NCBI GenBank assembly: GCA_037133115.1
Contig: JBAXOU010000001.1
Coordinates: forward strand, 5,888-69,887
From: Planctomycetota bacterium
GTDB lineage: Bacteria > Planctomycetota > Planctomycetia > Pirellulales > UBA1268
Direction: 5' to 3'
DNA: 64,000 nucleotides
Shown here: positions 1 through 64,000 of the stretch, piece after piece
Layout: each line of letters begins with the position of its first letter
Position numbering within the stretch: position 1 is the stretch's first letter
Made by a program: the position numbers and the translations under genes
Notes under the pieces: model-generated
What the model was told of the DNA's origin: nothing
Databases searched by the model: none
The model's input: the letters and a program-made list of their open reading frames with translations, nothing else

Positions 1-1689
1 CACCGGGCGGCCCTCGCGGATCGGCCAGGTCCGCTCGTAGGAGTGGATGTGGCCGTTCCACACCACATCGACGCCGTAGCGGTCGAAGAGTTTCGTCAGC
101 GGGCGGATCCGCATGTCGCCCCAGGTGCTCTTGCCCTTCCAGAGGTTCCCGTAGTCGTCCTCGTCGGAGGAGTACGACGGGTGGTGGTAGGAGACGAACT
201 TCCAGACCACGTCGGACGTGCCGTTCTTCTCCGCGCTCTCGAGCGCCGCCAGTTCCCGCTCGAGCCACTGATACTGCTCACTGTCCGGGCCGACGTTCTT
301 GTTGGAATCGATCGCGAAGAAGATGGCGTTGCCGTACCGGAACGAATAGTAGTATTCGGGAGCCGGCACGTTCATGTAGCGATAGTAGTGGTCGGCGTTC
401 TGCTCGTGGTTGCCGATCACCGGATACATGCACACGCGGGAGAAGAGCGGGCTCATGCTCGCGAAGAACTCGTCCACCCACTGCCGCTTGATCGGCCCCT
501 GATCGACGAGATCGCCGGGAATGAGCAGGAAGTTGGGCCGCAGCCGCCAGATCTGCTCGGCAAGACTGCCGTTGACCGTGGGGTTGCCCTGGGTGTCGCC
601 CATCACGGCGAAGGCGAAGGGGGTCTCCGGCCGGGATGCGGTCTGAAACGAGCCGACGTCGCCCTTGAGCCACGTCTCGCCGCCTTCCTCCTGGACGAGC
701 ACCTGATAGTAGTGCCCAGTCTCGGCGGCGAGCCCGTCGAGCGTGGCGGCATGCAGGAGACGATCGTCGCTCGTGGCATCGACGTCGCGGTCGAATCGGG
801 ACGTCTCGCCGAACCGAACCCGCACCTTCGCTGGTCGGCTCACCTCGCACATCACGCGGATGCTGGTGCCGGTGGCGTACTGCAGATACGGCTTTACGAG
901 AAAAGAGAAATCGCGGGCGGGGTCGGCCTGTGGCGGGAGGGCGACCCAGGCGGCGTGGTGGCCGTATTCATGCTCCACCCAGGCAGGCTTGGCGGCCACG
1001 TCGTAGATCACGGCCTGGCCGAGCCGGCCATGCATCGGAAACGACTCGTTGGAGTCGGCATAGGCCCCGAGCACGAGCCGGGCGTCCTTGGGATAGAGAA
1101 CCGGACCATGCTGCTCGCGGGTCTCGGCATCGAGTTTGCCGTTGACCCACAGCTGCATCGACTCGCCGTCGTAGACGCCGCAGACGTGATACCAGCGGCT
1201 CGGCTCGATCGGCGTCGTGCCGGTAAGGTAGGTCATCCGACCGTTGCCATCGTCGGCCCCGGCGCTCGCGAGCCCGAAGGTGAAGCAGCGGTCGTTGTAG
1301 CCGAGCACCCATCCAGTTTCCGCGTCGCCGTTGTCCTGAAAGGCCGACACGATTCCACCGAAGGGGAGCGTCTCATCGAGGCTCACGAGCGCCGAGACCG
1401 TGATCGCGTCGGTCGGCAGCACGTCCCGCACAGCCGCCCAATCGCCGTCGGCCACGAACACGTCCTGCCGGCCGTCGAGGCGGAGGCACCGCAGCCGGCC
1501 GGCCGATTCGGCCGAGGCGTCGCCGTCGTGCCGCAGGTCGGGGCCGATCTGGGCGTCGAGCCGGCCGTCGCGAAGAAAGGCCCGCTCGAAGAGCCAATGG
1601 GCCCGCGGGTCCGGGCCCTCGTGCGACAGGGCGCGGCTGCCCGACATGACCACCGCCACGGCCGCTGCCAGCCACAGTCTTGCAAGCAT
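1..1689 (-). CDS. Secreted LamG-like lectin domain + purple-acid-phosphatase-type metallophosphoesterase (C-terminus runs off the window)
   Basis: Own translation of the - strand frame whose codons end at nt 1. ATG at 1689..1687; signal-like MLARLWLAAAVAVVMSGSRA. LamG-like WYHVCGVYDGESMQLWVNGK. Metallophosphoesterase motifs GDTQG, GDLVDQG, GNHE, VSYHHP, GHIHSYER. There is no stop before the window edge, so it is absent from the ORF track. Confidence 0.8.
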   Translation of the reverse strand, partial: MLARLWLAAAVAVVMSGSRALSHEGPDPRAHWLFERAFLRDGRLDAQIGPDLRHDGDASAESAGRLRCLRLDGRQDVFVADGDWAAVRDVLPTDAITVSALVSLDETLPFGGIVSAFQDNGDAETGWVLGYNDRCFTFGLASAGADDGNGRMTYLTGTTPIEPSRWYHVCGVYDGESMQLWVNGKLDAETREQHGPVLYPKDARLVLGAYADSNESFPMHGRLGQAVIYDVAAKPAWVEHEYGHHAAWVALPPQADPARDFSFLVKPYLQYATGTSIRVMCEVSRPAKVRVRFGETSRFDRDVDATSDDRLLHAATLDGLAAETGHYYQVLVQEEGGETWLKGDVGSFQTASRPETPFAFAVMGDTQGNPTVNGSLAEQIWRLRPNFLLIPGDLVDQGPIKRQWVDEFFASMSPLFSRVCMYPVIGNHEQNADHYYRYMNVPAPEYYYSFRYGNAIFFAIDSNKNVGPDSEQYQWLERELAALESAEKNGTSDVVWKFVSYHHPSYSSDEDDYGNLWKGKSTWGDMRIRPLTKLFDRYGVDVVWNGHIHSYERTWPIREGRPV

Positions 1690-1740
1690 CGTCTGCCTCC
1701 TGGCGTATTGGCCCCCGTGGTGTGCCGCTGGCCGCACGGC

Positions 1741-2883
1741 TCACTGCGCCTGGTTTTGGTCACCCAGATTGCGGGAGCCGAGTGCGCTGTACGCCGCCGC
1801 ATCGATCGAGTCTTGCAAAAACCGCACCGAGCCGTCGCCGTAGGCGAAGGTGGCACCGCCGGGATGACGGCTGCCAAAGCTGAGTTCGTACGCGGCAAAG
1901 GCGGCCGATCCCTGTGCCACCCTCGGCGCGTTCATGGGCACCCCCGTCGAGCCGAGAAACTCGGACATGTCGCCTTGGTTATTGGTGTCGACGTCGTCGC
2001 CGCCAAACGCCCAGTGATCCTTGCGGCCGGAGTTGGCAGCGTTGTTTTCGTTGATGATTCCCATCTCCGGCATGACGGCGAGATCGGGCTCGGCCTCGCC
2101 GAACAGGATCGTGTTCGACGTCCCGTCCTTCACACCCTGGATCTTGGTGCCGGTCGACCCGAATGACTGGCCGTTGTAGCGAATCCGCTGATGCGGGATG
2201 CGATTGACCATGATGCCGTCGAGGTCGGAGATCACCTCCGTTGCGTGTTCCCCGCCGTTCCATGGCGTTGCCGCGGTCTGCCGGCGACGATCGACGGTGA
2301 GCGTGCCCGACACGCAGCCCAGGTAGTTGCTCATGGCCCGCTGCTGGACAATCCAGTTGTCGCCGGAGATGTCGGCCGCATTTGCGGGAAACTGGGATGA
2401 CGCACAGCGGAAGGTCGGGATCGACTGCTCGCAGGCGTAGATGTTTTTATAGAACTTGTTGTAGGCCCGGTTCGTCAGCGCCGCCTGGCCGGTGATCCCG
2501 GGCACACCAAATGCCCACTGGTAGTTGCCCTCACCGTCTTCCTGGAAGGTCATCACCTCGAAGATGTTGTTTTGCTCCATGTAGGGAAGGATGAGCGAAG
2601 GCCACGCGGTTCCCACCTCGAACTCCGCCGCCATCGGAAATCCCTTGCGGGCGTCGTGGAAGCCGAGCGTCGCCAGGGCGACCGACCTCAGGTTGTTCGA
2701 GCAGTTCATCCGCCGTGCCGACTCCCGCGCCGACTGCACCGCCGGCAAGAGCAGGCCGATGAGCGTGGCGATGATCGCGATCACCACGAGCAGTTCCACG
2801 AGCGTAAACCCCCGGGCTCGTCGCCCGCTGAGCCGACCGGGAATGACCCGGACTCCGCCTCGATGATTTAGCACGTCGATCAC
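1741..2883 (-). CDS. DUF1559 / H-X9-DG protein with prepilin-type N-terminal cleavage-methylation domain
   Basis: [42 protein letters not shown] near the N-terminus; C-terminal RHPGGATFAYGDGSV (H-X9-DG). The start is GTG at 2883, overlapping the upstream TGA (GTGA). Confidence 0.9.
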   Translation of the reverse strand: MIDVLNHRGGVRVIPGRLSGRRARGFTLVELLVVIAIIATLIGLLLPAVQSARESARRMNCSNNLRSVALATLGFHDARKGFPMAAEFEVGTAWPSLILPYMEQNNIFEVMTFQEDGEGNYQWAFGVPGITGQAALTNRAYNKFYKNIYACEQSIPTFRCASSQFPANAADISGDNWIVQQRAMSNYLGCVSGTLTVDRRRQTAATPWNGGEHATEVISDLDGIMVNRIPHQRIRYNGQSFGSTGTKIQGVKDGTSNTILFGEAEPDLAVMPEMGIINENNAANSGRKDHWAFGGDDVDTNNQGDMSEFLGSTGVPMNAPRVAQGSAAFAAYELSFGSRHPGGATFAYGDGSVRFLQDSIDAAAYSALGSRNLGDQNQAQ

Positions 2884-3410
2884 TTCTTGGCTCCTTCCAA
2901 GGGGATATCGAAGTCGAAGGTGTTCGGCTCACCCTTGCGGACCACGGCACGCTCCGGCGTGGTGCTCGGCGCTTCGTAGGCTTTGGGAAACAGGTTCCTG
3001 ACGCCCCCCTCGACTTCACTCGGCTTGATGTCGGGGGGGAGCGGTTCTCCCGCCTTGTTCACCCAGGCCACGAGCGTCACCTTGTAGTCACCGGCCCAGA
3101 TGCCAGTCTCGCCCTGGGGATGCTGAATGACGTAGTGGCCGTCAGTGCCAGAAATGCCAAAGCCGAAGCCGTGGCGATTTGGGTCGAACTGCGTCGCATC
3201 GGGAAAGAACCCAACCTTGCAGCCACCGAGCGGCTTGCCACTCAACCGCACCGTTCCCTGCACCTGATGCATGGGCGGCTTGCCGCAGCCGACCAGCACC
3301 AGAGCACCGATCACGCACCCCAACCAAGGGCCTGCCCGGCGACGCTTGGCTGCGTCGCCGGGGTTGGCCTGGTTGGTAGACGTTCGTCGGTGCTGGTGAT
3401 TGTCGGTCAA
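2880..3410 (-). CDS. Putative lipoprotein, beta-sandwich (carboxypeptidase-regulatory-like) partner of DUF1559 genes
   Basis: Basic n-region KRRRAG followed by lipobox LVGC|G. VQGTVRLSGKPL... and the C-terminal NTFDFDIP resemble the 47325 and 48905 proteins. The only upstream start is TTG at 3410, so the start is uncertain. Confidence 0.6.
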   Translation of the reverse strand: MTDNHQHRRTSTNQANPGDAAKRRRAGPWLGCVIGALVLVGCGKPPMHQVQGTVRLSGKPLGGCKVGFFPDATQFDPNRHGFGFGISGTDGHYVIQHPQGETGIWAGDYKVTLVAWVNKAGEPLPPDIKPSEVEGGVRNLFPKAYEAPSTTPERAVVRKGEPNTFDFDIPLEGAKK

Positions 3411-3445
3411 GTGGTCGTCCCAGATTCGGTTCCCAAGATCTTGGG

Positions 3446-6400
3446 TCAGATCACCGAGAAGACCGACTTCTTACGACCGGTACCGCTACTGACGGAACTC
3501 TGCGATGTCGACGCCATTGCGGCGAAGGCCGCATCGGCCGGCGACACCGCCGTGGTCGTTCCGACCTCAACGGCAGCCGACTGCGACGCCGGGAGGTAGG
3601 AGCCCTTGTCGTAGACATCGCCAATGCCGGTGATGTCGGTCACGTCAACCACTCCGTCATGGTTGTTATCGCCCTCGCTCCAGTCAGCAGGCAGACCGGA
3701 GTCGTACTTATTGGACGTAAACAGGGCGGCGATGTCCTGGACGTCAACCACACCGTCGAGGTTCGAGTCACCCGGGGCCGCAAAGCCGACGGTGAAGGAC
3801 CCGCCGTTATCCATCCACCCGAGCGTCCGGGCGGAGTTCGAGGCCGCAACCGACGATGTGAAGCCCGCGGTGCCATTCCACGAGCCATCGCCCTTGCCGG
3901 CGTTGATCGCCGCAAGGATCGAGGTCCGATTGAGACCCGAGTGGGTCGTCATCTTGCCCGCCCCGAAGTCGACGAGGCCGCCACTCGCCAGAACGAGCGA
4001 GGTGATGTCGACCGTGCCGGTGCCGACGTCGAGCACCACCTTCGCCCCGGCCTGGACTTCCAGCGGACCGCTGCCGAGGGCGGCGACGTTCCGCACGATC
4101 AGCGTGCCCGCCGTCACCACCGTGCCACCCGAGTGGGTGTTGGCGGCCGTGAGGACGAGCGTGCCCGTACCCTGCTTCACGATCCGCTCGGCACCCGAGT
4201 GGACCGTCGAGTCGGTCTGGGTCTGGCCAGACGGGACATCGACGATCGTCCCGTCAGCTCCGACGCGGCCCGGCGAGCCGGTGTCGCCGACTCCGTAGAC
4301 CGAGGACGTCGGGTGGAGAGCCCCGTCGGTGCCCGCCACCGAGGCACGCCAGTTCGTGCCCACGTCGGTGTCGCCGCTCAGGTTCTTGAGGTAATGGCTC
4401 GAGCCGGCCACGTACGCCGGCCAGACCGTGCCGTCTTCGGCGAAGTTCGCCGTGTTGCGGGTCGTGCCCGAAGCATCCTTCAGGACGAAGATCTCGTTGG
4501 CCCGGGTGGGCGAGTTGTCGAGATCGCCCCACGTCACCGCAACCACTCCGGCGGTCACGGGCACGTTCCAGGCCGTGCGGAAGGCGGCGGCGGTGCCCGT
4601 CCAGCCGTTGTAGACCACGAGCACACCCCCGGCCGGGATCGTGGTTCCCGCAGGAATCGCGCCCCACTTGATGGTGTCCTCGTCGTCGAAGGTCCAGCTG
4701 CCGACATCGGCCGTTCTCGACCCGCGGTTGTAGAGTTCGACCCATTCCGTGGCCGTGTCGCGGCTGCCGGACTGCGTCGAGTCGTACATGATCTCCGAGA
4801 TCACCACGTCGCCCACGTCGTTGTCGGCGATCGACACACTCGTGCTTCCGGCGACGAAGCTTGCCGCCGTAGCCGTGAACGTCACCGGCCGCGTGCCCCG
4901 GTAGATGACGTCGTTCACGATCGTGATCGGGAACGTCACCGACGCCTGGCCGTTCGGAATCGTCACCGTGGCGGGCACGGTGGCGGCACCCGTGTCGCTG
5001 CTCGCAAGCGTCACGACCAGGTCACCGACGGTGCCGAGGGTCCTCGTGACCGTGCCCGTCAGCGGGGCGTCGCCCTCGGTTGCCGTCGCCGCAACCGCCA
5101 CGACCAGCGTGGCGGCGTCGGCCGTGGTGAAGTTCCACGTCGTCGGCGAGCTGATGCCGGGGCTCGGCAGACCGTCTACGGTGCCCTTCACGCTGATGTT
5201 GTCGATCGCCCACCACCAGTCGTTCGTCCCGGTGTTGGTCCATTTGAAGACCATCGTGCCATCGTCGGGGTTCGGCACCGACACCGTGCGGTGCTCGTTG
5301 ACGTTGGCAGCCGATGAGCTGCCGAGCGTGTTGCTCGAATCAAGCGTGAGCAGGTTGGTCCAGCTCGTGCCGCCGTCGTAGCTCACATCGAGGAAGCCCT
5401 GCATGTTGTCGGGCGTGTAGGGCGTGAACGAACCACCGCTCTCCGGCCGGAAGCTCGAATCAAACTCGAGAATCACCGAACTGGCGGCCACGGTGGCGAG
5501 GTTGATCGGCGACGACAGCAACTTCGCGTTGAAGCTGTTGTTAGGATAGAAGCCGTAGTCATCCCACTCGTCGGTGTCGGCCACGGCGACCGTGCCCGAA
5601 CCGAGAGTGAAGTTCGCCCGGCTCTGGCCGCCCTCGGTGCTCCAGAAGTTCTTGTTGGCGAACGTCCAGCCCCGCCACTCCGGCGCCCCGCCGAATGGCA
5701 TGGCCGAGTTGTCGGTGGTCCAGCCGCCCGGCGGCGTGGCGGTGAACTCCTTACCACCCTGCAGGCCCACGGTCTCGTAGACGGCCGGACCCAGCGGGAG
5801 CAGTTCGAAGTCTTGCTTGAGGAGTTGCACGCCGCTGGTGACAAACGACGAGGCGCTGAGGACGGCCCCGTTGTCGATCAGGATGTAGTAGTCGGTCAGC
5901 TTAACGAGGTCGCGGACCGGGTTGATCGTCAGCGTGGAGCCACTGATCGACACCTCCGCGGAGTTGATGTCGATCATCTTCTCCGCCTTGTTGTCGGATC
6001 CCCGGACGATGTAGATGAACCCGTTGCCCTTCTTGATGGCCTGGTCGTAGGTGACCACGCCGTTGGCCGAGACCGCCACGGCGGTCGCACCGTCGGCGGG
6101 CGAGAGATTCGTCGGCTTCGGGAAGTCGTCGTCGAGCACCGTCACGGTGGCCGAGACCGAGAAGAAGTCGGTCGCGGTCGCGGTGATCACCGAGGTCTGG
6201 GAACCGTCGGAGAGAAGATCGTCGACGCCCGAGATCGAGAACGTCACCGACGACTGGCCGTCGGGAATCGTCACGGTGGCGGGCACCGTGGCGGCCGACG
6301 TGGTGCCGCTGGCGAGCGCCACGACGAGCGCGCCCGAGGTGCCGGCGGCGGCATTGCGGGTGACGGTGCCGGTGGCGACGCCGCCGTTCTCGCTGATCGA

Positions 6401-8938
6401 CGGCGGAGTCAACGTCACCGTGAGGGTCGGAGCCTCGGCCGTGGTCACGCTCCACGAGGCCTTGTCGTCGATGCCCGCATAGGGCACGCCCGCCTTCTCA
6501 CCGCGAACGACGATGTTGTCGATCGCCCACCACCAGTTGTTGTCGCCTTCGAAATAGCCAAACTTGAACTTCATCTGGCCCGATGCCGGACTGGTGAGCG
6601 GGGCATCGACCGTAGCGCCCTGCACGTACTGGCCCGCGGTGTTGGCCGCCGACACCACGATGTGGTTGTTGAGGGCGCTGTTGGTGTTGTTCGCGTCGCC
6701 GAAGAAGAGCAGTGGCGACCAGGTCGCCCCGTCGTCGTACGAGACCTCGACGGTGCCGTACTGCGGGAGTTCCTTGTTGTAGCTGGAGTCAAACTCGAGG
6801 GTCACAGTGCCGGGCGTGATGCCGGAGAGATCGATGGACTTCGTGATGAGGAGACTGTTGAACCGACCCGCGGCGTGCGAGACGTCATCCCACTCGTCGG
6901 AGTCGGCCACCGCAACAGTGCCGGTGCCGAGGGTGAACCGGCTGCGATCCTGATCGCCGGCGGTCGTAACCCACGAGTTCTTGTTGACAAACGTCCAGCC
7001 CTGGAGGTCGGACTGGCTCGCGGGCATCTGCGTGTTGTCGACCGTGAACCCGGCCGGGAGCGTGTGGGTGAAGTCGGTGCCAGTGCCATTCGGCTCCGTG
7101 ACGAAGGGGCCGAGCGGCAGTTGCTCGAACGTCTCGGTGAGCAGAACCGCGTTGGTCGTGACCGTGCTGCTCGTGTCGAGGAAGGCACCGTCGTCGATCA
7201 GCACGGAGTAGCCGGTGAGGCCCTTGAGGTTGATCGGCGGGTCGATCGTGACGGTCGAACCCGAAACGACGACGGCCGACGACTTGACATCGATCGTGGC
7301 GCCGATCCAGCCGGTGGCCGTCTCGACGATGTGGATGTTGCCAGTGCCCTTCTTCACCGCGGTGTCGAAGGTGAGGCTGAAGTTCGCCTTGTAGCCAACG
7401 CCGGTGGCGTTGTCGGCCGGAGTGAGCGTGAGGACCTTCGGGCCTTCATCGTCGAGCACGTTGATCGAGGCCGTGCTCTGGGAGTAGACCACCGACGTGG
7501 CGGTGATCGTCACCTTCTGCGTCCGGTCGCTGAGGCTGTCGTCGACGGCCGTGATCGGGAAGGTAACCGACGACTGGCCGTTCGGAATCAGCACCGTGGC
7601 CGGAACCGTGGCCTCAGACGTGTCGCTGCTCGTGAGCGTGACGAGCACGTCGCCGACCGGCAGGTTGTTGCGAGACACGGTCGCCGTGGCGGTGCCGCCG
7701 TTCTCGCTCATCGAACTGGGATTGATTGCGAGGGTCAGCTTGGGCGACTCGGGCGTGGTGAAGTTCCAGAACGCGGCATCGGAGAGGCCTGCATATTCGC
7801 GACCCACGATGTTGCCAGTGATCTTCATGTTGTCGACGCCCCACCACCAGTCGTTCGTGCCTTCGCAGTAGAAGCGGAACACGAGCGAGCCGCTGCTGGG
7901 GTTGGCCACGGCTCCGAAGGTGGCGCCACCCTTGAGATCGCCGCTCACGCCGGTGGGGGTGCCGGAGACGAGGTGCTCGTTGATGCTCTTGTTCACGAAA
8001 CTTGCGCTTCCGGCAGTGTTCGTGGTGTTGTTCTCGTTGAGCGTCAAGAGGGTGGACCAGGTGGTGCCGCCGTCGTAGCTCACATCGAGTTTGCCGGTCT
8101 GGGCCTCACCGGGGCCTTCAGGGCGGAAGCTCGAATCGAACTCGAGTTTCACCGAACCGGCCGCCACGCCCGTCAGGTCAACGGGTTTGGTGGTGACATA
8201 GCCCTTGAACGCCCCGCCGTTGGCGGCGTCGTCGAACTCGTCGGTGTCGGCCACCATGATCGACCCGGAGGCAAGCGTAAACTGATCGCGGTCCTGGCCG
8301 GTCGTCCCGCCAGACTCCTTGATCCAGGAGTTCTTGTCGGCGGCCACCCAGCCCTTCCACTCCTCCTTGCCGCCGGTCGGCATCTGGCTGTTGTCAACCG
8401 TAAAGCCAAGCGCGGGGTTCGGGCTCCAGTCGGTACCGTCGCCGCCGCCGTCGGTCACGAACGGCTGCAGGGGCGTGAAGTCGAAGTTTTGCTGGAGGAG
8501 CGTGGCACCGGTGGTCGGGGTCGAGGAGGTGTCGATGAACGCGCCCTTGTCGATGTACACCGAGTAGGTGTTGTCGAGTTCCAGGTCGGTCGGGAGGTCG
8601 ACCGTCACCTGATTGCCGCTGATCGCCACATTCGCCGACCGCACGTCCACCGCCACGCCCGTCGTGCCCGTGCCCTGCCGGACGACGTAGATGCTGCCCT
8701 GGCCCTTGGCCACGTTCTCGTTGAACGTGAACACCAGATCGCTGTTGAGCGGAACGTTCGTCGAGCCGTCGAGCGGAGCAATGCCCGTCACCGAGAGAGC
8801 GAGCATGTTGCGGTTCTCAAACCGCTCCAGGCTGGCAAGCCCGCCGAGCCGCCGCGGATGGCGGGCCTGGCGCGACTGAAACAGGCTCTTGAGGGCGGTC
8901 GCGAACGAGGCAGCGGTCGAGCGGCGGCGGAACGACAT
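3446..8938 (-). CDS. Giant secreted surface protein (1830 aa): 3 tandem super-modules, lamin-tail-like domain, autotransporter-associated beta-strand repeats, dockerin-like Ca-binding pair
   Basis: ATG at 8938. Ig-like/SbsA-like segments (LSPADGATAV...). LTD-like VVISEIMYDS...EWVELYN (about nt 4349-4813). GTGTLVLTAANTHSGGTVVTAGTLIV repeat. DSNLDGVVDVQDIAALF...GDNNHDGVVDVTDI (about nt 3614-3769). No PEP-CTERM. Confidence 0.9.
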   Translation of the reverse strand: MSFRRRSTAASFATALKSLFQSRQARHPRRLGGLASLERFENRNMLALSVTGIAPLDGSTNVPLNSDLVFTFNENVAKGQGSIYVVRQGTGTTGVAVDVRSANVAISGNQVTVDLPTDLELDNTYSVYIDKGAFIDTSSTPTTGATLLQQNFDFTPLQPFVTDGGGDGTDWSPNPALGFTVDNSQMPTGGKEEWKGWVAADKNSWIKESGGTTGQDRDQFTLASGSIMVADTDEFDDAANGGAFKGYVTTKPVDLTGVAAGSVKLEFDSSFRPEGPGEAQTGKLDVSYDGGTTWSTLLTLNENNTTNTAGSASFVNKSINEHLVSGTPTGVSGDLKGGATFGAVANPSSGSLVFRFYCEGTNDWWWGVDNMKITGNIVGREYAGLSDAAFWNFTTPESPKLTLAINPSSMSENGGTATATVSRNNLPVGDVLVTLTSSDTSEATVPATVLIPNGQSSVTFPITAVDDSLSDRTQKVTITATSVVYSQSTASINVLDDEGPKVLTLTPADNATGVGYKANFSLTFDTAVKKGTGNIHIVETATGWIGATIDVKSSAVVVSGSTVTIDPPINLKGLTGYSVLIDDGAFLDTSSTVTTNAVLLTETFEQLPLGPFVTEPNGTGTDFTHTLPAGFTVDNTQMPASQSDLQGWTFVNKNSWVTTAGDQDRSRFTLGTGTVAVADSDEWDDVSHAAGRFNSLLITKSIDLSGITPGTVTLEFDSSYNKELPQYGTVEVSYDDGATWSPLLFFGDANNTNSALNNHIVVSAANTAGQYVQGATVDAPLTSPASGQMKFKFGYFEGDNNWWWAIDNIVVRGEKAGVPYAGIDDKASWSVTTAEAPTLTVTLTPPSISENGGVATGTVTRNAAAGTSGALVVALASGTTSAATVPATVTIPDGQSSVTFSISGVDDLLSDGSQTSVITATATDFFSVSATVTVLDDDFPKPTNLSPADGATAVAVSANGVVTYDQAIKKGNGFIYIVRGSDNKAEKMIDINSAEVSISGSTLTINPVRDLVKLTDYYILIDNGAVLSASSFVTSGVQLLKQDFELLPLGPAVYETVGLQGGKEFTATPPGGWTTDNSAMPFGGAPEWRGWTFANKNFWSTEGGQSRANFTLGSGTVAVADTDEWDDYGFYPNNSFNAKLLSSPINLATVAASSVILEFDSSFRPESGGSFTPYTPDNMQGFLDVSYDGGTSWTNLLTLDSSNTLGSSSAANVNEHRTVSVPNPDDGTMVFKWTNTGTNDWWWAIDNISVKGTVDGLPSPGISSPTTWNFTTADAATLVVAVAATATEGDAPLTGTVTRTLGTVGDLVVTLASSDTGAATVPATVTIPNGQASVTFPITIVNDVIYRGTRPVTFTATAASFVAGSTSVSIADNDVGDVVISEIMYDSTQSGSRDTATEWVELYNRGSRTADVGSWTFDDEDTIKWGAIPAGTTIPAGGVLVVYNGWTGTAAAFRTAWNVPVTAGVVAVTWGDLDNSPTRANEIFVLKDASGTTRNTANFAEDGTVWPAYVAGSSHYLKNLSGDTDVGTNWRASVAGTDGALHPTSSVYGVGDTGSPGRVGADGTIVDVPSGQTQTDSTVHSGAERIVKQGTGTLVLTAANTHSGGTVVTAGTLIVRNVAALGSGPLEVQAGAKVVLDVGTGTVDITSLVLASGGLVDFGAGKMTTHSGLNRTSILAAINAGKGDGSWNGTAGFTSSVAASNSARTLGWMDNGGSFTVGFAAPGDSNLDGVVDVQDIAALFTSNKYDSGLPADWSEGDNNHDGVVDVTDITGIGDVYDKGSYLPASQSAAVEVGTTTAVSPADAAFAAMASTSQSSVSSGTGRKKSVFSVI
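4823..8800 (-). repeat. Three tandem ~435-451 aa coding super-modules inside the 1830-aa gene (about 7448-8800, 6128-7447, 4823-6127)
   Basis: Each module repeats three parts: an Ig-like segment; a W-rich domain (DN(S/T)QMP...GW...KNSW...FTLG(S/T)G(T/S)V(A/M)VADTDE(W/F)DD...LEFDSS...VSYDGG..W..LL...NDWWW(A/G)(I/V)DN); and a Calx-beta-like segment (SENGG.AT.TV.RN...ATVPATVTIP.GQSSVTF.I..VDD). Boundaries are approximate. Confidence 0.8.
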
Positions 8939-9114
8939 GAGAGGCTCCCGTTGAGTGAGGGCGTTTGGATCAGCGATCCTTTGGTGCGAGCGTTATGACG
9001 GCCGTCGATGAGGACATCACCAGAGATCCGTGAGTTTCCGATGAAAATCCCGTGAGGGTTTGATGAGGAACATCGCCCGTTCGGGCCACTGCAAGGCTAT
9101 TTCGCGGGATGTGT

Positions 9115-11196
9115 TCAGCGACTCTCCGCGCCACCGCCGGCCTCATCGCCTGGCTCTTCGTAGGCCCCGGCACCGATCGGCACGTCGACATCGACGTAGC
9201 CGATCATCATTTCCTCCCAGGTTTGCTCGCCCCACTGCACCGCGACCGTGGGATCAGGATTCGCGGGGTTTTCCGCGGAGTTGTCGAACGTGGCATCGCA
9301 CGCGAGCAGGGATCCCCGCGGCAAAGTCCTTGGTGCCGCGAGGACGTAGTAGCTCTGCCAGCCGAAGTCGAACGCGGGCACGTCGAGGAGCACCTCGACC
9401 GGTAACTGCCCATCGGGTGAGGCGAGCACGTAGCGAAACGAGGAGCCCCTGAGGTGCATGTGCGGCATGAACGAGAGCAGTCGCACGTCGTCTCGAAAGC
9501 GGCGCTCGGAGTGCACCGGGTGAGCGGAAGCCCCTGGCGGAATGACGAACTCGGGGTTGGCGATCCCGATGGTCAGGGCCTCCCGCGAGGGAGGCTGCTT
9601 GGCCACGATGAGCCCCACCTTCGAACGGTCGGTGGTGGGCTTTCCGTTCGGCGTGTAGTGGATTTGGAAGACCAGTTCACTACCCGCCTCGATCTTCTTG
9701 GCCGTGCCCGGCGGAAACACGCTCGGCATGTCACCCGGCGCGTAGCCGCAGAGGTGGCCCCGCCCAGCCGCGATCGTCCGCCTGCGGTCACCCCCGGGCG
9801 GCACGACGTACACGATGATGTGGTGGACCACGCCCGCGTCGCCGGGCCGCGCCTCGGCCGCCTGCACCCAAACGTCAGCGGCGAGGTTTGTCGGCACCGT
9901 GACGTGGACGTAGGGCATGGTGCCCTGCGCCGGGATCAGGGTCGCTTCAGGAAGTTCGAATACGAGGTCGGGAGTGCCGATCGTCCACCCCTCCGGCCAG
10001 GCCTTGGCCGCCGGTCCATCGGCAGGGTCGCCCTCGGGGCACCGCTGCTCGACCCAGGCGAGCAGCGTGGCACGCTCGCGGGCGGAGAGGTGACGGTCGT
10101 TGGCAAACGTGCCGTGCCGCGGATCCGCGTGCCAGGGGGGCATGCGCCGCTGCTCGACCACCTCCGCCAGCATTGCCGAGTGCCGAAAGGCATCGTCGAA
10201 GGTGACGAGATCGAAACCCCCCACCTGCCCGGGGCGATGGCAGCCCTGGCACCGCTCCTGGACGATCGGGGCCACGTCACGGTGGTAGGTGACAACCCCT
10301 ACCTCAGGGGATGGTTCATGCTCGTCGAGCCAGCCGGCAATGTCGGCCCGCGCCGGCCGCACGCGATCGAGGCTGGCGAGTTTCGACGTTGCGGGCTCGG
10401 CCTTCGTGATCAGGCAACCTGCCACCGGCGTGGCCTTCACCGCCACCGTGTCGCCGCGAAGAACGGCCTCGATGGCGTCGCGGAGCGGCGTTGACCGGGG
10501 CTCCTCGCGGGAGAAGTCGTAGCCGTACTGATCGTCGATCGCTCCGCGGTAGCGGATCGTGGCCTCCGCATCGAGGAGGATCGCTTCATTCGACCGCTCG
10601 ACCATCAGGGCGTCGGCCTGCACGCTGCCGCCATCGAAGAGGATCGGGAACGTGGGCGTCTGTGTTGCGACCCACGCGGCGAGCGACTCGCGCGACTCGC
10701 CGGCACCGGAGACGATGCCGAAGAATCGTATCCCTCGGGGGCCGTACTCGGCGGCCAGCTCGTCGAGACGGCGGAGATACTTGTCGCCCAGCGGGCAGCC
10801 GGGAGAGACGAACACCAGCACCGCTCCACGCACCGGCTGGGATCCGAGCGGGCCGCCGCTGTCGCCGCCGTTCGTCCGCAGGCCGTAGAGCCAGGCCTCA
10901 CGGCCGCTCTGGACGTCCACGAGTCGGAAATCGCCGGCGCGGCGACCGACGAGGCGATCGAGGGGCAGGGCGGCCGATTCCTCCGCGGCCACGGCCGCCC
11001 CGATGGCGACGCCGGCCACCAGCGCCACCAGCGCCGCGCACGGACCGAACCGGCGGACCAGCGATCGCTCGGGCCTCAGCGCATGGGGCTTCCGGGTGAC
11101 CGATAGGAGATGTTTCACGAGCATGACGGCACTCCGGTTTCGGTAAAACCGCCGCATGATACGTGCCATTCCGGACACGGGCCATGCCGGCGACAT
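9115..11196 (-). CDS. Tri-domain redoxin (thioredoxin-fold) / CXXCH cytochrome c / copper type II ascorbate-dependent monooxygenase-like protein
   Basis: AVLVFVSPGCPLGDKY redoxin-like region. CQGCHRPGQVGGFDLVTFDD...MPPWH planctomycete-type haem c motif. VVHHIIVYV, QIHYTP and MPHMHLRGSSFRY resemble DBH/PHM copper sites. The start is ambiguous (ATG 11196, or 11124 giving MLVKHLL). Confidence 0.8.
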   Translation of the reverse strand: MSPAWPVSGMARIMRRFYRNRSAVMLVKHLLSVTRKPHALRPERSLVRRFGPCAALVALVAGVAIGAAVAAEESAALPLDRLVGRRAGDFRLVDVQSGREAWLYGLRTNGGDSGGPLGSQPVRGAVLVFVSPGCPLGDKYLRRLDELAAEYGPRGIRFFGIVSGAGESRESLAAWVATQTPTFPILFDGGSVQADALMVERSNEAILLDAEATIRYRGAIDDQYGYDFSREEPRSTPLRDAIEAVLRGDTVAVKATPVAGCLITKAEPATSKLASLDRVRPARADIAGWLDEHEPSPEVGVVTYHRDVAPIVQERCQGCHRPGQVGGFDLVTFDDAFRHSAMLAEVVEQRRMPPWHADPRHGTFANDRHLSARERATLLAWVEQRCPEGDPADGPAAKAWPEGWTIGTPDLVFELPEATLIPAQGTMPYVHVTVPTNLAADVWVQAAEARPGDAGVVHHIIVYVVPPGGDRRRTIAAGRGHLCGYAPGDMPSVFPPGTAKKIEAGSELVFQIHYTPNGKPTTDRSKVGLIVAKQPPSREALTIGIANPEFVIPPGASAHPVHSERRFRDDVRLLSFMPHMHLRGSSFRYVLASPDGQLPVEVLLDVPAFDFGWQSYYVLAAPRTLPRGSLLACDATFDNSAENPANPDPTVAVQWGEQTWEEMMIGYVDVDVPIGAGAYEEPGDEAGGGAESR

Positions 11197-11347
11197 GTGG
11201 CGATGCGGCGCGGCGTCACGGCACCTCGTCGAATCCGGTTTCGGGAGCGTGTGAGAATCCTGTGTGCCTGCTTGCGACTTGCGGACCTGGCGGTCTCATA
11301 CGTCGCATGCCGCGGGTGCGGTCCGAACGCTTGCAGGAGAGAGGCTC

Positions 11348-12268
11348 ATGGTCGTGCGCTGGCTGCTGGTGCTCATTGCAGCATTCACCGGTGGGGCAAC
11401 CGCACTCGGCGGCGACGACGTCTCCGCCGACCCGGGCCGCGATGAACTGGTCTATCGGCTGAACTTCGCCGAACTGGAGCGGCCCTCGGCGCCAGGGGCG
11501 GCCCCGCGTTCCGACGCGGGGCCGCCCGCAGCCCTCCGGCCGGTGCCGCCTCACGCCGGCCACGCCCACAACGACTACTGGCACGACCGACCGCTCCTCG
11601 ACGCCCTCGAGCGAGGGTTCTGCAGTGTGGAGGCCGACGTGTTCCTCCGCGACGGCGACCTGCTCGTCGGTCACGCCGTGGGGGAACTCCGGCCGGGCCG
11701 CACCCTGGCCGCGGTCTATCTCGATCCGATCCGCGAACGCCTCGAGGCGACCGGCTGCGTCGCGCATGATGGGAGGCCCTTCACGCTGCTCGTTGACATC
11801 AAGGCCGATGGGGCAGGGGCCTACAGGGTTCTCGCCGAGCAACTGAGGCCCTTGCGACGGTTTCTCGTCGGCGACGACTCGCGACCCGCGGCGCTCCATG
11901 TCGTGGTGAGTGGCGACCGGCCCATCGAGGCCATGGCGGCCGATGCGGAGCGGCTGGCCGGCGTCGACGGTCGGCTCGAAGACCTCGACCGTGACGACCG
12001 CCCGGCAACGCTGATGCCGCTCGTCAGCGACCGCTGGGGCACGCGGTTCACCTGGTACGGCGACGGCCCCATGCCGGACGATGAGCGGGCGGAACTCCGA
12101 CGGATCGTGAACCGGGCGCATGCCCGCGGTCAGGCCGTTCGCTTCTGGGCCACGCCCGACACCGCGCCGTTCTGGGAGGAACTCTCCGCCGCGGGCGTGG
12201 ACCTCATCGGCTGCGACGACCTCGACGCGTTCGTCGGCTTCGCGGCGAGCGCACGGGAGCGGCCATAG
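11348..12268 (+). CDS. Secreted PLC-like phosphodiesterase (AIM6 / PI-PLC-X-like family)
   Basis: Signal-like MVVRWLLVLIAAFTGGATALG. HAGHAHNDYWHDRPLLDALERGFCSVEADVFL is the family motif. The start is chosen inside tracked ORF 11264..12268. The antisense ORF 11216..12121 is rejected. Confidence 0.7.
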   Translation: MVVRWLLVLIAAFTGGATALGGDDVSADPGRDELVYRLNFAELERPSAPGAAPRSDAGPPAALRPVPPHAGHAHNDYWHDRPLLDALERGFCSVEADVFLRDGDLLVGHAVGELRPGRTLAAVYLDPIRERLEATGCVAHDGRPFTLLVDIKADGAGAYRVLAEQLRPLRRFLVGDDSRPAALHVVVSGDRPIEAMAADAERLAGVDGRLEDLDRDDRPATLMPLVSDRWGTRFTWYGDGPMPDDERAELRRIVNRAHARGQAVRFWATPDTAPFWEELSAAGVDLIGCDDLDAFVGFAASARERP

Positions 12269-12290
12269 CGGCTGCCGCGGCCGACGGGGC

Positions 12291-13277
12291 TCATGGCTTC
12301 CTCAGCCGCGAGTCGAACCAGGTGGCGCACCGCATGATGTGCCAGGGCATCGTGAGCCAGCCGTGGCCGGCCCCCTCAACCACGGTGAGCGTCACGTCGC
12401 AGCCGAGGGTCTTCGCTTGGTCGCAAAAGCGGATGGACTGATCGAGCGGAACGAGCGTGTCGCGATCGCCGTGGTGGATGAGAATCGGCGGAAGTTCGGA
12501 CGTCACGTGAAACAGGGGGGAGAGCTCGCGGGCCGTTTCCCGCCAGCGGACCATGTCGACCGGCTCCTGATCGAACGCCTTGCGAAAGGACGGAGGCGGG
12601 CCGCCGTCTCCCGGGTCTTCGGTCGATCCGGTCAGGTTGCTGAGGTCGGTGACGGGGCAGAAGACGGCTGCCGCCTGCACGGCGCTCGAAACGCCCGCCA
12701 AGGGGTCGGCGGAGTCGGCCGCTGCCGGGCCGCCGCGGGTGGCGAGCATGAGCGCGAGATGGCCGCCGGAACTCCCACCGGTGACGCCGATCCGGTCGGG
12801 ATCGACGTGAAACTCGGCGGCATGCGCGCGGACGTAGCGCACCCCGCGGGAAATGTCGGCGACGATCTCGTCCACGGTGGCACGGGGTTGTGGCACATGG
12901 GCGATGGCGAACAGCGTGTAGCCGTGACGCAGGAGGGGCGCCAGGAGCCACGGGCGAAACGAGTTCGGGCTCGACTTCCATCCGCCGCTCACCAGGAACA
13001 CGATGCCCAGGCCGTTGGGCGCGGGCGGCGTGAGGACGTCGAGGGTGAGCGGCTCACCACGACGCTCGCCGTAGACGATGCCCCGCTGCCAGTCGCACGG
13101 TGGATGGGCGTAGACCCAGGCGGCCGCCACGAGGCCCGCGGCAAGCACGACGGTGGCAAGACAGGCGACGAGCCCGGCCATCAGCCAGCGGCGGAGGGAC
13201 GTGCGGCGGCGCGCCGGCGGCGGGATCGCGTCCGTTCCGGCAGCGGCCCCGATGCGGTCGCTCGCACGATCGACCAT
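12291..13277 (-). CDS. Membrane-anchored alpha/beta hydrolase (esterase/lipase-type)
   Basis: N-terminal TM WLMAGLVACLATVVLAAGLVAAAWVYA. Nucleophile elbow GVTGGSSGGHLAL. HHGDRDTLVPLDQS near the C-terminus. Confidence 0.85.
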   Translation of the reverse strand: MVDRASDRIGAAAGTDAIPPPARRRTSLRRWLMAGLVACLATVVLAAGLVAAAWVYAHPPCDWQRGIVYGERRGEPLTLDVLTPPAPNGLGIVFLVSGGWKSSPNSFRPWLLAPLLRHGYTLFAIAHVPQPRATVDEIVADISRGVRYVRAHAAEFHVDPDRIGVTGGSSGGHLALMLATRGGPAAADSADPLAGVSSAVQAAAVFCPVTDLSNLTGSTEDPGDGGPPPSFRKAFDQEPVDMVRWRETARELSPLFHVTSELPPILIHHGDRDTLVPLDQSIRFCDQAKTLGCDVTLTVVEGAGHGWLTMPWHIMRCATWFDSRLRKP

Positions 13278-13331
13278 GTCCCCGCCTCCTCGCCCACTCG
13301 ATACCCGCAGTTGCTGAAGTCGCCCGACAAC

Positions 13332-15635
13332 TCAGGCCTTTCGCCACATGCCTTCGAGCACCCGCAGAACGTCGGCGGCACCGAGCCGCGGGTCCAGGGC
13401 CGTGGTGGCGATCCCCGCAACCACGCGGGTGTGCTGGTGGTCGGTGGCATCGGCGACGGCCCACTCGTCGCCACGGCGGCAGGTGATGTAGACCGAGAAC
13501 GTTCGGTGGCCGGTGCCAGGCCGCTCACCCACCACGTGCAGCACCGCCCGCGGGCCGGAGAGTCCGCCGAACAGCCGCTCGCCGATCCGGTAGCCGACGC
13601 GAACGCGACCCGAGGTCACGAGCATCGCCCGTGGAGCAAGGCGGCGGCCAGCCGCCGCGAGACCGTCGTGCACCGCCGCCAGGAACGGGTCGAGTTGGGC
13701 GAGGTCCATGATCGCCAGCGGATTGAGACCGTCTGACACCACCACCTGCACGTCGCAGCCCCCGCGCTCCGCCTCCCGCTCCGCATCGACGGCGGCCACC
13801 GACGCCTCCGCGAGTCGCTCGCCGGTGGTGGGATGGAGGATGTAGTCCCGGCGGTCGGCCGACTCAGTGAACAGCGCGAGCGAACCCACCCGCGACCGCC
13901 GGAAAGCATCGTCGAACTCCGCCCAGATGCTCTGCTTCGCGTCGGCGTAGATGCGGCGGATCGTGGTGTCGAGCGCCGGCTCCAGATCCTCCGGCCGATG
14001 ACCGTGTCCCTCGGCAAGGAACACGCCCCGTTGCCGCACCTCCTCCATCTCGCGGCGGCCCTCGGCCTGGATGACGTCATCGGTTCGGCGGTCGCCCACG
14101 GCCCGCTGGTACTGCAGGTGCACCCAGCCGGGGTCGCCGAAATGTGGCCCGGGGGCCCCTTCGGCGTCGAGCACCCCGAGCCGCTGGAAGAATCGCTCCA
14201 TCCGCTCTTCGCCGCGGCAGCCGAACTGACGGCGGAGTCGCACGTGGTCCTGAAAGCCCGTCGTCAGGTAGCCGAGCATCGGATCGACCTTGGTGGGGAG
14301 GGCCATCAGGTACGCCGGCCGCGCGGGTAGCACGCGTTCCAGACACCAGTCGAGGTCGTCGAGCGAGACGTCCATGTGGAGCGTGCCACAGACGTCGAGG
14401 CCGATGCACAGGCCGTGCAGCTTGCCCATCACGAGATCCTCGAGGCAGCAGCGAACGAGCTGCTCACGTGTACGGAAGACCTCGGGCCCGATGAATCCCG
14501 CCACGTCGTTGACATGCACCCAGGGCTCGGCCCCGCGGGCCCGCGCCACCCGGCGGGCCAACAGCCGCGCGAAGCCGTATTTCCGCGACTCGTGCACCAC
14601 CATGTCGACTCCCTGGGCGTGGCCATTGGTGAAGTCGGCTCCCTGCCCGGTCTCGAAATACAGGCCCCACGGCCCGCGGCGGGCGTCGGCATGGCGAAGC
14701 ATCTTGTCGAGTGTCAGGTCGAACGTGGCGTTGGCCGCGTCACTGCCCGCGATGCTCTGAAACCAGACGCCGGTCGTGCCTGGGGCGGCCGCGTCGACCT
14801 CGGCCTGGACGTCGATGTGCGCGAGCACGCAGTGGGGCATCGTGTCGGCGAGCCCAAAGGCCTCGAGCACGTCACGAAGCGTGTCGGATACAGCCTTCAC
14901 GCTCGCAGGATCGCTCGACACCGGATTGGTACCGAGCACCACGTCGCCAACCCCATACGCCCAGCCGTCAAAGACCTGCCAGCGAATGTCCACGGGATGG
15001 TCGGTCGGGGAGTTGGGCTGGAGACGTGCGGCGAGGCATCCGCGGCTGCCGATCTGCGTGCCAGGGAGCGGATTGAAGATCGTGTCGCCCACGCGGACGA
15101 GTTGCTCGTCGTCCATCATCCGCACGACGCAGGCGATCACGTCGCTGGAAAGACCGGGCATGATCGCTTTGATGTCAGCCTCGGGCCGAGTGAGCAGGAA
15201 GGCGGCGAGTTCACCGACCGTCCACTCCGCCGTCCGCTCCCGAGCCTCTGGGTCGAGATCGGCGGCGATCGCGGCAGACAGCGCGTCTGAGAAGGGAGGA
15301 TGCGAGTCGATGTCCCGGAGCCGCGTCCGCCCGAGCAGCTCGCGGGACGCCTGTCGCGCCGCCTCGTTCGGGGCGGCGACGCCGATCAGTTCGTCGCCCT
15401 CCTTGAAGGCGTTGGCATGGCCGAGGAACCGCGTGAAAAGCCGCTGGTTCCATCCCCCCGAGAGGCGAGTGACGTAACCGATGAGGTCGTCGAGCGGCGC
15501 ACCCTCAGCCATCGAGGAACGGATCGAGGCAGCGGCAACTCCGGCGAGAAACATGCGTCGACTTATGCCATCCATGACGGGTTGAGGAGTCCGTGGGGTG
15601 CGATGGGCCGTGTCGCTGAGGGGTGTAGGAACCAT
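13332..15635 (-). CDS. eutBC: Ethanolamine ammonia-lyase, EutB (large) and EutC (small) subunits fused in one 767-aa chain, with a Tat-like N-terminal leader
   Basis: EutB-like: AFKEGDELIGVAAPNEAARQ, GTNPVSSDP, YFETGQGADFTNG. EutC-like C-terminal ~200 aa (about 13335-13990): DRRDYILHPTTGERL, VQVVVSDGLNPLAI, VVGERPGTG. Leader: ISRRMFLAGVAAASIRSSMA|EG. ATG 15635 is preceded by GGAGAAG. The tracked ORF start at 16148 would overlap the upstream gene. Confidence 0.85.
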   Translation of the reverse strand: MVPTPLSDTAHRTPRTPQPVMDGISRRMFLAGVAAASIRSSMAEGAPLDDLIGYVTRLSGGWNQRLFTRFLGHANAFKEGDELIGVAAPNEAARQASRELLGRTRLRDIDSHPPFSDALSAAIAADLDPEARERTAEWTVGELAAFLLTRPEADIKAIMPGLSSDVIACVVRMMDDEQLVRVGDTIFNPLPGTQIGSRGCLAARLQPNSPTDHPVDIRWQVFDGWAYGVGDVVLGTNPVSSDPASVKAVSDTLRDVLEAFGLADTMPHCVLAHIDVQAEVDAAAPGTTGVWFQSIAGSDAANATFDLTLDKMLRHADARRGPWGLYFETGQGADFTNGHAQGVDMVVHESRKYGFARLLARRVARARGAEPWVHVNDVAGFIGPEVFRTREQLVRCCLEDLVMGKLHGLCIGLDVCGTLHMDVSLDDLDWCLERVLPARPAYLMALPTKVDPMLGYLTTGFQDHVRLRRQFGCRGEERMERFFQRLGVLDAEGAPGPHFGDPGWVHLQYQRAVGDRRTDDVIQAEGRREMEEVRQRGVFLAEGHGHRPEDLEPALDTTIRRIYADAKQSIWAEFDDAFRRSRVGSLALFTESADRRDYILHPTTGERLAEASVAAVDAEREAERGGCDVQVVVSDGLNPLAIMDLAQLDPFLAAVHDGLAAAGRRLAPRAMLVTSGRVRVGYRIGERLFGGLSGPRAVLHVVGERPGTGHRTFSVYITCRRGDEWAVADATDHQHTRVVAGIATTALDPRLGAADVLRVLEGMWRKA

Positions 15636-15687
15636 GGTACTTCTCCGAGAGCGGTGTTCGGTAGTCGTCAGGTCATGAGCGATCTTC

Positions 15688-17631
15688 TCAGTCGTCAGCG
15701 AGGAAGCCGTGGTATCTGCCCATGTGCCAGGGGAGGAGGAAGACCGTGCCGCTGGCGAGTTCGCGACCGTCGCCTCCCTGGTCGAGGCACCACGGATCGG
15801 TATTCCAGTGGGCGAAGCTCCGCTCGTCCACTGGGAGCACCTTCCCATCGACCCGGTAGCCGCGCGGCACGTGGTCGGGGCGGCCGGGATCGATCGACTG
15901 CGTTGCCGACAGCCGCACGAGATCGAGCCGATGAGTATTCGTGTGCCGCCACTGGCAGCGGTCGAAGGGGAGGAGCACGAGAGTCTCGATCGAGTCGTCG
16001 AGCCAGTCGGCCCCGCCAAGGGCATCCCGGGCCGACGGATCGACGGAGCCGTCGGCCCCCGCCTCCTGCGCCGTTGCCACGAATGCGAAGTGGAAAAACG
16101 GATTCCGCTCCGGCCGCTCGAGGAGCCAGGAGCGGTGGAAGGCCCCAAGGAAGGCCCGCCGCAGGCCGGGATCGGACGTGTAGCGAACGAGGTGGTAGAG
16201 GTTCATGAATGCCATCTCGTCGTCCGACTGGTTGCCGGAACCGACGCCGAGCTGAACCTTCGGCGACAGGGCGTTGGCGTCGTAGGCATGGTCGCGACGG
16301 AGGGCCTCCGCGGCCGCTTCGTAGCGAGCCTCGCCGGTGACGTGCGCGGCGATCGCGAGGTAGGCGAGGAAGAAGTAGTGACCATCGAGTTCGTCGGAAC
16401 TCGTGTCGGCCTTCCACCACCAGCGGCCGTCGGCCGACTTCGGCCAGCGCGGCTCGAGCATCTTCCAGTGCGGGTCGGTCTCGCGCGTCTGCCGGTCGCG
16501 GGCCTCCTGGCCGACGTTCGGGTCGGGCCCGTCGCCGGGGAGAACGGTCCGCGCCGGGAAGCCGGGGGGCGGGGCGTGCTCGCCCCCCTGCGTCACTTCC
16601 TGGAGGAACGTCAGCGCCCGAAAGGCCCGGTCGGCCCGCCGCTTCGCGTCGGCCGAGCGGTCGTGGGCGTAGGCGAAGCACTGCGCCGCGCCGTACAGCG
16701 CGGTCCAGAGTCCGTCGTTGTCGCTGTCGATGCGGCGCGCCGTCGAGGCGTCGCCGGGGACATCGAGATCGGCCGTGGCCACGAATCCGTGCTCCGTGCG
16801 GGAGATCGACTCGTCGATGATCGCTTCATAGTGCCGCGCCTTCTCGGCAAGCGTCGTAGACCTCGCCGCGATCCAGCCGGTGCCACCGTCGGTGGCGACG
16901 ATGACATCGCCGTTGGCCGCGACGACGAGGTCGTGGACGACATCGCCGGGCAGCCAGCCTGGGCCCTGCCGGTAGCGAAAGCTGGTGCCCGACCACTCCA
17001 CCGCGCCGATCTTCGACCCGAACCACACCGTGCCGTCGGGGGCCGAGGCCACCACGGTGAAATCGGCCACGGGAAGCCCCTCGGCACCGGTGAAGAACTC
17101 CCAGCCGTCTTGGCCGCGGCGCGCCACGCCCGCCGGCGTGGCGACCACGAGCCGACCGTGCGTGTCATACGCCACCCCGCGGATGTCGCCCGTCCCCCAC
17201 ACCAGGCCCCGCTCATCGACGGGCGCAAGACGCTGCCACGGTCCATCGGCGACGCGCTCATACACTCCTTCCGACGTGGCTGCGGCCGTGGTGCCGTCGC
17301 CGCGCCGGGCCACCTGACGGACGTCTGCTTCCGGCGCGACGAGGGACAGGTTCTCGCCGCCGTCGCGCCGGGGAGCCGCGACCGAAGCTGCCGAGAACCG
17401 GCCCGTGACGAGCCGGAAGGTGGCCACGCCGTCGCCGAGATGGACGGCGCCGTCATCTCCGATCCACGTTCGCCGCGGCAGGAACCCAGGCGGAAGTCCG
17501 GGCGGCAGGTTCCGATGCTCCGTGACGCGCTGCACGAACGGGCCAACGCAGCGAGGCGACATCGGCTCCGCGGCCCCCGCAGCGGTCGCTACCACCATCA
17601 CTGCCCCAAAAAAAATGGTGGCTGTCACCAT
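15688..17631 (-). CDS. Secreted hypothetical protein (647 aa): propeller-like N-terminal half, alpha-helical C-terminal half
   Basis: ATG 17631; signal-like MVTATIFFGAVMVVATAAGAAEP. Reg_prop-like stretches (DGTVWFGSKIGAVEW, NGDVIVATDGGTGW). The W/Y/F-rich C-terminal half is unassigned. The antisense ORF 15709..17655 is rejected on composition. Confidence 0.7.
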   Translation of the reverse strand: MVTATIFFGAVMVVATAAGAAEPMSPRCVGPFVQRVTEHRNLPPGLPPGFLPRRTWIGDDGAVHLGDGVATFRLVTGRFSAASVAAPRRDGGENLSLVAPEADVRQVARRGDGTTAAATSEGVYERVADGPWQRLAPVDERGLVWGTGDIRGVAYDTHGRLVVATPAGVARRGQDGWEFFTGAEGLPVADFTVVASAPDGTVWFGSKIGAVEWSGTSFRYRQGPGWLPGDVVHDLVVAANGDVIVATDGGTGWIAARSTTLAEKARHYEAIIDESISRTEHGFVATADLDVPGDASTARRIDSDNDGLWTALYGAAQCFAYAHDRSADAKRRADRAFRALTFLQEVTQGGEHAPPPGFPARTVLPGDGPDPNVGQEARDRQTRETDPHWKMLEPRWPKSADGRWWWKADTSSDELDGHYFFLAYLAIAAHVTGEARYEAAAEALRRDHAYDANALSPKVQLGVGSGNQSDDEMAFMNLYHLVRYTSDPGLRRAFLGAFHRSWLLERPERNPFFHFAFVATAQEAGADGSVDPSARDALGGADWLDDSIETLVLLPFDRCQWRHTNTHRLDLVRLSATQSIDPGRPDHVPRGYRVDGKVLPVDERSFAHWNTDPWCLDQGGDGRELASGTVFLLPWHMGRYHGFLADD

Positions 17632-17640
17632 GCGTGGCCC

Positions 17641-18963
17641 TCACGAGCGAGTTGACTGAGGTGGCAGTCGGTTCCAGAGTGGCGCGACGGCCACTCCGGC
17701 GATGACGAGACCGGCGGCGAGCACGAGGAAGATCGCGTTCCACGGGGTCTGGCCGTCGGCGGTCGTCGAGGACACGAGGCCCGGGAGCGTGCCGCCGACC
17801 ACGCCGCCGAGCGAGCCGCAGCCGTTGATCATCCCAGCCGCGGTTGCCGCCCCCCTCCGCGTGCCGAAGTCGATCGCCGCCGCACCGCTGGCGAGCGAGT
17901 CTGGGATGTAGACGAGCAGGCCGATCACAAACAGCATCGCCCCCACCGCCCACCGCGTTGGCGGCATCCAGGGCAAGGCGGCCAACGCGACGCCGGCCGC
18001 CACGAGCGTGACCGCCATCACCGGAAACCGCCGCGTGCCGAACAGCCGGTCACTCGCCCAGCCACCCGCGATGATCCCCACGGGGCCGGCCAAGTCGAAG
18101 AGCCCGCCAAGAATGCCACTCTCGGCGACTCCCGTGCCAAGCCGCTCGCTCAGATACACGGGCGACCAAAACATGAGCAGATAGCGGAGCGGCTTGACGA
18201 GGAGATAGACGAACGAGATCACGAGGACCGTCGGCGACGTCATGACGTCCAGGATCGTCCGCCACGCCCCCTCCGGCTCATCGGCGACCCGCTCGCCCGC
18301 AACGATCACCGACTCAGCTTCGCCCGCTGCCTGCTCCGGCGACGGGAGCCCTACGTCCTCCGGCCTGTCGGCCTGCAGAATCGCAAACGCCACGCAGATC
18401 GCCGCGAGGATGCCAGCCGGCACGAAGAAGGCCATCCGCCAGCCGCCGTGCTCCGCGGCCAGGCCCGCCACGACGCCCGCGATCATCCCGCCGAGCGCGA
18501 AGTTCGTGCACCACAGCCCCATCACGCGGCCCCGCACCCGCCTCGGGAAAAACTCGCCCATGTTCTTCGTGAGCGGGGCCCAGCCACTCGACTGGAACAC
18601 GCCCTGGAGGGCAAAGAGCACACCGAGCCAGGCGGCCGTCGCGGCAGACCCCATGGCGACCGCCACCGCCACACTCCCCGCCATGCCGGCGAGGACAACT
18701 CGCCGGGTGCCAGCCCGGTCGCCGAGCACGCCCCAGAAAAACTGCCCGGCCGCGTAGGCGATGAGATACCCGCCGTCGACGGCGGCGAGCGTCTCCGTCG
18801 AAAGCCCCCACACCTCGGGCTTCTTGAGTTCGATCTTCGCCACCGACAGGCTCTTCCGCGTCAGGTAGAAGCCGGCGTAGGCGAGCCAGGTGATCGCGAA
18901 GATGCGCAGCTGCCAGGCTTTCAGCGAGGTCGTCCAGCCGCGGAGCAGCGACGACCCGCTCAT
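17641..18963 (-). CDS. MFS transporter, organophosphate:Pi antiporter (GlpT/UhpC-like, OPA) family
   Basis: WQLRIFAITWLAYAGFYLTRKSLSVAK N-terminal signature and a 12-TM-like hydrophobic pattern. The start ATG overlaps the upstream TGA (ATGA). Confidence 0.85.
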   Translation of the reverse strand: MSGSSLLRGWTTSLKAWQLRIFAITWLAYAGFYLTRKSLSVAKIELKKPEVWGLSTETLAAVDGGYLIAYAAGQFFWGVLGDRAGTRRVVLAGMAGSVAVAVAMGSAATAAWLGVLFALQGVFQSSGWAPLTKNMGEFFPRRVRGRVMGLWCTNFALGGMIAGVVAGLAAEHGGWRMAFFVPAGILAAICVAFAILQADRPEDVGLPSPEQAAGEAESVIVAGERVADEPEGAWRTILDVMTSPTVLVISFVYLLVKPLRYLLMFWSPVYLSERLGTGVAESGILGGLFDLAGPVGIIAGGWASDRLFGTRRFPVMAVTLVAAGVALAALPWMPPTRWAVGAMLFVIGLLVYIPDSLASGAAAIDFGTRRGAATAAGMINGCGSLGGVVGGTLPGLVSSTTADGQTPWNAIFLVLAAGLVIAGVAVAPLWNRLPPQSTRS

Positions 18964-20099
18964 GGTGTCACGACCACGCGGACGGCGGTGCCGGCGGCTG
19001 CCATCACGAGTGCCTCGTCAATCCGATCGAGCGGCATGACAGGACCAGCGAGCGAGGCCAGCCCGGCGCCCGCCGGCGACGCGAGATGGCTGACGGCCGC
19101 AGCAAGATCTTCGGGACGATAGTTGTGGACGCCACGGATCGTCGCCTGCCGCCGGACGATCCGCTCAGGATCGAAGGTCGCGTTTCCAACCGGCGCGACC
19201 GTGCCCGCGAGCACACACGTGCCCCCGGTGGCGATCAGACGCAGCGCGGCCTGGGCCGTCGCGACCGAGCCCCCCGCGTCGACCACCAGATCGGCGCCGT
19301 CGGTCACGAGCACGCCCGTCAAGAGACGCTCGAGCCCGGCCTCGTCTCCCGACCAAGGCACCGTGTTCGCCTGCGGCGCGGCCGCGGCCAGGAGGTCGAG
19401 CCGCTCCGGCCTGGAATCGACGACAGTCACCGAAGCCGCAGCGCGTGCTGTTGCCAGACTCGCCACCGACAGGCCGAGCATCCCCGCCCCGAGCACGACC
19501 ACGGACCGTCCACGGAGATCACCGTTGATCCGAATCGCAGCCGCCGCGGTCGCTACGGCGCAGCTGGCGGACGCGGCCGCGACGGCCGCGAGTCCAGCCG
19601 GCAGCCGCACGATCGCCGTGCCGGGCCGCAGCACCACGTGACTAGCGAAGCCCCCCGCAAGGGAATGCTCGTCGTTCGCCGCGTGGCCATACTTGAAGAG
19701 CTGTCGGCACTTCTGTGGCAAGCCTCCGCGGCAGCGGTCGCACTCGCCGCACGAGGCACACACGCTCCAGGTGATCCGCTCTCCGGCCGTGATGGTCGCC
19801 CCGTCAACGTCCACAATGTTTGGTCCCGCCCCGACCGCAACGACGGTGCCCGCTATCTCGTGGCCGAGGATCGTAGGGAGCGGATGCGGCCGGCGGCCGT
19901 GGGCAGTATGCAGATCACTGCCGCAGACCGCGCAGGCGTCGATGCGCACGAGCACTTCCCGCTCGCCGAGCGGCGGGACCGGCACATCACGCAGCTCCAG
20001 CGGACCACCGGGCCGGGTCAGCAGGGCGACACGCGCCGTCGCCACCGCTGATTCCACCGTGCCGGGCATCCGTATGGTCTCCGCGACGAAGTCATCCAT
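18960..20099 (-). CDS. Zinc-binding alcohol dehydrogenase, phosphonate-catabolism-associated clade
   Basis: CAVCGSDLHTAHGRRPHPLPTILGHEIAG zinc/catalytic motif; structural-Zn cluster CASCGECDRC; Rossmann VVVLGAGMLG. The ATG at 20099 is preferred over the tracked GTG at 20117. Confidence 0.85.
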   Translation of the reverse strand: MDDFVAETIRMPGTVESAVATARVALLTRPGGPLELRDVPVPPLGEREVLVRIDACAVCGSDLHTAHGRRPHPLPTILGHEIAGTVVAVGAGPNIVDVDGATITAGERITWSVCASCGECDRCRGGLPQKCRQLFKYGHAANDEHSLAGGFASHVVLRPGTAIVRLPAGLAAVAAASASCAVATAAAAIRINGDLRGRSVVVLGAGMLGLSVASLATARAAASVTVVDSRPERLDLLAAAAPQANTVPWSGDEAGLERLLTGVLVTDGADLVVDAGGSVATAQAALRLIATGGTCVLAGTVAPVGNATFDPERIVRRQATIRGVHNYRPEDLAAAVSHLASPAGAGLASLAGPVMPLDRIDEALVMAAAGTAVRVVVTP

Positions 20100-20244
20100 G
20101 GCGCGACCGCCTGTCACGCACCGGCGGCATTATGTCGGCGCACTGGTTTCCTCCAGCGGCGCTCATGAAAAACTGACATTTCGCCCCTGGGCGCCTCGTT
20201 ACACTCGTTCGCACACGTCCGGGCAACTCTCCGAGAACTGAGGC
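20100..20244. promoter_or_regulatory. Shared control region between divergent phosphonate/ethanolamine operons
   Basis: This ~145-bp gene-free interval lies between the first genes of the two oppositely oriented gene strings. No specific operator was recognised. Confidence 0.3.
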
Positions 20245-20826
20245 ATGATCACGAAGATTGACGACCCGGTGGCGGCGATTCTGAGGCTGTTTGCCGAGAA
20301 GGGCGACTCGGAGTACGGCGGCGAATCGGTCAACCAGCGGGAGCACGCCCTCCAGGCCGCTGCCTGTGCGCTTCGAGACGGCGCGGACGACCCGCTCGTC
20401 GTGGCGGCGCTCCTCCACGACCTCGGCCATATGCTCCACGAGCTTCCCGATGATGCTCCGGACGAGGGTATCGACGACGCTCACGAAGTGACCGCCGCGC
20501 GAAAGCTCGCTCCGTGGTTCGACACCGATGTCACCGAGCCGGTTCGGCTCCACGTGGATGCCAAGCGGTATCTCACCGGCACGGAGCCGGCCTACATGGA
20601 GCAACTGAGCCCGCCAAGCGTCACGAGCCTGATGCTGCAGGGCGGCCCGATGGACGCCGCGGCTCAGGATGAGTTTCGGCGGAATCCCCACTGGGAGGCG
20701 GCCGTGCGGCTGCGACGGTGGGACGACGAGGCAAAAGTGGAGGGTGCCGCGACCCCGACCGTTGACGAGTTCATCCCGCTGATCCGCGGCGTTGTCCGGC
20801 CCGAATTTCGCCGGGCCGCCACCTGA
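20245..20826 (+). CDS. phnZ: HD-domain phosphonate-degradation oxygenase, PhnZ-like
   Basis: YGGESVNQREHALQAAACALRDGADDPLVVAALLHDLGH; later HVDAKRYL and LRRWDDEAK. This pattern matches the phosphonate-operon HD family as I recall it. Confidence 0.75.
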   Translation: MITKIDDPVAAILRLFAEKGDSEYGGESVNQREHALQAAACALRDGADDPLVVAALLHDLGHMLHELPDDAPDEGIDDAHEVTAARKLAPWFDTDVTEPVRLHVDAKRYLTGTEPAYMEQLSPPSVTSLMLQGGPMDAAAQDEFRRNPHWEAAVRLRRWDDEAKVEGAATPTVDEFIPLIRGVVRPEFRRAAT

Positions 20827-20829
20827 CCC

Positions 20830-21618
20830 ATGACGACGCCCATCCGCCTCGTCGTCGCCGACCTCGCCGGCACCACGATCGACTTCGGCTCGTGCGCCCC
20901 GGCCGGCGTGTTCGTCGATCTCTTCGCCAGCCACGGCATCCCGATCACCGCGGCTGAGGCCCGCGGCCCGATGGGCACCGCCAAGCGGGACCACATCGCG
21001 GCGCTCGCGGCCCTGCCTCGGGTGGCCGCCGCCTGGGCGACGGTACACGGGCGGCCCTTCGCTGAGTCCGACCTCGACGAACTCTACGCGGAGTTCATCC
21101 CGCTCCAGTTGGCGTCACTCCCCGCGTTCGACGCCCTGATCCCGGGCACGCTCGAGGCGGTCGCGGCGTTGCGGCAGGCGGATGTCGCCGTCGCCGTCAC
21201 GACCGGATACGACGCGGCCATGACGGCGGTGGTGCTGGAGGGCTGCCGGCGGCAGGGCTTTCTTCCGGATGCGGCCGTCTGCGCCACCGAGGTCGCCGCG
21301 GGACGTCCGGCACCCTGGATGATCTTCCGCGCGATGGAGAAGACGGGCGTCTGGCCGCCAGCAGCGGTCGTCGCCGTGGGCGACACGCTCGCCGACATCG
21401 AGGCCGCGCGAAATGCCGGCGTCTGGGCGGTCGGCGTCACCGCGACCGGCAACATGCTGGGGCTGTCGCGAGCGGAACACGACGCGCTCGAACCCGGCCG
21501 CCGGTCCGAACTGCTCGAGACCGCTGGCGAGCGGATGCTCGCGGCCGGTGCCCATGCGGCGATCGGCGGCATCGGCGACCTTCCCGGAGTGCTGCATCGC
21601 TTCGGGGGCGCACCGTGA
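20830..21618 (+). CDS. phnX: Phosphonoacetaldehyde hydrolase (phosphonatase)
   Basis: Collinear with canonical PhnX: DLAGTTIDFGSCAPAGVF, EARGPMGTAKRDH (Schiff-base Lys region), TTGY, AAGRPAPWM, VGDTLADIEAARNAG. Confidence 0.85.
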   Translation: MTTPIRLVVADLAGTTIDFGSCAPAGVFVDLFASHGIPITAAEARGPMGTAKRDHIAALAALPRVAAAWATVHGRPFAESDLDELYAEFIPLQLASLPAFDALIPGTLEAVAALRQADVAVAVTTGYDAAMTAVVLEGCRRQGFLPDAAVCATEVAAGRPAPWMIFRAMEKTGVWPPAAVVAVGDTLADIEAARNAGVWAVGVTATGNMLGLSRAEHDALEPGRRSELLETAGERMLAAGAHAAIGGIGDLPGVLHRFGGAP

Positions 21619-22757
21619 CGGATCCGACCGACGTGATCGTGGTCGGCGGTGGGATCATGGGCCTCGCCTTCGCCTGGGAGGCGGCGCGGCGCGGCCGCCG
21701 CGTCACGCTCCTCGAGCGGAGCGACGCCGCCCGTGGGGCCAGCATTCGCAACTTCGGCATGGTCTGGCCGGTGGGGCAACCGGCCGGCGAGCGCCACGCA
21801 CTCGCGATGCGAAGCCGCAGCCGCTGGCTCGAACTCCGCGACGCCGGCGCGGTCTGGGCTGCCGAGTGCGGGAGCGTGCACGTCGTCTTCGAGGAGGACG
21901 AGGCGCGGGTGCTGGCGGAGTTTGCCGACCGGGCGCCGGGACTCGGCGTGCCGTGCGAACTCCTCGCCGGCCCGGAGGCGGCCCGGCGGTTTCCCGCGAT
22001 CCCCGCGGATGCCAGGGCGGTGCTCTGGAGTCCCACCGAACTCGCCGTCGATCCGCCCAGGGCGATCGCCGCCGTCGCGGCCCACCTCGCCACCGCCCAC
22101 GGCGTGGACATCCGCTTCTCGACCACGGTCGTCGGCATCGACATGCCCGTCGTCACCACGTCGTGCGGGCAACGGTTCGAGGCGCCGCAGGTGGTCGTCT
22201 GCGGCGGCGCCGACTTCGAGACGCTGTTTCCCGACCTCTGGGCCGCCTCGGGCACGCGCCGCTGCAAACTCCAGATGCTCCGCACCCGCCCGCAGCCGGA
22301 CGGCTGGCGGCTCGGCCCTCACGTGGCCGGTGGGCTGACGCTCGCCCACTACGCCGGCTTCGAGATCTGCCCGTCGCTGGCGGCGCTGAGGCAACGGCTC
22401 GCCGCGTCGATGCCTGCGCACACGGCCGCCGGCATCCACGTGATGGCCTCGCAGAACGAGGCAGGCGAGGTGATCCTCGGCGACTCGCACGACTACGACG
22501 CGCCACTCGATCCGTTCGAGTCCGAGGCGATCGACGACCTCATCCTCGCCTACGCCCGCCGCATGCTCCGCCTTCCCGATTGGTCGATCGCCGCCCGCTG
22601 GCATGGCGTCTACGCAAAAGGGCCTGATCCGATCCACTTCGCCGCGGAGCCCCAGCCCGGCTGCTTCGTGATGGGGTCGCCAGGGGGTGCCGGCATGACG
22701 CTGGCGTTCGGGCTCGCCGAGCGGTGGTGGAACTTCCGCGCCGCGACTGGAACGTGA
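21615..22757 (+). CDS. FAD-dependent oxidoreductase, aminophosphonate-associated clade (DAO family)
   Basis: N-terminal VIVVGGGIMGLAFAWEAARRG dinucleotide fold. GTG start with GTGA overlap onto the phnX stop. Confidence 0.8.
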   Translation: MTDPTDVIVVGGGIMGLAFAWEAARRGRRVTLLERSDAARGASIRNFGMVWPVGQPAGERHALAMRSRSRWLELRDAGAVWAAECGSVHVVFEEDEARVLAEFADRAPGLGVPCELLAGPEAARRFPAIPADARAVLWSPTELAVDPPRAIAAVAAHLATAHGVDIRFSTTVVGIDMPVVTTSCGQRFEAPQVVVCGGADFETLFPDLWAASGTRRCKLQMLRTRPQPDGWRLGPHVAGGLTLAHYAGFEICPSLAALRQRLAASMPAHTAAGIHVMASQNEAGEVILGDSHDYDAPLDPFESEAIDDLILAYARRMLRLPDWSIAARWHGVYAKGPDPIHFAAEPQPGCFVMGSPGGAGMTLAFGLAERWWNFRAATGT

Positions 22758-23157
22758 GGGCGGGCTCGTCTTCTGCCAATCCGCGACAGCCGCGGCGGCC
22801 CGACGGGGGCATCGCCCCGACTAGGCTGCCACGGCGTCTTGGTCTTCGCGACCTCTCCAGAGAAAGATCGCCGCCATCGATGACACTCTGATGAGCAAAT
22901 CACGAGCAACTCGTGTGATTTCGATGAGAAAACGATGAGCCGGCACACCGAGCCCGCCGCGATTCCAGTCGCTCTACTCATACGGGTCACACGTGATCCT
23001 GAGGCGTTTACGCGGCGAGGGGCTGCCCATGCCCGTCGCCGGACGCTCGCTGCGGGCATCCTGCCCTGCGCTCGCTCGATGCTGACTTCGCTTCGCCATC
23101 CATGGCTTCGCTCATCAGCAACGCCGGCTCCCGGGCACGGGCAGTCCCTCGCGACCT

Positions 23158-23183
23158 CTCGTAGCACAGGTTGGCAACCTGTG
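23158..23183. repeat. Palindromic hairpin repeat, single copy (CTCGTAGCACAGGTTGGCAACCTGTG)
   Basis: 9-bp arms CACAGGTTG/CAACCTGTG around a central G. It is the reverse complement of the 26677 copies apart from the centre. Located in a convergent junction. Confidence 0.85.
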
Positions 23184-23412
23184 TGTCTTCATGGTTCGCC
23201 TTGGGATCACATGCGATTCCGGAAGGGTGAGCAGCCGGATCGGAGGCACGCGCAGAAGCCGGTGAGACTTGTGCCTCGCGGCGGTCGCTCCGAAGCGTTT
23301 GAGCAGAGAACTCACAAGTCCCGCCGGCGCCGAGCATGCTTCCGGCCGGCTGCGGATTTGCGAAGACGTGCGAGGTTCACGTGCGACCCGCATCAGACAC
23401 GGTCGCTGCCCA

Positions 23413-24066
23413 TCATGCCCGCATCGCCTCCGTGATCTGGGCCGCTGGTCCGATCCTTGCCAGCCGCCGGGTGCATGAAGCCGACACGGCGGCGATCCGC
23501 TCGAGGAGGCAGGCGAGTGCGTCGATCCGCATCACCGCATCACCATCCATCTCAGCCCGCACGACCGCATCGGCCACCTCGGCACGCACCTTGTCGCGGA
23601 CGACAATGGCTTCATTCCTGGCCTCTCCCACCGCATCCACCGCCGATGGATCCCACTCGTTTACGGCATCGACCATGAGCGACACGACCACATAGACGCA
23701 CGACACGAGGCGGTCGAGCGACGGCACCTCCAACTTGGCCAACGCCCACGCTACCTCGCCTCCGATCTCATCCGCGCGGGCCGCCGCAATGGCGGCCACC
23801 TGCAAGTCGGCGCAGCAGCCAAGCACAGCCGTGGCGAAGTGCAGATCCGACGCCACGGGCCGAAACCGCACGAGAAACTGCGTGGCCTCGGCCTGAACTT
23901 CCTGCGAGAGGCTCACGATGTCGTCGTGGAGGAGCGCCATCCGGCCGCTGGCAACCACCGGCGGCTCGGAGGCCGACGCGATCGTGGCGACATACGCGCC
24001 CTCCACCAAGGCTGCCAACAGGGCGATCCGCTCCCGCAACCGCTCGCGATGCTGGTCGATCTGCAT
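23413..24066 (-). CDS. PhoU-like regulatory protein (divergent)
   Basis: 217 aa, all-helical composition. RFRPVASDLHFATAVLGCCADLQ resembles the PhoU PvAsDLR motif, and the second half has LLERIAAVSA. The ERIGD motifs are degenerate. Confidence 0.5.
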   Translation of the reverse strand: MQIDQHRERLRERIALLAALVEGAYVATIASASEPPVVASGRMALLHDDIVSLSQEVQAEATQFLVRFRPVASDLHFATAVLGCCADLQVAAIAAARADEIGGEVAWALAKLEVPSLDRLVSCVYVVVSLMVDAVNEWDPSAVDAVGEARNEAIVVRDKVRAEVADAVVRAEMDGDAVMRIDALACLLERIAAVSASCTRRLARIGPAAQITEAMRA

Positions 24067-24181
24067 GCCGCGATCTCCATACCGAACTGCCGGTCACACC
24101 CGGAGGGAGGGTAGCGACCATTCGTGAGGATCGTGTTCGGGCCGACGCTCAACCCTGGGTACACTTGCCGCACGAGACTCC

Positions 24182-25021
24182 ATGATGTGGCGTGATCGTC
24201 GGGTGATCGTGGCGGGTGGCACGGCCGGGTTCGGCCTCGTGCTCGCGCGGCATCTTGCGCGGGCCGGGGCCCGAGTGCTCATCGTCGGACGCTCCTCGGA
24301 AGGCGTCCGCAACGCCCTTGAGACCTGCGAGCGGGCCGGCGAATCGACCGACGCCATGCACGGTGTGACGGCTGACCTTGGCAGGGCAGGGGAGGGCAAC
24401 CGGATCGCCGGCGAGGCGTTGCGACTGCTCGGCGGGGTGGACGACCTGTTCTGCTGCGTCGGTCGCTCCGGCCGCGCGAAGATCCTCGACACGACCGACG
24501 ATGACCTCCGCGACTATCTCGCGGCCAACCTCTTCGCCGCCACCGAACTCGTGCGGGCCGTGGCCGACGACGTCGCCGCCGCGAAGGGGCACGTGGTGTT
24601 CATCGGGAGCCTCGCCGGCAAGCTCGTCACGCCGTTCATGGGTCCTTACGCCGTCGCGAAGTTTGCGCTCGCCGCCTACGCCGACGCGGTCCGGCTCGAA
24701 CTCGAACCCCGCGGCGCGCACGTGCTCCTCGTCTCACCGGGGCCGATCCGCCGCGCGGCCGACGACCCGGCCACCGGCCGCGGGCCCGACCGCTACGCCG
24801 CCGACGCCCGCCGCGCGGGCCTGCCGGCGTCGGCCACCGCCCCCGGCGGCTCCGCGAGCCTGAAGCAGCTCGATCCCAACCGGCTCGCTGCGGCGGTGCT
24901 CGATTCCTGCCAGCGGCGTGACGCCGAACTCGTCGTGCCGCGAAAGGCCGCCCTGCTCGCGGGCCTAATCGCATGGCTCCCAAACGCGGGTCGCCACCTG
25001 CTGGCCCGGTTCGTCCGCTGA
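24182..25021 (+). CDS. Short-chain dehydrogenase/reductase (SDR)
   Basis: VIVAGGTAGFGLVLARHLARAG cofactor motif; IGSLAG and YAVAKFAL (YxxxK). Confidence 0.85.
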   Translation: MMWRDRRVIVAGGTAGFGLVLARHLARAGARVLIVGRSSEGVRNALETCERAGESTDAMHGVTADLGRAGEGNRIAGEALRLLGGVDDLFCCVGRSGRAKILDTTDDDLRDYLAANLFAATELVRAVADDVAAAKGHVVFIGSLAGKLVTPFMGPYAVAKFALAAYADAVRLELEPRGAHVLLVSPGPIRRAADDPATGRGPDRYAADARRAGLPASATAPGGSASLKQLDPNRLAAAVLDSCQRRDAELVVPRKAALLAGLIAWLPNAGRHLLARFVR

Positions 25022-25243
25022 CGAACCCGCCGCACGCGACACATTTGCGGAATCCCGGTATACCTACCGCAGTTCGCTCACGATCCTCGCGATCGGGTGC
25101 GATGTGAGGAAAAGCCGACCGGCCGCGAGGCCGCGGGCGAACCACGCTCGACACGGCGTCTGGTGGCGATTCACCCCACGCCTCACGGCGTTGGGCTTGC
25201 ACCAGAGACCTCCAGATCGTCATTCACGAAGGAGACCACGTCG

Positions 25244-26557
<1,314 letters not shown>

Positions 26558-26640
26558 CGCCATGAATCGGCGACTCGTGCGCGTCGTTCCGTTTCCGCAG
26601 CTGGCCGAAAACGGTGACAGCCACCTTGTGCCGGTCGATC

Positions 26641-26777
26641 GCACAGCTGTGCTACGAGAGGCACGACGCAGACTGACACAGGTTGACAACCTGTGCTACG
26701 AGAGGCCACGACGCAGACTGACACAGGTTGACAACCTGTGCTACGAGCAACAAACAGGTTGACAACCTGTGCTACTG
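26641..26777. repeat. Tandem array (44, 45, 31 nt units) of the palindromic hairpin repeat
   Basis: Units at 26647-26690, 26691-26735 and 26736-26766, plus a partial unit. Hairpins CACAGGTTGACAACCTGTG at 26677-26695 and 26722-26740, and ACAGGTTGACAACCTGT at 26754-26770, each followed by GCTAC. Confidence 0.9.
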
Positions 26778-29411
26778 CCCGGGGCGGATGACGGGCGCCG
26801 CGGCCCGTTCGATGGTGGCCCTGAGCCGTTGCTGCCGCTCTACGTCGGTCACCTTGCCACCCTCGGCGGTGGTGACGTGGAACGCGTCTACGACCTGGTC
26901 GAGGTAGGTGCCGATCTTCGCGGCCTGCACCGAAAGCCCCGCGTCGTAGATCGCCTTGGATACGCCGTAGAGAAGCCCCGGCGCGTCGTGGGCGAAGACC
27001 TCCAGGATCGTCGCCCGCTGGGAACTCTGGTTATCGAAGGTCACGCGGACGGGCTGCGCGGCGACCTTCACCTGCGGAGCGAACGGGTTCCACCGCCGCG
27101 CAAACTCCGGCGGATGGTCGCCGACGATGGCGGCACGGACGGCCGCGGCGATGTCGGCGAGCCTCTCGGCGGGCGGCTCGCCGGCAAAGTCGGGGTCGAC
27201 GACGGTGAAGTGATCGAGCACGTGGCCCGCCGCGAAGGTGTGAATGTCGGCGGCGAGGATCTCGAGCCGCTGGCTCGTGAGGCTGCCGGCGACCCGGTGG
27301 AAGATCCCCGACGCCGCCTGCTCACGGGTGCCGACCGACACCGCCACGGTCGACGTCTCGGGCTGCCAGCGGGCCGTCGTAAAAGCACCGGTTACCGGTA
27401 GCCGGGCCAGCCGCCCGAGTTCCTCGACGATCCGCTCCGGCGAGGTCGCTGCGAGGTAGGAGTCGGGGAGTTCGCGGGCCAGTCGCACCGCAGGGTCGTC
27501 GTCGCCACGGTCCTCGAGCAGGGCCGCGAGCCCGCGGCGGGCCCGATCGGCCGCGACGCTCGGCCCCTCGCCATCGAGGATCCCGAGCGCCTTGGAGAAG
27601 AGGGCCGCGAGCAGGTCAGACTTCCACTTCGTCCATGTGCCCGGACCGACCGCCGACACGTCGGCCGCGGTGAGCAGCGCGAGCATCCGCAGCACCTCCG
27701 GCGACCCCACGTCGCTGGCAAAGCCCGCGACGAGCGTGTCGTCGCCAATGTCGCGGCGAAACGCCAGGTGCGCCATCGCCAGGTGCTTGAGCACGAGAAA
27801 CTCCACGATCTCGATCTCGTCGGCCGGGAGCCCGAGCCGCTCGCCGACGTCGCGGGCGATCCTGGCGCCGAGCACGCTGTGGTCCTCGATGAAGCCCTTG
27901 CCGATGTCGTGCAGCAGCAGTGCCACCAGCAGCGGACGCTTTCGCCCGAGGGCCCGCCATTCCGCGCCGAGCCAGTCGTCAGCGCCGGCCAGCGCCGCCA
28001 CCCGCTCGATGGCCAGCAAGCAGTGCTCGTCCACCGTGTACTTGTGAAAACTGTTGAACTGCAGCAGGTTGCGGGCGTGCGCGAACGGCGGAATCAGGAT
28101 CTCGAGCACGCCCACATCGTGGAGCCAGCGAAGGGCTGCGGCGACCTTCGTGGGATGGGCAAAGAGGCCGAGGAACGCCTCGTTGGCCGGGCCGTCGACC
28201 GCGCGGGGCAGGTCGTGCACGCCAGCCCGCACCGCCTCCCACGTGTCGCGGGCTATCGGCATGTCGTAGAGCATCGAGAGCTCCGCCAGCCGCACGATCT
28301 CCCGCAGGCTGCCCGCCACCCGGGGCAGCTGCCCCGGCGACGCCGCCACCTCGGTCGGGCCCACGCGAAACGTGCCGTCGACGTGGTGACCGAGGAGCCC
28401 TTGGGCGAGCGACTCCATCGGCCCGCGGCGGCGGAGCCCGCGGAGGAGCGTGTCGACCGCCTGGGCGACCCGGCGGGTGTGGCCGAAGTATTCCCGCATG
28501 AACTGCTCGACGCCCAGCAGGCCGTCGCGGGTCTCGAGACCGCGGGCGTCAGCCATCCGCACCTGCTGGTCGCGGGTCAGCTCGTCGGCCGGCTTGCCCG
28601 CCGCGAGATGCAGATCGTTGCGGACCCGCATGAGAAACTCACGGGCATCGCGGAGCGCGTCGGCGTCGGCTCGGGAGATGCCGCCCACATGAGCGAGGTC
28701 GTCGAGGGTCTCGGCACCGTAGGCCAGTCGCCCAAGCCAGCGGACGAGCTGGATGTCGCGGAGCCCACCGGTCGACCGCTTCACGTTGGGCTCGAGCACG
28801 AACACCGTCCGCCCGTGCTTGTCAGCCTCGTCGCGGCGGGCCTCGACCAGCCGCTCGACATGCCGCCGCCGGCCCCGAGCGAGCGACGTTCGCAGCCGCT
28901 GCCGCAGCCTCCGCAGCGGCTCCTCTGCGCCGGCCAGCAGTCGGCAGTCGAGGAGCGAGCTCATGATCGTGGCATCGCCGCCCGCCAGCGTCACCGCCTC
29001 GGCCACACTCCGCACGCTTTGCCCCACCTCGAGCCCGGCGTCGAAGAGATCCTGGAGCAGCCGCCGGGCCACGTCGGCCACGACCGGGTCACTCCGGCCG
29101 TCGTGGAGGATCATCAGGTCGAGGTCGGACCAGGGCGCCATTTCGCCGCGGCCGAAGCCGCCGTGGGCGACGAGCGCCACCGTGGCCCGCATGCGGTTGG
29201 CATCGGCGGCGGGCAGGTCGCCGAGGATCGCCTCCCAGACGTCGCGGACGAGGGCATCGAAGAGTTCGCAGGCCAGCACCGCGACCGCCCAGCCATCGCC
29301 GCCGGCTGCATGCCGCTCGGCGATCCGGCGGCGGGCATCCACGGCCGCGGCCGCAGCGCGGGCCACCGTGGGTCGGGCCGCCAGTGGGCCGGCCGCTCCC
29401 CTGTCGCTCAC
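26772..29411 (-). CDS. glnD: [Protein-PII] uridylyltransferase / uridylyl-removing enzyme
   Basis: GGFGRGEMAPWSDLDLMIL nucleotidyltransferase motif; HD domain LLVALLLHDIGKG; two C-terminal ACT-like segments. There is no in-frame ATG after the upstream gene. GTG at 29411 gives a GTGA overlap and a typical 879-aa length. Confidence 0.85.
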   Translation of the reverse strand: MSDRGAAGPLAARPTVARAAAAAVDARRRIAERHAAGGDGWAVAVLACELFDALVRDVWEAILGDLPAADANRMRATVALVAHGGFGRGEMAPWSDLDLMILHDGRSDPVVADVARRLLQDLFDAGLEVGQSVRSVAEAVTLAGGDATIMSSLLDCRLLAGAEEPLRRLRQRLRTSLARGRRRHVERLVEARRDEADKHGRTVFVLEPNVKRSTGGLRDIQLVRWLGRLAYGAETLDDLAHVGGISRADADALRDAREFLMRVRNDLHLAAGKPADELTRDQQVRMADARGLETRDGLLGVEQFMREYFGHTRRVAQAVDTLLRGLRRRGPMESLAQGLLGHHVDGTFRVGPTEVAASPGQLPRVAGSLREIVRLAELSMLYDMPIARDTWEAVRAGVHDLPRAVDGPANEAFLGLFAHPTKVAAALRWLHDVGVLEILIPPFAHARNLLQFNSFHKYTVDEHCLLAIERVAALAGADDWLGAEWRALGRKRPLLVALLLHDIGKGFIEDHSVLGARIARDVGERLGLPADEIEIVEFLVLKHLAMAHLAFRRDIGDDTLVAGFASDVGSPEVLRMLALLTAADVSAVGPGTWTKWKSDLLAALFSKALGILDGEGPSVAADRARRGLAALLEDRGDDDPAVRLARELPDSYLAATSPERIVEELGRLARLPVTGAFTTARWQPETSTVAVSVGTREQAASGIFHRVAGSLTSQRLEILAADIHTFAAGHVLDHFTVVDPDFAGEPPAERLADIAAAVRAAIVGDHPPEFARRWNPFAPQVKVAAQPVRVTFDNQSSQRATILEVFAHDAPGLLYGVSKAIYDAGLSVQAAKIGTYLDQVVDAFHVTTAEGGKVTDVERQQRLRATIERAAAPVIRPGQ

Positions 29412-29947
29412 GGGTGAATCCACGGATCGTCGGCCACGCCCGCCTGGCGGTTGGCCACGCGGCCCAACACGAAGAGCAGATCGCCCAGCCGGTTGAGATA
29501 TTCGATCGCGTTTGCGGGGATCGTCGTGTCGGACTGAGACGCGAGCGTCACCACCCGCCGCTCGGCCCGTCGGCAGACCGTGCGGGCCACGTGAAACGCG
29601 GCCGCCAGCGGCGTGCCCGCCGGCAGGATGAAGCACTTCAGGGGATCGAGCGTCGCCTCGTGGCGGTCGATCTCCGTCTCGAGCGCCTGGACGTGGGACG
29701 CGGTGATCCGCTCCTCGGCGGTGTCGGGTGTGGCGAGCTGCGCGCCGAGGTCGAAGAGTTCGCACTGCACGCGGCGGAGCAGGGGGTCAAAGGCCGCCGC
29801 CACCGAGTGGGTGCGGGCCATGCCGAGATGACTGTTGAGTTCGTCGACGGTGCCGAAGGCCTCGATCCGCGCGTTGTCCTTGCGGACGCGCGGGCCACCG
29901 AAGAGCCCCGTCTCGCCGGCGTCGCCGGTCTTGGTATAGATCTTCAT
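29408..29947 (-). CDS. pduO: ATP:cob(I)alamin adenosyltransferase, PduO type
   Basis: MKIYTKTGDAGETGLFGG...RIEAFGTVDELNSHLG. AGGAGG RBS upstream of ATG 29947. The tracked ORF starts earlier, at 30139. Confidence 0.9.
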   Translation of the reverse strand: MKIYTKTGDAGETGLFGGPRVRKDNARIEAFGTVDELNSHLGMARTHSVAAAFDPLLRRVQCELFDLGAQLATPDTAEERITASHVQALETEIDRHEATLDPLKCFILPAGTPLAAAFHVARTVCRRAERRVVTLASQSDTTIPANAIEYLNRLGDLLFVLGRVANRQAGVADDPWIHP

Positions 29948-29997
29948 CGCACGAGTGCCTCCTGTGCCATCGAACAACGAACGTATACTGGAACGCC

Positions 29998-31164
29998 ATG
30001 CCCCAAATATGCAACTGGACCGCCACAGCCGTGATCCTCGCCGCGGCCGCGGCCGCAGGAATGAGAGCAGGTGGCGGCGAGGAGACCACCCCCGCAGTGG
30101 ACCAGGGCCAGTCCGCCCTCGAGGCCCGCTTTCTCTCACTCCCCGTGCTCGTCACCGACGGGATGACGAAGGCGGGCGAGGGGTACTTCGCCCCTGACGG
30201 CAGCCGCATCTGCTACCAGGCGGTGCCGCCGGGCAGGCAGTTCTACGAGATCTTCGTGCAGGACTTCGACCCGTCGGCCCCGCGGCCCACGGTGCCTCGG
30301 CGGGTGAGCTCCGGCCGCGGCCGAACGACGTGCAGCTGGTTCTCACCCGATGGCACGCGACTGCTCTTCGCCTCCAGCCACCTCGACCCCGACGCCGAGG
30401 CCACGGAGGCGGCCGCCCGGGCGCAGGCCGAGGAAGACGCCCGGGCGGGCCGGCGGCGGCGATACCAGTGGGACTTCGATCCCTGGATGGACATCTTCAC
30501 GTCGCGGCTGGACGGCGGCGATCTCGTCCGGCTCACGACTGAAAAAGGCTACGACGCCGAGTGCTCATTTTCGCCAGACGGATCGCGGGTGCTCTTTGTG
30601 AGCGACCGCGACGGCGATCCCGACGTGTATGTGATGGACGCCGACGGCTCGAACGTACGGCAGTTGACGAACGAGCCCGGCTACGACGGCGGCCCGTTCT
30701 TCTCGCCCGACGGCGCGTGGATCGCATACCGCACCGACCGGCTCGAGAAGGATCTGCTCCAGATCCATGTGATGCGGGCCGACGGCTCGGGCGACGTGGC
30801 GGTCACGGCGGGCCAGGGCGTTCGCTGGGCGCCCTTCTGGCATCCGACGCGGCCGTGGCTGATCTGGACCGGCGCCGACCACTCCGACCCCACCGCGCGG
30901 CCGAACTACGATCTCTGGATCGCGGCCTGGGAGGTCGCCGCGGATGGCTCATTCACGGCGGGCGAGCCGCTGCGGATCACCGACCATCCGGGTGCCGACG
31001 TGCTGCCCGCTTTCTCACCCGATGGGTCGCTCCTGATGTGGACGGCGAGCCGCGGCGAAGGCTCCGGCGGCCGCGGCCCCACGAGCCAACTCTGGGTGAG
31101 CCGACTCGATCTCGACGCGGTCGCACAAGACCTGCCGCCTCCGATGAAAGGCACGACACCATGA
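29998..31164 (+). CDS. PD40/TolB-like beta-propeller repeat protein
   Basis: Repeated FSPDG(T/S)R(L/V)LF...SDRDGDPDVYVMDADGSNVRQLT and FFSPDGAWIAY motifs; N-terminal signal-like TATAVILAAAAAAG. Confidence 0.8.
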   Translation: MPQICNWTATAVILAAAAAAGMRAGGGEETTPAVDQGQSALEARFLSLPVLVTDGMTKAGEGYFAPDGSRICYQAVPPGRQFYEIFVQDFDPSAPRPTVPRRVSSGRGRTTCSWFSPDGTRLLFASSHLDPDAEATEAAARAQAEEDARAGRRRRYQWDFDPWMDIFTSRLDGGDLVRLTTEKGYDAECSFSPDGSRVLFVSDRDGDPDVYVMDADGSNVRQLTNEPGYDGGPFFSPDGAWIAYRTDRLEKDLLQIHVMRADGSGDVAVTAGQGVRWAPFWHPTRPWLIWTGADHSDPTARPNYDLWIAAWEVAADGSFTAGEPLRITDHPGADVLPAFSPDGSLLMWTASRGEGSGGRGPTSQLWVSRLDLDAVAQDLPPPMKGTTP

Positions 31165-31985
31165 CGACTCCTGCACCGCTCGACCGCACGGTCGCGATGA
31201 TCGGCGGAGGCCAGATGGCCCTCGCCCTGGCCGAGGGTTTCTGTCGTGCCGGGCTCCTCGCGCCGGCCGACATCACCGTCTACGACCCGCACCCGCCGGC
31301 GCGGGAACGGCTGGCGGCCAGGATGCCCGGCATCGTCTTCGCGGAATCGGTGCGGGCCGCCGCGGCTGCCGCAGGGGTGGTGTTTCTCGCCGTGAAACCG
31401 CAGCAGGCCCAGGTCGCGTGCCAGGAGATCACCGGTCGCCTACGTGCGGATGCGGTGCTGGTGTCGATTGTTGCCGGCCTCCCCGCCGCGTCGCTGGCGG
31501 CGATGGCGGGCGTGCCCCGCGTGATCCGCGTGATGCCCAACACGCCCTGCCTCGTGGGCCACGGGGTGTCGGTCGTCTGCCAGACAGCCGACGTTTCCAC
31601 CGCGGCAGCCGCGCGGGTTCGCGAGTTGCTCGGCGCCGTGGGCCACGTGCACGAGGCCGACGAGTCGCAGATGAACGCGGTGACGGGCCTGTCGGGCTCG
31701 GGCCCGGGCTTCGTGGCGCTGCTCGTGGAGGCGCTGGCCGACGGCGGCGTGAAGGCGGGCCTACCACGGCCGCTGGCGCTGGCCCTGGCGGTGCAAACGC
31801 TCTCGGGCACGGCCGCGCTCCTGGAGCAGACGGGCGAGCATCCCGCGCAGATCAAGGACCGCGTCTCGAGCCCGGGCGGCACGACGATCGCAGGGCTCGC
31901 CGTGCTGGAGCAGCGTGGCGTCCGCGGCGCGCTCATCGACGCCGTCGTGGCCGCCGCCACCCGCGCGAAGGAACTCGGCGGGTAA
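31161..31985 (+). CDS. proC: Pyrroline-5-carboxylate reductase
   Basis: VAMIGGGQMALALAEG, VMPNTPCLVGHG, GLSGSGPGFV, VSSPGGTTIAGL. ATGA overlap with the upstream stop. Confidence 0.9.
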   Translation: MTTPAPLDRTVAMIGGGQMALALAEGFCRAGLLAPADITVYDPHPPARERLAARMPGIVFAESVRAAAAAAGVVFLAVKPQQAQVACQEITGRLRADAVLVSIVAGLPAASLAAMAGVPRVIRVMPNTPCLVGHGVSVVCQTADVSTAAAARVRELLGAVGHVHEADESQMNAVTGLSGSGPGFVALLVEALADGGVKAGLPRPLALALAVQTLSGTAALLEQTGEHPAQIKDRVSSPGGTTIAGLAVLEQRGVRGALIDAVVAAATRAKELGG

Positions 31986-31994
31986 GGGCCTTGA

Positions 31995-32068
31995 GTAGGT
32001 GCAGGTTGTCAACCTGCACCAGCAGCGGCGTCGGTGGTGATTCGGCACAGGTTGAAAACCTGTGCTAC
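31995..32068. repeat. Two palindromic hairpin repeats
   Basis: GTAGGTGCAGGTTGTCAACCTGCACC (31995-32020; 11-bp arms) and GCACAGGTTGAAAACCTGTGCTAC (32045-32068; 9-bp arms). Located in the convergent junction after proC. Confidence 0.9.
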
Positions 32069-32131
32069 GGGGAACGATGCAGCGAGGGGCAGCCCCGAGC
32101 ACCGGCACGACGCGAGCTCGCCATCAGGCAC

Positions 32132-32362
32132 TCAGCCGCGGCGGCTCTTCCCAGGCTTGCTGGCCTTCGTGACGACCTTCTTCTTCACCACGCGCGAGGC
32201 CTTTTTCTTGCCAGCCTTCGTCGCCGGGGCGGTCGTGGCCTTGCTCGCCTTGCCCTTGCCCGACTTCTTCGCCGCCGACGTGCGACCGCCGAAGATCGAA
32301 TCCCAACCCTCGGAGTATGAGTTCGAACTCCCCACGCGGATCACTGACATGACTGCCTCCAT
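32132..32362 (-). CDS. Small lysine-rich basic protein (histone-H1-like tail), hypothetical
   Basis: MSVIRVGSSNSYSEGWDSIFGG followed by a K/A/S/T-rich tail (AAKKSGKGKASKATTAPATKAGKKKASRVVKKKVV). The start could instead be the second ATG (MSVI). Confidence 0.5.
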   Translation of the reverse strand: MEAVMSVIRVGSSNSYSEGWDSIFGGRTSAAKKSGKGKASKATTAPATKAGKKKASRVVKKKVVTKASKPGKSRRG

Positions 32363-32439
32363 ATCTTGAGCGGGTCACCGCGAAGCAGCCTTCGGGCCCG
32401 CGGTCAGAAATGGTTCGTAGCGGTTGCCGGCAGGCAGTG

Positions 32440-32814
32440 TCAATCCGACACGACCACCAGCGACAGCCTGCCCCAGGCCGGCGGGAGCGGCATACGGGTT
32501 TCCGAGTTTGGGCCCGAAGTCACTCCACGAGCGCCGTCGGGAGCGACGTCAACCACCACCAAAAGGTTGCGGTCGGCGATCATGCCCGTCACGTCGCACT
32601 CCATGGCTCCCGGCCCGGCCTCACGCCAAGCCAGGGCGTGGTCGTTGAGCGTGGCATTCCGCCACACCCCCGGCGAGTCCGCCGCCGCGCAGACAAGCAC
32701 GAGCCGATCGGCCTTCTCGACGCCACTCGGCCGCCCAAAACGGCGAACCCACGCCCGCATTGCTGCCGTGGGCGGCTCCCAGGCCGTGCCCAGGTGGATC
32801 GCATGGTTCGGCAT
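32440..32814 (-). CDS. Hypothetical protein (124 aa)
   Basis: The ORF starts 4 nt after the stop of the upstream oxidoreductase. Protein-like composition (W, H, D, N present). No recognised motif. Confidence 0.5.
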   Translation of the reverse strand: MPNHAIHLGTAWEPPTAAMRAWVRRFGRPSGVEKADRLVLVCAAADSPGVWRNATLNDHALAWREAGPGAMECDVTGMIADRNLLVVVDVAPDGARGVTSGPNSETRMPLPPAWGRLSLVVVSD

Positions 32815-32818
32815 CGGG

Positions 32819-33838
32819 TCACTCCGGGATCACCACGCCACGCCCCGTCGTCTCGCCGCAACGCATGCGGTCGGCCCAGTCACCCACATCCTCGAGCCGC
32901 AGCCGTGTCACCGGAAAGCGGCCGGCGATGGCGGGCCAGAACGAAGCAAGCCGCTCCCAGAGCAGGGCCCGCTCGGCCTGCGTGGGCAGGCTGGCGGCAT
33001 CGATGCCGGCGAGCGTCACGCCGCGGAGGATGAAGGGATGCACAGTGGTGACGAGGTCGGCTCCCCCCGCCATACCAATCGCCGCGACGCCGCCGCCCGG
33101 CCGCACGGCCCTGAGCACTTCCGCGAGCAACGGGCCGCCGACGGTGTCGACCACGCCAGCCCAGCGGCTCGTCACGAGCGACTTCGGCGTCGGATCGCGG
33201 ATCGCATCGGGCGTGACCACCTCGGCGGCGCCGAGGGTGCGGAGGACGTCCGTCGCCGAGGCCTTCCGCGAACAGGCGACGACCCGGCGGCCCGCGGCGG
33301 CCAGCGCCGCGACCGAGAGCATCCCCACACCGCCACTGGCGCCGGTGACGAGCCAGGCTTCGTCAGACGTGGCATGCCGCGGTGACACGATCGCCTCCAG
33401 TCGGTCGCAGGCGAGCAGGGCGGTGAGACCAGCGGTGCCGAGCGCCATCGCCTCGTCGGCTGCGAGCGACGCGGGCCGCGGGAGCACGGCGGCTGCCGGC
33501 ATCCGCACGAAGCTGGCAAACCCGCCATCGCGGACCTCGCCCATGCCATTGCCGGTGACCAGCACCGGAGTGCCCGCCGCCAGCGATGCGGTTGACGCGG
33601 CAACCACACCAGCCGCGTCGATTCCAGGCACGAGCGGCGACATCCGCATCACGCCCGGATGCCCGGCGGAGCAGAGGGCGTCCTTATAGTTGAAGCCGGC
33701 CGCCTCGACCCGAACGACCACGTCGTCGTTCGCCATCGACGCAGCGGGATCCCAGCCCAAGGGCTCGATCCCCGCGGTCACGGCCCCGTCGGGCATCCGC
33801 CGCACCCGCCAGCACTTTTCCCGCGCCGTCGTCGTCAT
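32819..33838 (-). CDS. NADPH:quinone/enoate oxidoreductase, YhdH/YhfP (AcuI-like) MDR family
   Basis: VVVRVEAAGFNYKDALCSAG, PLVPGIDAAGVV, LVTGASGGVG. Confidence 0.85.
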   Translation of the reverse strand: MTTTAREKCWRVRRMPDGAVTAGIEPLGWDPAASMANDDVVVRVEAAGFNYKDALCSAGHPGVMRMSPLVPGIDAAGVVAASTASLAAGTPVLVTGNGMGEVRDGGFASFVRMPAAAVLPRPASLAADEAMALGTAGLTALLACDRLEAIVSPRHATSDEAWLVTGASGGVGMLSVAALAAAGRRVVACSRKASATDVLRTLGAAEVVTPDAIRDPTPKSLVTSRWAGVVDTVGGPLLAEVLRAVRPGGGVAAIGMAGGADLVTTVHPFILRGVTLAGIDAASLPTQAERALLWERLASFWPAIAGRFPVTRLRLEDVGDWADRMRCGETTGRGVVIPE

Positions 33839-33899
33839 CTATACTCCGTCTCTCGCCCGGATCGTACCGCGGCCGCCCCCGACCACACCACAGGAGTCG

Positions 33900-34238
33900 A
33901 TGCCGACGATGGGAAACGCCCTCGAGTTCACCGATGACAACTTTCAGAGCGACGTACTCGGATCCTCCGTGCCGGTCCTGGTGGACTTCTGGGCGCCGTG
34001 GTGCGGCCCTTGCCGGATGATCGGCCCGGTGATCGAGGAACTGGCGGCCGAGAACGCCGGCACGTTCAAGGTGGGCAAGGTCAACGTCGACGAAAGCAGC
34101 AAGCTGGCGATGACCTACAACGTGGCCAGCATCCCCACGATCATGATCTTCAGCGGCGGCAAGCTGGTGCAGCAGTTCATGGGCGTGCAGTCGAAGACGA
34201 AGCTCCAGCAGGCCCTCGACGAGGCGAAGTCGGCCTAG
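33900..34238 (+). CDS. trxA: Thioredoxin
   Basis: VLVDFWAPWCGPCRMIGP active site; 112 aa. CAGGAG RBS before ATG 33900. The tracked ORF starts at 33690. Confidence 0.95.
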   Translation: MPTMGNALEFTDDNFQSDVLGSSVPVLVDFWAPWCGPCRMIGPVIEELAAENAGTFKVGKVNVDESSKLAMTYNVASIPTIMIFSGGKLVQQFMGVQSKTKLQQALDEAKSA

Positions 34239-34244
34239 CCGGCG

Positions 34245-35762
34245 TCACGCCCCCGCCGTCGCGAGCTCCTTGGCCTCGTCGGCCGTGCCGCGCCACCGCT
34301 CCACGGTGGCGTCGTCCACGAAGCCGGCGAGGTCGAAGTTGCTCCCGGGCTGCCGCAGCTTCTCGACCGCCTTGGCCTCGATCTGCCGCACCCGCTCCCG
34401 CGTGACTGCGAAGATGGAGCCGACCTCCTCGAGCGTGTAGGCGTAGCCGTCCGCCAGGCCGAATCGCAAACGAAGAATCTCCCGCTCGCGATAGGAGAGC
34501 GAGTCGAGCGCCTTCGTGATCGTGCCCTGGAGCGACTGCTGGTTGACGGCCTTCAGAGGGTCGATCTCGCTGCGATCGCTGACGAAGTCGCCCACCGCGC
34601 CGTCGTCGGACTCGCCCAGGGGCTGATCGAGTGAGATCGGCTTTCGCGACATCCGGCAGATGCACTCGGCCTCCTCGACGGCGAGGTTCGAGAGCGTTGC
34701 CAACTCCTCCACGGTCGCATTGCGGCCGTGCTCCTGGAGAAAGTCCCGCTGCAGGTTCCGCATCCGCGTCATTGCGTCGACCATGTGCACCGGCACGCGG
34801 ATGGTGCGGCTCTGGTCGGCGATGGCCCGGGTGATCGCCTGCCTGATCCACCAGGTCGCATAGGTCGAGAACTTGAACCCGCGGGCGTGCTCGAACTTGT
34901 CGACCGCCCGCATCAGCCCCGAGTTCCCCTCCTGAATCAGGTCGAGGAACGTGAGCCCACGGTTGCGATACCGCTTGGCGATCGAGATCACGAGCCGGAG
35001 GTTGCCGGCGGCGAGATCGCGCTTCGCGGCGTCGTACCGCTGCAGGAGATCCTCCAGCGTGGTCAGCCGCCGCTCGAGGGTGCGGCGGCTTTCGCGGGTC
35101 GTCAGCAGGATCCGCCGCTGCTCGGCCGTGAGCTGCTGTCGGGCCACCGCCTCGGCTGTCTGATGGAGCGACCGCAGTTGGCCGCGGATCGACTCATAGC
35201 GATCCGCCATGCCCCGCAGCTGCCGCAGCAGCGGATAGAGCCGCTGGATCCGGAGGTGCATTTCCTCGACCAGGCGGACGGCCTTGTTTCGCTGCCGGAC
35301 GAGCCGCCGCCAGGCGGCGCGCCGCACCTCGAGCGAGTTGCCCCGCGACATCGCGACCCGAAACAGCCGACCCTTCTCCTGCTCGATCCGCTTGAGCGTG
35401 ACGAGGTTGGGCCCGAGCCGCTTCAGCAGCCGCTTCTTTTCGCGGGTGTTGGTGACCGAGACCTCGATCGTGCGGTCGAGCCGGAGCGTGCCCGCCTGCA
35501 CCCGCTCCAGCAGCTGCACCGCGCCCGAGAGCACGAAGTCGTTGGCGAGCAGCGTGCGGCGAAACCGCCGCCGCCACGTCTCGATCTCGCGGGCGTGGGC
35601 CACCTCGGTCTCGCGGTTGAGCAGCGGGATACCGCCCATCTGGAGGAGGTAGAGCCGGATCGGGTCGTCGATCACGGCGGTGATCCGGCGGGCAGTGCGG
35701 GGCCGGGCCGGGCCGATCGGCTTCCGGCGCGGGTCGTGGCTGGCGGTGGCGGAATGACGCAT
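34245..35762 (-). CDS. RNA polymerase sigma-70 factor, RpoD/SigA family
   Basis: [16 protein letters not shown] (region 1.2), [74 protein letters not shown] (region 4.2). Start at the ATG of MRHSATAS. No acidic region 1.1 is evident. Confidence 0.9.
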
Positions 35763-36134
35763 GGGGGCCCCGGTGGCGAAAGGAGGACGTGCCGGCGGCC
35801 TGGTGGCAACCTGTGAGGGACACGGCAGAGGAGTCCCCATGCAGATCCGGTGCCAACCGCCCCAGAACCGACCTCGAAATCGTCGAACTGCTGTTTTTCC
35901 AGCGTTATGCGGCCCCTCTCGCCGCCACCAGCCCCGCCGGGGCGTCGCCGGGAGGCGACATGGCGACGACGGCGCGTCGACAGGATGCACCGTGGCGACG
36001 GAGGCGGCTCAAGATCGCTCGGCCGCCCGCACGAATAGCCAAGGGCGGCATGCCTGTGGGGAGCGATATACTCTGAGGATGACGATTGTGCCGGTGGGGC
36101 GGGCCGAGATCGCCTCCGGTCGGCAAGAACCATC

Positions 36135-37703
36135 ATGACGTACGCGCTGCTCGGCCTGATCGCCTTGGTGCTGCTCTTGGGGCTCGTCGCCTTTGGCGTC
36201 GGCCACAAGCGGTGGAGTTGGGGCACGTTGATCGCGGCCTTCCTGGTTCTGCTCACGGCAGCGGGCTATCTGTACGTCGCCTCGAGGTTTGCGGCGTACG
36301 AGTGGTCGTGGGCGAACTTCGTGCGCTCGAAGCAGGTGCAGCTCGCCAAAGTTCGCGACGCCCTCGTCCCCGATCCGGCAGCCGGCGGCAGGCTGAAGGG
36401 GATGGCTGGCGGGGACGGGGAACTCCAAGCCAAGCCGGTCGCCGAACTCGTCAAGGAGCGGGAACGCTGGCAGCGGGCCCTCGACAGGATCGACACCTGG
36501 CGCGACCGCTCGTGGGCGAAGGCGTCGTTCACGCCCCCGAAGGCCGACGGAGCCACCGGGAAACTCGAGATCCCGTTCGCCACCGCGGCGCCGCCCGCAG
36601 CCGAAGGGGATGCCGCCGCCCCCGAACCGCCGAAGCCTGGCAATCCGCCACTCGATCCGGGAACCACCGTCTACCTCTTCGAAGACGTTCCCGCCCAAGA
36701 GGGAGGCCGCTACCTCGGCGCCTTCCTCGTCCAAGCTGCCGATGTCGACGCGCCGGCGGGCCACTACGTGTTCACGGTCGAACCGACCGAGCAGCGCGAC
36801 GCCTACGACACCGCCGTCTGGGGCCGCGCGTACGATTCAGTGACGGTGTATGACACGCTCCCGACGGATCGCTGGCTTGCGTTCTCGAAGACGACCGCCC
36901 CCGAAGGCGACGCGCCGCTCGTGCCGGAGCCGACGCGGCTCACCCTCGAGCAGGTCGAGGAACTGCTCGAGGAACGAGACCGCCAGCCGACATTCCTGGC
37001 GGAGTTCGAGAAGCACGAGACCGTGGCCGACAAGGACGAATGGGAACGGATTCGCAAGCGGCTCGACGACGGCGACGAGCCGCCGGGCAGCTACTGGGCT
37101 CTCGTGAAGTTCAAGGAGTCGGCCGTCATCGCCGAAGGCATCAAAGACGAGGCCGCCGCGCGGAGTTTCGAGCCGGGCGAGACCGCCGCGTGTGACCTGC
37201 AGCGAGCGTTCGCCCTCGCCGACGAGGGCAAGGCGACGATCGAGGAGGTCCGCTACCGTCGCCGGCTCCAGGATGCCGGCACGTTCATCCACGGCTCCCG
37301 GATCTTCCGCGGCACCGGGGCCGACGCGAGCAAGGAGAGCATCGCGGCCGATGGGGTGGCTGGGCTCCTGGCGGTTCTCCGGCGGGAAATCGCCGCGCTC
37401 GACGCCTCGACCACCCGGCTGGCCGAGTCACGGGCCGACGTCGAGGCGGAACTGAAGGCCACCGCGGACCGCAGGCGGCGGCTCGCCGCCGACAAGGAGC
37501 TCTGGGACCGCGATGCCGCCGCCGCCGAACGGACGGCCGAAGGCTTTGGCACGCAGGTGGCGAGGACCAAGGAACGGCTGGCGGCCGCGGAGCAGGCGAT
37601 CGCGGCCTACGCGAACGAGCTCCGCGAGGCCGTCGGACGGCTCGTGGAGCGGATCGACGCCGTGGCTCCCGCCCCGACCCAGCCGGCAGCAGCCACGCCG
37701 TAG
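36135..37703 (+). CDS. Membrane protein with two N-terminal TM helices and a C-terminal coiled coil, hypothetical
   Basis: LLGLIALVLLLGLVAFGV and LIAAFLVLLTAAGYLYV. The C-terminus is rich in heptad-like A/E/R/L. The antisense ORF 36009..36764 is rejected. Confidence 0.7.
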   Translation: MTYALLGLIALVLLLGLVAFGVGHKRWSWGTLIAAFLVLLTAAGYLYVASRFAAYEWSWANFVRSKQVQLAKVRDALVPDPAAGGRLKGMAGGDGELQAKPVAELVKERERWQRALDRIDTWRDRSWAKASFTPPKADGATGKLEIPFATAAPPAAEGDAAAPEPPKPGNPPLDPGTTVYLFEDVPAQEGGRYLGAFLVQAADVDAPAGHYVFTVEPTEQRDAYDTAVWGRAYDSVTVYDTLPTDRWLAFSKTTAPEGDAPLVPEPTRLTLEQVEELLEERDRQPTFLAEFEKHETVADKDEWERIRKRLDDGDEPPGSYWALVKFKESAVIAEGIKDEAAARSFEPGETAACDLQRAFALADEGKATIEEVRYRRRLQDAGTFIHGSRIFRGTGADASKESIAADGVAGLLAVLRREIAALDASTTRLAESRADVEAELKATADRRRRLAADKELWDRDAAAAERTAEGFGTQVARTKERLAAAEQAIAAYANELREAVGRLVERIDAVAPAPTQPAAATP

Positions 37704-37799
37704 CGTTTTCCGCGGCATCGACGGCAGCCGCCGCATTCGGCTACCATTCTCGGGCTGGCCGCTTCCGGGCCGGAAAAGCCCCGCAGGACGTTCTCAGAC

Positions 37800-39074
37800 A
37801 TGACCGCAGCAGCCCGCGTCGGGCACACCAACACCCACCGCCTCCGCAAGGCGGTCCACCACAACAAGCTCGCCAGCAAGCGGGGGATGCTCGAGCGGAT
37901 GTTCACGCTCTGGTTCCGCGGCTTCGTCTACAACCAGATCTGGGAGGATCCGCGGGTCGACGCCCAGGCGCTGCGGATGGGCCCGGACTCGAGCATCCTC
38001 ACGATCTCGAGCGGCGGCTGTAACGTCCTCAACTACCTCATCCACCGGCCGAAGCGGATCGTGGCGATCGACCTCAACGCCAACCACATGGCGCTGACAC
38101 GACTCAAGCTCAAAGCCCTGGAGCGGCTGCCCGACTACGAGACCTTCTACAAGTTCTTCGGCTACGGACGGCATCCCGACAACGTTGCCAACTACAACCG
38201 CTACCTGAGAGACGCGCTCGACGCCGACACGCGAGCGTTCTGGGAGACCACCGACTGGCCGGGTAAGGCGGTGGGGCCCAAGCGGATCAACTACTTCAAG
38301 ACCGGCTTCTACGAGAAGGCGAAGCTCGGCCAGTTCTTCCGCGTGGTGCACGGCCTGGCCCGCCGCATGGGCCGCGACCCCGGGCAGTTGCTCACCGCGA
38401 AGACGGTCGCCGAGCAGGAGCGGATTTTCGACGAGCAGTATTCGGCGCTGTTCGACAATCGCATCGTCCGCTGGATGGGCCGCCAGCCGGTCGCCGTCTA
38501 CAGCCTCGGGATCCCGCCGAGCCAGCACGCGGCCATGCTCGAGGAGCATGACGGCGATGGCAGTCGACTGTTCGACATGTACAAGCAGCGGCTGCGGCGG
38601 CTCGCCTGCGGCTTCCCGCTCGACGACAACTATTTCGCCTGGCAGGCCTTCGGCCGCCGCTACGATCACGAGGGCCGCAAGGCGCTTCCCGACTACCTCA
38701 AGCGGGAAAACTACGAGACGATCAAGTCGGCGGTCGGCTGCGTGGAGACGCACATCGCGTCGCTCGCCGACCAGATTCGCCACGAGAAGCCGGGCAGTCT
38801 CAACTCGTTCATCCTCCTCGACAGCCAGGACTGGATGCCCCCGCCGGTGATCGACGAACTCTGGACGGAGATTTCCAAGGTCGGCGCTCCGGGAACGCGG
38901 GTGATCTTTCGTACGGCCGGCGAAGCCTCGCCGATCGAGAAGGCGCTCTCGCCAGCCACCATGGCCCGGTTCCGTTCGCACGCCGCCGAGGCCAGGGCCC
39001 TGAGTGCGCAGGACCGCTCCGCGATCTACGGCATGTTCCACCTCTACGAGCTTGCGGAACCGGCAGCGTCATGA
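37800..39074 (+). CDS. btaA: BtaA-like S-adenosylmethionine:diacylglycerol 3-amino-3-carboxypropyl transferase (DUF3419 family)
   Basis: FVYNQIWEDPRVDAQALRMGPDSSILTISSGGCNVLNYL...VAIDLNANHMALTRLKL matches the DUF3419/BtaA N-terminal pattern. Confidence 0.8.
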   Translation: MTAAARVGHTNTHRLRKAVHHNKLASKRGMLERMFTLWFRGFVYNQIWEDPRVDAQALRMGPDSSILTISSGGCNVLNYLIHRPKRIVAIDLNANHMALTRLKLKALERLPDYETFYKFFGYGRHPDNVANYNRYLRDALDADTRAFWETTDWPGKAVGPKRINYFKTGFYEKAKLGQFFRVVHGLARRMGRDPGQLLTAKTVAEQERIFDEQYSALFDNRIVRWMGRQPVAVYSLGIPPSQHAAMLEEHDGDGSRLFDMYKQRLRRLACGFPLDDNYFAWQAFGRRYDHEGRKALPDYLKRENYETIKSAVGCVETHIASLADQIRHEKPGSLNSFILLDSQDWMPPPVIDELWTEISKVGAPGTRVIFRTAGEASPIEKALSPATMARFRSHAAEARALSAQDRSAIYGMFHLYELAEPAAS

Positions 39075-39745
39075 GCGAGTCCGGTGCCGCCGACCAGGCT
39101 GTGGCGATGGATCAGATGTACCGCGTCACGCGGCATATCTACGACGTCACGCGAGCCTACTACCTGCTCGGCCGCGACCGGATGCTGGCCAAGGTGGTCA
39201 CGAATCCGAGCACGGCCACGCTCGAAGTGGGCTGCGGCACGGCCCGCAACCTGATCAAGCTTGCCCGCCGGGCCGAACCCGGGCTGCTCTGCGGCCTCGA
39301 CGCCTCCCAGGAGATGCTCGACACAGCGGCGGCCAGCATAGCCCGTGCGGGCGTGCCGGCCGCGGGCCACGAGCGAATCCGGCTCCGGCAGGGGCTCGCG
39401 GAGCGCCTCGACGCGAAGACGATGTTCGGCCGGGACGAGCCCTTCGACACGATCTTCTTTTCGTACTGCCTGTCGATGGTGCCCACGTGGCCGGGGGCGA
39501 TCGAGGCGGCGATGGCCAACCTGAAGACGGGGGGCCACCTGGTGATCGTCGACTTCTGGGACCAGAAGGATCTGCCGGGAGTCTTCGCCGCCGGCCTGAA
39601 GAAGTGGCTCTCGCTCTTCCACGTGCACTATCGCCCGGAGGTGCACGACGCTCTCGCGGCCCTCGGCACGTCAGGCCGCGCCGACGTGACGTTCGAGTCG
39701 GTGCAGAAGCGTTACGCCTACATCGCGTCGCTCAAGAAGCGCTGA
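39071..39745 (+). CDS. btaB: BtaB-like SAM-dependent N-methyltransferase
   Basis: YDVTRAYYLLGRDRML then LEVGCGTARNL (SAM motif I). ATGA overlap with the btaA stop. Confidence 0.75.
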   Translation: MSESGAADQAVAMDQMYRVTRHIYDVTRAYYLLGRDRMLAKVVTNPSTATLEVGCGTARNLIKLARRAEPGLLCGLDASQEMLDTAAASIARAGVPAAGHERIRLRQGLAERLDAKTMFGRDEPFDTIFFSYCLSMVPTWPGAIEAAMANLKTGGHLVIVDFWDQKDLPGVFAAGLKKWLSLFHVHYRPEVHDALAALGTSGRADVTFESVQKRYAYIASLKKR

Positions 39746-39756
39746 CGCCACTCCCC

Positions 39757-39918
39757 GTAGCACAATCCCGTAGGTGCAGGTTGGTAATCTGCCCATGAAG
39801 CCGACGTGGGAAATCATCCGCAGGTTGCCAACCTGCGGCTACTGGGTTCGCCCTCGCTTCCCGATCCGCAGGTTACCAACCTGCGGCTACTCGTAGGTGC
39901 AGGTTGGTAACCTGCACC
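39757..39918. repeat. Cluster of four palindromic hairpin repeats plus a half-site remnant
   Basis: Remnant GTAGCACAA (39757-39765). GGTGCAGGTTGGTAATCTGCCC (39773-39794, degenerate). CCGCAGGTTGCCAACCTGCGGCTAC (39818-39842). CCGCAGGTTACCAACCTGCGGCTAC (39866-39890). GTAGGTGCAGGTTGGTAACCTGCACC (39893-39918). Confidence 0.9.
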
Positions 39919-39938
39919 ACACGTCGCGAAAGTCCGGC

Positions 39939-40775
39939 TTACGGGAACAGGAACACGAGGCCGGTGACCGTGGCCGCCTCGACGGCCATGCCGCGGAGGC
40001 TGATCGGGATCGCCGGCACGGTCCACGGAGCACAGCTGCCCGGGCGGTAGTAGCCGAGCGGATAGACGCACTCCCAGGGCAACTCCACGCCCATCTTGTA
40101 GGGCAGCACGGGGAGCGTGGTGAAGAAGTGGGCGGCCGAGAAGAACGGGTCGGCCAGCGGTCCGTGCGAATGGCCGTACCGCTCCAGCTGCCAGTCCTCG
40201 AAGTAGAGCGGCTTGTGGCAGTAGCCCGCCGCCTTCCAGGTGAACATCGTGGTGGCAAACCGCCGCGGCTCGAAGGTCTCTCCCTCGAGCCGGCACTCAC
40301 ATGGGTAGTCGTTGCCGGGCCGCCCGCCGACGCGAATGTCGAGGTCAATCCCGGTGATCCGGTCGTCGCGGAGCCTCTGGAGCGCCTCGCGGCAGTCGCG
40401 GCTCTCTTCGGCGCACGGCTCCTTGCGGGGCTTCTCATCGTCGTCGGCGACCAGGTCGATCACCGGCTCCTCCTCGGCCGCAGCGGCATCGGCCACAACC
40501 GCCCGCACCGCCTCGTCGACCTCGGGAAGCGCGGCGGGCTCGGGCTCGGTCGTCAGCTCGGCGGCGCCGGTGGCCACCGTTTCGGCATCGACGTCGGCAA
40601 TCACCGGCGACACCGTACAGAACAGGACCTCGGGGGCCCTGAGAAACGTCCGCCACTCCTCGGCCGCCGCGACCGCGCCGCAGAGCAGGGCGACCGCCAG
40701 GGCCGCCGCCGCCTCACTCCGGCTTCGCGTGTTCCGCGGTGTAGTTCGGGGCTTCCTGCGTGATGACGATGTCAT
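39939..40775 (-). CDS. Conserved-looking hypothetical secreted protein (Cys/Trp/Tyr-rich C-terminal domain)
   Basis: Basic N-terminus then [16 protein letters not shown]; acidic low-complexity linker; C-terminal [25 protein letters not shown]...[19 protein letters not shown] 40775 overlaps the guaB 3' end by 62 nt. Confidence 0.65.
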
Positions 40776-42189
40776 GGGGATGGCTCTCGCGGACGCTCGC
40801 GGCGGTCACTTGGATGAATCGCGACTCGGTCCGAAGTTCGTCAATGGTCCGCGTGCCGCAGTAGCCCATCCCGGCCCGAAGGCCGCCGACGAGCTGGTAG
40901 ACGAACACGCTCATGGGCCCCTTGAAGGGCACCCGACCCTCGACTCCCTCCGGCACGAGTTTGTCACTGCCGCGGCCCGTCACCCTCTGGCGGTAGCGTT
41001 CGCTCGACCCGTGAACCATCGCCCCCAGCGATCCCATCCCGCGGTAGGCCTTGAACGTCCGCCCCTGGTAGAGGACGGTCTGCCCCGGACTTTCCGCCGT
41101 GCCCGCCAAGAGCCCGCCGATCATGCAGCAGTGGGCTCCGGCGGCGATCGCCTTGGTGATGTCTCCCGAGTAGCGAATGCCTCCGTCGGCGATCACGGGC
41201 ACGCCGGCGCCGGCCGCCTCCTGCGAGGCTTCCCAGACCGCCGTGATCTGGGGAACGCCAACACCGGAGATGACCCGCGTTGTACAGATCGACCCGGGAC
41301 CGATCCCAACTTTGACTCCATCTGCGCCAGCCTTGATGAGATCACGACAGCCTTCCCGGGTTGCCACGTTCCCCGCAACTACCTCGATCTCCCAGCGTTT
41401 CTTAATTGCCGCAACGGTCTCCACAACGTTGCCCGAGTGGCCGTGGGCGCTGTCGACGATGAGCACGTCGACTCCCTTGGCGATCACGGCCGCCGCGCGG
41501 TCGAAGTCAAACACCCCCACGGCCGCCCCGACCCGCAACCGGCCCTGCCGGTCCTTGCAGGCGTTGGGGAAGCGTTTCATCATGTCGATGTCTTTGATGG
41601 TGATCAGGCCGGTGAGCAGCCCCCGCCCATCGACGAGGAGCAGTTTCTCGACCTTGTTGGCCATCAGGATCTTCTCGGCCTCGTCGAGCGACACCGTGCC
41701 CGTCGCGGTCACGAGCCCCGACTTCGTCATGATCTCCGAGATCGGCGTCTCGCCGCTCTCCAGAAAGCGGAGGTCGCGGCGGGTGATGATCCCGACCAGC
41801 CGCCTGCCGTCGTCCGTGATCGGCACTCCAGAGATGTTCTGCTGATCCATCACGTCCCGGGCCCGGGCGACGGTGGCGGTAGGGGGCAGCGTGACCGGGT
41901 CCATGATGATCCCGTTGGCGCTCCGCTTGACCTTGTCCACCTCCTCGGCCTGCCGCTCGATGGAGAGGTTCTTATGGATCACGCCCAGCCCGCCCTCCTG
42001 GGCCAGGGCGATGGCCATCTCGCTCTCCGTCACCGTGTCCATCGGGGAGGAGACGATCGGGATCTTGAGTTCGATCCCCCGGGTGAGCCGCGTGCTGGTG
42101 TCCACGTCGGACGGCACGACCGCCGAGTACCGAGGCACCAGGAGCACATCGTCGAAGGTGATTCCGGTGGCGACGATTTTCCCGTCCAT
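40714..42189 (-). CDS. guaB: Inosine-5'-monophosphate dehydrogenase
   Basis: [14 protein letters not shown], a CBS pair, [15 protein letters not shown] catalytic loop, YRGMGS. GGGAGG RBS before ATG 42189. The tracked ORF starts at 42312. Confidence 0.95.
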
Positions 42190-42395
42190 GAGGCCTCCCT
42201 GGCTGCGAATCGCGAATGAGGAAAAGTCGCGGATTATGAGGCCCAGGCCGCCGAAACGGCAACGACGAACGCACCACGGGCCTGTTTCCGCGGACGGCAG
42301 CTGCGGCCGCACGGCGCGAAAGCGTGTCCTAGGTTTGTGGTGCCCTTCGAAACCGGCGCACGCCGGGGGCAGCCTTCGTCCCTTCCGGTCACGCC

Positions 42396-43079
42396 ATGCG
42401 TTTCGTCGACGACTCCGGTTCCACGCTTCCCGGCCCCGTCCTGCGGGCGATTCCCGTCCCCCAGGAACAGTCCGCCGCCCCCGATCGGGCGCTGATGGAG
42501 GCCCACCTGGCCCGCAGCCGATACGGGAGCTTCACGCTCACCGAGGCAGTCCGGCCGGGCTGGCAGCTCGACGTGGTGCCTCAGGCCGGCTACCGCCATG
42601 ACGCCTACATCGACCCGCGGACCGGCGGCCGGATGCCGGCCGTGATTGCCGCCATCTCCAGCGAGGACCTGTTCGCCACGTTCCTCGATCTGCTCGAGCC
42701 ACTCGGCGACAGCTGCGACGTGGTCCTCGAGTCGTCGCACGACTCGACAACCGACCGCCGCGAGCTCACCCGCGAGGGCGTGGAGCGGCTCGTGCTCGAG
42801 AGCGTGCTCTGGGAATACGAGGACCTCCTGCTCAATGACGGCTGCACGTCGATCGCCGTCATGCACCCGCACCTTTCGCTGGAGGTCCAGTTCGACGAGC
42901 ACAAACTGCTCGTGGTCTACGCCCAGTCGCGGCTCCCCTTTGAGCGAGTCCTCAAGGGCCGGGGAATCGAGCGAAACGACCGAATCCGTTTCATCTCGCA
43001 GGGCGAGCACCTCCACACCTCGCACGCCCGCCACGCGCTTCAGTTCGAGGATCTCGCCGGCCGGCTGGGCGCGTGCTGA
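42396..43079 (+). CDS. Hypothetical protein (227 aa)
   Basis: Balanced composition with no recognised motif. The antisense ORF 42234..43034 is V/D/E/R/G-rich and was rejected. Confidence 0.55.
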
Positions 43080-43100
43080 GCGACCAACCGCCGGTCAGGT

Positions 43101-44084
43101 TCACCGGCTGATCGCTTCGCCGCCGGCACGGCTCACGAGCGCCTGGAGCACCGCGGGCTCGATGATGTCGTCGAGCGGCCTGACGGATGCGTCACCTGCC
43201 AGCACCTGCACGACGCCGCCGCCGATCCGCGACCGGGGTTTGAGCGACTGCTCGAGGGGGCTTCCCGTCGAGCCCAGGCCACTGCCGGTGAATCGGCCGC
43301 AGTCGGAGCCGTAGGGCCAGGAATAGCGCGGCGACGCCCAGGTGCAGCCGCCGTCGAGCGTGTAGTCGCCGCTTTCGGCGATCATCAACGTTCGCGAAAG
43401 GCCGTCGGTCACGTCCTTCAGCCGCGTCGGCTTCGCGGCGATCGCGACGGTGTAGCTCGAACCGCCCTCGATCCAGCCGAGCCCCTCGGGCACGAGGATG
43501 CCGGAGAACTCGCGCGGCGAAACAGACGACGCGTAGTACCAGCGATCGAGTCGTCGCTCCGGATCGGGCAGGGCAGGGCCCGCACCGAGCAGGGCGGCGA
43601 AGTCGAGACCGCCGGCGGCGTGCGAGCGACCGTTGTAGATCGGCACCCGCTGGTCGACGATCTCCGGCTCCTGGTCCTCGGGCCGGCAGGCGAGGCAGTA
43701 GGCCTCGTAGATGGCCGCCAACGCGGGCTCCTCGATGAATCCCAGGATCGCGATCGACCACGACTGGGGCCTGATGAAGCCATCCATCTCGCCGGCGGCG
43801 TAGGCGTCGGTGTTCTCCTTGTGCGACACGGTGCCCGGCCGCGGGCGGCCCGACGCGAACGGCAAGGCCCCCTTGGCGTCGTGGTGCGCGATGATCGCGA
43901 TGCCGATCTGCCGGAGGTCGTTCTGGGTGCTCGCCCGGGCGGCCGCCTGACGGGCCTGCTGCACGGCCGGCAGCACGAGGCCGATCAGCGACGCGATGAT
44001 CGCCACCACGACGAGCAACTCGACGAGGCTAAAGCCGTCACGGCGCAGGCGAGCAGCCATCGGCGCGGTCCGCGAGACATTCAT
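43101..44084 (-). CDS. Divergent DUF1559-like pseudopilin protein
   Basis: [35 protein letters not shown]. The C-terminal motif is degenerate ([14 protein letters not shown] instead of H-X9-DG). ATGA overlap with the upstream giant gene. Confidence 0.8.
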
Positions 44085-47000
44085 TCCCCAACGGTGCTAT
44101 CGGCCGGACCTCCGGTCAACTTCGGCCCAAACCCCCGGAAACGCACCTCTCCCCGACGCCACACAACCGGACTCGACCACCGGCGGGCCAAGGCCGCGAG
44201 GGCGACGGCGGCAGACCAGCCCCACGGCACAATCGGTTCGGGGACGGCCGCCACCTGCGACACCGCGACGGGTAGATAGACGCCAGTGTCGTAGAGCCCC
44301 GTCGCGAAAAACTCACTGGCGTCGAGGATGTCCAGCACGCCGTCGTAGTTGAAATCACCATCCTGCCAGTCGACCGGGATCCCCGTGTCGAATCGGTTGC
44401 CGGCGACGAAGTTCGCGGCGTCGAGGATGTCCACGGCGCCGTCGATGTTGGTGTCTCCGTTCGCGGCGAAGCCCACGCTCAGCGTGCCGTCCGCGTTGGC
44501 GCGCCAGCCGACCGAACGGCCTGAGCCGGCCACCGCCACGGCCGCTGAGGTGATGCCACTCGAGCCTGACCAGAGGCCCGTACCCCTCCCGGCCAGAATG
44601 TCGGCCTTGAGTTCTGCAGCAGTACTCCCGCCGGCGGTGATGTCGATCCGGCCGGCGCCGAGGTCGAGACGGGCCGCCTTTGCCTGGTCGACCGACAGCA
44701 GCGACACGACCAGTGTCCCCGCCGCGTTGGACGGCAGCGTCAGCGTGCCACCAACGACGGTGATCCGGCCGGCCGTCGAGCCGGAAGCCAGCGACGCGGC
44801 CGAAGACGCCTCCAGCGTGCCCGCCAGGAGCGTGGTGCCGCCCGCATACGAGTTGGCACCGGCGAGCACGAGCCGCCCGGAGCCCGTCTTCACCAGGCCG
44901 CCCGTCCCGCTGATCGTCCGCGCGATCGTGAGGATGCCCGCGTCCACGCCGATCCCGGTCGAACCCGATCCCAGCACCAGGCGACCGCTGCCGGAGGCGA
45001 GCGTGCTCGTGCCCGAGAGGCTCCGAAGCGCCCCGCCGCTGCCGCTGACACCGAGCCCTTGAAGCGTGAGCGTGCCGTTGGCGAGGCCGAGGCCCACGCC
45101 CGAGAGTTGCAATGCCGCTCCCAAAGAAACGTTGGCGTCGTTGAAGGACCAGCCGAGGGCGTCGGCATTGGTGAGCCGTGTCGCACCCTCGGCAAGCGAC
45201 CAACTCGCCTTGAAGGCATTCACGCCGCCACTGGTGGCGGCGAGCGTGAGCGTGCCGCTGCCGGCCTTCTGGAGCGTGCCGATGCTGGACGCGGTCGTGC
45301 CCAGCCGGGCGTTGACGACGAGCTGGCTCGTGCCCCGCACGTCCCAGACCTGCGACGCCCCCAGGATCAGGTCGCCGGAGGCCCCTGAACCGCCGGCGTC
45401 GCCGGTGATCGTCTGGCTGCCCGAAAAGACCGTGATGCCGTTCACGCCCAGCGTGAGCTGGCCATGCGTGCCCCCCACCCGGAGCGTGAGCGGGGCCGTG
45501 GGGGCATCGAACTGCACGCTGTTCACGGTGGTGGTGGCGCCGGGACGCGTTGTCAGGGCTGTCGAACCAGCCACGTTGAACACCACGTCGGTCCGGGCCG
45601 ATGGCGCGGTCGAGTTGGTTCGCGTGCCGAGTGTCCGCGACCAGTTCGTCCAGCCACCGGTGCCGCTGGTCCAACTGGCGCCCTGATCGCCCACCCAGAA
45701 GCGGAGATCGACGCCTGACGCCCGACGCTCGGCAAGCTGGGCCTTGTAGAGGCTGTCGGTCGGATTGTTCGCCGTGTCGCCGAGGCTCACCCGCGTGCCG
45801 AGCGAATCGTAGGTGCCCACCTTCCCGCCTTCGGTCATGAGCGTGCCCACCGAGCCGATCAGCCAGTTCGTGGCCGTGGGCGGATTCTGCACGATGAAGC
45901 TGTCGGCCTTGGAGTTCCAGACCGCGGAGTTCGCCCCCGCCCAGCCGTGGCCGGTGCCCATATTGCCACGGTCGCGAATGTTGATCTGATCGCCCGACAC
46001 CGAAATGGTGTCGAAGAGAATCCCGCTCGCCCACCGCTGGTGAGGCCCCGTGTCGGCATTGGCGGAGACAGCCGTACTGCTCACGAAGACCGACGGCCCC
46101 GTGACGTTCGATCCCGTCACGAAGTCGTGCCGTCCCTCGGAGGCGGTGGAGTCGGTCACCAGGACGAGCTGCCCGTCCTCGATGTTATAGGTGTAGCGGC
46201 GGCTGCCCGTGATCGTCCCGGTGGCGAGCACCGACCGGGCCTCGCTCGTGGTCACGAACTTCGCATCGGCCGCCGCGAGCGTGGCCGCGTAGGGGAAGTA
46301 GCGGGCCTCGATCTGCCGGATGAACACGTTCTCCGCGGCCTCGACGCCCACGAAGCTCCAGGCCCGCGCCTCGTTGAGCTCGTCGCGGGTCGCGAGCGAC
46401 TGCCCCACGAGGTTCTCGACGCCGACGTTGGTGATCCGCCCGCCCGACGTGAAGCCGTTGTAGCGCTGGATCGTGCCGCCGCCGTAGACCGTCTCAATCG
46501 CAGAGGTGATCGGCGCATCGACGAACACGCGGTTGCCCTCGATCCGGGTGATCACGCGGTCGGAGTTCTGCTGCCGGTCGCCCGGCTGCCACGGGTTGTC
46601 GAGCAGGTTCATGCCGTTGGCGTTGATCCACGCCTGATTGCTCGTCCAGTTGACGTTGATCGTGTGGCCGACCGACAGCCCCGCCGTGGAAGCGACGTTG
46701 AAGCTCGTGGCTCCGACGGGCACCCGCGAGTCGGCGATCGCGACCTTCGAGAAGCCCGAGTAGTTCGGGGAGGCCGACGTGCTGCCGATCGAGATCACGT
46801 CGCGGGTGCTGGTGCCGGTGGCGATCAGCCGCGACGCCGACCCGGACGTGAGATCCCGGCCCGAGCCGCGGAGCACGACGCCGCTGGCCGCGATCGTGAG
46901 CTGACCCGCGATCTCGAAGTCGCCCGGGCCGAGTTGCACCGTGCCGCGGTAGCCATTCGCCTGCAAGGGCAGCGAAGCCACCGCGTTGATTGCCGTCTGG

Positions 47001-47263
47001 ATTCGCGACGTGGTGTCGCCGGTGGTCGCCGTCACGGTGACCATCACGGGCGGCGTGGCCGGCAGGTCGGTCCAGCCCGCGCCGTAGCCCACCATCGAGA
47101 AGTCGGGGATCCGGTCGCCGTCGTCCTGCTGGCGGTAGGCGAGCCCGCCGTCCGCTCCTCGCCAGACCCAGGTGCTCGTCGCGCCACTAGCCCGGTGAGC
47201 CACCAGGGCCGCCACCATCATCAAGGCGACCCGAAGAACGGCCGGTGGTGCGTTTCCGGTCAC
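44081..47263 (-). CDS. Large surface protein: beta-helix-like N-terminal region, autotransporter-associated beta-strand repeats, dockerin-like pair, PEP-CTERM motif
   Basis: GTG 47263 gives the signal peptide [27 protein letters not shown]|[35 protein letters not shown] repeats. [17 protein letters not shown]...[40 protein letters not shown]. The tracked start at 47437 would overlap the upstream gene. The beta-helix call is tentative. Confidence 0.85.
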
Positions 47264-47324
47264 GGCCGATGCCCCCAAGTACTCGCGGCCACTCCCCAGA
47301 GGCCGCCCCTTGTTCCAGGCGCGG

Positions 47325-47744
47325 CTACTTGTTGGTGATGTCGATGTCGAACACGTTTGGCTTGCCCGAGACCACCTGAAAGCTGAGCGGGGACGAATCC
47401 CCGGCATACTCAGTTGGAATCCGCGCGCCTTTGCCATCTTCGGAGTCCAACCGGACCTTCACCACGTACTTTCCCGCCGCGGCGCCGACTTTCCTGCCGA
47501 GCCCGACTCGGGCCAGGCGGTAGACGCCGTCAGCATCCGTCGTGCCGATCGCCCTGGGCAACTCCTTCACCTCGGGCTGAAAGATCACCATGATGCTCTT
47601 GGCGGGCTTCCCATCCACGATCACCTTGCCCGTGACGTCGGTGATGCCCAGCCACCATTCGCCGCAGCCCGCAAGGCACGGCAGCATGATCGCCATGGCA
47701 ACGGCTGCGATTCGAGTTTGCTGACGCATAACTCCCGCACTCAT
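47325..47744 (-). CDS. Lipoprotein, carboxypeptidase-regulatory-like beta-sandwich (DUF1559 partner)
   Basis: Lipobox LAGC|G. VTGKVIVDGKPAKSIMVIF...TTDADGVYRL...GKYVVKV...NVFDIDITNK. Paralogue of the 48905 protein. ATGA overlap with the upstream DUF1559 stop. Confidence 0.8.
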   Translation of the reverse strand: MSAGVMRQQTRIAAVAMAIMLPCLAGCGEWWLGITDVTGKVIVDGKPAKSIMVIFQPEVKELPRAIGTTDADGVYRLARVGLGRKVGAAAGKYVVKVRLDSEDGKGARIPTEYAGDSSPLSFQVVSGKPNVFDIDITNK

Positions 47745-48832
47745 GGCCTGGTCCCCCGACCGTCGTTCCGCAGCCCCAAACCATAGAGCACAAGATCATC
47801 CGTGTTCTCCGAGACAAACGTCACGGAGCCATCAGAAAAAAGGAACTGCGCTCCACCACTGTGGAAACTGTTCCAGTACTTGCCGTTCTGGGCTGTGGTG
47901 CTGAAGAAGTTGATCGTGCTCGGCACGATGCTGGTGACGGCACCATAGGGCGGGTTTGTGGCCACGCGGGCATAGCACCGCTGGGCCCCGCCGATGCTGT
48001 TGCCAGAGCCGGTGCGACCGTTTCCAGCCCAGACTGCCGCGAGACTGCCCTGGAAGTTTGCGGCCGCGGCGGCCGACGCCGCTCCGCACCGTTCTCCGAT
48101 CAGGAGGGTCTTGCTCATGCCGTCGGAAAAATCCTTGATCTTCAGCCCAAGCATGCCGGCTCCAGTCGCGAGTGGACCAGACTTCGCGCTCCCCACGATC
48201 TTCGGCCAGCCGAAGAGCGCTCCACCGGGGTCGCCATCGGTATCGGGCCCGGGCACCGCCGCCGACGGGCTCGTCGTCGTGGTCGGACTGTAATCGCCGC
48301 AGCTGGCCACGTAGTTGCTGGTGGCTAGAGCTGGATCGGAGCCCGTCGCACACGCCAGGTAGATGTTCGACGCGCTTCCGAAATCGCAGAGCTTGTTGAG
48401 GTCCTCCGTGATGTCCGACGGACAGCGATACATCGAAACCTTCGTCTGGAGAGCCGCCCCGACGGTTGAACCGCCGGACTTCAGCATGTTGACGGCGGTG
48501 GTGAGGGCGTTCGTCGACGGCGAGAGCGTGTCGTACAGCGTGCCGAGTTCCGCATACGGCATGATGAACACGCCCCAGCCCCAGCAACAATCCCCTTGGC
48601 TGCCCAGGTTGGTGGTGTGCTGATGACCAGACGGCAGCCGCCTCTTCGAACTCTCGTGGGTGAGCACCGCCAGCCCGATCTGCTTGAGGTTATTCGAGCA
48701 GGCGCTGCGGCGAGCCGCCTCGCGGGCCGTCTGCACGGCCGGCAGCAAGAGGCCGATCAGCGTGGCGATGATCGCGATCACCACCAGCAGTTCGACCAAC
48801 GTAAACCCGCGACGCCGTAGGGGAGATGCCAT
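47741..48832 (-). CDS. DUF1559 / H-X9-DG pseudopilin-like protein (363 aa)
   Basis: [51 protein letters not shown]; FHSGGAQFLFSDGSV. Start chosen at ATG 48832 inside the tracked ORF. Confidence 0.9.
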   Translation of the reverse strand: MASPLRRRGFTLVELLVVIAIIATLIGLLLPAVQTAREAARRSACSNNLKQIGLAVLTHESSKRRLPSGHQHTTNLGSQGDCCWGWGVFIMPYAELGTLYDTLSPSTNALTTAVNMLKSGGSTVGAALQTKVSMYRCPSDITEDLNKLCDFGSASNIYLACATGSDPALATSNYVASCGDYSPTTTTSPSAAVPGPDTDGDPGGALFGWPKIVGSAKSGPLATGAGMLGLKIKDFSDGMSKTLLIGERCGAASAAAAANFQGSLAAVWAGNGRTGSGNSIGGAQRCYARVATNPPYGAVTSIVPSTINFFSTTAQNGKYWNSFHSGGAQFLFSDGSVTFVSENTDDLVLYGLGLRNDGRGTRP

Positions 48833-48904
48833 CGGAATCCTCCGCGTAAGAAAGTCGTTTTCCAGGCTACCATCGGCCGGTAAACCTGTCGCCTTCACCT
48901 GCCG

Positions 48905-49288
48905 TCACTGCTTGGTTGAGATGTCGATATCGAACACGTTGCCGCCGCCCTTCACCTCGTACGACAACGCTGAGCCGCTGGCATACGAGGCCGGCACCTT
49001 CGGGGAAGCGGGGTTGTCGGCATCAGCCATCACCTTGACAGCATAGGTGCCGACCGGCACGCCCGACTTTGCTCCCGGCCCCAGTCGGCGGACCGTGTAG
49101 CGGCCATCGCCTTCCGTCGTGGCGACACCCCGGGGAGCATCCGTCGCCCCCGGATCGAAGACCACGATCAGGCCCTTGGCCGGTTTGCCGTCCACTCGCA
49201 CCGTGCCGGAAACGTCGGCGATCCGCTGGCAGCCGGGCACCAGCAGGGCGGCGACACAGAAGAGCAGGGGGGCGAAGCGCAATCTCAT
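48905..49288 (-). CDS. Lipoprotein, carboxypeptidase-regulatory-like beta-sandwich (DUF1559 partner)
   Basis: MRLRFAPLLFCVAALLVPGC|Q lipobox. VSGTVRVDGKPAKGLIVVF...TTEGDGRYTV...GTYAVKV...NVFDIDISTKQ. AAGGAG RBS before ATG 49288. Confidence 0.8.
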   Translation of the reverse strand: MRLRFAPLLFCVAALLVPGCQRIADVSGTVRVDGKPAKGLIVVFDPGATDAPRGVATTEGDGRYTVRRLGPGAKSGVPVGTYAVKVMADADNPASPKVPASYASGSALSYEVKGGGNVFDIDISTKQ

Positions 49289-49394
49289 CGGGACGAAAAC
49301 TCCTTGATCATAAGGCACGAGCGGTGAGGCCTGATTCTGACCCAAAACCCCCGTGATTCCGACCGAAAACACACGCGAAAACGATGCACAACCC

Positions 49395-50486
49395 TCACTG
49401 TGGCATCGACGGCGTCGCCGCGTCGATGATCGGCGTCGTCATCGAACCATACGTCGTGTTGTTGCCGGCCAGCCCCTCGTCTCGCTTCGCCATCTTCTGA
49501 AGAATCGCGTAATCGCAGTTCTCGGAGATGAACATCACCGAGGCGTCGCCGAGCAGGAAGTTGGCCCCGCCGCGGTGAAAACTGTTATAGGCCTTGCCGT
49601 TGTTGGGACTCAGGAAGTCATTGATCGGCAGGCTGATCATCCTGCCGTAGCACCGTCCGGCCCCCTTCACCGATGTGCCAGAGCCCGGCCGGCCATTGCC
49701 CGCCCAGACTCCGGCAAAAGACCCCTTGCCGGAGGCGGCCGAACTGAACGCCGTGAACGAGTCGCCGCCGCACCGTTCGCCAAGAAAAATCGTCTTCGAT
49801 AGGCCGTCGGCGATGTCCTTGAGTTTCAGGCCGAGCATCGTGTCGCGACCAAGAAACGGGCCGTCGGGCGGATCGGTGCCGTCAGTCTTGCAGGTCCCGG
49901 CGTCGGGATTGTCCCAGCCGCAGTTTTCGTGAGGCGGGTTATTGCCGGATGAGGCCACATAGTTCGACGTGCCAAGCGCCGGATCGCTGCCGGTCTCACA
50001 GGCGAGGATCGACCCGCCGCCGCTCGTGCCACCAAAGTCGGCGAGGTTATTCGTCTCGGGAGTCGAGTCGGACGGGCAGCGATGCGAAGCCACTCCCGAC
50101 TTCAACGCCACTGCCGACGCACTCACGCCACCGCTCTTGAGCAGGTTGCAGGCGGTGAGCAACGTGGTGCTGGTGGGATTGAGCGCGTCGTAGGTGTTAC
50201 TGGCCTCCATGAAGGGGAAGATGAACACCGCCCAACCCCAGGCGGGGTCGCCCGCCTTGCCCGCGTACTTATGGCCCGCCGGCAAGCGCTTGCGGGCGTT
50301 CTCGAAGTTCGTGAGGCCGAGCCCCAATTGCCGCATATTGTTGGAGCAGGCGCTACGGCGGGCCGCCTCGCGGGCCGTTTGCACGGCCGGCAGCAAGAGG
50401 CCGATGAGCGTGGCGATGATCGCAATCACCACGAGGAGTTCGACAAGGGTAAAGCCGCGACGAGCGACCCGGTTGATGGCGAGCAT
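49395..50486 (-). CDS. DUF1559 / H-X9-D(A) pseudopilin-like protein (363 aa)
   Basis: [53 protein letters not shown]; [24 protein letters not shown] before ATG 50486. Confidence 0.9.
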
Positions 50487-50825
50487 GAGATCCTCCGCGG
50501 CCTGCCGAAAACGAAAATCGCGTGGGCTGGCGAGTTGTGTTCGCGAAACGCTGCCTGCTAACGACACCCTCACCCACACCGCCCTGATCTTAGTAGCCAA
50601 ATCTGTCACGCATCAACCCAATCATTGGCAGTTTTTACGCCGTGATTCGAATATTCCGGGATCACACCGCGAGTCGCGAACGCGTACTGCAATGGCCTTG
50701 CTTTCGTTTGCGTAAATTGGCGACCAACAGGTTGCGGCAAAACCGTCGCCGCGATTACACTCTTCTCCGCGTGGATGGCGAATGTCGCCGTCGTGCGTTT
50801 TTCGAGTTTGGGGAGGGAATCAGTC
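50487..50825. promoter_or_regulatory. Divergent intergenic control region between the DUF1559 array and the 2179-aa adhesin gene
   Basis: 339-bp gene-free stretch that looks more AT-rich than its surroundings (e.g. AATCATTGGCAGTTTTTACGCCGTGATTCGAATATTCCGGGATCAC, containing a GTGAT...ATCAC inverted repeat). No promoter motif was assigned. Confidence 0.3.
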
Positions 50826-53800
50826 ATGCGGTTTCGTACTCTGTCGCGTTTCTTCGGCCTACTGCTCGCAGCCTCGACCGGATTCGCAAACGCCGCCGAC
50901 TATTACTGGGACACAAACGGCACAACTCTCTATGGCGACGGGAATGGCATCTTCCGTCAAAGCGCCAGCGGCACGACCTGGTCCACCTCCTCATCGGGCA
51001 CAACGCCGCTCACGTTCGTGATTGCCACCAATGTTGGTGGGACGAGTTCGTTCCAGTTTGGCTTCGGCCCGGCACCAGACAACACCACCAACGCCGGCAC
51101 GGTCACGATCGGCAACAGCACCAGCACGGCGAACCAGCCCACCGTCGGAGCCCTGATCTTCAATGCCTCGGGAACGAGCGGGTACACATTCCAGAACGCC
51201 TCGGGCAACAGCAACGTCATGTCGGTGACGATCCGGGCATCGGCCACCAATTCCATCGGCTCTGGAACCGGAATCCTTGTGAATAGCAACGTCACTGGCA
51301 ACACGCAGTTCATCCGCAACCCCTTAAACACCACGGGCGCGGCCGGCATCATCCTCGGCGCGAGCCAGACCTGGACGAACAACAGCACCGCGTATTCGCT
51401 GATCGTGAACACTCCCATTACGGGGGCCTTCGCGCTCACCACCAACGGCCCCGGTGCGATCGAACTCGGCGGGGCCAACTCGTTCACGAGCCTCAATGTC
51501 TCCGCCGGCACGGTCCGCGTGACCTCGTCTGGGGCGATCCCCGCCGGTGGCGCCACCGTCGGTGCGGCAGGCACCCTCAACGTGCTCGCCGCCGTGAGCA
51601 GCAGCGTCTCGAACAGCGGCACCGTGTCGATCGGCCCCGGCGGCAACCTGACAGCCAGTTCGCTCGGTGCCGGCACACTCTCGATCGCCGGCGTCAGTGG
51701 CACCGCGGCGACGTTCACCAACAGTCTCGCGAGCGGCACGATGAACCTCGGGCCGGTCGGCATGGCGGGCAGCGCGACGATCGCGATGCCGGTTGCCGGC
51801 ACGATCGTTTCCTCAGGCGCCGTCACGCTGTCTGGGGCCGACAACCTGCTCAGCCTCTCGGGCGTCGCGGCGGCGGGCAACACCTACACGCTGCTCCAGG
51901 GCAGCAGCCTCGCGAACACTGGTGCCGTGTCGGTCACCGGTGCGGCGGTTGGCGGCCAGACGATCGCTCTCGGTAGCTCTGTCACCGTGGGGCGGAACAC
52001 CTACTCCTTCACCAGCACTGCCAACGCGCTCAAACTCGTCACCACCGGCTCCCAGGTCACGCTGACGTGGACCGGTGCGACCAACAACACCTGGGACTAC
52101 ACGACCAACAACTGGACGACCGGCTCGGGCAGCACCTACTTCGGCTCCGGCGACAATGGCCGGATCACTTCGGCCGCCGCAATCACGGTTCAATCCGGGG
52201 GTGTCGTCGCCGACGCGCTCACGGTGAGCAACGCTTCCGGAACCGCCTCGCTCACCGGGGGCTCGGTGACGGCCACCAGCCTGGTCAAGTCGGGCGCCGG
52301 TGCGTTCTCATTTGACAACGCCCTGAGCGGCGGCAACGTCACGCTGAGCGGCGGTGTCACCACCGTGAGCGGCACCGGGTCGCTCACCGCAACCACGATC
52401 GCCAACAACGCGGCGCTCGTCATCGCCTCGTCGGGTTCGCAGACCCTCGCGGCCATGTCGGGCACCGGCAGCCTCGCCTACACCGGCGGCAGCACCCTGT
52501 CGCTCACCTCCTCCAGTTCCTACAACGGCTCCGTGTCGATCGGCGCCGGAAGCACGCTTCGGGTTGCAGGCGCCGGCGTGCTCGGCTCCGGAAGCTTCAC
52601 GGGTAGCATTGCCAACGACGGCACGCTCGACCTCTCTGGCTCGGCGGCGCAGGTGCTCGCCGGCGCGATCTCCGGCGCAGGCTCGGTGACGAAGGGGGCC
52701 GCTGGCACAACGACGCTCTCGGGCAACAACTCGTACGCCGGTACAACGTCGGTGACCGCCGGCACGCTGATCCTCGGGAGCGGGTCGGCGCTCGGCAAGG
52801 CCGACGGCAGCACCACGGTGAGCGGCGGGGCTGTGCTCGATCTCAACGGGCAGTCTGTCGCTGCTGAGTCGGTAGCGCTCTCGGGCACCGGCATCTCGGC
52901 GTCCGGAGCACTTACCAACAGCAGCACGACCGCCACCGCCAGTTGGGGCGGCCCGGTGACGCTCAGTTCGGCAATAACCGGCCTCGGCGGCGTGGGCAGC
53001 ATCTCGATCGCCGGAAGCGTGGGCGGCACCGGCGGGCTCTACAAATATGGCGAGGGCACGGTCTCGCTGTCGGGCAACAACAGTTTCGCCGGTACGCTGA
53101 GCATCCTCGCCGGCAAGGTTCAGGTGGCGACTCCGGCCTCCCTGCCCAACGTCCCCCTCACATGGAGCAGCAGCGCGAGTTCCTCGACGCTCGACCTCGT
53201 GGGATCCGGCACGTATTCGATGGCCTCGATGGCCATGGGGTCGATCCTGCGGGTGACGACATCCGGCAGCGGCCAGGCCACGCTGGGGATCAGCGGTAAC
53301 AGCACGCTCGGCGGCTCGGCCAACAAGACGCTCCAGGCCGACAAGAACGTCACCGTCGTCGTCGACGGCATGATCGACCTTGCCAGCGCGTCGACCAAGG
53401 GCCGCAGCGCCCAGTTTCAGGGGGCGGGCGACATCGTTGTCAACGGCCAGGTGTTTGGCGGCGGATCGAATCAGTTCGGCATCATCAAGAACGCCGACTT
53501 CGCCGATCAGACCGGCACGCTCTACCTGAACGGCGCCAACATTTACAACGGCGTCACGCAGATCACCGGCGGCACGCTGAAGATCGGCAATGCCCAGGCG
53601 CTCGGCTCCACGGCCGCGGGCACGACGCTCAGTTCGCCCTTCTTCTCCGGCGGCACCCTCGACCTCAACGGTCAGGCGGTGGTGGACGAGACTCTCTCGA
53701 TGGACGGCACCACGGGTGACGCCGTCGATTATGGAGTCGCGCTGGTGAACAGCAGCACGACGGCGGCCAGCTGGAGCGGCAGCGTGGCCCTTTTGGCGGG

Positions 53801-56800
53801 CTCTTCGGGCATCGGCGGCCTGGGCAACATCACGGTCACCGGAAGCGTGAGCGGCTCGGGCGACCTGCGAAAGGTCGGAATCGGTAACGTGACGCTGACC
53901 AACGCGACCAACACCGGGGCGACCTTCGTGGATGAAGGCACGCTCACGCTGGGCGCGGCGAGCGTCGTCAACGCGGCTGGCGGGATCTGGGTTGCCGCGG
54001 ATTCGACGCTCAACGTGCTCGGCTCGGCGAGCGGGGACGTCGGCAACCAGGGCACGATCGCCGTCGGCCCCGGTGGCCGCCTCACGTCTCCCGACTTTGG
54101 AGGCGGCGACAACTACTACGGGGCCTTCACGCTGGCCGGCTCGGCCGGTTCGCTCGCGACGCTGTCCGACACAGGCACCAGCGGGTTCGTGAATCGGGTG
54201 GCCTCGGTGACGATGGGGGGCAACTCCCAGATCGACCTGGTCGTTGGCAGCACAATCACGGCCAGCGGTCGCGTGACGATCTCCGGCACCGGGAACCTCC
54301 TCTCGCTGTCGGGCATCGCCATCAAGGGCTCGACCTATTCGCTCCTCTCCGGCAGCAGCATCCTCAACACCGGCTCCATCGCCGCAACGGGTTCGCTCCT
54401 GGGCAACCGGACGCTGGCGCTCGGATCGTCCGGGACGATCGGTCGCAGCACCTATTCATTCACACAGAGCGGCACGGCGCTCGTGCTGGCGGTGAGTGGC
54501 TCGCAGTACAACCTCACCTGGACCGGTTCGGCCAACAGCCTCTGGAACTACTCCAGCGTCAACTGGCAGTCGGGTGTCACCGGCTATTCGTTCGATCCGG
54601 GCGACAACGCCACGATCGCCAAGGCGGCCACGATCACCGTCGATGCGGCCGGCGTCGCAGCCGACACCACCACCGTGAGCAACACCACGGGCACCGTCAG
54701 CCTCGACGGCGGCACGCTCACCACCAACTCGCTGGTCAAGTCGGCCGCCGGGCTGTTCACCGCCAACAACAACATCTCCGTCATCAACGGCGTGACGCTC
54801 TCGGGCGGCACGTTCCAGATCGGTGCCTCAGGCAGCCTGAACGGCGGCAGCTACTCCGGCCCAATCGCCAACAACGCGGCGCTCGTCTACTCGGGTTCGA
54901 GCAACCAGACGCTGGGAGGCGTTATCTCCGGGACAGGTTCGCTCACCCAGTCCGGCGCGGGCACGCTTTTCCTCACCGGCACAAGCACGTCCACCGGGAA
55001 CATCGCGATCGCCGCCGGCAGCACCCTCAAGGTCTCCGACTCGGGCGTGCTGGGCTCGGGAACGTTCCTGGGTGGGATCGCCAACGACGGCACGTTCGTC
55101 GTCTCGAGTGTGGTCAGCCAGAAGTTCGCTGGAGCGATCTCGGGGAGCGGGGCCGTGACGGTCCAAACCGGCACGGTCACACCGTCCGTGATCACGTTAT
55201 CCGGCAACAACACCTATACGGGCGCGACGACCGTTGGCTCGGGCACGCTGCAGTTGGGCAGTGCGACCGCGCTCGGCTCGGCAGCGGCCGGCACGACAGT
55301 GACTGCGGGCGGCGTGCTCGACCTCAATGGCCAGGCGGGCGTTACGGAACCGTTGTCGCTCTCGTCGAGCGGCATCGCCAATAGCGGAGCGCTCGTCAAC
55401 AGCAATACGGCGGCTGCCGCAAGCGTTGCCGGCACCGTCACGCTGAACGACACCTCCACCGGCCTCGGCGGCGACGGCAACACCAACCTCACGGGCCTCG
55501 TCACCGGCACCGGCGGGCTCACCAAGTGGGGGGAGGGCACGCTGACACTCTCCGGGTCGGCCAACTACGGTGGGGTCACGAGCATCCAGGCCGGCACGCT
55601 GCGGGTGCAAAACCCCTCCGTGCTCGTGAGCAGCACGCTCCAGAGCAGCAACAGCGCGAGCTCATCCGCCTTCGACATGGCCACGTCCGGCACCTATTCC
55701 ACCGGGTTCCTGCTCCTGGGCCAGAGCTTCCGGATTGGCACCTCGGGCACCGGCCCGGCCACGCTCGTAGCGGCGAACGGCATGCTCAACGGCAACATCG
55801 ACAAGGTGCTGGAGGTGGGAGCGAATGCGACGGTCCTCGTGTCCGGGACGTTCGATCTCCGTAATACCGGGACGGCCACCCGCAATCTCGTCGTGGGCGG
55901 GGCGGGCAACACCGTGTTCAACGGTGTGATCAGCGGCACGTCGACGACGAACCCGTCGCTCCTCTTCGGCATCCACGTCGGTGGCAGCGCCGCGACACCG
56001 GTCGGCATGACCACGCTCAACGGAGCCAACACCTACAACGGTCCCACCACCGTTTCCACCGGCACGCTCCGACTGGGCAACGCTCAGGCTCTCGGATCGA
56101 CGTCGGCCGGCACGGTCGTGACGACCTCGACGGTCAACGCGGCACTTGCGGGCGGCGTGCTCGACCTCAACGGCCAGGCGATTGTCGGCGAGTCCCTCAC
56201 GCTCAACGGCTCGGGCGGGGCGGTTTCGCTCGTCAACTCGAACTCAGGCGCTGCCGCGAGTTGGAGCACCGGCATTGCGGCGAGCGGCGCCGTCTCGATC
56301 GGCGGAGCCGGCGGCATCACGCTGCCCGGAAACGTGACCGGGGCGGCCTCAATCACGAAGATCGGCGCCGGCCGCGTGACGCTTTCAGGCAATAACACCT
56401 ACACCGGCTCAACGAACGTGGCTTCGGGCACTCTGGCAGCAGCCAGTGCCACTGCCATCCCATCCGCTTCGTCGGCCTCCGTGGCCGCAGGTGCCACACT
56501 CGACCTCGGCGGTTACGCGTCGACGCTCGGAGGGCTCTCCGGTTCCGGCAGCGTGGTGTCAGGCGGGTCGCTCACAGTCGGCGCGGGCAACGCTTCTTCG
56601 ACTTTCAACGGTGTCATCTCCGGGGCCGGCCGGCTCACGAAGGTCGGCACCGGCACGATGAGCCTTGGCGGTGCCAACACGCTCACGGGCTCGAGCACGG
56701 TGCAGGCCGGCGTGCTGCAACTCGCCAATGCCAATGCACTCTCGGCGAGCCAACTCGTCGTGGTGGCGGGCGGCACCGGGCAGGTGGCTCCCTACACGAC

Positions 56801-57365
56801 TACCAGCGTCGCAGGCCTCAACCTCTCCACCGGCAATGGTCTCATGGATGTCACGAGCGGCTTCCTCACGATCGCCGGCGGCATGACGGCCACGCAGCTC
56901 GTCGCCGAGCTCATCGAGGGCCGAGGCGACGGCTCCTGGAACGGCACGAGCGGCATCACGTCGAGCACCGCAGCAGCCGACATTGCCTCCAGCATCCCGC
57001 GAGCGGTGGGCTGGCTCGACAACGGCGACGGTTCGCTCTCGGCGGCCTTCGCCGCCCCTGGCGACACCAACATCGACTGGCAGGTCGACATCCTCGACGC
57101 CGGCAACTTCCTGACGCTCGGCAAGTACGACACCGGCCTGCCGTCGACCTGGCTGGAGGGCGACTTCAACTACGACGGCGTCGTGGACATTCAAGACGCC
57201 GCCGACTTCTTCGGCACGGGCCTCTACGACAACGGGAACTACAACGTGCCCCCGGGAGCATCTGGCATTGCCGCCGTGCCCGAGCCCTCGCAGTGGGCCC
57301 TTCTGGCCAGCTCGCTCGCGGCCGCCGCCGGCCTCGCGATCAGGTCGCGCGGATCGCGACGCTAA
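50826..57365 (+). CDS. Giant surface protein (2179 aa): autotransporter-associated beta-strand repeats, dockerin-like pair, PEP-CTERM anchor
   Basis: Signal MRFRTLSRFFGLLLAASTGFANA|AD. Dozens of G(T/S)(L/T)xLSGxNxYxGxTxVxxGTLxxG repeats. GDTNIDWQVDILDAGNF...[18 protein letters not shown]-terminal VPEPSQWALLASSLAAAAGLAIRSRGSRR. GGAGG RBS before ATG 50826. Confidence 0.9.
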   Translation: MRFRTLSRFFGLLLAASTGFANAADYYWDTNGTTLYGDGNGIFRQSASGTTWSTSSSGTTPLTFVIATNVGGTSSFQFGFGPAPDNTTNAGTVTIGNSTSTANQPTVGALIFNASGTSGYTFQNASGNSNVMSVTIRASATNSIGSGTGILVNSNVTGNTQFIRNPLNTTGAAGIILGASQTWTNNSTAYSLIVNTPITGAFALTTNGPGAIELGGANSFTSLNVSAGTVRVTSSGAIPAGGATVGAAGTLNVLAAVSSSVSNSGTVSIGPGGNLTASSLGAGTLSIAGVSGTAATFTNSLASGTMNLGPVGMAGSATIAMPVAGTIVSSGAVTLSGADNLLSLSGVAAAGNTYTLLQGSSLANTGAVSVTGAAVGGQTIALGSSVTVGRNTYSFTSTANALKLVTTGSQVTLTWTGATNNTWDYTTNNWTTGSGSTYFGSGDNGRITSAAAITVQSGGVVADALTVSNASGTASLTGGSVTATSLVKSGAGAFSFDNALSGGNVTLSGGVTTVSGTGSLTATTIANNAALVIASSGSQTLAAMSGTGSLAYTGGSTLSLTSSSSYNGSVSIGAGSTLRVAGAGVLGSGSFTGSIANDGTLDLSGSAAQVLAGAISGAGSVTKGAAGTTTLSGNNSYAGTTSVTAGTLILGSGSALGKADGSTTVSGGAVLDLNGQSVAAESVALSGTGISASGALTNSSTTATASWGGPVTLSSAITGLGGVGSISIAGSVGGTGGLYKYGEGTVSLSGNNSFAGTLSILAGKVQVATPASLPNVPLTWSSSASSSTLDLVGSGTYSMASMAMGSILRVTTSGSGQATLGISGNSTLGGSANKTLQADKNVTVVVDGMIDLASASTKGRSAQFQGAGDIVVNGQVFGGGSNQFGIIKNADFADQTGTLYLNGANIYNGVTQITGGTLKIGNAQALGSTAAGTTLSSPFFSGGTLDLNGQAVVDETLSMDGTTGDAVDYGVALVNSSTTAASWSGSVALLAGSSGIGGLGNITVTGSVSGSGDLRKVGIGNVTLTNATNTGATFVDEGTLTLGAASVVNAAGGIWVAADSTLNVLGSASGDVGNQGTIAVGPGGRLTSPDFGGGDNYYGAFTLAGSAGSLATLSDTGTSGFVNRVASVTMGGNSQIDLVVGSTITASGRVTISGTGNLLSLSGIAIKGSTYSLLSGSSILNTGSIAATGSLLGNRTLALGSSGTIGRSTYSFTQSGTALVLAVSGSQYNLTWTGSANSLWNYSSVNWQSGVTGYSFDPGDNATIAKAATITVDAAGVAADTTTVSNTTGTVSLDGGTLTTNSLVKSAAGLFTANNNISVINGVTLSGGTFQIGASGSLNGGSYSGPIANNAALVYSGSSNQTLGGVISGTGSLTQSGAGTLFLTGTSTSTGNIAIAAGSTLKVSDSGVLGSGTFLGGIANDGTFVVSSVVSQKFAGAISGSGAVTVQTGTVTPSVITLSGNNTYTGATTVGSGTLQLGSATALGSAAAGTTVTAGGVLDLNGQAGVTEPLSLSSSGIANSGALVNSNTAAAASVAGTVTLNDTSTGLGGDGNTNLTGLVTGTGGLTKWGEGTLTLSGSANYGGVTSIQAGTLRVQNPSVLVSSTLQSSNSASSSAFDMATSGTYSTGFLLLGQSFRIGTSGTGPATLVAANGMLNGNIDKVLEVGANATVLVSGTFDLRNTGTATRNLVVGGAGNTVFNGVISGTSTTNPSLLFGIHVGGSAATPVGMTTLNGANTYNGPTTVSTGTLRLGNAQALGSTSAGTVVTTSTVNAALAGGVLDLNGQAIVGESLTLNGSGGAVSLVNSNSGAAASWSTGIAASGAVSIGGAGGITLPGNVTGAASITKIGAGRVTLSGNNTYTGSTNVASGTLAAASATAIPSASSASVAAGATLDLGGYASTLGGLSGSGSVVSGGSLTVGAGNASSTFNGVISGAGRLTKVGTGTMSLGGANTLTGSSTVQAGVLQLANANALSASQLVVVAGGTGQVAPYTTTSVAGLNLSTGNGLMDVTSGFLTIAGGMTATQLVAELIEGRGDGSWNGTSGITSSTAAADIASSIPRAVGWLDNGDGSLSAAFAAPGDTNIDWQVDILDAGNFLTLGKYDTGLPSTWLEGDFNYDGVVDIQDAADFFGTGLYDNGNYNVPPGASGIAAVPEPSQWALLASSLAAAAGLAIRSRGSRR

Positions 57366-57412
57366 ACGCCGCTTCACCAAAGACATCGCCGAATCACCGC
57401 TGCCGCGGATGA

Positions 57413-59953
57413 TCACTCGTCTGCGGTGGCGGCGGTGAGCGTGCGGATCGACGGACTCTCCGTGGCCGACTCGATCGTCGCGATTGCCGCCTTCACGGCG
57501 TCGATCCGCGCGTCGTTGAGCGGGCCCTCTGGAAAGCCACCCGCCGCGCATTCGGCGTTGAAGAACTCGACCAGATCCTCGAGGTCCGGCACGATCCCGC
57601 CCGCGGCGGCTCCGTATCCGGCCAGTTCCTTCATGATCTCGCCGGTTCGCGTCTCGCTGCCATGCCCTCCCTGAGTTCGGGCGATGAGGACGCCCGCCTC
57701 GATTCCCTCACGGAATCGGTACTTGGCCAACACCTTGAATGCGGCCATGCGGATCTCGTTGCGAAACATCGTGTCGGCTGGGCAGGGGGTGGTGGCCGCG
57801 GCGAGGATGTCGGGGCCGAGCGCCTGGACATCTTCGACCGTGAGTTGATGCTCGAGAAGATGCGTGAGCGTGGCCCGGGCCATGCCGTCCGCGTTCCGCG
57901 ACACGGCCCGGATCGCCGGGTGGAGCAGTCCGCGATCGAGGCCATCGATGGATGACCGCAACAGCCCCTTGAAGAGCGCCGCCGCGAGTTCTCCATGCGT
58001 GAGTTGGATCGGATCAGCCCATGCGATCGGCTCGAGCGGCTCGGCGGTGCGGGCCACCGCGGCGAGCATGTCGGGCACGACGGGCCGGGCCGCGTCGCCC
58101 ATGCTCTCGAGCGCGTGCGCGGCCTTGGTCCGCAGCCAGCGGTCGTCGTGCACGAGCAGGTGGACGAGGGTCGGGAGTGCCTCCGGGGCCTTCAGCCGCC
58201 CGAGCGCCTCGCAGGCCCCCTGGCGGACGCGGGGGTCGGGGCCCTCGGCCAGGGCGATCAGTTGCGGCACCAGCCGCTTCGCCTCCGGCCGGCGGGCCAG
58301 TTCCTCCGCCGCCCAGCTGCGAGCCACCGGCGACCAGTCGCCCAGCGCGGAGACGAGGTCCTCCGTCGACATGGTCATGCGGTCGGTGTCGAAGCGGCCC
58401 GAGGCGACGGCCTCGGCCACGTCGCCATCATCGAGCCACTGCGACTCGACCGCATCTTTGCCGGTGAGGCAGATCGCGCGGAAGGGCAGGGCATAGGTGA
58501 GCACGTACGAGGCCGTCGGGCTCAAGCCGTAGTAGCTGCTCTTTCCGAAGTAGGTGTCGTCGGCGGTGCTGCCGGGCCCATACTGCTCGCTGCCGTCGTA
58601 GGTGAACGAGCCGTCGCACCGCCGGACGAGGTCAAGATGCCACGAGGCCTCCGTGACGAACGCCGCCGTAGCCGCCGGGCCTCCCATGCCGGCCCCCAGA
58701 CCACCCCAGAGGTAGCTGAAGCCCTGGCCGGTGTGGCCGTATTCGCGGTTGCGAAACGACGCCGTCACCATCTTCGCGAAGAACTGCGATTCCTGGGGCC
58801 GGTCGCCCTGCAGGGCGAAGAACGCGGCGGCCATGGCATTCTTGCCGTTGTTGTCGTGATGGGGCCAGGGCATGTGCTCGCCGTAGGGAATCGCTCCTTT
58901 GTCGACGTAGTAGCCAAAAAATCGGGAGCCGCGATCGATGGCGGCGGCGACCTCCGGATCGGCAACACCGCATTTCCGCCCCATGACGACCGCGAGATTG
59001 CCGATCAGCCCCGCCGCATTGACCGGACCGTACGGGGGGATCGGGCCGTGGAGCCCGCCGTCGGCCGCCGGCTCGGAGAACCCGTGGCCGAAGGTGCCGT
59101 ACCGGCCCTGGCCCCGAGCCAGTGCGAGGGTGAGGGTCTCGATCGCGGGCAGCACCTCGCGATCGCGAGTGAGCAGGTGGTATTCGCAGAGAAAGATCGT
59201 GCGGTAGCCGCATTCCCACGTCCGCATGTCGTCGCGGACCACCGCCGGCGCCCCCGCCGCCAGCCTCCGGGCAAACTCCTGGATGGTGGGGAGATACTCG
59301 GGGCGGCCGCTCGCCAGGAGCGCCAGCCCGTTGACCGCGCCGAAGAGGTCCTCGGTGAGCGGCTCTCGCGCCAGCACATCGCAGGCCTCGTCGAGGATCC
59401 GCCGCGACTTGGGGCAGTCGTAGGGTGCGGTCGCGGCATAGGTGCCCAGCACACGCAGGGGAAGCTGCACCTCCTCGACCTCCCCGGTCCGCCAGCGGGT
59501 AAGCCGAAGCACTCCGCCACCGGATTCGGTCTCCGCGTCCTGGATCGCGACGGCGAGGCTCCTGCGGGCGTCGTCGGTGAAACGTTCACCATTCACACCG
59601 AGGATCACGTCGCCCGGCTCCATCACGCCGTCGGCGGGAGAACCGCTCCCGACGTGGGTCACCAGGATCTGCCGGCTGGCTGTGGTCGTCCGCCCCTGGA
59701 CGCCGTCGAAGTTGGTCGCCGCCCGGGTATGGATCCAGCCCCGCAGGCCGGTCGCCCCGAGGTTGTAGGTCTGCGACCGATCGACTTGGGCGCCCTGCGT
59801 GAGGTCGGGCGGCTCCTTGGGGGCCTCGGCCGCCGTCACGAAACCGACCGGGTGCAACGCGAGGCTGACCGTCACACCCGCCGCCAGCGCCAGAAGCATG
59901 CACCGGAGCGGGACGCCATTCAGAAGCCGCAGCCTCGGTGCTTCATGCAGCAT
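57413..59953 (-). CDS. Secreted PDZ-like / alpha-toroid-like / HEAT-repeat protein (846 aa)
   Basis: Signal-like CMLLALAAGVTVSLAL. PDZ-like GSPADGVMEPGDVILGVNGERF. C-terminal HEAT-like repeats (DPRVRQGACEALGRLKAPEALPTLVHLLVHDDRWLRTKAAHALESMGD). Start at ATG 59953, 16 nt after the upstream stop. The middle-domain call is tentative. Confidence 0.75.
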   Translation of the reverse strand: MLHEAPRLRLLNGVPLRCMLLALAAGVTVSLALHPVGFVTAAEAPKEPPDLTQGAQVDRSQTYNLGATGLRGWIHTRAATNFDGVQGRTTTASRQILVTHVGSGSPADGVMEPGDVILGVNGERFTDDARRSLAVAIQDAETESGGGVLRLTRWRTGEVEEVQLPLRVLGTYAATAPYDCPKSRRILDEACDVLAREPLTEDLFGAVNGLALLASGRPEYLPTIQEFARRLAAGAPAVVRDDMRTWECGYRTIFLCEYHLLTRDREVLPAIETLTLALARGQGRYGTFGHGFSEPAADGGLHGPIPPYGPVNAAGLIGNLAVVMGRKCGVADPEVAAAIDRGSRFFGYYVDKGAIPYGEHMPWPHHDNNGKNAMAAAFFALQGDRPQESQFFAKMVTASFRNREYGHTGQGFSYLWGGLGAGMGGPAATAAFVTEASWHLDLVRRCDGSFTYDGSEQYGPGSTADDTYFGKSSYYGLSPTASYVLTYALPFRAICLTGKDAVESQWLDDGDVAEAVASGRFDTDRMTMSTEDLVSALGDWSPVARSWAAEELARRPEAKRLVPQLIALAEGPDPRVRQGACEALGRLKAPEALPTLVHLLVHDDRWLRTKAAHALESMGDAARPVVPDMLAAVARTAEPLEPIAWADPIQLTHGELAAALFKGLLRSSIDGLDRGLLHPAIRAVSRNADGMARATLTHLLEHQLTVEDVQALGPDILAAATTPCPADTMFRNEIRMAAFKVLAKYRFREGIEAGVLIARTQGGHGSETRTGEIMKELAGYGAAAGGIVPDLEDLVEFFNAECAAGGFPEGPLNDARIDAVKAAIATIESATESPSIRTLTAATADE

Positions 59954-59969
59954 GCGGATCAGTCGCCCG

Positions 59970-62900
59970 TCATCGGGCCCGGCCACGGCGAGCCACCAGC
60001 AGGGCCACGAGGCCACCGCAGGCGGCGGCCATCAAACTCGTCGGCTCAGGCACCACCACGACCAGGAAACTATTCGGACTGCTGCCGGTCTGCAAGTAGG
60101 CCGTCTTGCCCGCGCCGAGGGAGTAGGCATTCGACAACCCCACGTTCGAGACGTTCGTGAGATCGAAGAGCGAACTGCCGCTCATCAACGTATAGGTTCC
60201 ATCCGCCGTGTTCGAGTCGAGACCCGTCAGGTTGTTGACCCCGAAGCCGCCGAACGAAACCGAAGCTCCGTTGACCGTCAGTGTGCTCAGGGGATCGAAC
60301 GCGAAGTTGGCCCCCGAGTTGTAGACGATGCTGCTGCCGATCGTGCCCGAGCCGCCGAGCACGGCCGCCGAGAGTACCGACACGGTGCCCGTCGCCAGCG
60401 AGCCGTTGACCCGCAGCAAGCCCTCCGACACCGTGGTGCCCTGGGTGTAGGTGTTGGCGGCGGAAAGCGTGAGGCTACCGCTGCCGATCTTGATCACGCC
60501 GCCGGACGAGGGCGAGGTGCCGTCACCGACACGATCGGCGATCGTGCCTGTGATCGTCATCGCATTGGCACCCGTGTCGAACGTCGCATAGTACGTGCTG
60601 GCGGTCGAACCAGTGCCAATGAGCATCGGCTTGCTGATCGTGACGTTCGCCGCCTTGGCCGCAAGGATGCTCACCTGATTCGTGGCGGTGCCATTGATCA
60701 ACGCGCCCGGTGTGCCGCTGAACGAAATGGCCGAAGCATTGCCGAAGTTGGCGTCACCCGTCGTCCACATGGTGGAACCGGCCCCGCCGATGTCGGCCAA
60801 GCCCGAGAACGTGTTCATGGTCGCGGTCGACTGCTGCGTGAGGTCGATCGTGCCGCCGGTGCTGGCCCGGAGGATCGTGCTGGTGCCGCCCGTGAGCGTG
60901 CCGGTGAGCCGCGTGACCGACGACCCGGTGAAGGCCATCACCATGCCGCTGGTGATGCTGATCGGATTGGCGATCGAGAGCGTCGTGGTGGCGTCGTTGT
61001 TGATGCGGGAGGACGAGTCCATCGCAAAGATCGTGCCGGTGCCGAAGGCAGAGGAGTTCTTGAAACCGATGTTGTTCCAGATGTATGTCCCGCCGGTGTA
61101 GGTATTGGAGCCGGAGAGGATCGCCCGGTTACCTTGGCTGGCGTAGGAGCCAACGACGCCGTCTCCCGAGATCGTGCCGGAGTATTCGCCCTGCACCGTG
61201 TTCTTGAAGAGTAACGGGGCAGCGGTGGGCGACGTGGCGATGACGAAACTCGGGTTCGCGTTGGTCACGAGCGACCCTGTCCCGAGGGCCTGCGTCGTCA
61301 CCTGCGTGGTGCCAGCCGCGCCGGTGGAGTTGGCCGAGAGCGTGCCGGAGAAGGTGCCCTGGGTGCTCGTGGTGAATCTCACGGTCGCTATGCCGGTGGT
61401 CGTCACGTTGCCGCTGCCGGAGATCACGCCGGAGAGTTCCAGATTCTTGCTGGAGACGCTATTGAGCGAGGTGGTGCCGCTCCCGAACGACACCGGTGCC
61501 GTGATGTACTTCGTGCCGCCCGGGCCGCTCGGCTTGAGGTCGATCGACGAGATGCCGAGCGTGGTGATCGTGCCCGTGCCGGCCAGCGTCGTGGAGTTCG
61601 AGAGCTGGATGGCGGCGTTGTCGAGGGTCACGGGCCCGTTGAACGTCGAGGTGTAGCCGAAGTTCTTCATGGCCGTCCCGGAAAACACGGTCGTGCCGCC
61701 GCTGGTGTTGACCACCATGCCATCGCCCGTGCCCGACGTGCTCAGGATGCTGATCGTGAGCGTCCCGGAGCCCGACTTGACCAGCGTGTTGCCGATGCCG
61801 GTGATCGAACCGGTGAGCGTGAGCGCGTTGTCATTGTTGATCGTGGCGCTGCCCGACCCCACCGCGATCGGATTGGCCACCGTGACCGCCGTGCTCGAGG
61901 TGAGCGTGCCGTTGCTGATGGAGATGGCGCTCGCCCCGGCACCAGTTGCGTTGCCGAGCGAAAGCACGCCGCCCCCCGAAACCCCGACACCGCCACTGAC
62001 CGTGTTGGCGGCATTCAAGGCCGTCGTGCCACCCGTGAGCGTGATGCCGCCGGCGATCGTGCTGGCATTGTTGAGCGTGGTCGAACCTCCGCTCACGTTG
62101 AGGCCGCCGGCCGTCACCGTCGTCGCCGCGTTCGATGTGAACGAGCCTCCGGAGACGTTGAGGCCGCCCGCCGTGACCGTCGTGGCGTTATTCGCCGCGA
62201 GCGAGCCGCCGCTGACGTTGAGGCCACCAGAGGTCACCGTCATCGAACCGCTGGTGGTCATCGAGCCCGCGCCGACCCACGCACCGGCGCCGAAGGTGGC
62301 CGCATTCGACATCGTGAGGCTTCCATCGCCCGACTTGCCGAAGGTGCCAGTCGTCGAGATCGCGCTGCCGCTCAGGGCAACGATGCCGGCCGAGTTGTTC
62401 ACCGTGAGCGACGCGGCCTGCACGCTGCTGCCGAACGTGCCCGAATCGACCGTGATCGTGCTGGCGGTGCCGAGCGTGGCCTTGTCGCCCTGCACGAACA
62501 CGATGTTCGAGCCGGCGCCGTCCTTCTGCCAGTTGGCGGTGGTGTAATCCCAGGCGCCGGATGAGCCGCCGTTCCAGAAGAGGTCATACGTCGTTCCCGT
62601 GACGGCGAGCTGCAGGGCCGTGGACGTCTGGTTGAAGTTGTAGGTCGTGCGACCGATCGTCGTCGAACCTCCAGGGGCGAGCGTCTGACCGCCGATCGCT
62701 GCACCGGTGAGCGAGATCGACCCGGAGTTCGTCAGGCCCGTGCCAGACAGAAGCGTGTACGTGTTGCCCGCCGCGGTCACGCCGCCGACGCTCAGCAGGT
62801 TGCTCACTCCGGAAATCGACACGGGGCCGGTCGAGAGCAGCCCGCTGGTGGCCGAGGCCAGCGTGATCGTGGCATAGCCCGACATGGTCACGGACGCCGG

Positions 62901-63881
62901 CGCCTGTGTGGCGGCAAACGTGCTCGTGAAGCTCGCACCCGTTCCGCTGACTCCGGCGAGCGAGAGGGCACCCGTGCCGACCGAGCCAGTCGTCAGACTG
63001 CCTCCGGCGCCGATCGAGACCGTGCCCGAGTTGGCAAGGCTGTTGGTCACGGCCGTGAGCACATTGAGCGTGCCGGCGGAACCGACCGTGACAGTGCCGC
63101 TGGAGAGCCCTCCGGGCGCGGTGACACGGACCGTGCCCGCGGAGACGGTGAGGCTGCTAAACGAGTTAGAGCCACCGAGCACGATCGTGCCAGTGCCGTT
63201 GGTGGTGAGCGCGAAGGCACCCGTAATGGGAGCGTTCACGATCAGCGAGTACGAAGTGCCGCTGTTCGTCCAGGTCTGTGCCTTGCCGAGGATGATGCCG
63301 GCCGTGCCGACATTGGCGGCGTTCGAGCCCGTACCGCCCACGCCGCCACCGAATTTCCCGAATGAGATGTCGCCAGAGACGTTGCTGTTGACCAGAATGC
63401 CGGTACCCGAGCCGATGGCGTTGGTGGCTGATCCCGTGAGCGTCACCGACATGACGTTGGCATTGCCTGCAGCGTTCGTAATGGTGTAGCCACTCGTTCC
63501 CGATGCATTGAAGATCAAGGCTCCGACCGTGGGCTGGTTCGCAGTGCTGGTGCTGTTGCCGATCGTGACCGCGGCGCCGTTCGTGTTGTTGGTCGGTGCT
63601 GTCCCGAAGCCGAACTGAAACGATTGGGTGGTGCCCACGCCGCTTCCGATGACGAAGGTGAGCGGCGACGTGCCCGACGAGGAGGTTGACCAGGTCGTGC
63701 CGCTGGCGCTCGAACGGAAGATGCCAGGCCCGTCGCCGTAGAGAGTCGTGCCGTTCACGTCCCAGTAATAGTCGGCCGCGACTGCCTGCCCGGCCCCCGC
63801 CGCGAACAGACTCAGCCAGGTCATCCCGACCACGGCGACGACACGAATGACGGAGCACACCCGAGTGGACATCATGAGCAT
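59970..63881 (-). CDS. Giant surface protein (1303 aa): autotransporter-associated beta-strand repeats, PEP-CTERM anchor
   Basis: Signal ...MTWLSLFAAGAGQAVA|AD. The N-terminal ~520 aa are collinear with the 50826 gene product. C-terminal VVVPEPTSLMAAACGGLVALLVARRGRAR. AAGGAAG RBS before ATG 63881. Confidence 0.9.
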   Translation of the reverse strand: MLMMSTRVCSVIRVVAVVGMTWLSLFAAGAGQAVAADYYWDVNGTTLYGDGPGIFRSSASGTTWSTSSSGTSPLTFVIGSGVGTTQSFQFGFGTAPTNNTNGAAVTIGNSTSTANQPTVGALIFNASGTSGYTITNAAGNANVMSVTLTGSATNAIGSGTGILVNSNVSGDISFGKFGGGVGGTGSNAANVGTAGIILGKAQTWTNSGTSYSLIVNAPITGAFALTTNGTGTIVLGGSNSFSSLTVSAGTVRVTAPGGLSSGTVTVGSAGTLNVLTAVTNSLANSGTVSIGAGGSLTTGSVGTGALSLAGVSGTGASFTSTFAATQAPASVTMSGYATITLASATSGLLSTGPVSISGVSNLLSVGGVTAAGNTYTLLSGTGLTNSGSISLTGAAIGGQTLAPGGSTTIGRTTYNFNQTSTALQLAVTGTTYDLFWNGGSSGAWDYTTANWQKDGAGSNIVFVQGDKATLGTASTITVDSGTFGSSVQAASLTVNNSAGIVALSGSAISTTGTFGKSGDGSLTMSNAATFGAGAWVGAGSMTTSGSMTVTSGGLNVSGGSLAANNATTVTAGGLNVSGGSFTSNAATTVTAGGLNVSGGSTTLNNASTIAGGITLTGGTTALNAANTVSGGVGVSGGGVLSLGNATGAGASAISISNGTLTSSTAVTVANPIAVGSGSATINNDNALTLTGSITGIGNTLVKSGSGTLTISILSTSGTGDGMVVNTSGGTTVFSGTAMKNFGYTSTFNGPVTLDNAAIQLSNSTTLAGTGTITTLGISSIDLKPSGPGGTKYITAPVSFGSGTTSLNSVSSKNLELSGVISGSGNVTTTGIATVRFTTSTQGTFSGTLSANSTGAAGTTQVTTQALGTGSLVTNANPSFVIATSPTAAPLLFKNTVQGEYSGTISGDGVVGSYASQGNRAILSGSNTYTGGTYIWNNIGFKNSSAFGTGTIFAMDSSSRINNDATTTLSIANPISITSGMVMAFTGSSVTRLTGTLTGGTSTILRASTGGTIDLTQQSTATMNTFSGLADIGGAGSTMWTTGDANFGNASAISFSGTPGALINGTATNQVSILAAKAANVTISKPMLIGTGSTASTYYATFDTGANAMTITGTIADRVGDGTSPSSGGVIKIGSGSLTLSAANTYTQGTTVSEGLLRVNGSLATGTVSVLSAAVLGGSGTIGSSIVYNSGANFAFDPLSTLTVNGASVSFGGFGVNNLTGLDSNTADGTYTLMSGSSLFDLTNVSNVGLSNAYSLGAGKTAYLQTGSSPNSFLVVVVPEPTSLMAAACGGLVALLVARRGRAR

Positions 63882-64000
63882 TTCCCTGCTTCCTTACGCG
63901 TCGCTGGACCGTGCCGAACTGGCTTGCTTGCCCCAGGGGCGGTTCTCATGAACCGTGCGCAACCCCCAGCACGAGATTTCACTGCAAACCGCGCGCCGTT

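Follow-up and report, generated by a model that had tools for sequence, protein, structure and literature searches.

To our knowledge, adenosylcobalamin (AdoCbl) radical enzymes are regarded as residents of the cytoplasm or of microcompartments, where they depend on ATP-driven reactivation. The canonical ethanolamine ammonia-lyase (EAL), composed of EutB and EutC, is a complex of roughly 500 kDa with (alpha-beta)6 composition. Short eut systems free of a metabolosome have been described as well, such as eat-eutBC of Pseudomonas aeruginosa (PMC5821096). EutBC of Acinetobacter baumannii works without EutA or a metabolosome, and the EAL is found at the cell periphery and membrane (PMC9426561). 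No description of a fused or exported EAL was found in the literature searched.

Here, we analyse a gene within a 64,000-nt stretch of DNA from a Planctomycetota bacterium (the window). We assign a probability of roughly 0.6 to the reading that its product is a functional AdoCbl-dependent EAL, made as one chain behind a Tat signal peptide; both export and activity are inferred, and there are no experimental data.

Gene structure and start codon

The original prediction described one uninterrupted frame on the - strand with an EutB part followed by an EutC part, which translation and Pfam bear out. From ATG 15635 to the stop at 13334-13332 the frame encodes 767 aa with no internal stop, and the peptides quoted from it (AFKEGDELIGVAAPNEAARQ, GTNPVSSDP, YFETGQGADFTNG, DRRDYILHPTTGERL, VQVVVSDGLNPLAI, VVGERPGTG and MDGISRRMFLAGVAAASIRSSMAEG) are all found in frame. 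The in-frame ATG candidates are exactly 15635, 15575 and 15512. The features are as follows.

13332..15575, - strand: EutB-EutC single-chain gene, ATG 15575 preferred, 747 aa, beginning MDGISRRMFL..., stop TGA 13334-13332
15576..15635, - strand: optional 20-codon N-terminal extension from the alternative ATG 15635, MVPTPLSDTAHRTPRTPQPV
15507..15575, - strand: predicted Tat signal peptide, residues 1-23, from sequence inspection and family conservation
14154..15431, - strand: EutB part (large subunit, TIM barrel), PF06751, E 4.1e-128
13959..14153, - strand: EutB/EutC junction, the EutB end directly followed by the helical arm at the N-terminus of EutC
13341..13958, - strand: EutC part (small subunit), PF05985, E 3.2e-29

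The preference for ATG 15575 is based on homology, namely the position of the RR pair among relatives, and of the predicted starts it fits the family best. The 20-codon extension occurs only in relatives of 94-95% identity (L005, L006, L009 and P0001) and is missing at 86% or below, while the GC3 of the 20 codons between 15635 and 15575, judged by eye, did not distinguish coding from non-coding sequence. A GGAG is located 7 nt upstream of the alternative start ATG 15635. With this start the RR motif is still translated, and the n-region is longer.

The fused EutB and EutC parts

Numbered from ATG 15635, PF06751 (EutB) covers aa 69-494 with 428 bits against a cut-off of 25, and PF05985 (EutC) covers aa 560-765 with 102 bits against a cut-off of 25.8. 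The NCBIfam EutB subfamily model NF011649 gives 549.5 bits, just below its cut-off of 554, whereas the EutC equivalog NF003971 gives merely 78 bits against 230. Judged by its sequence, the EutC part is a divergent EutC. The junction is conserved in the consensus of family alignment A2 and modelled with pLDDT >85, and a low-complexity linker is excluded; with about 253 columns in the Foldseek alignment to EutC chains, there is no extra domain at the junction.

The substrate-binding and catalytic residues of E. coli EutB, which we take to be R160, Q162, N193, E287, F329, D362 and M392, are reportedly those given by Shibata et al. in 2010 and Mori et al. in 2014. Counted from a HMMER alignment to 3abo_A, the equivalents of all of these, as well as of L402 and Y404, are conserved, and the active-site columns are invariant or nearly so in a 121-sequence family alignment. 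The AlphaFold single-chain model has a pLDDT of 91 and a pTM of 0.89. Foldseek matches the model to 3abo_A with a target-normalised TM of 0.89 for EutB, and to 3abo_B and 7xrm_B with 0.72-0.75 for EutC, although the structural alignment gives just 32% identity between the EutB part and E. coli EutB. It should be noted that no comparison of the modelled EutB-EutC interface with the crystallographic alpha-beta interface lies behind the fold match.

A database search for single-chain EutB+EutC architectures, as had been proposed, found the full-length fusion in 120 of the 120 best protein clusters. The same holds for 80 of the 80 best genome loci, which come from Planctomycetota, Myxococcota isolates and others; the isolates include Tautonia sociabilis, Archangium gephyra, A. 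minus, A. violaceum, Myxococcus vastator, Vitiosangium and Planctomyces sp. SH-PL14. No stop or frameshift separates the two parts in independent assemblies, isolate genomes included, and an assembly artefact is excluded as the source of the fusion, since all of these clusters and loci are fused. There was no clear case of an unfused EutB with a Tat leader among the shorter representative matches, which look truncated or frameshifted.

The predicted twin-arginine leader

The motif S-R-R-M-F-L occupies residues 5-10 from ATG 15575. It is part of a leader with the n-region MDGIS, RR codons at 15555-15560, the weakly hydrophobic h-region MFLAGVAAASI of 11 residues and the c-region RSSMA before EG, which holds a basic residue and an S-x-A cleavage motif (SMA/EG, the slash marking the predicted cleavage). 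Note that the criteria for the h- and c-regions were applied by inspection and with a custom script, and neither SignalP nor TatP was used. Cleavage after SMA would give a mature N-terminus about 7 residues longer than that of E. coli EutB. In the AlphaFold model, residues 1-30 are of low pLDDT and not part of the fold, and order begins at about residue 31. The proposal that cleavage leaves a near-normal EutB N-terminus is thus supported.

The Tat-like reading of the leader draws its support from conservation. By one and the same rule, an RR pair with a hydrophobic stretch was found upstream of the EutB core in 177 of 200 relatives, compared with 31 of 518 neighbouring ORFs (6%). R6 and R7 each reach 90% conservation or more in alignment A2, and the leader is kept in orthologues down to about 55-60% identity, as the original prediction required. 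Among 106 leader-bearing relatives with a called gene, 100 have RR no later than residue 10 (median RR index in called relatives 3.5), and the maximum 10-residue Kyte-Doolittle hydropathy after RR has a median of 1.74 among relatives. The c-regions of close relatives read ...SPTRAAA/E, ...SPSRASA/A and ...GVARA/D. In addition, the in-frame upstream DNA displays the leader independently of gene callers. The leader-bearing family is confirmed in at least 80 species genomes, and pattern matches suggest hundreds more. The Pfam TAT_signal model PF10518 matches the N-termini of 45 of 119 relatives (best E 8e-5) and TIGR01409 those of 49 of 119 (best E 2.5e-5). For the window's own leader, neither model gives a match at E <= 1, and the sole match is a weak one to TIGR02811 formate_TAT (E 0.063). 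No tatA or tatC is present among the annotated window genes, the rest of the genome being outside the scope of the analysis. On the sequence evidence, the predicted leader is real and no chance feature, and the protein is most likely a Tat-exported periplasmic EAL, with export inferred and undemonstrated.

Could the enzyme nevertheless be cytoplasmic? Translation may start at ATG 15512 (MAEG), an alternative raised from the beginning in which the RR motif is never translated, or the RR pair may be vestigial or non-exporting, serving at most, as in NarG, for proofreading by a chaperone or during cofactor insertion. Other AdoCbl enzymes are found in the cytoplasm and rely on ATP for their repair (PMC5821096), and in the periplasm a damaged cofactor cannot be repaired by an ATP-dependent reactivase, which counts against the inferred export. 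That the window's leader is below the Tat HMM thresholds and that leaderless fused relatives exist also fit a cytoplasmic enzyme. However, not only the RR pair but also the h-region and c-region are intact in more than 170 relatives. Moreover, a start at 15512 is rejected on the conservation of the leader, and it cannot account for the family because many orthologues, indeed most, have no Met at the equivalent position. Short forms such as P0004 do not help this alternative either, being gene-call truncations of leader-carrying sequences (L007). A cytoplasmic enzyme therefore appears improbable to us, and the lipobox variants described below, which make sense only for an exported protein, weigh in the same direction.

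Lipobox variants and leaderless forms

In Myxococcota orthologues the RR leader is followed by a lipobox cysteine, e.g., MRRRTFMKSVMLGGSALALASC, and more distant relatives have the same pattern (RRRSFL...TSGC in P0130 and SRKEFL...NSC in P0121). This predicted lipobox cysteine is an independent sign of export. The supplement of the M. xanthus lipoprotein proteome contains no 'ethanolamine' entry.

The predicted lipoproteins also bear on another possibility, that the leader is translated and targeted to Tat or Sec but remains uncleaved or acts only as a tether, which would hold the enzyme on the outside of the cytoplasmic membrane instead of leaving it free in the periplasm. P0127 (44% identity), which has an N-terminal transmembrane-like stretch without RR, would agree with such an anchor, as would the membrane-associated EAL of A. 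baumannii (PMC9426561). On the other hand, the A-x-A-type c-regions (SMA, RAAA, ASA, ARA) after a short h-region are typical of cleaved Tat signals, and 11 residues are too short and too weakly hydrophobic for stable anchoring. We consider general membrane anchoring unlikely and prefer a cleaved Tat signal for the protein of the window.

Some fusions have no leader at all. P0033 is fused and leaderless, which was confirmed at the DNA level, and L066, L072 and L073 form a leaderless group of fusions. Distant leaderless fusions exist too, and some leaderless forms are very close to leader-bearing ones. For P0050, also called leaderless, the upstream gene ends 10 nt before the start, and the call is without confirmation at the DNA level. 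The context of the leaderless Myxococcota paralogue, with NUDIX, transglutaminase-like, hydrolase and acyltransferase genes, is uninformative. Since leaderless forms are fused, export was not the sole reason for the fusion to arise, nor is the enzyme confined to one compartment. Consequently, the original pairing of fusion and export signal stands in that both are present, but the fusion is not unique to the exported forms.

Genomic context

The EutB-EutC gene is solitary in most genomes, and genes for a transporter, EutA, an aldehyde dehydrogenase or shell proteins are not conserved beside it. ORF clustering of 82 loci returned as conserved partners only shadow ORFs of the gene itself, together with sulfatase and DUF1501 genes (about 10 loci each). 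The latter two look like chance adjacency rather than operon partners, both families being abundant in planctomycetes. In the window, no eut genes were found within about 10 kb of the gene, and tblastn with EutM and PduA (approximate query sequences) returned nothing significant. The claim that the window is without microcompartment shell genes holds as far as tested; the absence of eutA, shell genes and eutR is not unusual in itself, since short eut loci are common (PMC5821096, PMC9426561). No cobalamin riboswitch or any other Rfam family was detected in the window, and a promoter and terminator scan around the gene was uninformative.

The adjoining genes encode an MFS organophosphate-type transporter, a TIGR03366 'phosphonate catabolism associated' ADH, a PhnZ-like HD oxygenase, PhnX and a TIGR03364 FAD oxidoreductase, and the same gene order recurs in L004 and L006. 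Phosphonate substrates had been hinted at for this enzyme, and it could in principle belong to the phosphonate cluster, with PbfA chemistry that turns 1-hydroxy-2-aminoethylphosphonate, and not ethanolamine, into phosphonoacetaldehyde. However, the adjacency is limited to the window, L004 and L006, which are 95% identical; L008 (86%) already lacks it on the upstream side, and none of the other loci has it. The pocket residues are those of E. coli EAL and offer a phosphonate neither evident space nor an evident charge partner, and an exported enzyme would be apart from the cytoplasmic PhnX. The hint is not borne out, and we give this possibility hardly any weight compared with ethanolamine as the substrate.

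Proposed mechanism and significance

What the analysis shows is a fused architecture with a conserved active site and the EAL fold, a leader that is conserved and lies at the N-terminus, and an orphan gene context; the steps that follow are inferred. The chain would fold in the cytoplasm, where the EutB barrel and the EutC domain probably take up cobalamin between them. The Tat translocase may then recognise SRRMFL and export the folded protein, after which signal peptidase I would cleave after SMA at residue 23; in the Myxococcota relatives, lipidation at the lipobox cysteine would take place instead. Through the fusion, a single signal might co-export both subunits at 1:1. A complex of the canonical size exceeds what Tat can transport, and an exported form would have to be a smaller assembly. 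Once in the periplasm, the protein is inferred to convert ethanolamine into ammonium and acetaldehyde. The cell would thereby gain nitrogen with no need of an ethanolamine transporter, and the toxic aldehyde would stay outside the cytoplasm without a microcompartment.

These inferences suggest that the radical enzyme EAL may work outside the cytoplasm, which is undescribed for this enzyme class. At about even odds, we propose that the family is the first extracytoplasmic AdoCbl radical enzyme, Tat-exported, lipid-anchored in Myxococcota, harvesting the nitrogen of periplasmic ethanolamine, with the microcompartment replaced and no ATP-dependent reactivase. If so, operation without such a reactivase implies unusual resistance to inactivation or an exchange of cofactor with periplasmic cobalamin. 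A widespread family with a conserved export signal challenges the usual view of AdoCbl radical enzymes. It also provides a directly testable case of how such a B12 enzyme might acquire its cofactor, pass through Tat and stay active without ATP. Using the periplasm, and not a protein shell, would be a different solution to acetaldehyde toxicity, and the enzyme may explain how planctomycetes and myxobacteria obtain nitrogen from the ethanolamine of membrane lipids with no transporter dedicated to it. In addition, a natural single-chain EAL is a handy scaffold for structural and engineering work.

Comparison with known systems

Compared with canonical EutB/EutC (E. coli 3ABO; Listeria EutB 2QEZ), the fused protein has the same folds, identical substrate-binding residues and the conserved EutC motifs DGLS/N and GERPG. 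However, the canonical enzyme consists of two polypeptides, whereas the protein of the window is one polypeptide with an N-terminal Tat-type leader. The microcompartment-targeting peptide of canonical EutC is missing, and because the N-terminus of the EutC part is fused to EutB, a free targeting peptide is impossible there; nor are there eut accessory genes nearby. Among the genes examined, the hallmarks of the Eut metabolosome, that is, the BMC shell, EutA and the EutC encapsulation peptide, are absent. The short eut systems of A. baumannii and P. aeruginosa resemble the fused enzyme in that the EAL has neither shell proteins nor EutA, but their enzymes are made of two subunits and have no signal peptide, and genes for a transporter, an aldehyde dehydrogenase and a regulator adjoin those of the EAL.

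For the proposed Tat export of a corrinoid enzyme, the likeness is to the reductive dehalogenases RdhA/PceA, which receive their cobamide in the cytoplasm and leave it through Tat as folded holoenzymes. They differ in using cob(I)alamin and Fe-S redox chemistry without AdoCbl radical chemistry, and in having an unrelated fold, a dedicated chaperone and a membrane anchor. The E. coli copper amine oxidase TynA and methylamine dehydrogenase produce ammonium and an aldehyde from a primary amine in the periplasm, which is the same physiological logic as that proposed here for an exported EAL, although they do so with TPQ and copper or with TTQ, on unrelated folds and by oxidative chemistry instead of radical elimination.

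Reading frame and distribution of the fusion

As the original prediction stated, EutB and EutC lie in a single uninterrupted minus-strand frame, which runs from ATG 15635 to the stop codon at 13334-13332 without a break. All the peptides quoted from it were found in the translation, and the three candidate ATGs were located at 15635, 15575 and 15512. Two domains were identified by Pfam (residues counted from 15635):

aa 69-494, minus strand, EutB domain (E 4e-128)
aa 560-765, minus strand, EutC domain (E 3e-29)

The NCBIfam EutB subfamily model scores 549.5 bits, slightly below its cut-off of 554, and the EutC equivalog model only 78 bits against a cut-off of 230. Based on the Pfam matches and these sub-cut-off scores, the protein is clearly similar to ethanolamine ammonia-lyase (EAL), yet represents a divergent branch.

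The best 120 of 5,352 protein matches are all 720-855 aa long and all contain both domains; the named sources among them include Planctomycetaceae, Pirellulaceae, Tautonia sociabilis and Planctomyces sp. SH-PL14. A genome scan with one genome per species found at least 524 relatives, and every one of the best 80 of these loci is a full-length fusion. Planctomycetota are the majority among these 80, which also include Myxococcota isolates (Archangium gephyra, A. minus with a complete genome, A. violaceum, Myxococcus vastator and Vitiosangium) and MAGs labelled Haliangium, Anaeromyxobacter, Riflebacteria and Sphingomonadaceae. The closest relatives among the matches listed are the Planctomycetota MAGs L005 and L006 (95% identity). 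The single chain has thus been checked against independent assemblies, and an assembly artefact is excluded by the full-length fusions in other genomes, isolates included.

In addition, five distant fusions of 40-45% identity (P0126 with 1110 aa, P0129, P0133, P0135 and P0150) carry long eukaryote-looking N-terminal extensions, that of P0126 being C2-domain-like by eye. These long forms suggest that fused EALs may also occur outside bacteria.

The twin-arginine leader

The leader reads MDGIS-RR-MFLAGVAAASI-RSSMA/EG (the slash marks the putative cleavage site). Its core is weakly hydrophobic, and the c-region contains a basic residue, a Sec-avoidance feature. The c-regions of close relatives are alike (SPTRAAA/E, SPSRASA/A and GVARA/D). 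The motif RR-x-[FL]-[LIV] occurs within roughly the first 10 residues of about 105 of the 120 called proteins, and the full family alignment shows at least 90% conservation at R6 and R7. Independently of gene callers, translation of the in-frame sequence ahead of each genome match showed an RR leader, immediately preceded by a start codon, at about 70 of the 80 loci. By a single rule (RR, then a 10-residue window with mean hydropathy of at least 0.9), the leader is kept in 177 of 200 sequences, so the predicted RR-hydrophobic segment is conserved among orthologues; it is absent in another 18. The same rule is met by 31 of 518 neighbouring ORFs, several of which are genuine Tat proteins, e.g. 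DUF1501. Among curated HMMs run on 119 N-termini, PF10518 matched 45 and TIGR01409 matched 49. The window's own leader matches neither at E <= 1, and its contact with TIGR02811 is only weak (E 0.063).

This conservation bears on the start codon. Translation from 15512, the alternative in which the RR motif is never translated, is rejected, since it would delete a segment kept in about 90% of relatives, many of which have no Met at that position. From ATG 15575, RR falls at residues 6-7, matching the family position, while ATG 15635 has GGAG 7 nt upstream and adds 20 residues that are seen only in relatives of 94-95% identity. Either start, 15635 or 15575, would yield the RR leader.

In Myxococcota, RR leaders terminate in a lipobox Cys, namely MRRRTFMKSVMLGGSALALASC (L054), VSVLGC (L033) and SYVLGC (L081), and P0130 (42% identity) has the same combination (RRRSFL, then TSGC). 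These putative lipoprotein signals are the strongest independent argument that the leader is genuine; a lipobox is meaningful solely on an exported protein. Other signals were also observed. P0121 (776 aa, 54% identity) has SRKEFL, with RK replacing RR, then LLFNSC, a Bacteroidota-style lipoprotein signal, and P0127 (776 aa, 44% identity) has a Sec- or anchor-like hydrophobic N-terminus without RR. That one enzyme bears such differing predicted signals speaks for a location of this family outside the cytoplasm. Of the 200 sequences tested with the RR-hydropathy rule, one more, the Riflebacteria locus L075, is hydrophobic and Sec-like at its N-terminus and lacks RR.

Fused EALs of two kinds occur in Myxococcota, and both are represented in the genus Archangium: a predicted Tat lipoprotein with RR and lipobox Cys (L054, L047, L049, L062, L033, L068 and L081) and a leaderless group beginning MAESL (L066, L072 and L073). 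In L050 (A. gephyra PVMSAZ, upstream of 8001), otherwise a 97% identical orthologue, an in-frame stop interrupts the leader and only SSALALAAC is left in frame, reflecting either an assembly-error frameshift or a pseudogenised leader.

The leaderless Myxococcota group is separate, with 69% identity to the lipobox forms. P0033 is genuinely leaderless in its DNA (GGAGG, ATG and an 84-nt intergenic region), and more distant canonical-type fusions (31-36% identity) likewise lack leaders. P0004 was rejected as a leaderless case, being a truncated gene call: the leader is present in L007, which is 98% identical to it. Since leaderless fusions exist, the fusion arose, or was kept, in the absence of export, and gain or loss of the leader happened repeatedly. 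Fusion may ease Tat export, because a single signal then serves both domains together with the cofactor held between them, but export alone does not account for the fusion.

Active site and predicted structure

In a HMMER alignment with E. coli EutB (3abo_A), the equivalents of R160, Q162, N193, E287, F329, D362, M392, L402 and Y404 are all kept; the substrate-binding residues are those of the E. coli structures. The EutC motifs DRxDYILxP..GE, VVSDGLN, GRVR and GERPG are invariant or near-invariant across the family. The AlphaFold model from 121 sequences is confident (pLDDT 91, pTM 0.89) and places residues 1-30 outside the fold; residues 6-16 form a helix, 15-25 are disordered, and order begins at about residue 31. 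Foldseek gave target-normalised TM scores of 0.89 against EutB chains and 0.72-0.75 against EutC chains. As the latter match extends over about 253 columns, the apparent EutB-EutC linker is, in the model, the EutC helical N-terminal arm, and no extra domain is inserted.

A vicinal pair, C376-C377 (747-aa numbering; 14445-14450, minus strand), is invariant in the fused family, which has RCCLED where E. coli EutB has RAGLED. C249, C396 and C411 are also invariant; any tie to an oxidising periplasm is unknown.

Gene neighbourhood

No conserved neighbour of the EAL gene was found in Planctomyces sp. SH-PL14, a Pirellulaceae MAG or the 82 loci compared. Only sulfatase and DUF1501 genes recur beside it, at about 10 of these loci each; planctomycetes have many genes of both families. 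In the window, the gene follows an unannotated ORF and an adjoining phosphonate catabolism cluster (17641-22757, both strands):

15688-17631, minus strand, unannotated 647-aa gene between the MFS transporter and EAL genes
17641-18963, minus strand, MFS organophosphate-type transporter
18960-20117, minus strand, Zn-ADH, TIGR03366 'phosphonate catabolism associated' (305 bits, cut-off 328)
20245-20823, plus strand, PhnZ-like HD oxygenase (212, cut-off 215)
20830-21615, plus strand, PhnX phosphonoacetaldehyde hydrolase (308, cut-off 220)
21615-22754, plus strand, FAD oxidoreductase, TIGR03364 (421, cut-off 285)

The last three genes are divergent from those on the EAL side. This arrangement is common only to the 95%-identity relatives (L004 and L006), and a phosphonate substrate is unlikely, since the ethanolamine pocket is unchanged. 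The 647-aa ORF, of unknown function, has a signal-peptide-like N-terminus and no Pfam or NCBIfam match; the only homologues found were those of the closest relatives (L004, L005, L006 and L009), and the L004 version is called at 729 aa and overlaps the MFS stop. As predicted, a comparison with EutM and PduA revealed no BMC-domain gene for a microcompartment shell in the window, and no Rfam family, cobalamin riboswitch included, is present there either.

The window also contains three paralogous genes with DUF1559 and the N-terminal methylation motif (43101-44084, 47741-48898 and 49395-50609, minus strand), a planctomycete hallmark that agrees with the taxonomy indicated by the closest relatives. 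In the xylose isomerase ORF (25097-26557, plus strand), the match to the family model begins at residue 51, which leaves some 50 N-terminal residues unexplained; the call is probably over-long there.

Proposed export and comparison with known systems

The literature searched in full text, a eut review (PMC5821096) included, yielded no account of an EAL that is fused or carries a signal, and fused relatives are annotated publicly as plain 'EutB'. Within the literature searched, the leader-bearing fusion is a previously undescribed form within a known enzyme family, widespread and with robust support from sequence, whose unusual location is only predicted and could be tested directly.

We consider it somewhat probable (roughly 0.6), with no experiment backing export, that the fused EAL is loaded with adenosylcobalamin, exported through Tat and active on periplasmic ethanolamine. 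The single chain would fold and be loaded in the cytoplasm and cross the membrane folded; its signal would be cleaved after A23, or the protein lipidated instead in Myxococcota, and ethanolamine would be converted to ammonium and acetaldehyde in the periplasm. This mechanism fits the orphan gene context, since transporter, aldehyde dehydrogenase and shell would all be unnecessary.

Besides the lack of experimental support for export, two problems remain. Canonical EAL is an oligomer of about 500 kDa, a size that would be difficult for export if the fused form is comparable. The importance of EutA for EAL has also been emphasised (PMC5821096), and ATP-dependent reactivation would be unavailable outside the cytoplasm. 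As for precedents, corrinoid dehalogenases are Tat substrates, which is consistent with Tat export of the fused EAL. The other precedent consistent with the proposed mechanism is the EAL of A. baumannii, which is membrane-located and active without EutA or a metabolosome (PMC9426561).

Follow-up and report, generated by a model that had tools for sequence, protein, structure and literature searches.

Hairpin copies and their gene context

The window, a 64-kb stretch of DNA from an uncultured freshwater planctomycete, carried a short hairpin family at four loci. All four were convergent gene junctions, based on codon-statistics gene calls and on public gene calls for near-identical contigs. Of the gene names given in the preliminary description, glnD, proC, FAD oxidoreductase and methyltransferase were confirmed, the last adjoining DUF3419. 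The putative PhoU-like product had no Pfam match at E<=1, and the 'xylA' product was a xylose-isomerase-like TIM barrel, nothing more specific.

The exact pattern CAGGTTNNNAACCTG was present nine times, compared with 0.00 expected from 100 dinucleotide shuffles, with starts at 23167, 26679, 26724, 26755, 32002, 32048, 39821, 39869 and 39900. A tenth copy (39777) had one mismatch to the pattern and, over the whole element, two substitutions; strain L002 (99.5% identical) keeps the intact version. The eleventh, CACAGCTGTGCTAC (26642-26655), was centrally deleted and was picked up by the covariance model. The earlier count of about ten CAGGTT-n3-AACCTG hairpins at four loci thus became nine exact, one decayed and one truncated copy. 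A covariance-model search of the 64 kb with filters off gave no further copy; matches with E<0.2 were confined to the four loci, and the strongest match beyond these had E=1.5. Copies were arranged as a singleton (locus 1), a direct tandem array (locus 2) and inverted heterodimers (loci 3 and 4). The features were:

23014..23150, + strand: structured module of ~140 nt, ending ~10 nt ahead of the next hairpin
23161..23183, +: CA/TG-type hairpin, GTAG-CA-CAGGTT-GGC-AACCTG-TG, exact core; covariance model 39.3 bits on + and 21.9 on -; -13.1 kcal/mol, z -3.2
26642..26655, -: centrally deleted hairpin (CACAG/CTGTG-CTAC), unit 1 of the 45-bp tandem array; sequence reading, covariance-model match 26636-26658 (E=0.049)
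26647-26747: tandem array; TRF period 45, 2.3 copies
26677..26699, - (GTAG strand): CA/TG-type hairpin; covariance model 40.9 bits on - and 21.6 on +
26722..26744, -: CA/TG-type hairpin, second unit of the tandem array; exact core, TRF, covariance model
26753..26775, -: hairpin with shortened stem; exact core, covariance model 22.1 bits
31995..32020, +: GTG/CAC-type hairpin; exact core, covariance model
32045..32068, -: CA/TG-type hairpin; exact core, top covariance-model match (44 bits)
32069..32100, -: collapsed remnant of the 140-nt module, its closing-stem foot GGGGCTGCCCC, adjoining the preceding hairpin
39757..39764, +: hairpin stub, orphan tag and stem start GTAGCACA; sequence reading
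39770..39794, +: decayed GTG-type hairpin; covariance-model match E=0.13
39818..39842, -: CCG/CGG-type hairpin, inverted partner of the decayed copy; exact core, fold, covariance model
39866..39890, -: CCG/CGG-type hairpin; exact core, covariance model
39893..39918, +: GTG/CAC-type hairpin; exact core, covariance model

The hairpin of locus 1 lies ~400 bp downstream of the preceding gene, whose end is at 22757, mid-way in a 655-bp gap and within a larger repeat. At locus 2, the glnD ORF ends at 26772, and its stop codon is the TAG within the GTAG tag of hairpin 26753..26775 (CTA, 26772-26774, + strand). Copies at loci 3 and 4 begin 9-12 nt past stop codons. Hairpin 31995..32020, identical in strains L001 and L003, starts 9 nt past the proC stop codon (31983-31985); its inverted partner 32045..32068 lies 24 nt away with the tags outward, and folding of the two together gives z -3.0 to -4.3. 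The stub at locus 4 lies 11 nt past the methyltransferase stop codon and is kept in all strains. The decayed copy and 39818..39842 fold into a long hairpin (z -6.2). The loop of 39866..39890 varies A/G among strains, and its tag faces that of 39893..39918 with 2 bp between. Six near-identical strains (99.2-99.8%) differed only by point changes, with no presence/absence polymorphism in the covered copies, and therefore gave no direct sign of recent mobility.

All four loci fell within the five convergent gaps among 23 gaps of >=40 bp (hypergeometric p = 5/8855). Hairpins were absent, as described before, from the tight convergent junctions 12268/12291, 34238/34245, 43079/43101 and 57365/57413. 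With the repeat clusters subtracted, gaps 2-4 measure roughly 30-80 bp; these 'wide' junctions are wide because they hold repeats. The stated restriction to convergent junctions held in the window but not in relatives, where 126 clusters, placed with a crude custom gene caller, comprised 47 tandem, 35 convergent, 10 divergent, 8 intragenic and 26 contig-edge cases. Convergent junctions were enriched (38% vs a 17% baseline) and divergent ones depleted, which is enrichment rather than restriction, as published for REPs (PMC3733652).

Single hairpins fold at -10 to -13 kcal/mol (z about -3). Inverted dimers are much more stable (z -6 to -7.7), and the inverted pairs at loci 3 and 4 can form one long hairpin (z -3 to -7.7). 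This stability, the position of all window loci between gene 3' ends, the 9-12 nt distance to stop codons and the junction preference in relatives would suit host-selected RNA elements, either bidirectional terminators or barriers to 3'-to-5' exonucleases; published REPs are also credited with mRNA stabilisation and termination effects (PMC3733652). However, the stems lack a following T/U tract. Only one of the 11 copies was terminator-like, with a weak T-run, and the six terminator-like sites in the region correspond to chance (6.3 expected). The hairpins are thus not canonical terminators, contrary to the earlier suggestion. At co-directional junctions the GTAG strand was sense in 26 and antisense in 28 cases, and neither a one-sided GTAG nor a strand-specific loop has a role in a simple RNA hairpin barrier. 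Furthermore, the same sequence lies beside transposase genes and within coding regions, and RNA function alone leaves identical sequences across many phyla unexplained. We therefore regard host-selected RNA elements as an unlikely explanation. An RNA role could also be secondary, on top of an identity as repetitive extragenic palindromes (REPs), and would then concern the mRNA 3' ends of flanking genes.

Tag, loop asymmetry and stem covariation

In all window copies, GTAG was present on one strand only, 2-3 nt 5' of the invariant core, in line with the one-sided GCTAC/GTAGC flank reported earlier. A generic hairpin scan returned this as the sole GTAG-tagged family in the window (9 of 11 matches vs ~1 in shuffles). 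Across genomes, 167 of 183 copies were tagged (the spacing was 2 nt in 145 and 3 nt in 22), a frequency inflated, like part of the -1/-2 pairing, because the search pattern already demanded GTAG and YR flanks. Loops were strand-specific: read with GTAG first, TTC occurred 36, TGC 25, TGT 18 and GTC 15 times, and the reverse complements 0-4 times. In the covariance model the GTAG strand outscored the other strand by 2-22 bits, and by >10 bits in seven of the nine exact copies.

The three self-complementary stem versions (GTAG-CA..TG, GTAG-CCG..CGG and GTAG-GTG..CAC) were confirmed. The upper six stem pairs are invariant and the lower three co-vary. Subject to the inflation noted above, pair -1/+1 was G-C in 83, A-T in 67, G-T in 6 and A-C in 0 copies. 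In a tool-based count, 96.8% of cells were paired, and 64 cells with a double change, against 21 in shuffles, were a number reached by 0 of 500 shuffles. Copies in one genome share ancestry and do not represent independent events. The shuffle controls and the absent A-C pairs argue that the lower-stem covariation is real, and it is statistically supported. The compensatory changes define sub-types that pair as heterodimers. They need not reflect host selection on RNA structure and would also fit a transposase that needs a perfect single-stranded DNA stem with the bottom three pairs free (PMC8266576).

The core, an inverted repeat without mismatches whose 6+6 bp never vary, would suit a double-stranded operator or binding site for a dimeric regulator or nucleoid protein, and IHF, gyrase and Pol I are known to bind E. 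coli REPs (cited in PMC6006769). Yet the sites lie at gene 3' ends, not promoters, and zero sigma-70-like promoters were found in the region. Copies are grouped, 2-4 to a locus, in tandem or inverted arrays, and the covariation preserves complementarity rather than a fixed half-site sequence. Since the strand asymmetry of tag and loop is unexpected for a symmetric dimer site, such a protein-binding site, also raised in the preliminary description, is very unlikely.

Association with REP-associated tyrosine transposases in other organisms

The same tagged hairpin was multi-copy in MAGs of many phyla. At six loci in other organisms (L060, Cytophagales; L018, Planctomycetota; L020, Chloroflexota; L114-L116), a REP-associated tyrosine transposase (RAYT) gene was located between or beside these hairpins. 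With NCBIfam NF047646 'REP-associated tyrosine transposase' (cutoff 80), proteins reached 80.5, 81.6 and 74.6 bits, the third being truncated. The associated transposase had 5511 homologues, many carrying the JGI name RayT, and its best, distant PDB match was E. coli TnpA-REP (4ER8, E=0.0025). Other members of the protein family were flanked by GT[AG]G-tagged hairpins that differ in sequence but share the architecture, with a 7-9 bp stem and a 3-4 nt loop. Numerous arrayed hairpins flank the RAYT genes in a REPtron-like arrangement, and the hairpin sequence was also found inside coding regions, including REP insertions within the RAYT gene itself.

With RAYT/Y1 profiles, no RAYT gene was detected across the 64 kb of the window, nor in those loci of the two closest MAGs that were fetched. 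The physical association was observed in other organisms only, and for the source genome we infer a RAYT. Taken together, the hairpins are very probably GTAG-tagged REPs, of the kind that a RAYT spreads; tag, loop asymmetry and stem architecture match such REPs, consistent with the earlier REP-like reading. Past or present mobility of the copies in the source genome appears plausible by analogy.

Comparison with known systems and proposed mechanism

This is a REP family of a kind already known, here in an uncultured freshwater planctomycete. REPtron Sm of Stenotrophomonas maltophilia, with small perfect-palindrome REPs and a RAYT of group 3 (TnpA-Y1 subclass 2.5), shares architecture and size with the window hairpins (23 nt total). 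Its REP consists of GTAG, an 8-bp perfect stem and a 3-nt loop, and is cleaved in vitro by its RAYT (PMC8266576). The first loop base is essential there and a reverse-complement loop is inactive; the window family has a strand-specific loop with T or G as its first base. The bottom 3 bp, tolerant in S. maltophilia, are the variable ones in the planctomycete family, and a stem mismatch, which abolishes cleavage in S. maltophilia, is avoided here by compensatory changes that keep the stems perfect. The L018 and L020 proteins have motifs similar to DHxH, WQ and Y..ANP of the S. maltophilia RAYT. In contrast, stem sequence and host phylum differ, the planctomycete tag stands 2-3 nt from the invariant core, and the associated RAYT clade shows REP insertions in its own gene, a trait described for subclass 2.4; the planctomycete family is known from sequence only.

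Di Nocera et al. (2013) described a GTAG-tagged REP super-family of 24 families, known also from Planctomycetes, Chloroflexi and Verrucomicrobia and located mostly in convergent or co-directional gaps (PMC3733652). Shared features are the one-sided GTAG with GTGG variants (O. terrae there; L114, L115 and L117 here), 6-9 bp stems, opposite-orientation dimers, the junction preference, occasional in-frame intragenic copies and the regular tie of some families to other palindromic tracts. The source organism is outside that set, and the CAGGTT-N3-AACCTG core string was absent from its text and supplements, where the family consensus is given as a figure.

The E. coli REP/BIME system shares the GTAG guide and hairpin, the extragenic 3' location, and sub-types alternating in inverted orientation with linker motifs between; the planctomycete stem versions are comparable to Y, Z1 and Z2. 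E. coli REPs are longer and imperfect with an essential bulge, whereas the planctomycete hairpins are short and perfect, and TnpA-REP (YafM) is only distantly related to the associated transposases. Loci 3 and 4 resemble P. fluorescens REPINs, in which two inverted REPs with a short spacer form one long hairpin (Bertels & Rainey 2011) and whose presumed mobiliser is a single-copy RAYT (PMC3116915). Unlike REPINs, the planctomycete arms are usually of different sub-types, and loci 2 and 1 are a direct tandem and a singleton. Inheritance of REPIN-RAYT systems is described as mainly vertical, whereas the planctomycete REP core recurs in MAGs of many phyla.

From the hairpin architecture and these homologous systems, a mechanism can be proposed. 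In single-stranded DNA, the repeat would fold into its hairpin, a perfect stem of 8-9 bp capped by a 3-nt loop. A RAYT (TnpA-REP, an HUH/Y1 enzyme) encoded elsewhere in the genome would recognise three features, namely the hairpin itself, the base that opens the loop and the GTAG guide at the 5' base of the stem, then cut and rejoin nearby, and copies would spread. They would survive where insertion is least harmful, at gene 3' ends, so that REPs would build up between convergent genes and make these gaps wider. The three stem versions may be sub-types that differ in the bottom three pairs tolerated by the enzyme and pair in dimers.

A structured module beside the REPs

The most unusual item of the analysis was the module at 23014..23150, whose long closing stem meets two inner hairpins in a three-way junction next to the REPs (MFE -83.2 kcal/mol, z -5.0). 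Two other freshwater planctomycete MAGs carry copies with 84-90% identity to it. In relatives L071, L093 and L061, the module lies between two direct-orientation hairpins. This resembles IS200/IS605 ends, and the hairpins might accordingly be subterminal ends of decayed IS200/IS605-type elements or miniature (PATE-like) derivatives rather than REPs; the transposases of both groups belong to related families and rely on a tetranucleotide guide located 5' of a hairpin (PMC6006769). Against this, the associated proteins scored 19-21 bits with the IS200 model NF033573 (cutoff 55) but reached or nearly reached the RAYT cutoff, their genes lie in REPtron-like many-hairpin arrays, and no IS200-type TnpA emerged from RAYT/Y1-profile searches of the window and the fetched loci. 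An IS200/IS605 origin is thus extremely unlikely, and the GTAG-tagged REP assignment is preferred. With nhmmer, ~18 module copies were detected, each adjoining a REP; the remnant at locus 3 matched at 32046-32095 to module positions 129-179. About 12 of 16 module copies share the fold with the same closing stem and two inner hairpins, and stems P2 and P3 show compensatory changes.

GTAG-tagged hairpins in the window

The string CAGGTTNNNAACCTG occurred nine times in the window, against 0 occurrences expected from dinucleotide-preserving shuffles. One further copy, at 39777, was found when mismatches were allowed. It was assigned to the family as a decayed member because the strain contig L002, which is 99.5% identical, carries the perfect copy GTAGGTGCAGGTTGGTAACCTGCAC at that position. 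A covariance model, R1, was built from 108 distinct copies and run across the whole window with filters off. It recovered the ten copies and a centrally deleted copy at 26642-26655, and no further copy anywhere in the window; all hits with E<0.2 lay in four loci and the next best had E=1.5. The family in the window has 11 members, at the four loci where the preliminary description had placed it. The members are short extragenic stem-loops of 23-26 nt, all intergenic within 64 kb. The flanking genes were convergent at all four loci in two independent sets of gene calls:

Locus 1, 23161-23183: singleton hairpin between an FAD oxidoreductase gene and an unannotated 217-aa gene
Locus 2, 26642-26775: tandem array of direct repeats, each 45-bp unit made up of a hairpin and a 22-nt linker, between a xylose-isomerase-like gene and glnD
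Locus 3, 31995-32068: inverted pair (F...R) of two different stem types between proC and a 72-76-aa ORF
Locus 4, 39757-39918: a stub, then four copies in the order F-R-R-F, between a methyltransferase gene (adjoining DUF3419) and a 278-aa hypothetical gene

The gene identities 'PhoU-like' and 'xylA', given in the preliminary description, were not confirmed. Dimers or clusters of opposite orientation, similar to BIMEs and REPINs, were present among the window copies, and adjacent inverted copies can base-pair to give a long hairpin (z-scores from -3 to -7.7). At the end of the locus 2 array, the glnD stop codon (26772-26774) is the TAG within the GTAG tag of the last repeat, which therefore abuts or has replaced the original gene end.

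The invariant CAGGTT was preceded in each copy by GTAG, 2-3 nt on its 5' side and on one strand only, with CTAC following the stem on the other strand. Such a one-sided GT[AG]G tetranucleotide at the 5' foot, a criterion for REPs, was found in 10 of the 10 full-length window copies, and model R1 scored the GTAG strand higher than the opposite strand in every one of them, by 2-22 bits. When the window was scanned for perfect hairpins of any sequence behind a GTAG, 11 elements were returned, 9 of them from this family, compared with about one in random sequence; the CAGGTT family is thus the sole GTAG-tagged hairpin family in the window. Among the copies listed from all genomes, the loop was strongly strand-specific: with GTAG first it read TTC, TGC, TGT, GTC, TCC or a like triplet, and hardly any copy showed the reverse complement of these. 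Three stem types were present:

CA/TG type, GTAG-CA-CAGGTT-NNN-AACCTG-TG: five copies and the truncated copy 26642-26655
CCG/CGG type, GTAG-CCG-...-CGG: two window copies
GTG/CAC type, GTAG-GTG-...-CAC: three window copies, one of them decayed

Occurrence in other genomes

The window has a G+C content of 68%, and its proteins include the SBP_bac_10/N_methyl and PATR families. Near-identical contigs (L001-L006) derive from freshwater-lake metagenomes; within the genome collection, freshwater Planctomycetota supplied the most similar MAGs. With one genome per species, a scan for the pattern GTAG-N0-1-YR-CAGGTT-NNN-AACCTG-YR matched at least 107 stretches, compared with a few tens expected by chance in the whole collection by our own estimate. 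Many genomes held several copies (among the matches listed). With 46 copies in the fetched blocks, the freshwater planctomycete MAG AE-24oct19-66, labelled 'Ca. Kuenenia stuttgartiensis', was one such host. Other multi-copy hosts were Planctomycetota ZE-3NOV15-plancto6, a Pirellulales MAG and a Cytophagales MAG, as well as, among the matches listed, about a dozen Chloroflexota chromosomes and further Verrucomicrobiota, Armatimonadota and Acidobacteriota genomes.

Among the matches listed, the tag was present in 167 of 183 copies overall at a spacing of 2-3 nt, and in the 156 distinct tagged copies pair -1/+1 was G-C in 83, A-T in 67, G-T in 6 and A-C in 0, pair -2/+2 was paired in 152, and pairing past -3/+3 was at chance level; since the collecting pattern itself required GTAG and YR flanks and copies in one genome share descent, tag and covariation counts overstate independent events. 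Subject to the same overstatement, the covariation tool gave 96.8% paired cells, with 64 both-side changes versus 21±8 in shuffles and 0 of 500 shuffles as high.

No insertion polymorphism was found at loci 3 and 4 among six strains. A tblastn search of the window proteins against all fetched loci returned no orthologous neighbourhoods in other species, and for this reason no empty-site comparison was available. For these MAGs, the hairpins may serve as strain-typing markers, and it should be borne in mind that short-read assemblies break at repeats of this sort.

The MAG AE-24oct19-66 (CAMBSN01; loci L010, L023, L047, L061 and others) had about 68% G+C and repeat families in common with the window. 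Kuenenia has a G+C content of about 41%, and because of this difference the label 'Candidatus Kuenenia stuttgartiensis' of this MAG is probably wrong.

Junction preference

In the window, 23 gaps measured at least 40 bp. Five of these were convergent, and hairpin loci filled four of the five, a significant restriction (p = 5/8855). After subtraction of the repeats, gaps 2-4 were about as tight as the repeat-free convergent junctions. These gaps are wide because the repeats widen them, not because wide gaps draw repeats in, and gaps occupied by these hairpins are to be read as repeat-expanded. The restriction to convergent junctions, proposed from the window, held there at 4 of 4 loci but not across genomes, where co-directional, divergent and intragenic clusters also occurred.

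Hairpin clusters by junction type across genomes, tallied with our own crude gene caller, with baseline gaps of at least 40 bp
Convergent: 35 clusters; 75 baseline gaps
Co-directional (tandem): 47 clusters; 265 baseline gaps
Divergent: 10 clusters; 89 baseline gaps
Intragenic: 8 clusters; baseline not applicable

A revised, codon-based gene caller agreed with the public calls on the strain contig L001 except for three hand-added genes. The tally shows the preference of REPs for convergent and co-directional gaps, with divergent gaps rarely occupied, and agrees with their reported location at gene 3' ends (PMC3733652). In co-directional gaps the tag lay on the sense strand in 26 cases and on the antisense strand in 28.

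Association with RAYT transposases

REPs are linked to REP-associated tyrosine transposases (RAYTs), and a RAYT gene flanked by the same REP defines a REPtron. Such an arrangement was found at six loci, all from other organisms (L060, L018, L020, L114, L115 and L116). In the Cytophagales locus L060, a 212-aa gene lay between two arrays of GTAGCACAGGTTTTCAACCTGTG; its protein matched Pfam Y1_Tnp and reached 81.6 bits on NCBIfam NF047646 'REP-associated tyrosine transposase' (cutoff 80). The Planctomycetota locus L018 held a RAYT homologue with 80.5 bits on NF047646 between two hairpin copies, and the Chloroflexota locus L020 a truncated homologue with 74.6 bits after two copies. The best solved-structure match of the RAYT homologues was E. 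coli TnpA-REP, 4ER8. A profile of these three RAYT proteins retrieved 5511 homologues, many named 'REP element-mobilizing transposase RayT' by JGI. All three homologues that were looked up were flanked by the same hairpin, with the tag GTAG or GTGG, often together with an inverted partner CACAGGAT...ATCCTGTG.

The search for a RAYT gene, which the preliminary description had called for, was thus positive among the same hairpins in other organisms but not in the window or its strain contigs. Neither the L060 protein nor an HMM of 120 homologues, used as queries, detected a RAYT in the 64-kb window, in L001-L006 or in the AE-24oct19-66 and ZE-3NOV15-plancto6 loci. A phmmer search with an E. coli YafM query gave weak matches only, outside the window; the query matches 4ER8 and has no Pfam match. 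The CAGGTT core was present at 4-5 of 80 metagenomic RAYT loci, none resembling the window organism, and in this sample of 80 the REP did not flank any RAYT locus with the window's GC content of 68%. Closely inspected metagenomic homologues had GT[AG]G-tagged flanking hairpins with a 7-9 bp stem and a 3-4 nt loop, of different sequence. The same build with a different sequence therefore points to the architecture as a trait of the protein family and to CAGGTT as a trait of a clade within it. This division fits the co-evolution pattern described for RAYTs and REPs (PMC6006769, PMC8266576).

Judged by all sequence features that could be tested, the window hairpins belong to the REP class. GTAG-tagged REPs are already known in Planctomycetes, Chloroflexi and Verrucomicrobia, as are GTGG variants, in-frame intragenic copies and association with other palindromes (PMC3733652). 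RAYT subclasses with a patchy multi-phylum distribution and REP insertions within the RAYT gene have also been described (PMC6006769). The string CAGGTT-N3-AACCTG was absent from the text and supplements on Di Nocera's families, the consensus figure being outside this search. The present data add a well-documented GTAG-REP family for uncultured freshwater Planctomycetota and show one REP core accompanying one RAYT clade across several phyla. The finding bears on the debate over REP-RAYT systems, seen either as symbionts inherited vertically or as elements that spread horizontally. On a rather unlikely reading, the presence of this core beside RAYT genes in many phyla would mean horizontal spread of REP and RAYT together as one unit, in contrast to REPIN-RAYT systems, which are inherited vertically.

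At three loci, the CAGGTT hairpins beside RAYT genes alternated with an inverted partner that had compensated differences in its upper stem. The partner was CACAGACT..AGTCTGTG in L060 (3800-5200) and CACAGGAT..ATCCTGTG in L114 and L116. From their sequences, the CAGGTT hairpins and inverted partners at these three loci are heterodimeric REP doublets.

The RAYT homologues P0056, P0026, P0098, P0016, P0014 and P0023 carry the peptide (G)TGFQPV. Translated in frame, the REP ACAGGTTTTCAACCTGTG yields this peptide; the REP has therefore inserted within its own transposase gene, as also described for TnpA-Y1 subclass 2.4.

In L018 (1308-3701; Planctomycetota JACRIM010000039), the RAYT flanked by two REPs was nested in purH, between the MGS and AICARFT domains, with a reading frame open throughout its 798 codons. 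An independent protein, P0108, comprised the RAYT and the start of the AICARFT part with the same RAYT-to-AICARFT junction, and was 56% identical over 249 aligned residues. This suggests a conserved arrangement in which a transposase is nested in-frame in a housekeeping gene. The purH-nested RAYT and a REP-linked 140-nt module at locus 1 are two by-products worth specialist attention.

Proposed mode of action and rejected identities

The closest studied analogue is the REPtron of S. maltophilia, whose REP consists of GTAG, an 8-bp perfect stem and a 3-nt loop and whose enzyme acts on the folded single strand (PMC8266576). There, binding is abolished by a reverse-complement loop and the first loop base is essential; a stem mismatch abolishes cleavage, and the three bottom stem pairs can be changed freely (PMC8266576). 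The window hairpins have counterparts in their one-sided tag, a strand-specific loop starting with T or G, six invariant upper pairs and three lower pairs that vary and are always complementary. By this analogy, a RAYT would act on the folded single-stranded REP of the window as well. The sub-types may form heterodimers with one another, as Y and Z do in the BIMEs of E. coli. Propagation would act as a filter because only perfect stems would be substrates, and stems would hence stay complementary. The compensatory stem changes, initially attributed to selection on structure, are instead read as a mix of sub-type divergence and this propagation filter, and gave no evidence of host selection on RNA structure.

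The suggestion that the elements are bidirectional terminators was abandoned. Intrinsic (Rho-independent) termination would need T/U tracts adjacent to the stem, and none was present; the sole T-run, a weak one, belonged to the copy at 26754-26770 on the minus strand. The region held 6 terminator-like sites versus 6.3 in shuffles. A secondary effect on mRNA ends is possible by analogy: in E. coli, translation can be reduced by REPs near stop codons, and the mRNA upstream of a REP can be protected by it.

An IS200/IS605 element or a miniature derivative was rejected, the associated proteins scoring 19-21 bits on NF033573 (cutoff 55). In RAYT- and Y1-profile searches, the window gave no TnpA gene of the IS200 type. 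The core also resembles an anticodon arm when its 7-nt loop is taken as TT-NNN-AA on a stem of 5 bp. This tRNA-like reading was dropped because ARAGORN found no tRNA or tmRNA and the full 8-9 bp stem co-varies. No curated RNA family of Rfam 15 matched the window at gathering score, and at E<=10 locus 1 and the 25-kb region gave chance-level miRNA matches only. The hairpins are best annotated as REP/BIME-type repeats, not as regulators or terminators.

Structured module and other repeats beside the REPs

The least ordinary feature of the region is the module just upstream of the locus 1 hairpin. Three elements share this neighbourhood or adjoin REPs elsewhere:

23014-23150, plus strand: 140-nt module
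23231-23353: long imperfect hairpin of about 120 nt, 3' of the locus 1 REP in the same 655-bp gap
25082-25205: second dispersed repeat of about 90-120 nt, in the gap upstream of the xylose-isomerase-like gene

The module has a 25-bp closing stem, GGGGCTGCCC.TGCCCG / CGGGCA.GGGCAGCCCC, and two inner hairpins. Module and locus 1 hairpin together make up a composite of roughly 170 nt (23014-23183), with the hairpin on the 3' side. About 18 module copies were present in loci fetched from three further freshwater planctomycete MAGs (CAMBSN01, QWPO01 and JBJTPO01). All of them were intergenic, both orientations occurred, and a REP lay no more than about 40 nt from each. Most copies adopt a common three-way-junction fold, with inner stems that differ by compensatory changes. 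A collapsed remnant of the module adjoins the REP at locus 3 (32069-32100, minus strand). The module had no Rfam match; candidates for its nature are a structured RNA, an element of single-stranded DNA and a passenger carried by REPs. It is rather unlikely that the composite of module and GTAG hairpin represents a new kind of REP-associated element. As such, it may be a miniature transposon whose cargo, a structured passenger, is mobilised by the RAYT between two REPs in direct repeat, or it may be a multi-copy structured RNA exploiting REPs. Either reading, if true, would set the composite apart from an incidental neighbouring palindrome.

The long imperfect hairpin at 23231-23353 showed about 84% identity with one CAMBSN01 locus (L047) and only chance-level miRNA-like Rfam matches. 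The repeat at 25082-25205 had no Rfam match and was 79-87% identical to copies in the fetched loci L079, L095, L069, L045, L044 and L078, several of which adjoin REPs.
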